From: Octopus vulgaris
Taxonomy: Eukaryota
Direction of reading: 5' to 3'
NCBI GenBank assembly: GCA_951406725.2
Contig: OX597816.1
Span: forward strand, 181,908,001-181,972,000
DNA length: 64,000 bases
The position numbers and the translations under genes were made by a program. The notes under the pieces were generated by a model, which made no database searches, was not told the DNA's origin, and was given only the letters and a program-made list of their open reading frames with translations. Positions 1 through 64,000 of the stretch are shown in pieces. The first letter of the stretch is position 1; each line of letters opens with the position of its first letter.

Positions 1-98
1 TAAATTAAACATTGTATCATGAATAGCGATTGCGAAACCGGTCAATACATTAAAAATTATACTATAACCATGTAAGTGTGCATTGATGATGATGATGA

Positions 99-149
<51 letters not shown>

Positions 150-152
<3 letters not shown>

Positions 153-297
153 AGAGTTTACAAAAAAAACAACAAAAGACGAAGACAGGTGATGTACAAA
201 ACAAACAGATGTATTAGCATAACGCTCAGGAATAGAAAAAGTCTTTTACGTTTCAAGCCTACGCTCTTCTACAGAAAGGGACACAGAAAACAGAAAA
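150..297 (-). mobile_element. Short 3'-terminal fragment of a Penelope-like element
   Basis: Similar to 1104-1260 and abuts the (TA)n tract at about 101-149. Confidence 0.75.
243..278 (-). ncRNA. Second copy of the minimal hammerhead-like motif
   Basis: CUUU-CUGUAGA-A-GAGC-GUAG-GCUU-GAAAC-GUA-AAAG. Confidence 0.6.
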
Positions 298-852
298 GTG
301 GTTACTTCATTTCACTTTTATTTACCAGATGAGATGACAGATATTTGTCAAAATCACTGGGAGAGCTTTTATGTGGTCATTTGGCTTGCTAGAAATAGTA
401 ACCAAATCTCCTTCAAATCGCATCCTACAACCTTGAAAGAAGGAAGGACACATTGAAACATGTATTCCTAGAGACTCCTAAATAGACAAGAGATTGGATG
501 ATCCTGATTGAAATCCTTTTGATCTTAAATCTGCTTGATCGTGACTGACCTGCAATTTGTATTTTAAGTAATTGATTTGTCTGCACTTTGAATTGGTGTT
601 TTACAGATACATACTTATATTTTCTTTTTGTTAATAATATGCCAGGCATTTTATTAACTATTGATTCACTTGTTTGGGTAATGTTTGAAAAAAGTTCCTG
701 TCTATGGAATTAATTGTTAGTTTCCTGGGGGTGAAAATGTGCGGAAAAATAAGCACTGGACAACATGCTTTCCTAAAGTATGGTGTGCTCTCACTGACTT
801 TACAGGATGTATATGTATGTGTGTTTGTGTGTATGTATGAATGAATGAATGA

Positions 853-1076
853 GGCGAGATGGCAGAAACGCTAGCACCGGGCGAAATGCTTAGCGGTAAT
901 CCGGCTGTCGTTATGTTCTGAGTTCAAATTCCGCCGAGGTCGGCTTTACCTTTCATCCTTCCAGGGTCGATAAATAAAGTACCAGTTTCGCACTGGGGTT
1001 GATGTAATCGACTTAATCCCTTTATCTGTCCTTGTTTGTCCCCATCTGTGTTTAGCCCCTTGTGGGCAGTAAAGAA
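853..1076 (+). mobile_element. tRNA-derived SINE family A (well preserved copy)
   Basis: GGCGAGxTGGCAGAA...GAGTTCAAATTCCGCCGAGGTCG. A/B-box-like head. Related copies at about 17640-17750(+), 24770-25003(-), 28186-28300(+), 34104-34280(+), 37235-37427(-), 54733-54950(+), 58075-58300(+). Confidence 0.8.
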
Positions 1077-1201
1077 ATATATATATATATATATATATAT
1101 ATAACGGGAAGCTTTATGAAAATAGACAAAAGACGAAGGCAAGTGGAAAACAAACAAACAATTGTATTAGTATGACGCTCAGGAAATATAAATAAAACAA
1201 G

Positions 1202-1239
1202 TCTTTAACGTTTCGAGCCTACGCTCTTCAACAGAAAGA
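1202..1239 (-). ncRNA. Minimal hammerhead-ribozyme-like motif (core variant) in the Penelope-like 3' end
   Basis: Minus-strand RNA UCUUU-CUGUUGA-A-GAGC-GUAG-GCUC-GAAAC-GUU-AAAGA. Stem I is 5 bp, stem II is 4 bp, and palindromic ACGU replaces stem III. Activity is untested. Confidence 0.7.
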
Positions 1240-1401
1240 TACACAGAGAGAGAAAAACACAGAAAGAAGGAGAGAAAAAAAATGCGTGCAGTAACTAACG
1301 AACCAACATGGCGATCTGATTTCGGCCAGAAGTCAAAGATCAAACATGAGACGCGAGAGCGAAATTAGGGGAGATAATAGGGTTGAGTGACCAGCTCCAA
1401 C

Positions 1402-1730
1402 ATAAGGGTGTGTGTGTGTGTGTGTATGAGAGAGTATTAGTGCATATGAGAGGTCTGGACGTGTGTATGTATAGGGTTGGTGTATGTATTAGTATGTATA
1501 AGGTGTGTGTGTGTGTGTATGAGAGAGTATTAGTGCGTATGAGAGGTCTGGACGTGTGTATGTATAGGGTTAGTGTATGTATTAGTATGTATTAGTACGT
1601 ATTAGTATGTATAAGGGTGTGTGTGTGTGTGTATGAGAGAGTATTAGTGCGTATGAGAGGTCTGGACGTGTGTATGTATAGGGTTGGTGTATGTATTAGT
1701 ATGTATTAGTTGGTGTATGTATTAGTATGG
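1402..1730. repeat. Three imperfect ~100-bp tandem repeats in the Penelope-like 3' UTR
   Basis: The block ATAAGG(GT)nATGAGAGAGTATTAGTGC...GAGAGGTCTGGACGTGTGTATGTATAGGGTT occurs three times. Confidence 0.9.
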
Positions 1731-1951
1731 CACATCATATATGATGTGATGTGTAAAGTCGTGTGGTGTAGTGTGGAGAGAGGAGAAGAGGGGAGGGGGA
1801 GGAGGAGAGAGAAGGGGAGTGAGGGAGCAGAGGTAAGGGGAAGGAGGGATGGAGAAAGAGGGAAGAAGGGAAGGGGAGTAGGGGTGAAAGGATGAAGGAC
1901 TGAAGAAGTAGGGGTCGGGGGGAAAGGTAGGTGAGGAGGGGGAGAGGGGGG

Positions 1952-3480
1952 TTAGATGAGGAGGGGGGGAGAGTTGAGACCAAATGGCGTATAAGAGCGA
2001 AGAGAGAAGATTAATTCCTGTTCACGGCGCAAACGGGAATCCGGATGGCCTCTGTGTAAGGACAAACCGAACACAGATAGGTGTTGCAAGGAGTGACCGG
2101 TGGAGCGGAAATGGCGAGAGACCGGTGTGTCGTTCGCAAGGTGGATGTCACGAAGGTGTTCCGCGAACCGGTCAGCCAAGCGGCGTCCCGTTTGTCCGAT
2201 GTACAAGGAATGGCAGAGAGAGCAAGAGACGCAATAGATAATATTGCTGGAGGTGCAGGTGAAGGAGTGGATGATGGGATAGGGTCGATGATGGGTGCTA
2301 GTGAGGAGGGTGGTGTTGGAGAGGTAAGGGCAAGTGCGGTAACGTGGGCGGGAGCAGGGGAACGAGCCGGGTTGGGAGGTAGGGTCAGGGAAGGAGCTAT
2401 GGACCAAAAGGTTTGAAAGAGGGGAGGGGTCGGTTAGGGAAAAGGTGTGAAGTGGACGGGTCGGACTGGAGATGACGGAAAGCTCGAAGAATGGTGCGTT
2501 GGAGAGGTAGGGTCATGGGGTGGTAAGTGAGGGGAAAAGGGAGGCGGGAGACTACAGGGCGGGTTCGGGGAGAGAGAGCAGATACACGGTCCACGGACCA
2601 TGCTCTGGCAAGGGCGGTATGGATAGTGGTGAGGGGGCATCCACGTAGGGTGAAGTGGTGAGCCATACGTTGAGACTGAGTCTCAAAGTCATGGTCGTCA
2701 CTACAGAGCCTACGTAGACGGAGGAATTGGGAATAGGGGATGGAAAGCTTGGTGTGTTCTGGGTGGGAGGAAGAGAAGTTGAGGTATGAGTGTGAGTCTG
2801 TTTGTAGTGAATGGAGGTGGTAAGAGTGGAGTGAAGAATGCTAGCCGAAATGTCGAGGAAGGAGACAGAGGTGTTGGAGATAGTGGAAGTGAAGTGGAGG
2901 GCTGGATGGAAAGATTGGACGAAAGAGAGGAAGGAATCTAGATGTTCACGGGAGAGTGAGGTGGCACCGATAATGTCGTCAATGTAACGACCATATAGTT
3001 CAGGAGTGGGACCAGTGAAATTAGAGAATATTTGGGCCTCAACATAGCCAACGAACAGGTTCGCATAGTTGGGGCCCATTCGCGTTCCCATGGCCACTCC
3101 CGAGACCTGATGGTAGAACTCGCCCGCGATCGAGAAGCAGTTCAAAGTAAGGACAAGTTCGGCCAGACGAATGAGTGTGGAGGTGTCAGGTACAGGGTTG
3201 GAGCGGAGGTCAAGAAAGTGTCGAAGGGCCTGCAGTCCTTCGTGGTGAGGGATAACAGTATAGAGGCTTTGGATGTCCATAGTAAAAAGGATTTTGGAGG
3301 AGCCGGGAGGAAAGGAGAAAGAGTTGAAAAGCCGGAGAGCATGGTTGGTATTGTGGATGTGGGAGGGAAGAGATGCCACTAGGGGGGCAAGGACACGGTC
3401 GAGGTATTTAGAGATGAGCTCCGTGGGGCAGTTACAGGCGGAGACGATGGGGCGGCCAGGGTTTTGGAAGAGAATGCGTG
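1952..3480 (-). pseudogene. Penelope-like RT + GIY-YIG ORF, truncated, two frameshifts
   Basis: RT motifs GRPIVS, MDIQSLYT, GVAMGTRMGPNYANLF, RYIDD, FLDI. Endonuclease NIIYCVSCSLCHSLYIGQTGRRLADRFAEH. Frame changes near 2800 (IHYK/TDSHSYL) and near 2410. Confidence 0.9.
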
Positions 3481-3526
3481 GCATTCAGTCATATAATAAC
3501 ATAAATAATATATATATGCATATGTG

Positions 3527-3817
3527 GGCACAGGACATCACAAAACATGTATAACAAAAAAATACAAAGTACGAGTACATGGAATATGAACTATTTTTGG
3601 GGAGAACGAAACACAAATAGAAAAGAAGACAAACAACATAAAGAATGACCCTTCATCAGTCGTTGGCTGTTTTTCTAGTCTCGTATTTCGAGCATTTAAC
3701 AACAATTGTTTGTCTTGTTTTCCGTTTGTGTCTTTTGTTGTTTGAAAAAATAGTTCATATTCCATGTACTTGTACTTTGTATTTTTTTGTTATACACGTT
3801 TCGTGATGTCCTGTGCC
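3527..3817. mobile_element. Foldback element: 72-bp inverted arms (69/72) around a 147-nt spacer
   Basis: 3527-3598 versus 3746-3817; the three mismatches are all CpG-type transitions. Confidence 0.8.
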
Positions 3818-3886
3818 TAACAGATGCATATATAGATATACATTTAGATATAAGTATGTACATATACATATGTATATATACATATA

Positions 3887-3922
<36 letters not shown>

Positions 3923-5351
3923 TGTATGTATGATGTATGTATGTGTGTGTGGTGTGTATACAGTAATACCTCAGTTTGCGGGGACCCATGTTAATTTCAC
4001 AAGCAGGCTGTTCTGTTGATTGGATCAACTGGAACCCTCGTTGTTGTAACTGATGGAGTGCCAGATATATATATAATTCTGTAAATTTCAAAATAGTGCT
4101 ACATTAGGCGTTATATTTCATCACATTGAAGCTCTGGCTTAATGACTCTCAAATCTGGGAGAAAATTCTGGTCATGTTTAAGTATTATTCAGTGAAGCAG
4201 AAAGAATCTACTGTACCTGTTGAAGTAGTGATGAGAGAATCATTAAGTACATGTATATAATATTTAAGGTTACCAGCCATGAAAACATATTTTAAGACAC
4301 TAGTTTCCAGTAACTTATTGCGGTTAATGAAATCAGTTGTCCTTCTTTGCTCTCCAAATTTTTTACTTGTGTCTATTTCAGACACAAACAAGTATATTAT
4401 AGTCACTTTATAAAAATCTATCTTAGAGGGTTGCCAGGAGAAATAAATGATCTTGATCTGCAAACTAAGATGTGTTTGTTGCCTAATTAAATTTTTTAGG
4501 CATTTCTCTTACCGAAGTTCTTCTGGAAATGTAAATCCAATAATTCTAACTCTATCTTATATCCAGTTTTATTCTTTTCCTTTTATTTTCTATCATTTTT
4601 AACAAAACAGGCTTTTTTTAAAAAAGCATAACAACAAAGTATTGATTTTTGTTTTTTATTTTTGCATTATATTTTTAAAACATCTTAATAATTTTTAGTG
4701 TAAACAACCAAATTTGTTTATTTTATTTTTGTGCTTTTGTGTTCTTTTTTCTACTATCAATTAAAAATCAAATATGCTTATTAGTTTTGTGTTTCAGATG
4801 TTGAAGTTAATATGCATTGCTCAATTTCAGGTTGTTTTTCTTTTTATTGTGTGATGGTTGCAGAGTTTTGTAAACTTTTTTTTATTGAGTAGAAGAAGAT
4901 ATTTTTATTTATTTTTTTAAGGGAACACATTTCTTAACAGACTTTATTACAAACCACTAACTTTTACCCAGTTGTTTCCAGTTATTTCCCTTTATAATTT
5001 TTTAATATCTAGACAATGCGCAGCCTTTATTAAAATAGTCTCCCTCATTTGTGTAATCTATTTTCATTCGTCTTCAACCTATATTTTATTTTCTCTTTCG
5101 TTAACATTCTTTTTCTTTATTAGTCTTATACCTGCTTTTGTTCCCAGTTTTTTTAATGGGATCACATCATCTTTTGTACATAGGTTTTATTTTTATTTAT
5201 TTTTTTCTTCTATCTCTCGGGTTTCTTAATTCTGCTCTCTGTGTACTCTCTTTTTTATATCATTAACAAAGTCTCTCACAAACCACACAGTATATGTAAC
5301 TCAGTCTCTAATGTCTAACCTTAACTTGTGATTGATCTATTTCTATTTCAG

Positions 5352-5567
5352 ATCAGTGTACGAGCAATAGTAACTGTTCATATGGTGCAACTTGTAAAAA
5401 TAATGTCTGTGAGTGTGACATCGAATGTCATGAGAGCCTGTCTTCGGATGGCGAAGTCTGTGCTTCAGATGGCCGAGTTTACAATAGTGAGTGTGAGATG
5501 AGGAGAGAGGGCTGTGAGAAGAATATTGATCTCATTCTTCATGACTATTGTCCTAACCCTACACGAG
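5352..5567 (+). CDS. Exon: complete follistatin module 1 (FOLN + Kazal), phase 1-1
   Basis: tttcag|AT CAG TGT...ACA CGA G|gtaact, 216 nt. Translation (D)[71 protein letters not shown] has 10 Cys and the Kazal motif VCASDGxxYxSEC. Confidence 0.93.
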
Positions 5568-8500
5568 GTAACTTCCAAACTGTTCTCAAAAGAAAAACGC
5601 CCACCCTTTGTAAAGCCTTGCATCACTTGAACTTCATTCCCGTCTCGCGTTTGGTCATTATGCTTCAACTTGCCTTTATTTGATTGCTGGCTTTTCTCCA
5701 TATGCACAAAATCTAGGTTTCACTGAGTAGAACATGAAATGAGCTGCAGATTTTTCTTTTTGAATATTTCCTATTGCTATGTTAATTTTTTTCTCTTTTT
5801 TTTCACTCCATGTTGTTTTGCTGCTGTTCCTTCAACTCGTGAAGTTTGTTATATTTAACTGGGTTGATCTGAAATTTATAGTTTATGTCATAGAGGGTAA
5901 ATGACGGTTAAATATTTGTTGGGTTTAGATACCCAGGTGCTATACACTAGATTACAAAATACATTTTAAATACCTGAAAGCTTATTATGATTAACTCATT
6001 TAATACCAACCTGACTTAGACTTTCATTAGTTCTATGATATAAAACATACCATTTTAAAATGTTTATACTTAAATTTGGTGAAACCTGTCATAATTTTAT
6101 TGAAAATTTTTAAGTTATAAGTTCCAGATTAATAATGAGAAAGAAAAGACCCTGATTTTACTAAATCTGTCCAAAATAATATTATTTTACAAAACTAATT
6201 TAAATATTCATGGTGATGCTCCAGCATGACCACAGTCACATGACTGAAATGTATAAATGGATATGAACGAGTATAGATTGTAAGTTTTATTAGAAATGTA
6301 GTCAGAAAAAAGGATTAATCAACAAAGTAATTAGTATTACTTTAACAAAAATATCTCACTTGTGTGCTGGGGGTCTTCAATGGTGTCTTTGTATTGCAAG
6401 TAGTTAGGACTAATCTAAGGATAGTGATAACTTCCTTTTGCTCCACAGTTGCTTTGAGGAAGGTCCTGGTTGTGCCCTTCTTCCCCTAACTAAACCATTA
6501 AAAAATTCTATCAAAAACTTAAAACTGTTGGTCATCTTACTATAATGAGCATTATGTCCATCTATGTTTCCTCTTCACGGTCAAATGGCTAATCCAATGG
6601 TCATGATGTTTTTTGGCATTACAAAGGAGGTAATCAGGAAAGTTTTTAGTGAAAAAAATGTAAAAAAGTATGATTATTTAGTGGATATTGAGTTTTGTAT
6701 TAATAAATCAACTTTGATTTTTTTTTGCTAAAATTCTGACAACTACGATTAACTCTGGATTCCCCTCCCCACCCCCGTATAGTTCATGAATTTACAGGGG
6801 TTTAGATTTGCGATACTATCCCTTTATTTCCCATTGTAGATGGGTAGATTTACTATCTTACTATAATGGGTGTTATGTTTATCTCTTTGTTCCCTCTTCT
6901 TGACTGGACCAATGGTTAAGATATTTTGGGGGATTACAAAGATGGTCGCCAGGAAGGTTTTCAGCATTAAAAAATCAGAAGGTATGATTATTTTGTGGAT
7001 ATCGGTTTTTGAATTGATAAACGACCATCACATTTTTATTAAAAATACACCAACCATGAGTAACTATGGATTTTCATTGTATAGTTCGTGGTGCCATTAT
7101 AGATACAAAGGGGGTTATGAGGATGGTTAATAGCGAAAATAAATTGGAAAAAGTGTGTGTCAGTATATAGTGTCTGGTTTTCATTAGGAGTGGTCCACAT
7201 AACCATTCATGATGCAGAGGCTGGGAGCCTGTTTCAGTTTCGGAGAGAATCATATCACATGGCACTTAGTCACAAAGACGTCATAGACTGCTGTATCACC
7301 AACAACAATGTGATTTCTTGAAGACATCACCCAGCAATCTATCAAAGTCCATTTACACATTTCTCAATACATACTGCTGTTATAACTCCCCACCCTCATT
7401 TTATGCCTCCATCGTAGATGGGTAGATTTGCTAGTTCAGTAGAAAGTGGAATCTATATAAATTTTAAAGAACTCCTTTACTTTTTAATTTTAAACAAATA
7501 TGTGAGAGTTATATTATCATAGATTTAAAAAGTCTACTTGTGGCACCTGGTACCGGTGAAGTGTCTGCTATTATAGCCTCAAGCGGACCAATGCCTTGTG
7601 GGTGAAATCTTGTTGATGGAAGCCAATACAGATATCTCTGAGTATTGTGTGTGTGTGTGTGTATTAGTATCTGCATATCTTCTCAAAGGCACTACTTTGT
7701 CAGTGACATTATTTGTTTCCAAAACAAAAGATCCAGCTGTAAGGGTTGATGTCAGGAAGGGCATCCAGCCATAGAAAACATCCAACTTTAAATGTTATGT
7801 CTTTGGCAGTGTGAAGAAAGCCGACATAAAAGTGTTGAATTTGATTTGTCTTTAAAAACAGTCTATCTTGTTATGATTTTTGGAACAATGAAATGGGGTG
7901 GTGGAGGTGTTTTTTTTTTTAACCCTGGGTTATTACAATAACCTCTCTAGGGGTTTTGTTTTCAGCCCAAAGTTAATTCTGGTAACTCAAACAGACATAT
8001 GATTGAATGTTTCAGTCTTGACCATCCTGCTTTTAGTATATATATATATATATTAATGGTTGGGTGTCATCTGCTGTTTCTAGCAGGTTCAGCACTCAAA
8101 GGATGGGTGAGGAACCCTTTGCCCACAGTTAAAATTTCACTCACATTGAAATTTGAGAACACCCTCCCCTCCCTGTTGTTAGAGTTCTCTTAAAAACCTA
8201 TACAAAAATATTAGCTTAAGCCTTAACAGCATAACAGTAATTTGATATTAGCCGTATTAACTATTGAATGTGTAAAATTAAAGATTTATTTTTCTCTGTG
8301 TTGTGTCCCTATAAGTGCTTAAGCACTTGCAGTTTGTCCCTTGTTCAAAAAAAGCTTCCCATCCCCTAATTTAAGGTTTCCCTCTCTGTTGATTTCTATC
8401 CCAGCCATTTAGCTCTTAGGTTTTAATTATCATGAGAAATTCAATCAAAAATTAAATTAATCCTAGTAGTTATAATATAAATGTTCTACAATAAGGAAAA

Positions 8501-8809
8501 AAAATAATTTTAATTAATTAGGGTTGTTAAATAGCAGTAAGAATTCCTTATTAGTGTTTTCAAATTTTCTATTGAATTTCATTTTATTTGTATTCCCACC
8601 CCCATTCCTTTCTCCTCGTAACAGAAAGACAAAGAAAGCTAGCCATGTCTCTATGATTATTACCGATGATATTTATAACTGCTGTAGTTGTTTCTGCAAT
8701 AGGGAAAGAAACATGCACTTGGTTCTGTTGTTACTCTGGCATTGCAAATATGTACAGCACAAGGATTGCTGATCAAAGAATTCTTCAACATTGTAGTGAT
8801 AAGTATCAC

Positions 8810-8855
<46 letters not shown>

Positions 8856-11800
8856 TTCTGTCCGGCAGTCGCCATGATAGATCGGTAGCTACTACACACA
8901 TTTTTTTTCTCTTCTTGTTTCTTTCTGTGGAAGAGCATAGGCTTGAAGTGTAAAAGACTTTTTCAATTCCCGAGCGTTATACTAATACATCTGTTTGTTT
9001 TCTACACCACCTGTCTTCATCTTGTTTTTTTTTCGTAAATTCTCCCTATATATATATGTATATACATATATATATTGGAGTGTGATTTAGATTGGCTTGA
9101 GATTTAGGACATAACTTGTAGTTCCTAATTCAGAAGATGACAGAGAAATTATTAAGCAATTTTGGCTGATGCTCTCAACAAGTTCATACAACCAAGTAGT
9201 AGAAAGTCACTTTTTATATTTCCATTTTCCCATAGCTTTTCTTCCACCATTGAATTTTTAGTTTTACCAATTTTTCCCCTCTCCTCTTTCAATCTTGGGC
9301 TTTCTTAATGCTACAATTACGTTAGTATTAATGTAATATATTTGTATTGGCTTGGTTATACCATTGGCACTAGGGCACGGGTACAATTGACTCTCAAGGA
9401 GCTCATTCGCTTTTAACTGATTTAGTTTCTCATCCTATTAGATACCCTCACCCTGTCCTTGTTAGACAAGCTCTGTAGGGGCTAGTTTAGTCATCTGTGA
9501 GCAGGTAATACTGCATTATGTGGTTATTAGTAGCAGGTTTTAATCAGTGTGTGATGGAATTGGTCTTAGTCTGATATAGACTTCTAAGATGTACTCTACT
9601 AAAAAAGTGTAAAAATGACTAGAAACAAAGCCCAAAAACACTAATTCTTGGATCAGATTGTCCAGGTGTTGGCTTTGATGAATGTGTTGATTGTATTTGA
9701 ATGTTTTTCTCTTTGTAAGTGTAGTGACTCTCTGCATTCTGTAATGTATATAGGAAAGGGAAATATCAGGTAACTTACTGTCAGGTTTGTTTCATTGTTT
9801 ATGAACCTGTGTATTGTAATGTCTGGTATTAGCGTGAGAGAAATAAACATTGGGCATGATTTTGAGACAGTTAAATATTGTTGGCTAACCAATAGGGATC
9901 TATTTATTTGTGTAAGCGGACTAAATGTAAGCACCATCATACAGTTATGGGTCAATGTCAGTTCTCTGCATAAAACTAATTTTAGGGTAAGCTACCATCT
10001 TCTGCTATACAGCAGTGATTTCAGTGACCAGTTCCTATCAGAGCCATATTCAATGTAAGCTTCCATTATAGAGACATGATTCAAGTTTTGTTAGTGTTCG
10101 AATTCCAAATATCTGTAGTTACATTAAATTATTTTAAGGACCGTGAGCTTAGTGTTTGGTCATTGCAGTAATTACTTGTTGGTTCTTACTACCTCTGCCT
10201 CACTTTAGCTTTTGTTGGTCAATCTAGGAGCTGTTCTCTCAGTTAGAGCTTATAATCTATGTCTTCAGTGGTAATTAAAAATTGGTGGTATTAACATGAG
10301 CAAGCTAAGTTTCATCGGAAAAATTAGAACTGGATATGCACCACATTGGATAGTAATTTTCCAGATTTGTTGTTCTTTGAAATCAACTGCTGAGCTAGTA
10401 AATATACTAATTAAAACAAGTAACTGATTTAATTATTTTCATTTCAATATTTTCCTCACTATATATATATATAGCATGTGTTCTTTCCACTCCTAGTTGT
10501 CTTTAATTATATGGTTTTGTTCATATTGAAGTTCCTGGTCTGAAACCTTTCTTAGATGTCACTATTCACTTGTTTATCATGTTGTGTACATCTGCCTATA
10601 ACTATAACAGCAACAACAGTTAGTACTTCTGTAAAAAAGTTATATATTGATAATCCTATGGTAGCTTATTTTTAATTTCCATTTTGTTTTGAAACTGAAT
10701 GTAGGAAGGAATATTAAGTATGGTGTGGCATTCTTCTCTCTGTTGATTGTTTGCGTATTAATCCATCAAGAAATGCTTATTGATTTTAGAAAGTTCAATA
10801 CCTATTGGTCTTCCTCTTCACCAAACTGATCGGTTTGTATTGCTGTTAATAAAATTGGTATTTTTCTTTGCTACATTACTGAACTGTTTGATTTATTTAG
10901 AGAAAACAGATTGGTTATAATGGACAGGAACTGTCAAATTTGGTAGTTTTCTTTTGGAGAATATCTGATTAGAGAAAAGATGTTCGCTAGATGGCATATC
11001 AGTGCATCTCTATTGTCATTAAATTGAACAGCAAATAAAAATCCTATTATTTTCAGTTAAGCTGTTATTTTCTATTTTACTAATCAATTGATTTCAGTTG
11101 CAGGTTCAGTTTCTTGACAATACTTGCTGAGGATAATCTTGTCTTTCTTAGGTTCTTGTTACGGAGCAATTTTCACATTTTGTTTTTTTCTTTTATTCAA
11201 TTTGGTAAATAATCAATATAGAAATTTGAACTGGCACCCAAGGCTATTCTTCAAAGTCAGTTCAACAAAGAAATCACAAGGAACAGCCCAAAGAAATATT
11301 TATTGGGGAAAATTAATCTTTTTGATTTAATGCGCTGAAGCAAAATGTATTTTAAAATTAAACTTGACGCTTAAAGAAAAAATAATTTTTGCCAGTTTTA
11401 GCATAGTTCTAGCTATTTATTTCTTGCTTGCTAAATATATTTTTCCTTTTTATTTTATTTTTTTTTATCACTTCAATTACTTCCATATTTAAAATTGAAG
11501 CTTTTATAAAAAGGTCTCCCCTTATTGTCTCCGTTGCCAATATGCAGTCTCCACCACAGGTTCCTATTTCACAGCTTTTGTTCGCTTTTCAGAAAAACCT
11601 AAGATGCAGGGTTTTACAATTTTAAATTGCTAAAGATGCTTTTCCATTTAGTTGTCTTCATTATGTATTGTTTTAGCCAACTTTAATGCAATTCAGCATG
11701 GAATGTCGAAACATCAATTTTATTAACTCAAACTGAATTATCTGGCCAACTAGACTGGTCACTTATGTATTTGAGTCAGCCAAGTAGATAGTATGCATGT

Positions 11801-14800
11801 AGGGGACTGAAAGAAATCCTTACAAAGAGAGAGAAAAAACAAAAAGATAGAGTAACCCCACTCCCCAAAGTCTGAGTGTCGGTGTTTCTTTCATTTCCCA
11901 ATATTTTTTATTTGCTTTTGTACATTCATCAAAGGTTGACACTGCCAAGCCAATATTTTGCCCACCAACATTTTCATTTAGCTTCATTTTTTTTTTTTGT
12001 GCTTTCAAAATATGATCAATCTATTTCTTTTTTTCTTTTAGCAAATATTTTGCATTATTTTCCAAATTGTTCTCACTTTATCCCACCCTCAAGCTTTTCT
12101 TTGCATGACTTTACCAATTATAAATGGTGACATGATTGGACAGAGATACAATCTGATGATGAGATTTTTTTATTTTTAATTCAGTAAATGATAAATTTCA
12201 GCTGACAATATTTGCTCATTGTATTTCAGACTTTGTTAAGTCTTTAGATTGTTAATGTTAGATCCAATTCATTAAATTCTTCAAAGCTCTCAGGAAAAAT
12301 TTATCTATAGTCTAGTATTTTAAATTTTATTTGGGGAGCTCCAAAATTCAGATTTATTGCAAGCATAAAATTAAGTAGATAAGTCATCTGAAATTTTTAA
12401 ATATACATTAGAGTCAAACTCTGAGGAAATAGTTTGTATCAAAACATCTGTAAAATAATGTGAATGGGTTATTTTAAGGGTATGACAGAAAACACCCTGT
12501 CGGTAGTGTAAAATAATTGGCAGTTTCCAATAGCTTAGTGCCTCATTATTTCCTTAATTCTCTCAAGTTACATTATTTGCTATCTTGTGTAAGAAAAAGT
12601 ATGTAAATGTCTTCCAAACCTTGATGGGTTTTTAAGAACTAGTGCCTAGTTATGAGCTTTTCTAAATTTGTTTATGGTTTAGAAGATGAAGAGCTGTGCT
12701 GCTGTCTTTTTCTAGTACCTCCAGTGTGTTGCGTTGATACAGTGGAAGCAATGCTTCATCAGCTTAGCTTACTCTTCACACTGAAGACATGAAGAGTGGA
12801 CCTTGCTAAAGACACTCAAGGGCCAAATAGTGGTGTTAAATCAAGTGAAAGATTATATCTGCCTCACAAGTTTTACGGCACTAAGCAGATGAAGGATAAA
12901 GCTTTCCTTGGAGAGGATACTGGTCTGCCTCAGCCATAGCTGGGTGACCTGGATGCATAGAATTGTGCTGTCCAAATACATAACAAAATATCTATTGTAG
13001 AACCGGGTTATCCAAATACACAACAAAACACCTATATAGAATTGTGCTGCCCAAATCCACACAGCAAAACATCTACTGTAGAATTGAACCCACGATGAAT
13101 TGATAATGCAACACAATATCTTCTCAAGTACTTTGCTTCTTCTAATGTCAGTTAGTGGTGACAAGTGTGAAGAGAATTTTTGCTGGTGGACTGACACCAT
13201 AGCCATTTCGTCAGCAGTCCCTGCTGAGCACAATCGGAACTGTTTTATTTTTTTAGATTCAGCAATCATTAACAAATGAACTTTCATCTGATAAAGTTCA
13301 GTGTGAAATTGTACCATTACAGTAAACAAGACTGTATCAGATAGAGATAGAGAACTAGCCAGTGCCTTTAATGAACTTGGTTACCCAAACTTTGTTGATA
13401 TAGATAAGCTTTTAACCCTTTAGCAGTCAGATTTTTTCTGTCAAATGTAATGCTTATTCATTCACATTGTTTTGAATTAATCCATGCATTATCTTGTAGC
13501 TTTAAGAGATTTCAGTGCTATGGCATTGTTGAATAGGTATGAGAGGTTGGATCTGACTAGTTTGAACATAAAACAGGTAGAATATTTTGGCTTGATATGG
13601 CCAGTTTAAATGCTAAAGGGTTAAATAAAATCAAAGTATTATTTGGGGTAACTATTTGTAGTGACAGTCTTTTAAAAAAAGGTTAGATCTGAATTTGATT
13701 TTCATTCCTAAAAGCTGAGATTTGAGTAATATACATTTAGCCACCACCACCTTCTCTCCTTTTTCAACTGAGGGAGCTACATGTCTCCTTTACTGCAAGA
13801 TATTTATTTCGGTCTCTCTACCATACTTTAAACTCTTACCTTTTGGCATAAACCCACCTCCCGCAGTTAAGGGGTCTTATTTTGTGAGTTACTTGGTGAC
13901 CTCACTAATGCTAGTGCCATGTAAAATGCACCGAATACACTCTGTGAAGCTGTTAGGAAAGGCATCCAACTGCAGAGACCCTTCCCAAGCAGACATTGGC
14001 ACTTGGCCGCACAGTTCTCTCGCTAGTCAGCTCCTGTCAAACCATCCAAACAAATGTCAGAATGGAAAAACAGACATTAAGTGATGAGGGTGATATAATT
14101 AGAAACTAAGTTGGAAATCACCATTTAGGGTTTTTCCTCTGGGTTTTTAAGGCATTCAATTAATGTTTAATAGCTGTAATAAAGATAAAACTTTAGCATT
14201 TAATACACACCTAAAAACCTGAAAGTGTTTTCTTTCAGTAAGTTTTGAATATTGTTGTTCAGCTTACTGTTTTAAGGTTTTTGTTTTATATATTATTTAG
14301 AAATGAGCTATTTTAACAAGTAGATTTTAAATGGTATCAAGTTAGGAAACTGCACCAACTATTTGATTATTTCTGCTACTAATAACTAAGCTTTTGAGAA
14401 GCTTGATACCAAGATCAGTCCCTAACTGCTGCATAAGCTTTTAGTTTCATAGGGGCTGACAATTTTACTATTACACCAGAACCTATGCTCTCCAGAAGAT
14501 TTGCATTCTAAATAAGACTATCACATACAGGTAAATTAAATCTGCAATCATTTCATTGCAGTTCTATCTTGAATTTTAGTCAGTCCTATGAGATTTTCTT
14601 TCTTTTTTTGTTCCTGATATATTTGTTGATAATACTGTGAAACTATTACAGTTCTATAACCATAACATAAACTCTTAAGTCATATCAATTTTGTGTGTTA
14701 CACTTCTGACCTCATAAGTTGTATATCTGTGTGTGTTTGTTCTTGCTGTTTTCCTAAGAAAAGTTGCAATATTGCACCAAGCTTCTCATTGCTTCAGTTG

Positions 14801-14806
14801 CAAATG

Positions 14807-14849
<43 letters not shown>

Positions 14850-17800
14850 ATATATATGTATGTATATACACACACATATTTTTTTTTCATTTTCACTATT
14901 GTTTGCCACAAGGTTTTCATTGATATTTAAAGATAAAGAACATTTTCAGATATCTTACCATTCATTTTTATTTCCAGGGTAAGACCAAAACTTGTTGTGC
15001 AAGATATCTTTCACAAGCAATTTTAATTAATTTTTTGAAAAATTGAAATATATGTCATTTGTTCTATGTTTGTATTCTTTTTCTTTTTTTATTTTAATTT
15101 TATGAAATGCTATTGAAGAATTTTTAGTACACATCATCTGTATATTTCCTAATGTACACAGTAGAATTCGCTGTTTACTGGTTTACAATTAGAGCACAAA
15201 TATAGAGGTATGAGAAAAATATAGATAAATAAGTCTTTATTAATGATGCCTTGAAGTGATTTCACCTGTTAAATTAGAATAGATTATAATACAGTGAATT
15301 AAAAAAGAGACCTAGAGAGTATGGAGATGAAAAGCTACCTACAAGGCACAGACCATCATCCATGGTCTTATTAACTGAATGTATTATAGGCACAGGCATG
15401 GCTGTGTGGTTAAGAAGCTTGCTTTGCAGCCGTGTGGTTTCAGGTTCAGTCCCACTGTGTAGCACAATGGGTGTCTTTTACTAAAGCTCACACCTGGGCT
15501 GACCAGTGCTTTGTGAATTAATTGAATTGACAAAAACTGTGTGGAAGTTCATTATGTACATGTACGTATGTGTGTGTGTCTCTTTATGTCTGCACCCCCC
15601 CCTACTGCTTGACAACTAGTGTTGGTTTATTTACATCCTCATAACTTGGTGGTTCAGTTGAAGAAACCAATAGAATAAGCACCGGACTAAAAAAAAAAAA
15701 AAAACATACTGGGTCAATTTTTTCAACTAAAACCCTTCAAGGTGATGTTCCAGTATGGCCACAGTCCACTGAATGAGAAGAGTAAAAGGTAAAAAATATA
15801 AGCTATTATTTATGCCTGAATTTGCTTCAAGATGCATCTGTTAGGGTCACTGACTTACTGTTTGTTAGTATCAGAATACTGTTTTATAAACATTGTATTT
15901 TAAATGTTTTTTGTCATTATATTATTTCATAAAGGTAAATGTATATTTTCAGTTTTCCTTAGTTCTTGTTTATAAGACGCCTTGTCAATGCCTGTTCTCT
16001 TCACCTTATATTGTGGGTACGATGTAAACAAGCTATGTAGAATTCAGTTCAATATGGCTGTCTTTATAGAAACAAATTAAAAGTTGAACACATTCAATAT
16101 CCTGTTGTCAAATTCAACCAAACGTATATCTGCAATCTGAACCATATCAGTTTCTGATATATATGCACTCTACATAATGGACTGAGTACTTTTTCTCATT
16201 TGTAAACATGTTCATCAATCCATGTTTGTGTAAGTTCAGGCATTCTTGGTAAAAGAGCAAGGGTCTCTGCACCACCACCCCCATGTAAACACATGTAAAC
16301 TGTTCTACTTGTATTAAATGCTTTTGAGTATCAAAACATACTTGTGTGGTTAAGAAGTTTGTTCTACTACCACATGATGGTTTTGGAATCAGTTTCATTA
16401 CATAGTATCTTCAGATGTCTTTTGCCTTGGATTGACCAAATTCCTTGTAGCTAAAATTGGTTGATGGAAGCTGTATAACAGCCTATCAAGTGTATTTATT
16501 TTTTTTTTTGTGTGTGTGTCTATGTGTTCATTTTGTATCCTTGTTTATAGGGTGCACACCAACCAAAAAAACCTTATGGTATTTTTGCTCCATCCCAGTT
16601 ACTTTTCCCTCTGCTCATGGTGACTTTGTCTTTTGTTCTTCCCTAGGTCAATAAAAATTAGTCCCAAAGAACTTTTTGTCTGACCATCAGCCAGATGCCC
16701 TCCCTGTGTCCAGGATTGGCTTGCCAACTCTTTCCAGTTCCTTCTGTGTTGTAGTGCATGCATACTGTCAGCAGGGCTCTTGTTCCCACTCCATTCTTTG
16801 GTGTCATCAGTTTACAGATGTCTTTGATGGCCTCTTGTCAAAATGGTCTTGGGCAGTGAATGGCCAAAATATGATAGCTTTGTGGACTTCATCCTTGACT
16901 CCAGCCGTCTTTGGACTTTCAGCTTGTCTCGTACTGCAGCATTTGTTACCCTGTCTTTCCAGTTTATCCTGCACAAATTGTGAAGATCGACATATACAAG
17001 TTCACTATCTTTAGCTTTAGATACTGTGTTATGTCTTCTGAGTTGAAGATTTTATCCATTCGTATAAATGTTGTTTTGCATGTGATTATCAAAATAAGAA
17101 TACTCATGTGTTTAATATAATTGTCTTAGAACTCTTATAAGCAGTGCCCCAGAATGAAATCAGTAAAGGAATGAAATGATTGAGTATCTCAGGTATACTT
17201 GAAATATGTTTTCGATTTGTTCCACGAAGAAGCAGCTTTTTGTGTGTCTTTTTTTATATATTATTTTAATATCTGAAGCACAATCACTGTAAATTTAAGG
17301 TGCTGAACCATTTATTGACTTCCCAGTCATAAATTCAGACATTTTGTTTATCTAAACAAAACATGGCATTCTGTTCCCCTCAGCTTGCTTTTTGAGGCTA
17401 GGTTGGCCTCATTCTATTTCCAGGTTCAATGGTCAACAGTGATCAAAAAATGATTTGGTTGGAATAACAATTTCTCTTTGTAACATGAAATATTCAGATT
17501 TTCAAAACCCATCCAACCAACCGTATTAATATCCTGTTTAGGAAATATATTTTATAAATAACAGAAGTTATTTTTGTTTTGACAATCGATATAAATTCTG
17601 TTCAATTTTTACCCCTTAATATAATGAATCAATATTGAGTGGCAAGCTGGCAGAATTGGTAACATGCCTGGTAAAATGCTTAGTGGCATTTCATCCATCT
17701 TTACATTCTGAGTTCAAATTCTGTTGAGGTTGACTTTACCTTTCATCCTTTTGTGAAGTGGCTGTGTGGTAAGTAGCTTGCTCACGAACCACACTGTTCC

Positions 17801-20800
17801 GGGTTCAGTTCCACTGCGTGGCACTTTGGGAAAGTGAGACCAATAAAATAAGTACTAGGCTTACAAAGAATAAGTCTTGGGGTCGATTTGCTTGACTAAA
17901 GGCGGTGCTCCAGCATGGCCACAGTCAAATGACTGAAACAAGTAAAAGAGAGTAAAGAGTACAGTTTCTATTTGAACTTTCATCTGTACCAGTTTATTTA
18001 TTTTCACTGATTCAAATGATGTAAAGTTTTCTTTGTTGATAGTAACAAAGAATTCATTTATTTTATTTTAATTATATATTTTTTTATTCCCTTTGTTGTT
18101 TGATTTCCCCTGTTACCAAGTCGGACATCAAAGCATTTGAAACACCTTGATTGGTCATTGATGTTTCTATAATTTCACCTCTAGGCTCAGGTACAGTTGT
18201 GTGGTTAAGAAGCTTGCTTCACAACCGCCTTGTTTCAGGTTCAGTCCCACTACACAGCACCTGAGGCAAGGGTCTTCTGCTACATCCCCAGGCTAACTAA
18301 TGTCAGTGAATTTCACTGACAGAAATTGTGAGAAATCCCATCATATGTATGTGTCTTTGTGTTTTGTTGTTTGTCCCTCACCACTTTGACAACTGGTGTT
18401 AATTTGTGTATGTCCCCATAAAGGAGTAAAGATCCCTTCAGTCACGAATGACCATGAGATTGCACCTAGAAAGTTCCCCTCTGAAGCACAAGTTCAGGTG
18501 AGGTTGTTTATAGGAGACCAGCAGTCACCCATGCATACCGGCCTCCCCTCTCCATGCCACCAGTGTTATCCAAGTGAAAGGCAAATGCTGATACAGCTTG
18601 ACACTGGTGATGCCGCAACTCATTTCTACAGCTGAGTGAACTGGAGCAACGTGAAAGAAAGTGTCTTGCTCAAGAACACAACACACAGTCCGGTTTGGGA
18701 ATCGAACTCACAACCTTGCAATTATGAGCTCATTGCTCTACCCACAGAGTCATGCACCTCCGTAGAATAAATACTAGACTTAAAAATAAAAAAGCATGCT
18801 GGGGTCAATTTGTTCAACTAAAACCCTTCAAGGTGGTGTGCCCTAGCATGGCTGCAGTCCAATGACTGAAACAAGTAAAAAATATAAGATAAAAACTTAA
18901 ATTTTCTTTTGATCTCATTGAAATTATTTTGACTAATATTCATTCAAAGGACAAGATTTCTTTCTCTTTTATTTCTGAAAAAAAAACTTCCTGGACTTCC
19001 CTTCACAACTACCATAATTTTTTTTTTTTTTTTTTGCCTTAATATAAACTATATTTTTGTAGCTTACATTTAGATGATAGGCTGCCCCTTACTGAGATTA
19101 TTTAGTTTATCTGGTTCAGTATTTCACAGTTTTAAGCTCAAATCTTTACTCTTGCTTATTTGCTTATTTGCTGCTGAGTAATTTCCCTGCAACTTTTTTT
19201 TTTTTTTTACTTATAAACAAAAATAAATACCAACTATAAATGATGTATTTCACGTGATTTTGTTGTGAAATCACCCCCCTCCCCACTCCAAAATATCTTC
19301 CAAAGTTCTACCATGTTTTGTAAGTTCTGTTAGGGATATTTTGATCCTTTTTCTTTATATTGATTTTTTTCCATTTTTTTTTCCAGTTTTTATTTTCATT
19401 TTCTTTATGATGTTTAAAAATTTTATCCTTGTAAAATAAATAGAAAAGAAAAATACCAGTCTTAATCAGATTTAAATATCTTTTCCAGCTAATTTCTACC
19501 AGTTGTCTTCCAGATACTCTTATCGATTCTTATTCAAATTTTGTTTTAATTTCAAAAATCAGGGTGTTTTTTTTCTCTTTTTCTTTCTTTCTTTAATGTT
19601 CATTCTTATATCTGTCTTTTTCTTATCATTTCTCCAGGTCCAGATATTTTTTGCACTGCAACATCTTGCCTCTTTGATGGTGTCTGCAAAGAATTTGAAA
19701 ACGGAGATAAGCGATGTACATGTTCACATGACTGCAGTAATGAACCTACGTACGTAGAATAATGTTATAGTTTAACTAACTCCTTGAGAATGTATGATAG
19801 CAAGTATATTTAAATTAGGCTCTTTTTGAGTGAATTTCTTGATAACAATTACGACTATATTTTTCCTTTATTTCATTTAGTATATTACTGTGTTTGAAAT
19901 TGATATTTTTTTGTAAATCTTTCTCACTCACTCATTATTTGTATTTAAAGCAACACTCAAGTGTTTTTCTAGTTTTGAACATTCAAAAGCATTCTTAATT
20001 GTCATTTTAACCTAACAGACGTGCACACACACACACACACACACTAATATGCACAAGTGACACTGTGTGGTTGAAAAGTTTGCTTCTCGATCTTATTGTT
20101 TGGGGTTCAGTCCCTCTGCATAGGCCTGGGCCAACTAAAGCTTTGTGAGTAGATTTGGGTGGTAAAAACTAACAGAAACCTATCATATGTGTATGTCCTT
20201 GTTATAGAAGCAGCGTCTTCATTCCCACTGGTCTGCAAAAACATATCCAACCCTGAGGAAATATTTCTGTGCCTGGAAGCAAGTGAGTGCTTGGTGAGAC
20301 GAAGGGCATCTTGTCATATAAAATCTGCCTCCATAAACTCTGCCCAACCCATGCAACCATGGGAAAGGGGATGATGAATGATTTTTCAGGCAGCATGTCC
20401 CTTTACCAGGACCCTGAAACCAGAAGGCAGCTGGTATATTTAAACTGGTGACTTGGCCCAAATGCTTGTAACAGACTGGACCTAAAGATGAAGTGGAGGT
20501 GTTCAACTGGTCAACAGATTAAGTCACTGCCTACAACAGCCATTGTTGAATTTCTGTAGCACAAGCATAGCTGTTGAGTTGAGAAGTTTACTTTGCATTT
20601 ATGTAGTTTGGGGTTTGATATCACTGCATTCCACCTTGGGAAAATATTTTTTCCCTTAACCTTTAGTTGTCCAAAGCCTTAAGTGTGGAAATTAGCAGGC
20701 AAGTATTGTGTGGAAACCTGTCGAAAGGGTCTGTTCCTTTTTTTGGGTGGCCTACTTAACCCTTCAGCATTCAAACCAGCCATATATGGCCAGAATATTT

Positions 20801-21232
20801 AACCTGTTTGATTTTGAAACAGACCAGATCTAGCCTCTCACCTCCATCGTACAACGTCATTGTGAAACTAAACAATCACATCATCAAAATCTCAAAATCT
20901 GAAAGGATTCGACTAAAAGTATTAATAGGCTAAATAATGGTTTCCATACAGGCAACAGATTACTCTGTCAAATTTAATATTTATATTGTTTTGAATTAAT
21001 CACGCACTATTTTTAATAGTGCGTGATTAATTCAAAACAATATAAATATTAAATTTGACAGAGTAATCTGTTGCCTGTATGGAAACCATTATTTAGCCTA
21101 TTAATACTTTTAGTCGAATCCTTTCAGTTTCAAACACATGGGCTAGGGCTCTAGTTCGAAGATAACTTCCTCTCATTATTGTCAGAGGATCTGAAAAGGG
21201 CCATAGGTAATGCCTTTCCTTCTGAGTAAGTA

Positions 21233-21277
<45 letters not shown>

Positions 21278-24200
21278 AGAGTAAGCATATAAATGTGAAA
21301 CAAGGTGGAAAAAATAGTACTCAAATACCAGAGGTAGAGTAATATGCTTTATTTAAAGCAGCAGAAATATAACAAAAGCTGTTACTCAGAGTTTCACGTT
21401 TCCGTTTCACTTGAGTAACAGCTTTTGTTATATTTCTGCTGCTTTTAAATAAAATATATATATTATATGTATATAAGGGGTTAAATGTACATGAGGTTGG
21501 CTGTCTGTCCTGAACTAGCCAGCTTAACCCATTAGCACTTGAACTCCAATATCTGAGCCAAATATTTCTGTTTTATAAAAATAAACAATCTCATCATCAA
21601 AATCTTGATGATACGAGATAATGTATGATTAATTTAAAACAATGTGAATAAATAAGTATTGCATTTAACAGGATAATCTGAATGCTAAAAGGTTTATCAA
21701 AACTGGCCAAGGTGATTGGAAGCTCAAGTTCTACCCTGCCATCACCACAAACATAGCAAAACAAAATATATTTCTCTCCATATAAGTTACCATTTTAAGA
21801 TATTTTATTCACTCACACACAACTATTTTTTCTGGCAGACAGCATATTTGCTTCACAAATGTAAAATCATTAAGTTACTCCATTGAAGATTGTTGACTGT
21901 CAAAATTAGAAATTTCTGCATTGCCAGACTTAAGTTCTCCGTCAGGCATCACATTTTGCTGATCTATCCATCATTCTATTCGTATTAGAATCTCTCATGC
22001 AATTGGCAGACAATTTATTCTTAATACCAAACATTATGCACCCTTTCCCATCCACACTCTAACACTTATCATGAACCTACAAGAGAGCCTTTGTGTGGTT
22101 GCATGACCTGCTAGAAATAGCAGTCTATTCTCCCTCAAATCACATCACACCACCTTTAAAGGGCACATTGGATAATGTGGTTCAGTGTGTTACACGATTC
22201 CTTAAAATACGATTGAATAATCATGCCTCAAATGTCTTTGATCATAAGTCTCTCCCATCAGGGCCAACCAGGGTGGGGCTAACCAACATCTCTGACATAT
22301 AAGACTCTTTGCCTCAGTCGACCTCAGAATTTCTGTTTAACATTTTGGTACATTTTCTAACTTTGTGATGAATTACATGTTTATCAACAAAAGCTTTATT
22401 GCCTCCATTCCTTCACCAACCATTCTACTATACAATGGTGAGCTGTTGATAATCAAGGCTGTGTTTAGTAGGTTGCTTATCTGAAATAAAGGCAATTATT
22501 TTAACAGCAAAGTATCAGTGATCACCATTCACAATATGCACCAACCATGACTAGCTTGTGTGATGTATAAACTACTAAGTGACGTCATTGGGGCGTTGGC
22601 TATTTTACTGACGCTGATATCTTATATTGAGTAAACTTTTACCATATATTTTAACTGAAGATAGAAATTTTTCTTTATTTAATTTATAAATTCCTTATTA
22701 ACAAGAATATGGTAGAATCCATTGAGAATCCAACAGCACACCTTCTGTTTTGTTTTTTGTGTTTTTGTTATGTCCTTTGATTATATCAAACCCCACCCTG
22801 GTAGACTTTGCCTTACACCCTTCTATTGTCAAGGAAATAAGTACTGGTCTTGGTGTAATCAATTCTATCCGAGAAAGCATTACTCTAGCATGGCCACACC
22901 CCAGTGCCTGAAACCAATAAAACTAAAAGAACAATCAAGTTACAATATTATCTGCCTATGCCTGTTTCTAACAACTCCTAAAGCCTTATTCAATGTCCCC
23001 GCTACTTCTCCCTCTGTGTTACCATTATTTCACTAATCTTCGTTAACCAGGGAACTATTCTCACATCAACTGTTTTGTCACACTGACTGACTTGCAGAGG
23101 GCAAAACTGCTGAGCAGCCATGTTCTATGCTGTTAATCCTCTTTACAAGCCCTTTGTAAATTACTGTGAAGTCTGTTCTTCACAAACATCTGTTTTGACT
23201 TCTTTACATTTGCCTCATTCATTTTCTCTCCACCGCCTGTAGAATCGCTTTCCACCCACCACATGTACAAGTAGCATGCCCACAATATTTTCAATTAGTT
23301 TTAATTATTTTTCTTATGCATAATATATGAAAACCCATGCTATACTGGAAAGAAATTTCATCATCATCATTATTTAACGTCCGTTATCCATGCTGGCAAA
23401 CAGGGCAGTGGGCTGTACCAAACTCTCGTCTGATTTGGCATGGCTTCTACAACTGGATGCCCTTCCTAACGCCAACCACTTTACAGAGTGTGCTTGGTGC
23501 TTTTACATAGTGTCACACAGGTGCTTTTACATGACACCACACTGGCACTTTTATGTGACGCTGCACATAAACTTTAAAATGTAGATAATTTCAATTGGCA
23601 ATGTTGCATCTTCAGTCCATAAACAATAATCATCATCATTTAATACCTGCTTCTCATACTGGCATGGGTTGGATGGTCTGACAGAAGCTGGTGAGCCAGA
23701 AGACTGCCAAGCTCTACTGTACGCCTTGGCATTGGTTATCATTATTAAATGCTATGGAATTTATATTTTGGGAATTTAGCTTAATAATATGGTGTAGGAG
23801 AAAGAGAGGAACTGTCTTATAATGAAACATCTCAGAAATATAATGCTGTATAGTAATGTTAGAGATATGAATACTATGTGGTTGTGAAAATAATGGACAA
23901 TGAATCCTGATAGGGAGAAAGAGTTATATGGTCTATTGGAAGGGTGTGAGACATTTGGCACAGCTGTTTTGACACCACCTATCTGCCACTGCTGTTTCAA
24001 CACTGACTGATTTGACATCATATGTTTTAATGTTCTCTCTCTCTCTTTCATATACGTATATTTCTGCATGTATGTGTGTGTGTGTTTGCCTCCAGTGCTA
24101 AAAAGTACTGTCATCAAAACAGCTTCAATGTCCAAACAGTTGCCCCCAGTCATCTCATTCTACTACTTGAAGATGGTTGTCCTTTAAACTTTGATAACCA

Positions 24201-27200
24201 TTCCCACAGACATTGTCTGAGTGCAACTTAGAAACCTCATTCTAGACGTACTACAGGCAAAATAAAATCTCTCAAGATGGTCTTATCTCCTTCAACATTA
24301 CTAAGGAACAGCCACCATATATATCTTCATCAGCGCTTTGTTATACTCGAGAAGACCTGCCAACCACAACAGAATTGAGGTCCTAAAACCAAGGTGCCAT
24401 GTCAAATGCATTAGTGTGGGTGCCACATAAAAAGCATTTGTGCTGGTGCCATGTAAAAAGCACCCAGTACACTTTGTAAAGTGGTTGGCATTGGGAAGGG
24501 CATCCAGCTGTTGAAACCAAACCAAAACAAACTATGGGTACCTGGTGTGGTCCTTGGCCTTGCCAGTTACTATTAGACCATCTAACCCATGCCAACATGG
24601 AAATAGACATTAAGTGTTGATGACTGATGATGATTTTCTATAATTGCATGGTCAGACGAAATCTGTCTGATGCCCTTCATATCATGCTCTTCGTTTTGTC
24701 TATTTACCTTTGTGAAGAGTTACACCAATCCTTTAAAAAATAAAATAATAATAATAATATAATAATGATTTCAAATTTTGGCACATGCCAATAATTTTTG
24801 GGGAGGAGATAAGTCAAGTACATCGACCCCCGACCCCCTCTCCTGTACTCAACTGGTATTTATTTTATTGATCCCATGAGGACGAAAGGTAAAATCAACC
24901 TTGGCAGAATTTGAACTCAGAATGTAAAGACAAACAAAATGCCGCTAAGCAGTTTATCCAGTGTGCTAATGATTCTGCTAACGATTCTGCCAGCTCACTG
25001 CCTTAATTAGAATAATTAGAATAACTACCAAAAATTCTTAGCAAAGACCAAACAGAGAACATTAAGTGTAGAGGAATAGTTGGTGAGAACTGTCAAGACT
25101 GTTTGGATCCAGGGTGAAATTTGAAACACAGGTGGGTCACCACTAGTGGCTTGTCGTATACAGCTTATTTTCATCATGAATCTAGACTGAAATCAATCCC
25201 ACATGATTACATGTCATTGGGATATTTTGTATTTAATTACCTGCTTCTAATTCTTCTCACTGTCAAATTAACATTCAGTTTGTAATAAATTCTTTGTATT
25301 GCATTCTTTTGCTGCACCTTATTCATATTTTTGTTGACACAAAGTATTATCTCTCAGTTTAGAATCTCATAAAAATCTCTTTCTGATACAATTAGAATTA
25401 AAATATAAACTACATCTGAAATAATCATTTTGTGTTCTTTCATATGTAGCTTTTAAAAATAATGAGGCAAAATGTATGTTAGTAATACTATGTAGGACAG
25501 CTTCACATACAAAGAATTTACTGTTCTGACTAAATTTCCTTTCACTTTTAACACTATTAATTTTGAATATGAATCCATTATTTCCTGTTAATATAATTAT
25601 GTAGAGGTGCAGCTTGATCTCATTCATATGCTTGAGAACCATTTCCTTCTTTCAAGGGTTGTGAATTTACTGTATTACTTCCTATTGTTATAATAAATTA
25701 TCAATTGTTTTCAAGGTTACCTTACGAGTTTATAACCACTCCAACTGGCTTCCTTTTTTCCTCCTGTTTCTACTTTAGAACCATAAGCATTCCTTTTCAA
25801 ATAGATAATGTTGGTATGTCTCTTGTTCAAAGCCTTATTTTGAATTTGATTTATCCAAAAGTGTTGATATTTTGTTATGCCAACTTACAAAATACGAAAC
25901 AATTTCTGGTTGTCTTGTTCACTTCTTATTTATTGTTTAGCACAAGTTTTTCACTAGTTCATGTGTCGAAATAAAACCGTGTCTGGGACAGGTGAGATTG
26001 GTGCCTTGATAAACTCTTCAGCTTGAACTTTTCTGGTTTGGTACTCACTCTGTAGGTGTTAATCCACAGAAGTTCAAATTAAACAGTTAATACTGAACAA
26101 TACTACATCAATCAAACTACCCACAAAACTGGGCAATGAGAAAACTTCAGAAAGATGTGGTTCTGGGGAAAATAGAATTAGATAAATTGTTAAGTGTGGA
26201 GTGTGGTCCCAGCAAAACACATTAAAAAGAGTTGGGACACTTAAGGGAACTAAGGATTGTATGGCCTTGTATTTGTTGCAAGTCTCTAAATTTAATTCGT
26301 TTGAATTGGTAGGTAGGAATTAAATTGTCATGTTTTCAGTGGAGAATGATTTTGTCTTCTTGGTTCATAAAGGCAGTACATGCTTGATGTGGAGGAAGGT
26401 TAATCATCATCATCATCATCATCATCGTTTAACGTCTGCTTTCCATGCTGTCATGGGTTGGACGAATGACTGAGGTCTGGTGATCCAGATGGCTGCACCA
26501 GGCTTCAATCTTGATCTGGCAGAGTTTCTACAGCTGGATGCCCTTCCTAACGCCAACCACTCCGAGAGTGTAGTGGGTGCTTTTATGTGCCACCAGCACG
26601 GGGCCAGTCAGGCGGTATTAGCAACAACCTCGCTCAAATCTTTTACACATGCCACCGGCATGGAGGCCAGACAGCCGCTCTGGCAACGATCACGCTTGGA
26701 TGGTGCTCTTAGTACCCTACTAGCATGAGGCTCAAGTGCCAGTAAGGCGACGCTGGTAACAATCACGCTTGAATGGTGCCTTTTAAGTGCCACTGGCACA
26801 GAAGCCGGTTAACCGCTCTGTCAAGAAAGAGGGAAATTCACAGTGATGTGGTATATAAGGAGATGCCTTGAGGGATATTACCAAACCATGGAGTATTCCA
26901 GAGTTGATAGTATGTTGGTTTGTGAGTGCCCCATCTGCACATACTGGGACAGTACAGCTGGCAGGAAACATTTAAATGAAGAGACGACAGACAGATGAAG
27001 AACTTGAAGGTTCAACGGTAGACAAAGGTTTTGTTAATGCTGAGATAACATTGCTTTCCACCATGTTCCCATGGATAAGAGACCAATGTTATGTAACAGA
27101 GGAGAGACTAGATCTTCAGCATGTGAAGAGATTTGTTTAAGGTTGTCTCCATTAGCCTTGAGATATTGGAAGTAAGGGGAATAGGTTGATGGTTAGCAGA

Positions 27201-30200
27201 GCAAAGACACTGGACATCTTGGTATTCTTGTCTCTTAGTCTTAGGTCAACCTTAATCAAGCTAACCTATGATCAAAGTCATTCTAGCTGTAACTACCTCA
27301 TCTTTTTAGCAGATGTCTTTAGGATTACAATAGCTGTGTTTTCTTATTTAAGGCAGTAGTGTGTGATTTGACAGGAGACTTGACTTAGTTCTTAGTTTTT
27401 TCTCAAGGTTGAATGAGTAACTGCATAGAGACTCTCTTTGGTGCTGGCTGTGTGTCGATGGGGGGAATTGGATTTTAAATGAATGTTGTACAGTGTGGAG
27501 CTTAAGACAAACTGGGCAGTAAATGTGGTAACACTATGTGCAGGATTGCCACTTACAGTGTCATCTTAGTTGTGGAAAGGCAGTTGGGAAGATTTTGAAA
27601 AGGTTTGTACAAATGACTAGTAAGGGATCAGAATGCCTGGCTGCAAACTGGGGGACACAAGAATTTGCAGGCCATGCTGTGATTGAATACATCTTTGGTT
27701 AATTGAATGTTGTGGTGGTGGGTAAACAACATTCAATGGTGATAGCAGGTAATTTCTTAAAGGTGGTGGAGCAATGTTCTTCACCTGCTTCAGAACAACT
27801 GCAGATGCACCACCTTATAGTCTGTGAGAAATGATGACGAAAATAAATACCAATGACAGTGGAATTGGTCACCTGCTATTTTGGATGAGTCAGAGGTGGG
27901 GTACATCTGTAGCTAGAAGTAGTTGTTGTATAGAACTGGATAGATCTGACCACTAGGGCTGATTGATGTACAAAGACATTCAGGAGATGAAAGTATAAGA
28001 TAGATGCTTTGGTTAGAAAGGGAATCAAGTGATCTGATAAAGGCAGGAATGTAGCTGTGTTTGAAAGTTTCAAAAGAAACTTAAGAATGTTTGAAGAGTT
28101 TATATGGTAGTCAGAGATAACTGTTGTTAGAAATACTACGTAGAGTATAGCTCTGAACATGAGACATTATTTATGATCTGTGGAAGGCGGCAAGCTGGCA
28201 GAATCATCAGCAAAGTACCAGTTGAGCACCGGGGTTGTGTAATTGACTTACCTCCTCCCCTGGAATTGCCGGTCTTGTGCAAACATATGAAACCATTATT
28301 TATGATCTGGGAGAGAAGAAAATTCAGGATTATTGGATAACTTGTGGGACAGGCAACCTCTTAATGCATTAATCACAGTTTTTCAGCATTTTACCTCTCC
28401 AGCAATTGGCCACTTTGGGAAGTGTATGCTATCATGATTTCGATTAATTTTTATCTCTTGTTCTAAAACCTAAATCTTTGGCCAGACTTTATAAATTGTT
28501 CGTCATCAGTCAAGACACAGATTGAATTTAGTCTGCATCTTCCATTCTTATCACATTCTTATTAATGAATGCATTTCTTAATTAATCTTTTTCTCAGCCT
28601 GTTTACTCTGACTCACTCTCAAGGTCACACAACGCCATAAAAGAGATTATAAATAACACATGCTTGTCTGCCACCATTATGCAACTATAAAAAGGCCAGC
28701 CCCCACCCCACCCCTTTTTTATGTTGGAAATATGGTCAGGATACAAATAATTGAAAGAAGGGTTTTGTTCTTTGAGACGCTTTCTAAAGAAGCATTTGGA
28801 GCTTATATATTGAATTCTAACACGGGTTCAAGTCCTGTGTAACCTTCTTGTTTATAAAAAAAGATAATAAAATAAATTAAAAAAACACAAGCACAGGCAT
28901 GATTGTGTGGTTAAGAAACTTGCTTTGCAACTACATGGTTTTGGGTTCAGTCCCACTACACAGCACCTTCGGCAGGTATCTTCTGTGCTGACTAATGTGT
29001 TCTTAATGGATCTGTCAAAGGGAAACTGAAAGAAACCTGTTGTGTGTGTGTGTGTTTGTATGTCCCTGTAACTTAGCATTTCAGCAAAAGAGACAGATAG
29101 AATAAGTACCTCACTTTAAAAAAACAGAAAAAGTACCGTTTACTTAGAACCCTTCAGTGCAGTGCCCCAGCGTGGCTGCTGTCCTGTGACTGAAACAAGT
29201 AAAAGATAGGATTTTAGGGAGATTTGGCTGCTATTTCTAGTGGGCTCAGCAACCTTGTAGAGGCTTGCTCTCTTGTCCTCCTCACCTCCCTCTTTCTCCC
29301 TCTCTCTCTCTCTCTCATTGACTTGTGAAGTTCTGTTGATGAAGTTTAAAATTTGTGCTGTAATTAATTTAATAATAATTAAATAATTAGGGGCAAGGAG
29401 TATAATGAAAATTGATTCAGTTATTCCGAACTGGTTCTTTCTTTTTTTGTTGACTCAGAAGCAAAGAAATACATCCTTGGTGTTGGTGGGATTCGAAATA
29501 AGAATGTGAAAAGCTGTAACTAAAATACCCCAAGGTGTTTTATCTGCCCCTATATTTCCAGAGTTTAACTAGAGCAGGGGTGGGGAAACTTTTTAGTGCG
29601 GTGAGCAAAAATTTCCAAAGAAAAGGGTCCATGGGCAGATCACAAGTTCTAACTCTTATATCTGTGTAAATCTTGTATATATCTATGTATAATTTGATAT
29701 ACATTAATAATGATAAGTTTAAGACATTAAATTAACGTTGAACATCTTCATTAACGCCGCCACTGAATTTAGGGCGTTTATATCACTTATAAGGAATTCT
29801 CTATTTTTCAGCTGGAGTTGGGTCTCAAGAGGGTGGTACAAACCTAGCAATATGGGTTTTAGAGTGAAAACAAAATGTCCAATCAAATAGTAATTACCAG
29901 ACGATTTTCTCTTCGAGTCTGTTTTGGGTCGTAGTGGAAACGCGACCCATGTCGCAAATAGGCATACAGATATTGTATAAATTTGATAACTGAAAAATTT
30001 ACTATATTTCGTATATACGAGTATACCAGCCTGTGGGTGTAATAAAATGGACTTGCGGGTGGAAGTTTCCCATCCCTGAACTAGAATGTCCTTTAATTAT
30101 TTTCAAAGTAGAAGCAGTTATTACTTATGTTTATATGTATCTCTTATTGAGATCACTAAAGAACTTTTATCATTTACCTTTTACTTTTCTCAGTCATTAG

Positions 30201-33200
30201 GCTGTGGCCATGCTGGAGCACTGCTTTGAAGGATTTTTAGTTGAATGAATCGATGCTAGTACTTACATATATATTCTTATAGCCTGGTACTTATTCTATT
30301 GGTCTCTTTTGCTGAACTTCCCAAGTTATGGGGATGTAAACATACCAACATCAGTTGTCAAGCAACAGGGTGGGTAACACAGATACCAAGACACACACAT
30401 ACAGAAATAAAAAAGATATATATCTATATCTATCTATATATATATATATAGAACAATCTTACTTAGAAATGGATGCGTGCGTTCCGTCATATAATAAATA
30501 AATAAATAAATAAAACATGCATATATACATACATATATGTACGTACCTACCTCTACATGTATTGTTGCTCCCTCGCCGTTCTCAAAAGATAGCGTTCGTA
30601 AAAAATTTTATCTCGTTCGGCTTAACTGCCCTTCTTGTTTGTGTTACTGTTATTCTCCGTGTCCTGTCTTTTACTGTTTATATTTTGTACTGTCGTTACT
30701 GTCCTGTTTTTGTTACCATTTTTACCCCTCCGCAAAAAAATCTCAAATTTTATTTAATTTGATTTTCGCGGGAAGGAAAGTTTCATTGAAGTCATGTATT
30801 GCCTTGACCTTCGAAACGTGGAGTAGATGAAACAAAGGCGACTGAAGAAGGGGAATTTTCCTTGTTTTGTATGTCCTGTACCCTATTTTTTCGTTGTTTA
30901 AGAAAAATGTCCATTTCCTTGGTTTTCTGTTTATGTTTTCGTTTCTCATTGTGTTCGACGTTTTTTTGGTGTCCTGTACTCATATATACATGTAGAGGTA
31001 GGTACGTACATATATGTATGTATATATGCATGTTTTATTTATTTATTTATTTATATATATATACACATATATATACACACAACAGGCTTCTTTCAAATAT
31101 CTATCTATCAAACCCACTCACAAGGCTTTGGTCAGCCCAAGGCTATAGTAGAAGATGCTTGCCCAGTGCCACTGAGTGGCACTGAACCCAGAACTGTGTA
31201 GTTGGAAAGTAAACTTCTTATCACACAGCCATGCCTGTTGATGTATAATGTAATTCATTCTGAAAGTCAGAGTTTTGTTTCATGGAAATAAGGAAGGGGT
31301 TTTGTTTTTCTTAGGTTAAATTTTTTTGATGTTCTTCAAATCTGACTTGAATTTCTATTCCTTACTGAAAGCTGCTATGTTGTTGTTGCTGTTGTTAAGA
31401 CCCTAGATCAACCCTTATTGAGTAGTTGTATAACCAAAGATGTTCAATTCATGAATTGTTCTATTTTTTCATGTATCGGGGATTGAATTTTTATCTTATA
31501 CTTGTTTCAGTCATTAGACTTTGGCCACACTCGGACACTGTTTTGAAGGGTTTTAGTTGAATGGATCGACTCTAGTAATATTTTTTAATGTCTGATACTC
31601 ACTCTGTCTGACTCTTTTTCCACACTGCTAAGTTATGGAGATGTAAACAAACCAACACTGGTTGTCAAGCTGTGGAGGGGCAGACACATACACACACACA
31701 ACATGCTTCTTACAGTTTCTGGCTACCAAATCAATTCACGATGCTTTGATCAGCAGTAGAAGACAGTTACTCAAGTGGGACTGAACCCAAACCCATGTGG
31801 TTGGCAGGCAAACTTCTTACTGCGCACCAGAATTTTAGAGAGATTTGGCTGCCGTCTCTTGCAAGCCAAGCAACTTTCCTCTTTCATACCGGGTCTGGTG
31901 TTTTGTTGATGGGGATGAAAATTTACATTGTAATTAATTGGACAGCAGAGAGACAGCCATATTAAAACATTAACTAATTAAGGTAATATAATAAGACATT
32001 CATGGCAAAATTATAAAGAAAGGAGAAAGGTAATTGTTTCACTGTATATTTTTAGTTTACATTAAATCTCGTTTCTTTTATTTAACAGGTCACAAATTTG
32101 CGGCACAGACCATAAAATATATGCAAATGATTGCTTATTAAGAAAAGAATCGTGTGAACAGCAAACTGCAATAAACAAAACTCATATGGATTTTTGTGAA
32201 TGTAAGTTGCCTGGTCAGTCAGGTTTTACAATTGCTGTTAAAATGTCTTTATTTGATTTATGTTAAAATAATTTATTAGAGAAGTTAGATTAACTTTCAC
32301 ATCATCCGTATTGCAAGTTGTGACAGCTTGACAATAATTTTTCATTATCATTTTACTTCACTTCTGTGGAATCTTAGTATTCAGATAAACACAACGGAAT
32401 TGTAATGAAAACATGTCACATTCATTCGACTAAATTCTCTTAATTAAACTAACAAAGTCTAAAGTGTCTGTAGAATAAAATAATTTGAATAGAAACAGTT
32501 CCTTCTATATTTCAGCTTTCATTCCAATCATTATTATCATTAAATGCCCACACTAAAAAAGATCTGTTTATCATTGCACACATTGTTCCATTATTGCAGC
32601 TGGGGAGAGGGTCTCTTTGTAAATTCTTACAATGCATTTTTTTTATTGATAAAACAATGGAGTTGCTTGGCTGGCCTTTATTTATCAGTTCAGATATTAT
32701 TTTCCATTAAAACCTTAAACAATTGTCATTTAAACTTTTAATGATATTTAACTCTTTTTTTTTTCTTGCTTGCAGTGTGTTCAAGTATCGAGATAAAAAA
32801 CAAAATTGAGAACTTCAAACAATTGGAGCATTGTTCTGTGATAGAAGGGTATTTGCGCATTATTCTTTTGGATTACATGAAACCTGAGGATTATCAAAAC
32901 ATGCGCTTCCCCAAATTAGTTGAAATCACAGACTACTTAATAATGTATCGTGCCTATGGACTTAAAACTCTACGTGACCTTTTCCCAAACTTGAGTGTTA
33001 TTCGGGGTCAGGAGCTTTTCTACAATTATGCTCTGGTTGCATTTGAAATGCCTGATCTAGAGGAAATTGGTTTGAGCAGCTTAACTGTTATTCAACGAGG
33101 AGCTGTTCGTTTCAATAAAAGTCCCAACCTTTGTTACTTAGAAACCATAGACTGGAGTAAAATCACTTCTGAAGGTTCAAATGAGGCCCATTCCATTGCT

Positions 33201-36200
33201 GATAATAAGGACCCACGAGAATGTGTTGACCAATGTCCTCATACTTGTGACCATTGCTGGAATTCCAGGGAGTGCCAAAAGAATATTGGTTCGTAATTCT
33301 TCATGTTTTCTCTTTCATTCATTTAATTAGGTTGCCTTAATGTGCCAAAAACCAGTTTCAGCTACAAATAATAACACTAAAATAATATGGTTACATTTGT
33401 TTCAAGCACAACACTTTGATAAAGCTTCACATATGCTGTTGCATTACTGAAGGAAATCTTGAACAGCTTAAAAACACAGGCAAATATTTAGGTCGTTTGC
33501 AGTTGAGCCAAACAACTGGTTAAGAAAGCAGTTAAAAGGCTTAAATTTTTAAAAAAATGTAAATACAATTCCCAGGAGTATTGAAAAAGGCAATGGAAAA
33601 TTTTATCCACTTGGTACTTGAAACCCTAACTGTATATATGCATTATGAGGTTGTCTACAGAAATATTGATTTATGGATATGGCTGGAAATAGAAGGGACT
33701 GAAGGTAAGATTTATGATCACCAGGGCTAAGAGTCAAAGGGTCTGTCAAACCATTGCTGAATAAGAACTTCGGCATACTATTGTCCACTTATCTGTGCTG
33801 TATGTAGGCTGAAGTGCACCCATGGTCAGGTGAATGACCAGGCCATCAGCACCTGGATGGAATTTAAAGGCTGAACATTAAGAGCTGTGCTAATGCTGCA
33901 AGTCGTCTTGTCCGATGCTCTATCAACTCTGCCAATCCACAGCCCTAGATTGCCACTTTATTTTATCAAACCTTCCAAAAATGAACTGCAAAAGTTGATC
34001 TTAGTGAAATCTGAGTACACAGAGTCAGATCAAATGCTGCATGATTTTCTGCTGATTTGCCACCCACATTATTATTATTATTATTATTATTGATAATATT
34101 AATGTGGTGAACTGGCAAAATTGTTAGCACATCAAACAAAATGTAGAGAAGCATTTCATCCCCCTTCACATCCTGAGTTCAAATTCTATGATCATCATCT
34201 TTGCCTTTCATCCTTTCAGGGTCAATAAAATGAGTACCAACTGAGCACTAGGGGTCAGTGTAATCAACCAACCCAACCACCTAAAATATCATCCTGTCTC
34301 CTCTTCAATATTAGACATTGGTCATGTGATTATGACTGGAATGTCTTTGATTGTAGATTCGTTCAGTCATTGCTGATCTCGGGGTTAAACAACAACATGA
34401 GCAGGAAGAGGTTTCCAGCAGACTTTCAGTGCTGAGTAGGAAGAACTTCTTCCATGCTGTGGCTGAATCTGTGTTGCTTTATGGTTTTTCTACCTGGACA
34501 CTAATCAAAAGATTTGAAATTTTGCCAGTTCGTACCTGTAGGTACGAACTGGCTTTCATTGGCCTGGGGCTAGAGTAGAAGGCACTTGCCTCAAGGTGCC
34601 ACACAATGGAACATTAAGTTTCTTAACTTAATGTTCATATATATATATATATATGTGTGTGTATGTATGATAACCAAATATAACAGTGAAACTTCATATA
34701 AACTATGAAAGACCCAAACTGTTCTCGGTAGATTATCAATATTAAAAAAGCAAGATATACAAATTTACTGATATCAGAGGAAATGATAGAACATGTATGA
34801 ACATGCTTCATGCTATTTTGAATATATCCCTGAAAGAACACCATACCAAAGTAAGAATCAAAGACACAGAGAAAAAAAAAAAAAAGTTGACTTTATTGGA
34901 CATTGCTTAAGTAGGGAGGTACTGGTTTGGATACCTCAACATGGTCGCAATTGCATTGGTTACCCTGGAGAAACATGTTGGTAAGTTAACAGATGACATT
35001 GGATGCCCCTGATAAGAACTGGCTTGTGACGTGGAATATCAGGGTGGTGCAAATCCAAGTAAATTCCACCTGGTTGGGAGGAGGAAAAGGAAAGGATGGG
35101 GAGGGGGGGGCTAATACATTGTAGAGTCAACAAATAGAGAAGAAATTATTGTTCAGTTTCAGGGCTGTCCAAGTTGAGTTGTTCTATGATCAAAAATATC
35201 CCTTCCATGACCATCTTTATTTTATCTTTCAGTCATTATGTACTTAAAATAAATTATCCAGTGTAGTGTCAGATATAATCTAATCCAGTGTGGCATCAAA
35301 GAAGTTTGGTTGTCATTTCTTACCAGGACTATCTTCCTCTCTCCTTAATTCCCTTCAGTCTTGAATGCCCTGTCAAGTGTCAGTATCATGGACACTGCCT
35401 TCTGTCCTGACTAAAAGATTTTTAAAAAGTAAGAAACGAACAGCAAAAGTGGTTTTAGAATAAGTATTGTGCTGGACAGAAGAAGCAGCTCAAAAAAGGG
35501 GTGCAGGAAGGCCATCTGGTCATAGATCATCCCTGCAGAAAACCCATCCAGTGCATGTTGGCATGGAAAAGTGACTCTACAGCAATGATGTTGATGATAT
35601 TTCATGTGCTTGCAGTTTCATGAGGAATTGTTCTGCTTAACCATCTACTTGCCCTCAAGTTGCTATAAAAGTTATCAAATTTGTTTGGGTTTTTTTCTGT
35701 TTTTTTAATGCACTTAAAGAAACTATCTATCTCTTTAAACAAACATTAATTACTGAACAGAAGTTTGTCTAAAACACAGCTGTGATTCTATTTATGATCC
35801 TATATATAGTGAAGGATTTTATTCCCATTTATTAAAACACAATTTTCTTTTTTATTAACAAGGTTGTTTGTATATGTTAGATTTTTACTAGATATGCAGC
35901 CTTATCACAATCTTCATAAACACCTCAGCTATCTTATCTCCCACCCATTCCCTCTCTCTCTCTCTCTTTCTTGTTATACATATCTGCATATAACTTTTTT
36001 TTTCCTTTGCACATAAAGGAAGTGATAAAATTTTAGCTTGAAAAGTCCTACCTACTTCATTTGCTCAAGTACAATGTGAACTTGAATATAATGCAGCTCC
36101 AACCTTTTTATAGCAAAAACTCAGTAATGTAATCTATCCTCTCTCTCCTTCCCCCCCATCCCCCTCTTTTCTGTCTAGTATAATGGCACCTCCTAATCTT

Positions 36201-39200
36201 GACCTTGATGTTTTGTATTCAATTTCTTGCATTATACACGAGCAAATGCATTAGTTGTACATATTTTATTGTAGGAGCTTGGATATACAAAATTCAGTTT
36301 AGTACAAATTTGAAAGAATGGTTCTAGAAATAAGAGAACTGTGATAAGCGGATGCAGTAAGAACATTGCTTTATGAAATAAAAGTTAAATTTAAGGAATT
36401 AAGTTCAGAAAATAAATATTGCAAGTGAGGTTGAAATAGAAGTTTTTGGCTTTCATTTTTGTACCAATCCATGATAAGGCAAAAATATATGTCAATCATT
36501 TGGTAAAATTAATGAATATGGATATATTTGTGCTATGGGAGGATGATAATTGTGGAAGTTGAAGCAAAGCACTTTATCACAAAGTAAAAGTTTTCTAGGC
36601 GCAAGAGTGGCTGTGTGGTAACTAGCTTGCTTACCAACCACTTGGTTCTGGGTTCAGTCCCACTGCATGGCACCTTGGGCAAGTGTCTTCTACTATAGCC
36701 TTGGGCTGACCAAAGCCTTGTGAGTGGATTTGCTAGACGGAAACTGAAAGAAGCACATTGTGTGTATATATACATATATGTGTGTGTGTGTGTATATGTT
36801 TGTGTGTCTGTGTTTGTCCTCCCAACATCGCTTGACAACCAATGCTGGTGTGTCCCCATAACTTAGCGGCTTGGTATGAGAGAATGATAGAATAAGTTCT
36901 AGGCTTACAAAAAATACGTCTTGGGGTCGATTTGCTCGACTAAAGGCGGTGCTCCAGCATGGCCACAGTCAGATGACTGAAACAAGTAAAAGAGTATATC
37001 TCTGAAGATGAGCTTTGCTTGAAACATCAAAATTCTCAGTCTGCATGATACACAGACCTTATGCAAACTTATGAACTTTACTAAAATTGTTGTTGACCAG
37101 AGAAAGTGAAAAAGTCTCACCAACGTGATTTCATAACAAACTTGACTCTTGTTCTAAGTATCGAGTTCCACCAGCAGTAACTGTTTTGTTCCTATCCTTC
37201 AACTTGCTTTAAAATAACATTCATTTGATATTAGTTTCAAATGTTAGCACAAGGCCAGCAATCTTTGGAGAGGGTTGAGTCAATTACATGAACCCCAGTA
37301 TTCAACTGGTACTTACTTTATCAAACCCAAAAGGACAAAAAGGCAAATTCAAACCCAGCAGCTTTTGAAGTCAGAAAATATGCCACTAAGCATGTTGCGG
37401 TCAAAATTCTGCCAGCTTGCTGCCTTACCTCAATTTAATATTACTAAATAAATTCTATCAATGAAGACCATGACTATCTTCATTCTATCTGGTTTTTATT
37501 CACATGGTTATCAGTTGAGTTTCAGAATCTTCAATGTAAAAAAGGTTACCTCAAATTTTAAAACTGAAAGTTTTCAACATTAACCCCGTCCCCCACCCAC
37601 ACCTTGCAACATTACACTTTGTACACCTTCATCATACAATCTACTCTTCACTTAAAGAGAATCTTTCTTGCAAGCAGATGTAAACATCTCCTTGAATTTT
37701 TTCCATCCTCTTCTTAGAAACAGTCAACTACTGTGAAGCATTCCAAGTGTTGGAAAGAATTTGTTTCACTGATGCTCTTATTGCTAACTACTTCTGTGTG
37801 TCTGTCACATACAAAGTCTTTTCTCTCAGTCAACTTGACTGTGATTCCACTGCACTTCTTGTGTACCTATGGTTTATGTTTGGTACACTGTATGGAATTT
37901 TTATCTATTCCTTTTTCTGCATGTCAAGCACAACCATTTACTTGATGGCAACAGGGTTCTATTTTCTTTCTTGAGCCCTTTCTTTCCTTGATTTTGTTTT
38001 CACACATGAAATATCTTTGCTAACTCTTCCACAAATCCAGCTATAAGTATTAGAACATTTAATATATAGGAGTCCTTAAAGACAGCCAGTTTTAAATTCG
38101 TTTTATATTTCTTGGTGAGCTTTCATAAGCATCCTGCATACTGACCCCTGGCGGACATTTACTTGTGCATTAAATTCTTCACTGAACTCATTTCCAACCC
38201 TAATCTTGCGAATGATATCTCTGTAGCTTCCCTTTTAGCTATTTGGTATTGTTCTTTGCTGCCCCTTTTCTTCTGGTCTTTCCAGCCCTGTCTTTTAGCT
38301 TTTATGGCTCTATCTGCAGCTCTCTTCTACTACAATGTCATCCCTCATCTGGTTGATTCTTTGCCCCAGCCACAAATCTCATCTAAGACCTGCAGAATGT
38401 TATCTTGTACAAACTCCAAGTTTTCTGTCCTTCTCCAGATTCCCTTCATCATCATATGTCCTCCTTCCATGCTTGCATGGCTTAGATGGTTTGACAGTAG
38501 CTGGCCAGGCATGAGCCTGCACCATGCTTCTGTGTCTGTTTTGGCATGGTTTTTACGGCTGGATGCCCTTCCTAACACCAACCACTTTCTATCTAAATCC
38601 ACCTGGTTCTTATACTGAGGCCACTAATCATTAGTCCGTGTTTAGTAGTTCATTCTTCTCTGGTAAAAGTCTTAATATTCACAACTATCTATCTGTACTC
38701 TTTCCTGGAAAGTATGAAGTCTATAGGGCTTAAATATATATTTAAAAGAGAAAAAAAGGGATCTAGCATTTCCTTCAACTTATTTCATAGTTTTAACTTG
38801 TTTTAGTGGTTGAATCCTTTGATGTGTTTAATCTCAAAAATAAGTGTGTAGTAGCTTGAAACCATCCAATTGAAGAAAGGATCTGCATCAGTTTCATTCA
38901 TGAACGTTCTAGTTCAATCAGTGGAACTGCCTTCTAATGTCAACCTACTGAGTATTCCTCCTAAATTTGTACTTTTAATTTAGACCTTAAGGACAAATCA
39001 ACACAGCATGTGACAAGGTTGGCTCTTAAAATTATAAATGCAATCTGTGTGTGTGTATGCCCAAGGGCCAACTTTATTGTACAATGCATCATGCAGTTGC
39101 AGATTCTGCCTCAATAAAGGCATGAATACTGGAATATTTAGTCATGCATTAATACGAATAGGCAGTTCTGTGTATGAAAATGGTAGCAATACATGCCGCA

Positions 39201-39658
39201 CGAGTACACCAGCATCAAACCATGGTGCAGGTTCAACAGCAGTTACTAAACATACAGGCAGCTACTTACCAACAACCTGTACGTCATAAAGCTGTCTCGA
39301 ATCCTGTCAATTACATGTTCTATCATTTCCTCTGATATCAGTAAATTTGTATATCTTGCTTTTTTAATATTGATAATCTACCGAGAACAGCTTGGGTCTT
39401 TCATAGTTTATATGAAGTTTCATTGTTATATTTGGTTATCATACATACATACATACATACATACATACATACATACATACATACATACATACATACATGC
39501 ATGCATGCATGCATGCATGCATGCATGCATGCATGCATACATACATACATGCATACATACATACATACATACATACATGCATGCATGCATGCATGCATAC
39601 ATACATACATACATACATACATACATACATGCATGCATGCATGCATGCATACATACAT

Positions 39659-39717
<59 letters not shown>

Positions 39718-42700
39718 TATGAACATTAAGTTAAGAAACTTAATGTCCCATTGTGTGGCACCTTGAGGCAAGTGCCTTCTACTCCAGCCCCAGGCCAATG
39801 AAAGCCTTTATGAGTGGATTTGGTAGACAGAAACTGAAAGAAGCTCGACTGGCCCTTGTGCCAGTGGCACGTAAAAGCACCCACTACACTCTCAGAGTGG
39901 TTGGCGTTAGGAAGGGCATCCTGCTGTAGAAGCTCTGCCAGATCAGATTGGAGCCTGGTGCAGCCATCTAGTTCACCAACCCTCAGTTAAAATCGTCCAA
40001 CCCATGCTAGCATGGAAAACGGACATTAAACAATGATGATGATGATATTATATTATATGTATATATTCCCACTTAAACGTAGATGTCCTGTTAGAACAAA
40101 CTTTACTGCAGTTTCTCTCATGGTATGTACTGCAGTAAATTTTCTTCCAACAGAACATCCATGTTTAATTGAAGATGAATATTACCTCTCCTAAAAAAAA
40201 CTCCATCCCTAGATTTTATAGAAATTGAATGGAATTCTTGATAAAATTAATGATTTGGTGTAGACTTCATGCAAAAAAGTTTTTGTGGTAGCTATTTCTT
40301 TGGCCCTTTTTGTTACCAACCCATCTGAAACTACCCTTGGTTCGATGATATGATTTTCCTGTTTAATAAAACTAAAGCCAACCATCAAAATCTCATGTTA
40401 GTTTATGTGCCAAACAACAGCTTAATGCGGACAAAGTTATTTTACTAAATTTGTTATTATTTTTCAAAATTAATTTAAACAAAGATTGTGTATTTCCACA
40501 AAAATATGTTAACAGAAGGGTTAAACTATATCTGTATATTTTTATTAATTATGTTCAGTTCTAACTTTGTGAAAAGGAAAAAAATACCCACAGCAGTGAT
40601 AATTAAAAGATTTGTGACCTATAGCAGTTTAAATAACAGCTCAAACTTAACAGCCATAAGACCATTTAATTTAAGGTCAAATTCCATCTATTTAACACAT
40701 GAAACTTTAAAAATGTTATCTTAATAACAAGCTCTAAGCAGAGCCTGCTTCTTGTTAGCTTAAGGAAGCTATTGAGAGCTAAATAGCCTCTTAAAAGACT
40801 AAATATGATAGAACTACTTGTCTCCATTTGTTGGTTTAAAATATTTTTGTTTTAGCTGACAGGTCTGTGTATGATTAGTTATTCCTTGAATTCTTGCAAG
40901 AATGGTTGTTTTTGTGATCATCGTCATTGTTGTTTAACCCAAGGTCGACCCTGATTGAGTAAACCTATTGACCAAAGGCATTTCATCTGCGACCATTCAT
41001 GTTTTTCTATTAATACATCATTCAGTGTGACTATTTTTTTTTGAAAGAGAATTGGCTGCTAGATTTAGCAAGTTCAATGACCAAGTAGAGGCTCCCTTGT
41101 TTTGTTTTGTAGGTGTTTTTCTGCTAGGAATTCTTCAACTATGACAGTGTTTTATTTATTTATTTTTCTGTTTTGATATTGTTAAGAAGTATTCTGGTAT
41201 TTTCTGTGGGAAATCAGTAATGTGTTAGTTCAAATTAAGACATTTGATTTCGATTAACAAGATTGTAGAAAGATTTTGTTTTCATCATTGAATCAATGAC
41301 CAAATAATTCTATGAATTTTGTACAAGTTCAGAACAACCACAAATATCATCAACTTCATCATAATCATCATTCTACATCTACTCCTCCATGCTATCATGA
41401 GTTGACGGGACTTTTTGAGAAAGTGTTCTATGGCCAAATGACCCTCCTCTCACCAACCCTTTTACTTGCCTCTTACAATACTAAGGGAAACTGTATATAT
41501 AATGGAAATTTAGATACAAACAGATGTCCCATTTCTACCGACTAGAGTCAGAGTATGCTTTTCAGTTTTCAAGCATAGATGAAATTAGTTTCAAATATCA
41601 CATAGAGGAGGAGGATGACATCAATAATGTCAGACCTTTTGCAAAAACATGACATTTTAAAAATATAGACTATTTTATAGTGGAAAAAAAAACTACAACA
41701 AAATACCATATTTACTAGTATGTAAGACATGCTGTTTATATTTTTAAATGTATCCAGAAATTAGTGTTAATTTTATTATTGCAGATGAGACACCAAATGC
41801 CTTAGACTAGGGAGCCAGATGAGCAATAAGTCCACTAGCTACAATAATTATTAACAATAAAATAATGAAAAGAATCCAGATAGTAACGAGTGGATGACAA
41901 CAAAATCATAGTAGTGATGTGCCACTCTGGTGGCTGATTGTGACTACGTAAAATGTCATATTTAGAAATATGTTTTGCATTGGGCAATTCACTTGATCAG
42001 CTCTACAGTTGATCTGACAGAAGATAAAACTGAAATAAGGTACTCCTATTAAATGGAGTTTATTTGTGATGAATTTATGGGTTCATATTTTATTTTAGTA
42101 TCTGCCACAACATTGTATTTACATGCACCAATTCAGATTTTTTTAAACTTTTTAACATTTAAATTGGTGATATTTAACTCAAATATTCTGCCTGTTTTAT
42201 ATTAAATCTGGGCAGATCCAGCCTCTTGCACCTACTCTATAATATCATTTTAAAACTAAACAGTTACATCATCAAAATCTCCAAGCTACAAGATAATGCA
42301 TGATTAGTTCAAAACAACATGAATAAATATGCATTGCATTTGGCAGAGTAATTTGAATGCTAAAGGGTTAAAACCTCTTTTATTTAGTTGGTGTATGATG
42401 CAACTAAATTTGTTTTTGTTTTTTTCCACAAAATATAGTTGTAAAAAAGTGGTATGTTTTATGTGAGAGTGTCTTATGCGTCAATCAATGTGTTACATCT
42501 TAAACTTTTGGACAGATATCTTGAATGTACCCAACTCTAATGAAACTGTTTGTAACAAATGTCTTAACTTTTTTTTTCTTTTTTGTCTGAAAGATTGTAG
42601 GAATTCAGAATTTCTAATAATTGTGTTCTTGATTTAAAAGATCTGAATATATACTAATATGTATATTAGGTTAATTTGTAACAAGGTACTGATTATTAGC

Positions 42701-45700
42701 AATGGTCTTTAAAAAAAAAGGCAAAAATAAAATCCAACAAAATCAGTTTGCAACTGGTCTTGTTTGGAATGCAGTTGGTATGCCTAATCAGTATAAATGT
42801 TGTATTCACAGAAAGTATAGTGACATCTCTGTTAGACTGGTGGCCAACATAAATGCTACATGCATCATGTCTTCAGGATTTGCTACAAGCATAATGCTGT
42901 CTTTAAATGAAGATGCATGGCCCAGATGCTTCAGTAGATACATTCCAGTATCTAGATAACAATTAACAAAGGTGGTGGAATTAGTGAGATTTTTTTAGCG
43001 TCTAAAACAGTGCTGGTGGTAGGGTGCTACAGAATTCTGAAAGAGGTTTTGTTTTGCATAAAAAAAGAATATAATTTTGTTGATAACTTAATATACTTAT
43101 TGCAATATTTATAAAGGGACAGTTTAGGATTATAATTACATCATTGTTGTCATCACCATCATTTAATGTCCAATTTTCTATGCTTGCATGGATTAGACAG
43201 AATATATTGAGGCAAATTGTCTAAGGCCAAATGCCCTTTCTGTCATCAACCTTCAAGCAAAGGTAATATTTCCTCATTAAAGATTGGAAATGAACAACAT
43301 CATAACGATGCTCATTTGCAATCTTTGCTTATAATTCCACTTTCTTTGTATTATTGATTGAAAGAAATGTTTTCAGTGTAGCTTTATTAGATTGTAGTTG
43401 CTGTATTTTCACAGATGAGGTGCACAAGCTTACAAGAGGCATCTCAATTCTGGCAGACTGTTTATTCGCTTGCCGCTTGTCAGTAACCCAAGCTCTGACA
43501 TTAAGTTCTAAGACACAGGTTGATTCTCTGGGATTTACTCGGTCTCCTTTTTTTTAAATTTATCTTATAATGGTGTTTATTTATGAGAAATTTGTTTTGA
43601 TACTATAAGCCATTAAACATTGTAATTCAGTGGTGCCTTCAAATATTACAAAGGTTTCCCACTCTCAGATTCAATCACTAATTGTTCAACTCCTTGTGCA
43701 AGTGTTTTCTAACATAGCCTTGAATTGACAAAAGCTTTGTGAGTGGAATTTTGTGAACAGAAACTGTGCAGAAGCCTTGTAGGGGGGTGGGGGTGAAATA
43801 GAATAATTAGTATATCAAGCAAAACATGTTTTTTCTTTTTTTCTCTCTTTGTGTGATTAGTCAGAAAAGGAATTGTGGTGCACATGGCCTTTTTAGGTCT
43901 GATGGTGAGGTGCTAATTTTGATGTTCAGTTTGAATTTCTAATTGTAAAAATGTGGCCTGGGAAGGAAATACTAGAGGATTGCAAATTGAGAGGAAATGA
44001 CTTGGTAAACGATGTAGTGCAGGGGAATGAAATAAGATGTAATTGGGATAACAAGAAGGATAAAGGATGGGTAGATCAGATATTTTTTATGAAAGGGATA
44101 TGCAGCAGAACTTGTATAGATAATCATATATGAAGCAAACAGTAGAAATTCATGCATATGAGAACTTACGATTGATGTATTTTGATGAATAGTTTTTTGT
44201 TTGTTTGTTTATTACAATCATCTGATCAGCTGTCTAGAATGTCCTTGTGTACTCGAATGCAGTACTCGAATGTGAGTTTCACTTTAGCTTTGTGTAGCAT
44301 AGGCTGGATGCAGCTGATTAAACTGAAGTCTTCTCTAACCTTAGGCTTAGGCTTCAGGATGCATTTTTGGGTAATGTCAGATGTAAGTCTCTATGTAAAA
44401 TCATCAAAGATTGAGATGTTGCCTTACTGGCACTTGTGCCGGTGTGCAGGTGACACATAAAAAACAGGATTTTCTGTGACCGTTGCCAGTACCACCTGAC
44501 TGGCACATAAAAGCACCCACTACACTCTCGGAGTGGTTGGCGTTAGGAAGGACATCCAGCTGTAGAAACTCTGCCAGATCGAGATTGGAGCCTGGTGCAG
44601 CCATCTGCTTCGCCAGTCCTCAGTCAAATCTTCCAACCCATGCTAGCGTGGAAAGCAGACATTAAACGATGATGATGATGAGGTGTAGCTTTCATAACAT
44701 CTTTGAGGGCTTTTTTTCAGTGTCTCTATGTTACAGTGCTGAAGCAAGGCTGTACTGCAAGACTTTGTGTCTTTGTTCAAGTAGATTAGGTTGTAATGTC
44801 TCTAGTGAAGGGTTCTGTTGCTGACTTTGCTCATGGAAGCCATGCAGTCCTGCCTAAATTGTATGTTTAGATGTAACAGCATATAGGCCATACCGTGTTG
44901 AAGGAAGAATATTGAAGATAATCACATCTTGGGGTACACCAAAATTAAGGGAATGTAGGTTGAAGAGAGCCTGTTAATGTCAATGGGGATGGCATGGTTT
45001 GCCAGGTTATTTTCTGTCTGAGAGATGAGAAATAGACAAAGCCTCGGAGGTTATTGTGCCTGATATTGTTAAAGGCTTTAATAATGTCAAGAACAACAAC
45101 ATTGCTTTCACTAGAATCCTCATAGTCAAAAGAATACTGATGTGTCGCATAGGAAAAGCAAGGTCCTAGTTGATCTGACTCTCAGGTATCTATAGTGTTG
45201 GTCACTTATGAAGCACTGATGAGCAAGAATTTAGTGATGAAGCATATGGTTGATTATGACTGTTTCCATCACATTTGCGATGTAACTGAAGGTGGTAGTT
45301 AGCAGGACTAGAGCCTATGAAAGACTGAAGAGAGTGGTATGAACAGGACCTAACTCTGAATGGGAACATTTTGTTACACTGAGGTGATTTGAGATTTCAC
45401 ACTTGGTGATGATGTAGATGGGATGGTGCGAGTTTGGGAGGAGATTGTGTGTGTGTGTGCATGCGCACACAATGTTGAGTTGGCAGTAAAATAGGCAGCA
45501 GATGAAGTGAATTTTATAAGCAATGGTCTTATTCTTCTTCATTGAAAAGTAGTAGTAGTAGTAGTAGTAGTAGTGGGATTCTGCAAATAATGGAGACCTC
45601 ATTTTGTGGAGCAAGAACACATAACGGTTCTGTAGTGTATGAAGATGTTTTTGTTTTCCTTATGGCCACCCTGCTGGTGTTGCAGCAGTGGATAAAACAG

Positions 45701-45761
45701 TTGTCAGTTCATGGAGGTGAAGTTACTCCTTCCACATGTTGTCAGCGATGTTCTTTACCTG

Positions 45762-45815
<54 letters not shown>

Positions 45816-48117
45816 ATTACTTAAAATTTGGAGGGATTTTGGCCAGGTGATGTAAGGAATGTATTGTCGTATGCCTAAGAAGATGGTTTAGGTTACCCAC
45901 TTAATGTTCTGGCACATTATCTTCAGACTCTTGAAGATGTTAGAAGAATGAATCAATCAAAACCTAGAACAAATGAAACGTAAAAAGAAATTAGGTTAAT
46001 AACCTTGAGTTTTAAAGTGCTTTGCTTACATAGCTTATCTCTAAAAAAAATATCTAAATATATAATTGATATAATTATTATAATTATTATTTGTGTTTCT
46101 TTTTTCCTCACATAATCAGGGAGTAAGGCAGTACATATGATCCTTTCCAGTGTCCTTCACCTGAAAGGACGATGTCCCATACTAGAGACCTGGCCTGAAT
46201 ACTTGCCACAGAATGGACTCCCTTAACCTTTTAGCATTCAGATTATTCTGTCAAATATAATACTTATTTGTACACAGTGTTTTGAATTAACAATCATTGT
46301 CTTATAGCTTCAAGATTTCAATGATGTGATTGTTTATTTTTAGAATGACATTGTAGGGTAGGGGTGAGAAACCAGATTTGGTCAGTTTGAATGTAAAACA
46401 AGTAGAATATTTGGGCCAGATATGGCCAGTTTAAATGCTAAAGGGTAACAGCATCCAAGGACCAAGTAGTGTGTTTACTGGGTCTTTCTCAGCTTAAATT
46501 GCTCGTATTACATTCAACTCAAATGCATTTCATCATTACTACCAATTATAACTAAATTAGAGATAAAATCTTTAAATTCGTTAAGCATTTCAAACTACTA
46601 TAATTGATGTTGGAAAGTTCACTGACTGAATGTGACTCCCAATAAGTTCATGAAATGTAGGTTTAGACCAGATGCTATGAGAAGATTCTTGTTCACTCAA
46701 TTTGCCTGTAAATATATTTGACAGATTTGTAGCACTTTTGAGATGTTACTTAGAGTTTCTTGTCTTTTATTTGTTCCAATTTTCTGTTCTGAGTTTAGAT
46801 CCTGCTATGGTCAACTTTGCTTTTCATTCTTTTTGGATTGAAACAAAAATACCAATCCAGGGCAGTGGACTGACAGAACACTGGACTTAATGCCCTACTG
46901 CATTTTTCCCCAGCTCTTTTCATTCTGATTTCAGATCCTGCTCTGGTCTACTTGGGTAGTAAATTTAATCTATCACCAGCACCTCGCATTGGGTACTTTT
47001 AGTGGAGTCTATTCTGTTGCAAGCATCCAGGCTAGCTCTCCAGTTTGAGAAGCTAACTATAGAGTTTGACCAGCTTCCTTTTGTGATGCTATGGATTCAT
47101 TGCTTGAGTTCAAATTTTGCGAATGTCAACCTTGCCTTTCATTCTCATGGGACTAATAGAAATCTACCAATTCAGACGGTACTGACAGAACTGTAAGAGC
47201 ATTGAACTGGGATCTAGATGCTTTGCTCTGTGTTCTGATTTGAAATTCCTCTGTGGCCTACTTGGTTGGTGAATCTAATCTGTCATCACCACCTGGCAGT
47301 TTGGGCTCCTTTACTGGAATCCACTTTGTAGTAAGCATTGAGGTCAAGTCCCCAGTTCAAGAATACCTTCTATCCTCTCCACTACAAGTTCTGGGGCTCT
47401 TCTGATAAAAAGATAAATCATTCAAAACTCAATAATTATAGCAGCAAATTTTATTGAAAATGTTTACAAATAAAAGTTGCAAATTAAGGAAATCACAAAT
47501 TGATGAGATCTGGTGGTGGTCAAAAGCCCTACGTTTCTGAGTAAGTTATTTTTAATTGGTTACAAATATTTATTTTTCTTTGTAGATTTCACTGTTTAAT
47601 CCTTTTGATTCAACTAACCAGAGGATTAGGTCTGGTTCTACAATGTTAAACTTTGTTCCATAATTTAAATCAAAACCTTACATCATTATTTCATTTAGGT
47701 TCCTTTTATTTTGTTATGTTCAATACCCCAACTTCATTTTAATTTGTTTTGTTTTTTCTCTTCGGACCAGTAAGGTGGTGGGGGTATTTTTTTTTTAGAC
47801 AAGTTAGTTATTTTACCAAATTCCTTCCAAGTTTTTGATTATTTTTGACACTAGTTGCAACACCATAGGCAGATTTTTTTTGTGTTTTTTTTTCACTATA
47901 AAATTGGTCATGAAATGGCTAAATGCTTCATATCATTAAAACTATAAAACTAGAAATACTTAAAATTCACTTTTTCACTGCTTTGTCTCCTCCTCCTTAC
48001 CTCTTTTGTAAACACAAAATATTCATAATAATTAGTCTTTTTTTTGTTTTTAATTATCTTTACATAGATGATTTTTTTCACTGCATGTTTTTTTTTTGTT
48101 CAGTTGCAAATTTTCCT

Positions 48118-48175
<58 letters not shown>

Positions 48176-48775
48176 AAGAGCATATATATTAAATAGATGT
48201 AGCAGAAGATGTTGTGATGTTGCTGTTATAGGATGTTAAGTTACATGATCTACTTCAACAATTTGCAGTGTCTACCAGCTTCTGCATTCCACTGCATGCA
48301 ACTTACTTTCTGGCAGCAATACCTTTCATACTTTAACACTTTACTCAGTAGTCAACCATTCTACTTGCCTAGATTTTTCTATATTTCTACTATACGTTGT
48401 TCAACCGTTATATCTTCATTGTTTTGTTTTTCTTTCCTTTTTGCACTTTTTCAGTTCTCTAGGAATTGTCTGCTAAACACTCTTCTTTTTTTTTATGTCA
48501 ATTTTATGATGATCTTTTTCTCTTTTTTTTAAAGACCATTCGAACCAACTATAAATCCATTTATTTATTATTCACCCCCACCTCACTCTATCTATCTCCT
48601 GCGTAGACTCCAAATATCTAACTAAAAGTTGTTATTGCTATTTTTATAGGAAAACTTAATCATCTATTCTTGTCAAATGTTCAGAGCACTTAAACTTTTC
48701 TCTAGTAACAGCTTAGACTTCTCCATCCAACTAGTTGCTTCTTAACTCCAGTGAATCTTATTCTTCCCTCTCTCT

Positions 48776-48818
<43 letters not shown>

Positions 48819-49136
48819 AAGCTTACTATATATTGTCTTTTCATTGCTCACATTTTCTTTTTTAAACAACATGCATTTCTAGCATTACTGTCATATTAAA
48901 TACATTTTTGTGAAAACAATTCATTTTCTCATCATCATGGATAGTTTCTTTGTATCTTTTTTCCATTGTTACTGAGCATCTATTGTCACCACTTGCCTTT
49001 TTAAAGTAAAAGCAATTCATTTGCAGTTTTGTAAAGAAAAATAAAGTTTCCTAAACTTTTTTTTGTAAATAAAAAGAAAAAGAACTATTTAAATACGCAC
49101 TACTTTAAATCTGAATAATATATATTTTTTTATCAC

Positions 49137-49194
<58 letters not shown>

Positions 49195-49779
49195 TGTGTG
49201 TGTGTGTAATGTCAAGGTTGTTTTAAATGTTAACAAAAACAAGCCTTTATTAACTATACAGTTAAAGAAATATTTCTGAGACAGAATCTGGGGTTAGCTT
49301 TTGATACAAATCAAGAAATAACCAACTTCTACAAAATATTGGGGGCAATGACTTTGTTGTTGATATTTGTTTTAAAACATTATTACATCCACATTTACTC
49401 TTCGTCTGAACTTCAATTTAAATAGCTTCTTAATAGGTACCATTGAATTTCTTTCATTTCAGATTGCCTTTGTGAAAATGGAAAAGGCTATTGCCAGCAG
49501 AATGGTTCTTGCTGTCATGAAAATTGCCTTGGTGGCTGTAGAGGACCAACAGCTAGAGACTGCCTTGCTTGCAGGCATGTTTATCATGACAAGGAGTGTA
49601 AGAGAACCTGCCCACCAAACACCTACAAGGTTTGCAATACGATTTCCTTTTGTTTTGCTCAGATTTCAGCATCTCTGTTTGAATACTTTGTAACTGAATC
49701 GTTCATTCTTGCATTTTCATTTTCTTTCATTAAAAATGTTTAACTCTGTAGGTTTTATATATATATATCAGTTGCACTC

Positions 49780-49839
<60 letters not shown>

Positions 49840-52800
49840 TGCTTACACACACATCTGTATCAATTGCATATGTGTGTGTTTGAATTTTTTTATTCAAAAA
49901 AACCCAGCTATAACAAAATATTTTCTTATGTCAATAACAAAATCTTGACTCATTCATCAAACTGATTAATGGGGTGGGGTTAGAATTATAAGTAATTGTT
50001 GGGTGAAGGACAATGCTTGTGACCTTTGTAGGTGCTTCTAACCTGGTATAATGCTTGTGACCTTTGTAGGGGCTCCTAACCTGGTATAATGCTTGTGACC
50101 TTTGTAGGGGCTACTAACCTGGTATAATGCTTGTGACCTTTGTAGGGGCTCCTAACCTGGTATAATGCTTGTGACCTTTGTTGGGGCTCCTAACCTGGTA
50201 TAATGCTTGTGACCTTTGTAGGTGCTCCTAACCTGGTATAATGCTTGTGACTTTGTAGGGGCTCCTAACCTGGTATAATGCTTGTGACCTTTGTTGGGGC
50301 TCCTAACCTGGTATAATGCTTGTGACCTTTGTAGGTGCTCCTAACCTGGTATAATGCTTGTGACCTTTGTTGGGGCTCCTAACCTGGTATAATGCTTGTG
50401 ACCTTTGTAGGGGCTCCTAACCTGGTATAATGCTTGTGACCTTTGTTGGGGCTCCTAACCTGGTATAATGCTTGTGACCTTTGTAGGGGCTCCTAACCTG
50501 GTATAATGCTTGTGACCTTTGTAGGTGCTCCTAACCTGGTATAATGCTTGTGACCTTTGTAGGGGCTCCTAACCTGGTATAATGCTTGTGACCTTTGTTG
50601 GGGCTCCTAACCTGGTATAATGCTTGTGACCTTTGTTGGGGCTCCTAACCTGGTATAATGCTTGTGACCTTTGTAGGGGCTCCTAACCTGGTATAATGCT
50701 TGTGACCTTTGTAGGTGCTCCTAACCTGGTATAATGCTTGTGACCTTTGTAGGGGCTCCTAACCTGGTATAATGCTTGTGACCTTTGTAGGGGCTCCTAA
50801 CCTGGTATAATGCTTGTGACCTTTGTTGGGGCTCCTAACCTGGTATAATGCTTGTGACCTTTGTTGGGGCTCCTAACCTGGTATAATGCTTGTGACCTTT
50901 GTAGGGGCTCCTAACCTGGTATAATGCTTGTGACCTTTGTAGGGGCTCCTAACCTGGTATAATGCTTGTGACCTTTGTAGGTGCTCCTAACCTGGTATAA
51001 TGCTTGTGACCTTTGTTGGGGCTCCTAACCTGGTATAATGCTTGTGACCTTTGTAGGTGCTCCTAACCTGGTATAATGCTTGTGACCTTTGTAGGGGCTC
51101 CTAACCTGGTATAATGCTTGTGACTTTGTAGGGGCTCCTAACCTGGTATAATGCTTGTGACCTTTGTAGGGGCTCCTAACCTGGTATAATGCTTGTGACC
51201 TTTGTAGGGGCTCCTAACCTGGTATAATGCTTGTGACCTTTGTAGGTGCTCCTAACCTGGTATAATGCTTGTGACCTTTGTAGGTGCTCCTAACCTGGTA
51301 TAATGCTTGTGACCTTTGTAGGGGCTCCTAACCTGGTATAATGCTTGTGACCTTTGTAGGTGCTTCTAACCTGGTATAATGCTTGTGACCTTTGTAGGTG
51401 CTTCTAACCTGGTATAATGCTTGTGACCTTTGTAGGGGCTCCTAACCTGGTATAATGCTTGTGACCTTTGTAGGGGCTCCTAACCTGGTATAATGCTTGT
51501 GACCTTTGTAGGTGCTTCTAACCTGGTATAATGCTTGTGACCTTTGTAGGTGCTTCTAACCTGGTATAATGCTTGTGACCTTTGTAGGGGCTCCTAACCT
51601 GGTATAATGCTTGTGACCTTTGTTGGGGCTCCTAACCTGGTATAATGCTTGTGACTTTGTAGGGGCTCCTAACCTGGTATAATGCTTGTGACCTTTGTAG
51701 GGGCTCCTAACCTGGTATAATGCTTGTGACCTTTGTAGGTGCTCCTAACCTGGTATAATGCTTGTGACCTTTGTTGGGGCTCCTAACCTGGTATAATGCT
51801 TGTGACCTTTGTTGGGGCTCCTAACTTGGTATAATGCTTGTGACCTTTGTAGGGGCTCCTAACCTGGTATAATGCTTGTGACCTTTGTAGGTGCTCCTAA
51901 CCTGGTATAATGCTTGTGACCTTTGTTGGGGCTCCTAACCTGGTATAATGCTTGTGACCTTTGTTGGGGCTCCTAACCTGGTATAATGCTTGTGACTTTG
52001 TAGGGGCTCCTAACCTGGTATAATGCTTGTGACCTTTGTTGGGGCTCCTAACCTGGTATAATGCTTGTGACCTTTGTAGGTGCTCCTAACCTGGTATAAT
52101 GCTTGTGACCTTTGTTGGGGCTCCTAACCTGGTATAATGCTTGTGACCTTTGTAGGGGCTCCTAACCTGGTATAATGCTTGTGACCTTTGTAGGTGCTCC
52201 TAACCTGGTATAATGCTTGTGACCTTTGTTGGGGCTCCTAACCTGGTATAATGCTTGTGACCTTTGTTGGGGCTCCTAACCTGGTATAATGCTTGTGACC
52301 TTTGTAGGGGCTCCTAACCTGGTATAATGCTTGTGACCTTTGTAGGTGCTCCTAACCTGGTATAATGCTTGTGACCTTTGTAGGGGCTCCTAACCTGGTG
52401 TGATTGATGTAATTGCATGAATTTCAGACAATGTTTAGAATGAAAGTCTTTTTTTTTAAATTTGTTTTGCCATGTTAGCATGGCTTGTTCAGGCGTTGAT
52501 TTGAGGCAGGATTTTTATGGCTGGAGGCTCTTACTATTGCAAACCTTTCAGCAGTTTTTCAAGTAATGGTTTGATTTTTTTTTATTTCACAATCTTAAGA
52601 AATGCAACCAGTCATAAAGTTAACAAGAGCATTTAGTAGTACCATGGAATATCAAAATATCTATGTGCACCGGTACAAGTGTATGTGCACACACGCAACA
52701 GACTTCCCAGTTTTTATCTACTAAATTCACTCAAAAAGCATTAGTCCTCCTGGGGCTATAGTAGAAAGCACTTGCCCAAGGTATCACATTGTAGGCGAGG

Positions 52801-55800
52801 GAACCACTTAACCATGCATTTATGTCTAAGAACAGTGCTTGTTACCTTTGTAAGACCTCTTAGCTTGTTCCAATTGTTGCAACTGGCTGATTTCTGAACT
52901 AAAACATCTGCAGTGAAAATAGGGTTGGGAAAAGAACTTGAGACCTGGTACCGAATGTATGCGACATATTGAAATTTATCAAAGGTACTGAGAAACTAAG
53001 TGGTGGAGTCTTAACTGGTTGGTGTAGATGTTTGCACCTCCATCCAAATGAGGGTAAAAACAAGTTAATATATTTGCTATTGAAGTACCTGCATAGACAT
53101 TCAGCTGGAAAGGGAACGAAAGTGCAATCCTCATCTCTTATAATATATTTTAGAGAATAGGTACTCATAGTTGCTTTTCATATGATAAAAAAAACAACAG
53201 TAGTTAAGCTTGTGATAAAATATTATACAAGAAGCATTAAAAAGCTAACTAGAAATGTGTGTGTGTGTGTGTGTAGGGGTAGATAGTGAAATATAGGCCT
53301 TATGAGTGAAATTGAGTTGATAGAAACAGTGCAAAGTCCTGTTAGATGGTTTGTAATTGATCTTTTCACCTGGTTTAACCTCTGCATTGAGCTCTATGCG
53401 TGTCTTCAGTGGAGTTCACTCTTTCAAGTTTTGGGGCCAGATTTGGTTACTTTCCTTTTCCCTACCAGCTTTGGAGACTCTGACTAAACTATTAAACAAA
53501 TTGTGTGTGTTTTATTTTAAATAAATCTCTATAACTGAACTAGCATTGCAAATAGCAATTATGTATTCCTGCTACCACAGTAATTAAGGATATTCTTAGA
53601 ATTTTTATAATGTGAGGAGCTGATTGCAGAGCACAGTCAGATTCTCTTTGTGATGCACTGGATTCACTAGGTGGAGCCAGCTCTCTGAAATCAAATTCTG
53701 CCAAAGTCAGCTATACTTTTCATTCTTTGGAGGCTAATAAAAATAATATACCAATTATAATAGGAGATTAACAGATGTGTGAAAACGTTGGACTGTGTGT
53801 GGTATGTGCTCTGAGTTCAAATCCCACCATGGTCTACTTGGGCAATAAACTTAATCACCTGGTTGTAACACCACCACTGCCACCACCTGGCACATTGAGT
53901 GTTTAGAGAAATTTGCTCTGTTGCAAACATTATGACCAAGTTCCATATCTAAGGATACCATCCTCTCTAACTTCCACTAGTCATGAGAGCCCTGTAAAAG
54001 GCTATAAGTACTGCCTTTCCTACTGAATAAAAGATGTAAAAAAAAAAAACCCAATTACTGATGCAAATATTTTAGATCTTAATAACAGTACCGTATTAGT
54101 GGGTCTCTTCAACAACACTCTTGGTTTCTTTCCAAACTATTTCAAATATTCTCTTCTTTATCCTCTTGTTTTCAATTTTGTAAACATACTCGTTTTTCTA
54201 CTTGGTACAAAATCCCTGATAAAATTTAAAATTTCTTTACTATATAAGTTACTTATCCATAAATAATGTAATTTTGCTTTGTTTGTGTAAAGATATTTGT
54301 CACTAATTTTCTGAACTGTTTTGTTTTAGTTCAAAAACCGCCGCTGCCTCACTGAAAGAGAATGTAGATCGGTTGCATATAATTTCAAGTTATTGGAAGC
54401 TAACATGACTACTAACAGGACAGCCCTTTGTACCGAACATTGCCCTGTCGGATATATTGAAAACCCAGATGATCCAAATAGGTGCCTGAAGTGCAAAGCC
54501 AGATGTCCAAAAAGTTAGTTTTTAATTTGACTTCTTTTTTCTTACCATAAAATCTTTGAAAATGATTTATTTTGTGTTGAATGAATTGCAGCAACTTTCA
54601 TCACTATCATCTTCATCATCATCATCATTTTACACCCACTTCTCCGTGCTAGCTTAGTTTGGGGAGGTCATCACCGTCTGAGTTATGCAGCATCACACTT
54701 CACAGACTCTCGTTTATTATTTGGTCTGTTTTAGGTGGCGAGCTGGCAGAATTGTTGACACTAAGGGCAAAATGCTTTGCAGCATTTTGTCCGTCTTTAG
54801 GTTCTGAGTTCAAATTCTGCCAAGGTCAACTTTGCCCTCCATCCTTTCAGGGTCGATGAATTAAGTACTAATGAAACACTGGGGTTGATGTAATCATCTA
54901 GTCCCCTCCCCGAAAATTTCAGGCCTTGTGCATTTAGCAGAAAAGATTATTTGGTCTATATACCCTGGCAAACAAAAATCCCTTGTTTGCACATTTTTCA
55001 TTTTCATAGTATCGTTTCTGTCTTTTTCTCTCTGTTCCTCTATTCCAGATTCTCAAAGCAATTGTTTAAGATATTCTTCAATTCTTTCAATCTCTCAGAT
55101 TCTTGTAAATGTAGAACTATATCATTCTTAAGTTTCCTGATACTGTACTTAGTATTTTATCAATGCACTTACCTGTATTGAAGAGGTAATGGCGATGACA
55201 AACAGTATTAAGAATTCTTTTACAAGAGTTTGTTTCTGCTAACTCCTCTATAATTTATTCTTCAAATGAGAAATTCAATCCTTAAAAAGGCTTGGATTTG
55301 AGCATATTTCAGTTTATAGAAGTCTACAACATTTACAATTTGAGTAAAATAATAACTCTTGTCTTACATTGCTGAATTGCATGATAAGCAATTAACTTCT
55401 AGATCTTTCTCAGTTTTTAATATACAAGGAAAAGATAGGCTGGATTGTTAAGAATTTTGCTTCTCAGTCACTTGGTTTAGGGTTCACTCCCAATGCAAAG
55501 CACTTTGAGTGTGGTGTCTTAAACAAACCTTTGGGTTAAAACCCTGTGAGTGAATTCAGAAGATGGGAAATGCCAAAAGCCTGTTGTACGTGTGTGTGTG
55601 TGTGTGTGTGTGTGTACGTACGTTTGTGTCTCCTTGTCTTGATATTTGTATGCTTACTGTAAACAACCTTATTGTTCATATAAAAGCAATATCATTTGTT
55701 TGTAATCCTCCATGAAAAACCGATCTGGCTATTGAGCTGTGTATGTTCAAAGGATTAAAGGAAATATTACCTTCTTCAAACTGTAACATACTCTAAAAAG

Positions 55801-57709
55801 TACTTTATATTAAACTACAAGATTGTTACTGATGAAATTTCATGATTTCTATTCTTTTTCTCTGTAGAATGTCCTGCCAAAGAAGTGAAGAGTATCTCAT
55901 CTATCCAAAGTCTAAAAGATTGTACTGAAATAACAGGAGAATTGATTTTACAACATCTTAATGGTAATTTTTTTTCTTTCATATCAGTGGTATCAAACAT
56001 ACAGCCCTGAGGCTGGATATGGACAGTGGCAATTTTTATTTAGTCCAGCCCTGGCTCAATTTTATAAATAAAAGATAGAAAATGTATGTCTACAGAGCTG
56101 GAGTTCAACTAGAATTGTAATTAACACTGGTTCCTGTTAATCAAATTATTGCACTTTTGGCAGTCTTTCCTTATCTCAGCCAATAGAAAAGAAGATTATG
56201 AATCCATATGCTAAAAGATGTGACCTATTTCTCCTTCATTTTCTCTATACATGCTGGGCTAAACCTCTCCCTCCCCTTGATGATTCACTGCTACTAGGCA
56301 TCCAAATACACTTTGAACATCCAATGCTGAGTTCCAAATAACTGAAATAGTGAAACGTATGCAATATAACCATAAACTTCTTTGTTTTTTAAACTCTTCT
56401 TATTTTTTCCTTTATTATTTTCAGGTGTTCTTGCTCAAGAACTGGAAGCAAATCTTGGGCAAATTGAAGAAGTTCACAATTTCATAAAAATTACCAGGTC
56501 AGATGGTTTAGTATCTTTGTCATCTTTCAAAAGCCTGAAGGTTATACACGGCAAGAAACTGGAAGATGATAGGTAGATAAAGTTTCTGCTTTGATTTTCC
56601 TTTTTAAACTTGTAAGAAGAAATTTTATCATTATTTTTTATTCAGAAGACAGGATATTTTACTATTATCATTAGATGCAGCTTTGGCCATGAACATTGTT
56701 CCATAATCATGTGATTTCTGGTTCCATCCTATTGTATGGCACCTTGGGCTTATTTCTTTCATTGTAGCCTCAAACTGACCAATGCCGTGTCAGTGAAATA
56801 CTTAGACAGATATTGCACAGAAACCTGTTGTACATATATGTGTATGTACATGTGCGTGAATGTTTTTTTTCTTTTTCCCTCCCACATATCCTTGCATCAA
56901 CACTATGTAGGTGACAGTGATACTTCTGTGAACAATATGTCCTTTAGCTCAGCAGTTTTGATGTGTGAAGATCAATGCAATAAAAAAAATACCTTAATAA
57001 ACAGGTACAGCTTGGTGACTGGGAAGGTATCCAGCTGCCGAATAATACTTTAAGAAATCTCATCTAACTTGTACCAGCATGAAAAAGTGGATGATGTTAG
57101 TGAAGATGATGATAGCAAAGACAACTGCAATTTCATATGTTTTTTCTTTTTTCTTTTTCTCCTGGTGATGTAGTTTGGACAATAGTTTTTCACCATTTGT
57201 CAAGGATCTCGTGGGATTTCTTTCTTTATATTTTTCCCGTCAATTCAAATTGTCTATAGTTTATATCTGGCCTGATATTTTTCTGTAGGTTTCAGTCATC
57301 ACTACTTTGATATTTATGTGTTAGCATAATCCCTCAATTTGTCAGCAGTGATTGATTTTATGGGCTCAGAGGTTGTTTAATTGTTCTTCTAATCGATGAT
57401 ACTAACCAACTAAATCAAGATGAAGTTTTACCATTGTGTTTGAGGTTTTGCTGGTCCCTACTGAGAGGATTATATGATCTATTCTCATTTTCAGATATGC
57501 TCTCTACCTCAGAGATAATGAAAACATTGAAGAGCTATTTTCTAAAGATGTAGAAAAGAATCTGGTTATAAAGCGAGGCAAGGTGTTTTTCCATGATAAC
57601 AGACGTTTGTGCCAACACAAAATTCGCGAACTAATGAATTATACCAAATTGAATGCTTCCAACCATACAGAGCATGACATATCTACCTCGAATGGTGATC
57701 TTATTCCTT
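5352..57709 (+). CDS. InR: Partial spliced gene: insulin/IGF-receptor family protein with two N-terminal follistatin (FOLN+Kazal) modules; join(5352..5567,19638..19749,32089..32201,32776..33288,49463..49629,54330..54513,55868..55963,56425..56572,57495..57709); 5' and 3' ends not seen
   Basis: Nine exons, each with a pyrimidine-tract/AG acceptor and a GT donor. Intron phases run 1,1,2,1,1,0,1,1,2,1 and all match, giving 588 codons without a stop. Domain order is FS-FS-L1-CR-L2. The symbol is family-level only; orthology was not tested. Confidence 0.85.
6535..7090. repeat. Old diverged direct duplication (~250 bp: about 6535-6785 and 6856-7090)
   Basis: Shared blocks in the same order: TCTTACTATAATG, ATTACAAAG, CAGGAAxGTTTT, TATGATTATTTxGTGGATAT, GTATAGTTC. 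Confidence 0.65.
8854..9046 (+). mobile_element. Short 3'-terminal Penelope-like fragment with decayed hammerhead motif (8920-8957)
   Basis: Similar to the reverse complement of 150-297 and 1104-1325. Flanked by (TA)n on both sides. Confidence 0.75.
9400..10400 (-). mobile_element. Possible very old LINE RT fragment
   Basis: Minus-strand remnant [26 protein letters not shown] weakly resembles RT motifs 4-5. Confidence 0.3.
12958..13087. repeat. Diverged ~40-bp tandem repeat (about 3 copies)
   Basis: TAGAATTGTGCTGxCCAAATxCAxAxCAAAAxAxCTA repeated. Confidence 0.7.
13412..13624 (+). mobile_element. piggyBac-like MITE (TTAA target site)
   Basis: TTAA-CCCTTTAGCA...TGCTAAAGGG-TTAA terminal inverted repeats. 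Other copies at about 20756-21070(-, disrupted), 21525-21695(-), 42145-42371(-), 46223-46448(+), 59707-59929(+), 62115-62339(-). Confidence 0.8.
15388..15800 (+). mobile_element. SINE family B copy
   Basis: Same head, body and tail as 36598-36995. Confidence 0.75.
18421..18760 (-). mobile_element. CORE-like tRNA-derived SINE nested inside a family B SINE
   Basis: Contains AAGTGTCTTGCTCAAGAACACAAC (CORE-like) and GGGAATCGAACTC (reverse B box). The host SINE breaks at about 18420 and resumes at about 18762. Confidence 0.65.
19638..19749 (+). CDS. Exon: FOLN half of follistatin module 2, phase 1-2
   Basis: tttctccag|GT CCA GAT...GAA CCT AC|gtacgt, 112 nt. Translation (G)[36 protein letters not shown](T) has 6 Cys in FOLN spacing. 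Confidence 0.9.
20899..21127. repeat. Perfect palindrome: 113-bp arms, 3-nt loop
   Basis: 20899-21011 is the exact reverse complement of 21015-21127. Confidence 0.97.
21355..21445. repeat. Inverted repeat: perfect 34-bp arms, 23-nt loop
   Basis: AAAGCAGCAGAAATATAACAAAAGCTGTTACTCA at 21355-21388 and its reverse complement at 21412-21445. Confidence 0.95.
24770..25003 (-). mobile_element. SINE family A copy
   Basis: Reverse complement similar to 853-1076; approximate ends. Confidence 0.7.
26404..26820 (-). mobile_element. SINE family C copy
   Basis: Starts with (CAT)n; reverse complement of the family C body. Confidence 0.78.
26830..28150 (-). mobile_element. Degenerate CR1/L2/Jockey-group LINE fragment
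   Basis: Minus-strand remnants NHQPIPLTS (compare NYRPISLTS) and NIPQG; approximate ends. Confidence 0.45.
28890..29210 (+). mobile_element. SINE family B copy
   Basis: Same head and tail as 36598-36995, with internal deletions. Confidence 0.7.
29575..30078. mobile_element. Non-autonomous hAT (Charlie-like) element
   Basis: Termini CAGGGGTGGGGAAACT / AGTTTCCCATCCCTG, flanked by an 8-bp target duplication AACTAGAG / AACTAGAA. Confidence 0.75.
30494..31054. mobile_element. Foldback element: perfect 69-bp inverted arms around a 423-nt spacer
   Basis: 30494-30562 is the reverse complement of 30986-31054. It sits in a (TA)n tract that splits a family B SINE. Confidence 0.8.
31490..31825 (-). 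mobile_element. SINE family B copy
   Basis: Reverse complement similar to 36598-36995. Confidence 0.65.
32089..32201 (+). CDS. Exon: Kazal half of follistatin module 2, phase 2-1
   Basis: tttaacag|G TCA CAA ATT TGC GGC...TGT GAA T|gtaagt, 113 nt. Translation (T)[37 protein letters not shown] completes the 10-Cys module with the previous exon. Confidence 0.93.
32776..33288 (+). CDS. InR: Exon: insulin-receptor L1 domain and start of the Cys-rich region, phase 1-1
   Basis: ttgcag|TG TGT TCA...AAT ATT G|gttcgt, 513 nt. [13 protein letters not shown]...[48 protein letters not shown]...[12 protein letters not shown] aligns by eye with human INSR/IGF1R L1. Confidence 0.97.
34551..34797. repeat. 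Inverted duplication, copy 1 (partner 39312-39806)
   Basis: Near-identical reverse complement of 39312-39806 except for the microsatellite length. Confidence 0.92.
36598..36995 (+). mobile_element. tRNA-derived SINE family B (well preserved copy)
   Basis: GGCGCAAGAGTGGCTGTGTGGTAA...GGTTCAGTCCCACTGC...GGGCAAGTGTCTTCTACTATAGCC, internal (TG)n, tail GACTGAAACAAGTAAAAGA. Related copies at about 15388-15800, 17755-17960, 18182-18890, 28890-29210, 30170-30400(-), 31075-31240(-), 31490-31825(-), 56676-56860. Confidence 0.8.
39312..39806. repeat. Inverted duplication, copy 2, with expanded (TACA)n/(TGCA)n/(CA)n tract at about 39441-39719
   Basis: Unique flanks match 34551-34797 in reverse orientation. 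Confidence 0.92.
39848..40046 (+). mobile_element. SINE family C copy
   Basis: Close match to 60975-61168; ends in (GAT)n. Confidence 0.78.
42145..42371 (-). mobile_element. piggyBac-like MITE copy
   Basis: Ends in AATGCTAAAGGGTTAA; body matches the family. Confidence 0.72.
44425..44680 (+). mobile_element. SINE family C copy
   Basis: Close match to the family C body; ends in (GAT)n. Confidence 0.78.
44690..45760 (-). mobile_element. Degenerate CR1/L2/Jockey-group LINE RT fragment
   Basis: Minus-strand remnants [26 protein letters not shown]; approximate ends. Confidence 0.6.
46223..46448 (+). mobile_element. piggyBac-like MITE copy
   Basis: TTAACCTTTTAGCATT...AATGCTAAAGGGTAA; body similar to 13412-13624. 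Confidence 0.75.
49463..49629 (+). CDS. InR: Exon: furin-like Cys-rich domain, phase 1-0
   Basis: tttcag|AT TGC...TAC AAG|gtttgc. Translation (D)[55 protein letters not shown] carries the receptor-family motif CCHxxCLGGC...CxACR. Confidence 0.95.
50012..52399. repeat. Minisatellite: 63 tandem copies of a 38-bp unit (AATGCTTGTGACCTTTGTAGGGGCTCCTAACCTGGTAT)
   Basis: Counted unit by unit. Four units lack one C and the last lacks the final AT (63x38-4-2 = 2388 nt). No spacers. Confidence 0.97.
54330..54513 (+). CDS. InR: Exon: end of Cys-rich domain, phase 0-1
   Basis: ttttag|TTC AAA AAC CGC CGC TGC...CCA AAA A|gttagt. Translation [61 protein letters not shown]. Confidence 0.95.
54733..54950 (+). 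mobile_element. SINE family A copy
   Basis: GGTGGCGAGCTGGCAGAATTG...GAGTTCAAATTCTGCCAAGGTCAACTTTGCC. Confidence 0.75.
55868..55963 (+). CDS. InR: Exon: start of L2 domain, phase 1-1
   Basis: ctgtag|AA TGT CCT...CTT AAT G|gtaatt. Translation (K)[31 protein letters not shown]. Confidence 0.93.
56425..56572 (+). CDS. InR: Exon: L2 domain, phase 1-2
   Basis: tttcag|GT GTT...GAT AG|gtagat. Translation (G)[48 protein letters not shown](R), compare INSR LAAELEANLGLIEE. Confidence 0.95.
57495..57709 (+). CDS. InR: Exon: end of L2 domain, phase 2-1
   Basis: tttcag|A TAT GCT...ATT CCT T|gtaagt. Translation (R)[43 protein letters not shown]...[11 protein letters not shown](C), compare the INSR L2 end NGDQASC. 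Confidence 0.95.
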
Positions 57710-58419
57710 GTAAGTACACATATTTTCATATTTTACATGAAATAATACAAAGTATTTGTTCATTTTTTTCATCCCTTCTATTTGCATGTGTTTGTATAGT
57801 CCAGTGCTCTACATCCGGTATGTCATGGCACACTGGTGTAACACAAGACAACGCTTGGTGCGCCACAGTGTAACTTGAATCTAATTTTCTTCCCCTATAC
57901 TTTTAGTTATATTTTTAGTTCAGATGTGCTGCCGAATATTGAACAGAATATAAGTGAAAAAAGGTTCTGGTGCACTGGTATAATCTGATATTGGGATATA
58001 ACTAATGCTTTTCTGTAGAACAATTAATGAATTTAAATAGTAAATAATTTTACATGTAAATTTTAAAGCAGTGAATTGGTGGGGGTCATTGGTGGAGTCA
58101 TTAGTGTTTTCAATAGAATGCCTCACAGTATTTGTTTCAATATTCAGCATTCTATGTTCAAACCGTGCCATGGTTAACTTTGCCTTTCTGTCTTTTGAAG
58201 CCAATAAAAAGGTAACAGTCCTGGGTAGTGTTGTAGCATTATATGAGATCCATTGTGGTATATATTCCAACCCATTGCCGAGCTATTGTCAGCCCTGAAA
58301 TGGCAGCCTTTCCTGAGAACATTATCAATAGCATGTAGAGGAGAGGCTTGCGTGCATGAGCAGCTGCAAGTCTTCAGAAAATCCTTACCTGGGTCTATGC
58401 ATACAACTGCAGATCTTCT

Positions 58420-60050
58420 GCTCCCATATAATCAATCAGGTGAAACAAGAAGGTGTTACACCCAATGACTGGTGTAGCAGCTATATGGTCAGCTGCTGCA
58501 AGGATAAAGGAGATACCTCAGATAGAAACAGAAATATGAAACTGCTGGACCAGGCAATGAGAGTAAGAGAGAGAGAGAATTATAAGCTGATTGATTACGA
58601 ACAAAATTAGACTAGATGAGTCCTTTGGTTTTGTGCTGGGGAGCAGTATTCTAGATGCACTCTTCCTTGTGAGGCAGTTGCAGAAGTATCTAGCTAAAAG
58701 TAAACCATTGTAGTTGGCACTTGTTGATTTGGAAAAGCTTTTGACAGAGTCCTTTGCTTTGTTTTCTGGTGGTTTCTAAGGAAGTTAGGAGTAGACAAAT
58801 GGCTTGTTAGAGCTGTGCAATCCATGTCTAAGGGTTCTGTCAATAAAGTGAGAATCAACCATGAATACAGTGTTGAATTTAGTGTACAAGTAGAAGTTCA
58901 CCAGAGCTTGGTTCTCGGTTCCCTCCTATTTATCGCATGGGAACCACTATATGTTGATGATCTCACTTTTATTGTGGAATATGTAACAAATGAAAATCAA
59001 ATTCCAGATTTGGAATCAAAGGGCAGTAAAATTAACCTAGAAAAATACAAAGTTGTAGTAAACAAGAAAGCAGATAAGTCTCTCTTCCTGTCAAGTAAAT
59101 GGCCCTGCTCAGTATGTAGGAAAGGTATTTGAAAGAATTCCATTTGGTGTACCCAGTGCAAGCTATGGACACTTAAGAGGGTGCAATGGAATCACAGGTA
59201 GTTTAACAAAGAAAGTTGTCTTCATATGTGGCAGATGCTCAAGAATAATAAACATTGAGGACAAGCAAGAATTAGATGTTTTCAAATGGTCAGAAAGCAC
59301 CCGAAAGGTTGTTTCTGTTACCTGACCAGATTAGAAGAGGAGGAGAATGTTCTGAAAGTATAATTGCTAGAATCAGAAAAGGACGGATAAAGTTCACAAC
59401 AAAAGACCTCTCTCACAGAAAGAGTGAAAGGCAGATTGTATGATGCTTGTATATGAATGGCTATACTCCATGGTAGTGAGACTTGGGCTCTGAATGCAGA
59501 GGGTGTGTGAAGACTGGAGAGGAATGAAGCTAGTATGCTCCAATGAATGTTCAACATCAATGTACTTGTACGACAAAGTGCAGATGTGTTGAGAGAAAAG
59601 TTAAGCCTAAGCTGAATCAGATGTAACCTGCAAGACAGGAGACTTTAATGATTTGACCATGTGATGTATATGGATAAAGACACATGTATAAATGAGTACC
59701 AATTGCTTAACTCGTTAGCATTCAGGTTACTCTGTCAAATGTAATGCTTAATTATTCACATTCTTTTTAATTAATCATACATTATCTTGTAACTTTGATA
59801 TTGCAATGATGTGATTGTATATTTTTAGAATGACATAGTAGGGTTGGTGTAAGAGGCTAGTTCTTGGACAGTTTGAACAGATAGAATATTTTGGCCAGAT
59901 ATGGCCAGTTTAAATGCTAAAGGGTTTAAAGTTGATGGAACCTGCAGAAGAGGGTGACATGGGATGAAGTAGCGAGAGCTGATCTGAAGATGTTGAGCCT
60001 CGTGGAGGAGGTGGCAATGGTCTGAGATGAAGTTCTACAGAATATCTGTC
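58420..60050 (+). mobile_element. Degenerate RTE-clade LINE (RT to 3' end)
   Basis: Broken-frame motifs GVTPNDWCSS..CCKDKGD, KLLDQAM, FGFVLG, DALFLVRQLQ, LVDLEK, LYVDD, HGSETWAL, LERNEASML. Many stops and frameshifts. Confidence 0.85.
59707..59929 (+). mobile_element. piggyBac-like MITE inserted into an RTE LINE
   Basis: Same body as 13412-13624. The LINE reading frame (..YQLL|KVDGTCRRG) resumes after it. Confidence 0.75.
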
Positions 60051-60348
60051 CACCTTAGTGAAACTGGAAGCCACTTCCATCCATGCTGCTCCCCATTTGT
60101 CTTGCAAGTTACTTGGTGACCTCACCAATACTGGTGCCACATAGAAAGTACCTAGAATACTGTGTATAGTGGTTGGCATTAGGAAAGGCATCCTGCCATA
60201 GAAACCAGCATGGTACAATCCTCTGGCTTGCCAGCTCCTGTCAAACTATCCAGTCCATACCAGCATAGAAAACGGATATTAAATGATGGTGATGTATCAT
60301 CATCAGCGTTTAACTTGATGTATGTGTGCGTGTATATATGTATATACA

Positions 60349-60884
60349 CAGTAATACTTCACCTGATGAGGACTTGCTTTATAAGACCCTGGGTTTACAA
60401 GTTGTATTTTTCAAGCACAAGGTCCAAATTTTGAATGAGGTGCAAAAGTTTCTGCTACCATAACAAATGCTTCAGCATATTACCAAGAAATTTATAGAGA
60501 GCAAAAAAAAACTTCCTCCAAGCAAACAACTCTAGTCTAGTTTTGTTAAAAAGAAATCTACAAGTCCGTCTATGAGTGCTTGTGAATTGGTGATCGCGTC
60601 TACAAATGACGGTGCACACAAGTCTAGCGCAAGTGAAGATGATTCAGAAAATGATTATAATGATGATATTTTTTTTTTATAAATAATCTTGACATTCTTT
60701 TTACTTTACATTAAATATCCTGCACACTCTATTGTTTTATTACTATTTATTTATGAGTATTATAGATTTTATAGGTAAAATATTTTTCTGGGAACAAATT
60801 GGTAACATTGCTACTATGGGAAATTTTTACTCTGCTTTATGAGTGCTCTCCAGGAACAAATTAACTTGTATATCGAGGTATTGC

Positions 60885-60886
<2 letters not shown>
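60349..60886. mobile_element. Tigger/pogo-like non-autonomous element
   Basis: Termini CAGTAATACTTC / GAGGTATTGCTG match 10/12 as an inverted repeat. A similar terminus CAGTAATACCTC occurs at 3961. Confidence 0.5.
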
Positions 60887-60916
<30 letters not shown>

Positions 60917-60919
60917 CTT

Positions 60920-61168
60920 CACTGGCATGTGTAAAAAGATTCGAGCGAGATCATTGCCAGTACCGCCTGTCTGGCTCCCGTGCCGGTGGCACGTAAAAAG
61001 CACCCACTACACACTTGGAGTGGTTGGCGTTAGGAAGGGCATCCAGCTGTAGAAACTCTGCCAGATCAAGATTGGAGCCTGGTGCAGCCATCTGGTTCGC
61101 CAGTCCTCAGTCAAAATCATTCAACCCATGCTAGCATGGAAAGCAGACGTTAAACAATGAACAATGAT
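60920..61168 (+). mobile_element. SINE/retroposon family C with (GAT)n-type tail
   Basis: AAAAGCACCCACTACAC...GGAGTGGTTGGCGTTAGGAAGGGCATCCAGCTGTAGAAACTCTGCCAGATC...CCCATGCTAGCATGGAAAGC. Close copies at 39848-40046(+), 44425-44680(+), 26404-26820(-); older copies at about 13850-14090, 23360-23560(-), 24330-24632, 38445-38590(-), 60085-60300. Confidence 0.8.
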
Positions 61169-62114
61169 ATATATATATAAAAGTTCTACACAAAGACAAA
61201 TTAAGTAACTGTTTTATGAGGAAGTTTCATTGGCAAATCAGGAATTTAAAATGTATAGCTTGTAAATAGGTCCCGCTAGTCTGTTCATTAATTAGGCATT
61301 TGATTAAAATTGCTTTGTTTGTTATTTCAATTCTCGATACTCATTGGGGCTACTTTTCTCATTTAAAAACCATATTAAATTCAGAATAATTTAATAAGGG
61401 TGCAATAAAGAAAATGTTATTAAGAATATGTGAGATAATGTAATTTTATTTATTGTAAAAATGTAATTATAAATATTTAAGTTAGAAATACAAATTTAAA
61501 CTAACTTTTTAATTACTTTTTTTTTAAAAGAATTTTAAGAACATTAGAAATATTATGTATTCAACAAAGATTATAGCTTTCTTCCAAAAGGGCTACACTT
61601 AAGGGAGTCAAAAACCATCCAGTTTAAATGTGTAAATATAAAAGATGTTTCAGTATTTAATTGTAATGCTATAGATGCACAAGAGGTGGAGGGTTGTGAA
61701 TGAAACTGACACAGATCCGTTCTTCAATTGAATGGTTTCAAACTAATACATATTTATTTCTTGATATTAAAGAGTTTAAAGGATTCATTTTCTACAACTA
61801 AAACAACTTAAAATTATAAAATAAGCAGAAGGAAATACTAGATATCTTCCCCCACCCCAATATATTTTAGCTATATAGACTTCATACTTACCAGGAAAAA
61901 GTATGCACTGATAGATGTGAATGTTATAACTTCCCTAAGAGAAGAATGTACTATCAAACATGGGGACAAATTGTTGGTGACCTCAATATAGGTGCTATGT
62001 GGACTTAGATATGCAAGGGGATCTGGAGAAGGTTTAAAAACTGATGCTGCTAAACATAAGTTCAGAGAGGTTCTGGGTGATGCATATGGCAAAAAAAGAG
62101 GTGGATATAGAGGC

Positions 62115-62339
62115 TTATCCCTTCAGCATTTAAACCTGCTGTATCAGGGCCAAATATTCTATTTATTGTATGTTCAAACCAGCCTGATCCAGTTTGTCAC
62201 ACCTACCCTACTATGTCAGTCTAAAAATAAACAATCAGATCGAAATCTCAAAGCCACAAGATAATCCAGGATTAATTGAAAACAATGTGAATAAATAAGC
62301 AATACATTTGACAGAGTAATCTAAATGTTAAAGGGTTGA
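62115..62339 (-). mobile_element. piggyBac-like MITE copy
   Basis: Reverse complement of the same family, with decayed termini. Confidence 0.72.
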
Positions 62340-62344
62340 AATAT

Positions 62345-64000
62345 GAAGAACGACTAGGAATTCCTGTGAGACAACCTGGTGTGAGTCCCAGTTAAAATTT
62401 GCGGTTGAAACAAAGTATCGTCCAGATGAAAGGTGATACACCTGCAGAATATTGCTGTAGATAGTCATGAAAGCTAAAAGACTGGTTTGGAAAGACTTGA
62501 GGAAATGGAGCGCAGTTAAAAAGAGTATCAAGCAGCTAGAAGTGAAGCTAGACAGCACATTGGCAAAGCAAGTGGTTTGCCAGTGTTTCACAAAATCAGA
62601 AGCATGGGATGTTCGATATTGCAAAGTAGTGTATCAGTATGAGTAAAGTTATGGCTAAGATAAGGTGTCTTTGGAATGGCAGCAGCTTCACTCTTACAAC
62701 AATGAGATGAAAGATGCTCAGAAGTGATCCTACAAGAAGTAATTGCTTGCAAAGAATGTTTGAGATGAATCAAAATGAGGTAAAGAAGACCCAGTTGAGG
62801 AACCAGCTAGTGAAGCTGACAGTTATATGGTTGAAATAGCTTTTTAGGATATGAAAGTGGTGAGTTGCTAAAAATCACTGGTGAAGCAGAGCTGAAGCCA
62901 CTTAATTAGTCAACCACTTATAGTTCAGGAAGGGGCCATATTCAATGATTAGCGTAACAGTATCATCATCAATTGCTACAAAAGTAAAATTACTTCAGAG
63001 AGAAGCAACTACTGTGGTAGCAGCAAACCAATGGATGAAGTTATGGTAGTAACAGAAATAGTTATGGGACAACTTTAAATTTGCACAACAGGCAAAATAC
63101 CATTGATGTCCTCTTCTTAGAGAGACAATTACAGAAGTTCTTTTCTAAGAACAATACACTAGTATTTGTTTTATCTGGAGAAACATTTTAACAAGGCTTT
63201 CTGTAGATTGGAATCCTTATGATAAAAAGATAGGTGTCTATCATGGGCTCATTTCTCAGTTCCTTCTATTTATTGTTGTTCTCTACATTATGAGAGAGGT
63301 GTAAATTCTCTATGTTGATGACTTAATATCCATGGCTAATTTGTTAAGGTGTTGGAGAAGAAATTCCAAACATGAAAGTAAAGTTTAGCATCAAGGAAAC
63401 TTTATAAAAACAAAATGTTTAGTTAGCAGGGGAAAAGACAAGACTCTCCTGCCATCTGGGAGATGGCCATGCTCAATCTGCAGGAAAAGAATCGGTAAGA
63501 ATTGCTTATAGTATAGTACACAAGAACTGCAGTAGAATCACAAGCAAGCTAATAAAGTTAGACTAACAGTAACAACACTCATAGCTGACCTAATTAGTAG
63601 TGGAGGAGGAGGTTTAAAAAAATGGAGTAAGAACAGAGTGATAATGGCTTGGTATTACTTGTGCCAGCTTGGAGGATTCTCTCTCCAAGTGAAGGGCAGA
63701 TTATATAGATCTTGAGTACAAAGTGCAGTGTTACATGGTAGTGAACCATATGTATTGAAAATGAAGGATGTGCAAGAACTGGAGAGAAATGAGCCAAGCA
63801 TGCACTGTGGGATATGTGTTTAGGAACAATAGAAAACTGATGAACTGTGTGTTGAGAAAAACTGAGTCTGAAAGGAATCAAATGTAATGTGCAAGATAAC
63901 AGACTGCAATGGTAAGATCATGTGAGGCATATGGATGGTCAGATAAAAGTGTGCTAGGTAATCCAGGTGAAAGGAACTTAAATGCAAGAGAAGAAGACAT
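62345..64000 (+). mobile_element. Degenerate RTE-clade LINE fragment, runs to window end
   Basis: GAIFND..SIIINCYKSK, DVLFLERQLQ, LYVDD (63308-63322), SGRWPCSICRK, LHGSEP; homologous to 58420-60050. Confidence 0.75.

Follow-up and report, generated by a model that had tools for sequence, protein, structure and literature searches.

Receptors of the insulin/IGF family (class II receptor tyrosine kinases, including human INSR, IGF1R, and the molluscan insulin-related peptide receptors) share one architecture: L1, a cysteine-rich region (CR), L2, FnIII repeats, a transmembrane segment, and a kinase. Class 1-1 exon shuffling of extracellular modules (Patthy) is familiar from other proteins, such as TMEFF/tomoregulin and WFIKKN/GASP. 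In human INSR, exon 2 spans c.101-652 (PMC5121292), which places intron 1 within codon 34, in phase 1 and a single codon ahead of Cys35. The same paper describes exon 11 of human INSR as an in-frame cassette within the ectodomain (PMC5121292). For cephalopods, the cloning paper for the receptor SjILPR of the cuttlefish Sepiella japonica lists domains from residue 220 on, gives only a hydrophobic segment at the N terminus, and uses the word "Kazal" 0 times (PMC9654127).

The window that we analyzed (64,000 nucleotides of Octopus vulgaris DNA; contig OX597816.1, positions 181,908,001 to 181,972,000) carries part of the O. vulgaris insulin-like peptide receptor gene, and two follistatin modules precede L1. 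The features are:

5352..5567, + strand: module 1, a follistatin/Kazal cassette exon (216 nt, phase 1-1, AG/GT ends)
19638..19749, + strand: first exon of module 2 (2a), the EGF-like half (112 nt, phase 1-2)
19750..32088, + strand: intron within module 2, in phase 2, 10 nt upstream of the Cys codon of the x-C-G motif
32089..32201, + strand: second exon of module 2 (2b), the Kazal half (113 nt, phase 2-1, ending in Cys-Glu plus 1 nt)
32776..33288, + strand: L1 exon of the insulin-like peptide receptor (513 nt, phase 1-1)
49462..57729 (approximate), + strand: further receptor exons for the furin-like Cys-rich region and L2, from exon mapping
G000:C3:181845761-181845872, outside the window: signal-peptide exon (112 coding nt, GT donor, phase 1)
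downstream, reaching about C3:182027097: kinase exons

The octopus receptor matches human INSR with E = 7e-303, and its exons were mapped on C3, with the signal-peptide exon 67.5 kb upstream of module 1. Pfam finds the expected domains (in P0027/P0028, a pair of receptor L domains flanking the furin-like Cys-rich region, together with FnIII repeats and a tyrosine kinase). A whole-genome search for L1 gave a single strong locus and no module-free receptor paralogue. An earlier sequence-only reading had described module 1 as a single 216-nt phase 1-1 exon, module 2 as a two-exon unit of 225 nt (112 + 113) bounded by phase-1 introns, and the L1 exon as starting in phase 1 right before its first Cys. 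We confirmed these coordinates and phases (L1 starts at 32776, one codon ahead of the first Cys). That reading also rested on two points outside the window: that human INSR intron 1 lies at the equivalent place, and that the upstream exon ends in phase 1. The human intron is at the same codon and in the same phase (human Cys35 aligns with the first L1 Cys of the octopus receptor), and the signal-peptide exon does end in phase 1.

Both modules have the follistatin layout: an EGF-like part is followed by a Kazal part, with 10 cysteines in each of the four modules counted (including octopus modules 1 and 2). Module 1 is recognized as Kazal_2 by Pfam (E = 1.9e-8), and the nearest sequences with solved structures are agrin and follistatin. 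Folding both cuttlefish modules from single sequences gave a low-confidence model (pLDDT 41, pTM 0.26), and an ESM Atlas search returned only receptor-L clusters (0.85-0.87) and no lead. Modules 1 and 2 have net charges of −8 and −6 in octopus and −7 and −2 in cuttlefish; as both are acidic, we judged heparin binding unlikely. An RGD motif at the junction of the signal peptide and module 1 was rejected as functional, since it is missing in O. bimaculoides and cuttlefish.

Among receptors, a Kazal motif ahead of L1 was found in 20/20 coleoid proteins and in 0/125 others. In this set, coleoid receptors have one or two follistatin modules before L1 and the 125 others have none. A Ruditapes SRCR-receptor junction may represent an independent, second case in which this intron was used. 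This distribution, together with the phase 1-1 boundaries of both modules, agrees with the earlier proposal that they were placed in the ancestral phase-1 intron 1, and the sequences support an insertion that is specific to this lineage. The receptor and module search results included nothing under the name of Nautilus, Vampyroteuthis, or a squid; the insertion can therefore be placed no more closely than after the divergence from other molluscs and before octopods and decapods separated. The two major coleoid lineages agree in retaining all 20 cysteines, an open frame, and module 1 as a cassette, across introns of 12-14 kb. We found no description of modules on an insulin-like receptor in the largely open-access literature searched, and a term search of PMC8286064, PMC9221753, and PMC5736919 gave no relevant passage.

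The phases allow either module to be skipped in frame, as the earlier reading had noted: exons joined in silico give an open frame in the full form and equally in the skip-1, skip-2, and skip-both forms. Losing only half of module 2 shifts the frame and leads to 15-16 stops, so skipping module 2 requires that both of its exons be left out together. Of these forms, two are matched by known proteins. O. sinensis isoform X1 (P0028) contains the full form exactly, and P0026 and P0027 contain the skip-1 form exactly, while the skip-2 and skip-both forms had no match among the 47 proteins compared. P0026 is an exact 72-residue deletion of P0028, and P0036 is an exact 71-residue deletion of P0034. 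Module 1 is skipped in P0026, P0027, P0036, and P0037 and is present in O. sinensis X1, O. bimaculoides, and cuttlefish cDNAs; in assemblies of the cuttlefish cluster, 25 contigs have it and 9 do not. Module 1 is thus a cassette exon, with included and skipped forms in both octopus (O. sinensis X1 and X2) and cuttlefish. (Argonauta P0003 and P0004 also have no module 1, by either exon skipping or loss.) Unlike the human exon 11 cassette, which is 12 residues near the end of the alpha chain, this cassette is a whole folded module at the N terminus.

In four O. vulgaris sequencing runs, whose RNA nature is indicated by spliced GT..AG joints (none is on record as RNA), contigs from every run contain the 32201>32776 GT..AG joint and join the 3' end of module 2a to 32089. 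No upstream partner of the L1 exon other than module 2b was found in any of the four runs, at the level of one contig per run (contigs drop rare variants). In each of the four, the long contig includes module 2a and has no segment of module 1 listed; for six contigs, the length at the 5' end agrees with the signal exon together with the adjacent (AT)n repeat. Read depth in the module-1 bin is non-zero in 4/4 runs, which is inseparable from repeat matches; likewise, the 5567>19638 joint is unreadable either way in O. vulgaris, as repeats of the 15.5-kb stretch crowd the tables. Two L1-only fragments (P0032 and P0035) were rejected as module-free isoforms: their C-termini run beyond the end of the L1 exon into intron-like sequence.

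As module 2 is present in 20/20 coleoid receptors and is the sole partner of L1 in 4/4 runs, a module-free receptor is unsupported. We are confident that module 2 is effectively constitutive, with room for a rare skip-both form that contigs would drop. So, of the idea that one locus makes both a canonical receptor and capped isoforms, the skipping of module 1 stands and the canonical form is not supported.

The donor was probably agrin, to judge from the sequence matches. The relevant exons in the octopus genome are:

G000:C6:82914464-82914682: agrin FS7 exon (219 nt, predicted phase 1-1), best match of module 1
C6:82920271-82920391: agrin FS8a exon (121 nt), best match of the first exon of module 2
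C6:82924198-82924310: agrin FS8b exon (113 nt, with the same 3' end as module 2), best match of the second exon of module 2

The C6 gene is agrin: it has nine consecutive Kazal matches and is collinear with Bemisia agrin via two laminin-EGF exons, FS9, LamG, and EGF. In whole-genome searches, the best non-self match of module 1 was agrin FS7 (E = 1.1e-7; next, 0.03) and the best match of module 2b was agrin FS8b (E = 6e-4; next, 3e-3); module 2a matched only itself. When compared to 11 octopus modules, all three module-1 sequences scored highest with FS7 (143-166; next, 101-127), and all five module-2 sequences with FS8 (141-173; next, 110-127). Position profiles from 46 agrin-like proteins also assign module 2 to FS8 in 5/5 cases, by 7-9 bits (as a control, 8/9 octopus agrin modules were correctly placed), and of 862 modules drawn from 151 proteins, FS8 of a cuttlefish agrin matched module 2 best. 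Module 1 and FS7 share a D-x-C start and a short Cys3-Cys4 loop.

The introns tell the same story. As the comparison with agrin of the same genome suggested by the earlier reading revealed, module 2 and FS8 each have an intron at the identical position (at −10 nt, in phase 2), and their second exons are both 113 nt and end in Cys-Glu plus 1 nt; the introns of agrin FS5 and FS6 are in phase 0, at −3 and −15. The receptor modules and agrin FS7-FS8 have a common three-exon layout (1-1, 1-2, 2-1) in unchanged order. Because the modules match the consecutive FS7 and FS8 and share the phase-2 intron, it is very likely that a single intron-bearing block of three exons was copied as DNA, introns included, by intronic recombination. 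(Retroposition was rejected, as module 2 retains its internal intron.) What the earlier reading missed is that the modules are probably one agrin FS7-FS8 block and not two generic follistatin modules. As in other class 1-1 shuffling, a symmetric phase-1 module sits in a phase-1 intron after the signal exon. This case differs in that the donor gene, the module numbers, and the internal intron can still be named, and in that one module is a conserved cassette. The receptor modules are about 40-45% identical to agrin FS7/FS8, and the receptor has a kinase and lacks agrin's Gly/Ser linker between FS7 and FS8.

Some of the evidence is weaker or points elsewhere. By the profiles, module 1 goes to FS7 in 2/3 cases by a weak margin of 1-2 bits, and the octopus copy goes to FS8 by 0.6 bit. 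In a cruder and noisy per-protein tally of 29 agrin-like proteins, module 2 was matched best by the last module ahead of laminin-EGF in 12, and module 1 by the second-last in 7. A quick tree of 114 modules (74 columns) puts module 2 beside Bemisia FS8 inside the FS9 group, apart from cephalopod FS8, and module 1 is not monophyletic; with 66/110 inner branches open and long branches, the tree gives no support either way. The sequence does not date the copy, because the scores of Bemisia FS8 and octopus FS8 are about equal. Finally, the FS7 donor site is a GC donor predicted from the sequence alone.

There are two other accounts of where the modules came from. If the donor were a TMEFF/tomoregulin-like or other follistatin-module gene, then the likeness to agrin would reflect common module ancestry; consistent with this, module 1 of sturgeon TMEFF1 scores 152 against module 2, nearly equal to the best agrin (160), and the tree does not split the donors. 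However, sturgeon TMEFF1 has 11 matches in the octopus genome, of which 8 are in agrin, all in the follistatin part of the query; nothing matched its EGF or membrane part (a search that gives a lower bound). Also, the FS8-like module comes first in TMEFF, opposite to the receptor order, and modules from the 25 other Kazal loci compared were never top-scoring. We consider this origin very improbable. It is also improbable, if slightly less so, that two independent insertions in intron 1, each skippable, yield a canonical receptor and capped isoforms from one locus, as the sequence-only reading had it. All four combinations are in frame, module 1 is skipped, and rare variants are invisible in contigs, but the constancy of module 2 in proteins and runs, the double exon skip that its loss demands, and the match to adjacent agrin modules in identical order all argue against this scenario.

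The octopus L1 has E-I-K-N where most receptors have D-I-R-N (Asp12, Arg14, and Asn15 of human insulin site 1, 4-7 residues past the first L1 cysteine). The position of human Arg14, a key contact for insulin, is Lys in 20/20 coleoid receptors and Arg in 113/114 other parsed receptors; the coleoid proteins all have E/V-I-K-N and lack the Asp12-x-Arg14-Asn15 motif. In the human receptor, R14A reduces insulin affinity more than 500-fold (PMC2577065). The lost motif is a deviation within the insulin receptor family and does not exclude these proteins from it. The Arg-to-Lys change and the modules map to the same branch, once, which is one event and not a correlation.

We propose that, in a cephalopod ancestor, the consecutive agrin exons FS7, FS8a, and FS8b were copied once, at the DNA level, into the phase-1 intron 1 of the receptor, where phase-1 ends on both flanks would have allowed immediate in-frame splicing. 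The module pair would form an accessory cap between the signal peptide and L1, next to insulin site 1. Module 2, which joins L1 one codon ahead of its first cysteine, may provide insulin-like peptides with an additional contact or a gate at the site where coleoids swapped Arg14 for Lys and Asp12 for Glu or Val, and inclusion of module 1 may tune affinity or selectivity between tissues. We think it likely that this account is right overall (an agrin FS7-FS8a-FS8b block, with module 2 fixed and module 1 optional, and a predicted cap at site 1). The roles predicted for the modules, a contact or gate for module 2 and tuning for module 1, are the ones that we tentatively favor.

Given an agrin origin, the modules could instead serve to bind ligands of the TGF-beta family (BMP2/4, TGF-beta) or partners in the matrix, and leave the binding of insulin peptides unaffected, so that those signals, or a synaptic or matrix location, would be coupled to the insulin receptor. 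All 10 cysteines are kept in both modules and their acidity could suit basic ligands. On the other hand, ligand binding by agrin was shown for rat agrin only, and the receptor modules have diverged from agrin FS7/FS8 far beyond the distance between octopus and cuttlefish agrin, which argues for a new role. As ligand capture also leaves the site-1 change unexplained, we view it as unlikely. Somewhat less likely still is that the modules are carried along almost neutrally, folded and tolerated but with no effect on signaling. The main octopus contigs do without module 1, and between octopus and cuttlefish the modules are less conserved (49% and 55%) than L1 (78%), but the retention of all 20 cysteines, the frame, and the cassette choice in both coleoid lineages counts against this reading. 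A contact or gate at site 1 is still the function that we prefer.

The layout of the insulin receptor ectodomain is among the most stable in animals, and here the one receptor gene copy found has gained folded modules that sit right by the main hormone contact. As the donor exons can be named in the same genome, this is a clean, testable case of exon shuffling. The modules are also of interest for cephalopod physiology: in cuttlefish, insulin signaling has been tied to ovarian maturation (PMC9654127), and insulin comes up in the literature on the octopus optic gland. In its boldest and more doubtful form, our proposal is that coleoids may have remodeled their only insulin receptor at its ligand-binding end: a block of agrin, an organizer of synapses, would have been placed onto L1 and the otherwise nearly invariant Arg14 contact given up, an agrin-derived module would supply or gate the binding of insulin-like peptides or TGF-beta-family factors, and a splice switch between one and two modules would have been conserved since the octopod-decapod split. 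The cephalopod receptor has so far been treated as conventional, and its natural one- and two-module isoforms provide a direct experiment.

The exon at 32776 codes for a receptor L domain (Pfam, E 5e-26) and shows 100% identity to the insulin-related peptide receptor of Octopus vulgaris (P0001). The complete gene is arranged as L1-CR-L2-FnIII-kinase, and the receptor aligns to human INSR with E 7e-303. Searching the genome with the L1 exon, which sets a lower bound on the number of receptor loci, returned its own locus and one weak match (42%) and no second insulin receptor. All of the coordinates that the sequence-only reading gave for two follistatin/Kazal modules and the L1 exon were borne out.

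Exons at the start of the receptor, and agrin modules FS7 and FS8 (window positions unless a contig is named)
G000:C3:181845761-181845872 (contig of the receptor gene): signal exon, 112 coding bases, ending in phase 1, 67.5 kb upstream of module 1
5352-5567: module 1 exon, 216 nt, phase 1-1
19638-19749 and 32089-32201: module 2, 112 + 113 nt, phases 1-2 and 2-1
32776-33288: L1 exon
Agrin FS7: one exon, 219 nt
Agrin FS8: two exons, 121 + 113 nt, phases 1-2 and 2-1

There are 10 cysteines per module, and agrin and follistatin are the best solved-structure sequences for module 1. As exon 2 of human INSR is given as c.101-652 in PMC5121292, human intron 1 is a phase-1 intron located one codon ahead of the first cysteine in L1; in the alignment with human INSR, the octopus intron has the same position. 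The P0001 model has a deviating N-terminus, apparently spliced to an AG inside the signal exon (1501-1612 of the stretch L003), which removes the first 14 signal-peptide residues. An RGD is formed where the signal exon meets module 1 (5352) in O. vulgaris and O. sinensis; this motif is absent from O. bimaculoides and cuttlefish.

A Kazal motif precedes L1 in 20/20 coleoid receptors vs. 0/125 others (mostly fish and so not independent), among 145 receptor proteins of over 800 residues. (The coleoid set comprises named Octopus, Argonauta, Sepia, and Sepiella records and further assemblies assigned by similarity; among the others are 11 named records from gastropods, bivalves, and a chiton, of which two are 5'-partial; Nautilus and squid are absent from the proteins collected.) The Ruditapes philippinarum receptor (P0054, XP_060592514.1) has three SRCR domains in residues 1-353, ending directly before the first L1 cysteine. 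This is possibly a second, independent insertion at the same intron, on the evidence of one gene model that could be a fusion.

Module 1 is a true cassette. The O. sinensis X2 protein and the O. vulgaris annotation equal O. sinensis X1 minus exactly 72 residues, and in the cuttlefish cluster, P0036 equals P0034 minus exactly 71; contigs of that cluster include 25 with module 1 and 9 that skip it. The module is present in 13 of the 20 coleoid proteins (partly in one) and absent from seven. The evidence for inclusion comes from O. sinensis X1, O. bimaculoides, and the cuttlefish cluster rather than from an O. vulgaris splice joint. In the four octopus runs mapped to 4800-20300, skipping appears to be the main path: a long contig spans module 2a (the first, EGF-like exon of module 2) with no module-1 piece listed for it, and the 5' lengths of six module-2a contigs fit the signal exon, ending in or just short of the preceding (AT)n repeat.

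The sequence-only reading also proposed that skipping both modules could yield a canonical receptor. Such an isoform is unsupported: module 2 is present in 20/20 coleoid proteins, and in 4/4 runs distinct from the module-1 set, module 2a is joined to 32089 and 32201 to 32776. A single contig per run mapped to 32040-33330, with no loose end before 32776 (4/4 runs); as contigs drop rare variants, this constrains a module-free form, which may still occur rarely.

Two further elements lie nearby. Intron 1 holds a retroelement remnant (1955-3484, minus strand, 1.9 kb upstream of module 1) with a reverse transcriptase frame (RVT_1, E 6.5e-8) that continues in other frames and a GIY-YIG-like motif (no Pfam match), reminiscent of Penelope-like elements. 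At about 17700-18760, in the intron between the modules, a repeat reaches very high contig depth (40,000-100,000) in each of the four runs mapped to 4800-20300, and the majority of its copies differ at 17893; it is probably a SINE-like element of high abundance.

Where did the modules come from? In genome searches, the best non-self match of module 1 was C6:82914478, and module 2b (the Kazal half) matched C6:82924202. They correspond to matches seven and eight in a series of nine Kazal matches within a single gene, whose laminin-EGF, FS9, LamG, and EGF exons run collinear with those of Bemisia agrin. In both FS8 and module 2, the intron is in phase 2 and falls exactly 10 bases upstream of the x-C-G cysteine codon, and the second exon closes with Cys-Glu and one further base. 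In the remaining two split agrin modules, the introns are in phase 0 and lie at −3 and −15. A cuttlefish agrin protein (P0173) has the same FS8 reading over the intron junction. A predicted GC donor (G000:C6:82914682) seems to close the FS7 exon.

In pairwise scores against 11 octopus modules, FS7 was best for 3/3 module-1 and FS8 for 5/5 module-2 sequences. Position profiles from 46 agrin-like proteins placed module 2 with FS8 in 5/5 cases (7-9 bits) and module 1 with FS7 in 2/3, by a weak margin of 1-2 bits; as a control, 8/9 octopus agrin modules were placed correctly. Against an agrin donor, a poorly resolved module tree showed no grouping of the receptor modules with cephalopod FS7/FS8, a cruder per-protein tally of module matches was noisy, and the similarity of vertebrate TMEFF1 module 1 to module 2 comes close to that of agrin FS8. 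A search of the octopus genome found no TMEFF-like gene, and the profile test gave no placement for TMEFF1 module 1. Taking together the order of the modules, the arrangement of their exons, and the intron common to module 2 and FS8, we consider it very probable that three agrin exons were copied into receptor intron 1 in one DNA-level event. That TMEFF1 module 1 (the first module of sturgeon tomoregulin-1, P0301/P0275) resembles both FS8 and module 2 hints that FS8 may have been borrowed more than once.

Module 2 stops one codon short of the first cysteine in L1, and in the alignment with human INSR, site-1 residues Asp12, Arg14, and Asn15 all lie within the next seven residues. According to PMC2577065, substituting alanine reduces insulin affinity 5-6-fold, more than 500-fold, and 134-fold at these three sites, respectively. 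All 20 coleoid receptors have Glu or Val at the Asp12 position and Lys at the Arg14 position, while Arg occupies position 14 in 113/114 other parsed receptors (of 11 missed by the parsing pattern, 10 have Arg on reading and one is truncated). We tentatively favor a cap, because module 2 adjoins site 1 and Arg14 is replaced in coleoids: module 2 might add or gate a ligand contact, and module 1 might act as a switch for tuning, though the odds are somewhat against this prediction. The gain of the modules and the change in site 1 fall on the same single branch; they are two coinciding events and do not amount to a statistical association. As the chief alternative, the modules would capture TGF-beta-family ligands, which bind to the follistatin region of rat agrin at 10-100 nM (PMC2874008). 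Structure prediction gave no usable model.

Class 1-1 shuffling is a general mechanism, and the receptor sequences and their Kazal matches were already in public databases. The cloning paper for the Sepiella receptor, which has both modules, starts its list of domains at residue 220 and does not use the word Kazal. In the literature searched, mainly the main text of non-subscription journals, nothing was found on the modules, on how they are spliced, or on where they came from. The new insulin receptor variant is real and well supported, and its donor can probably be named.
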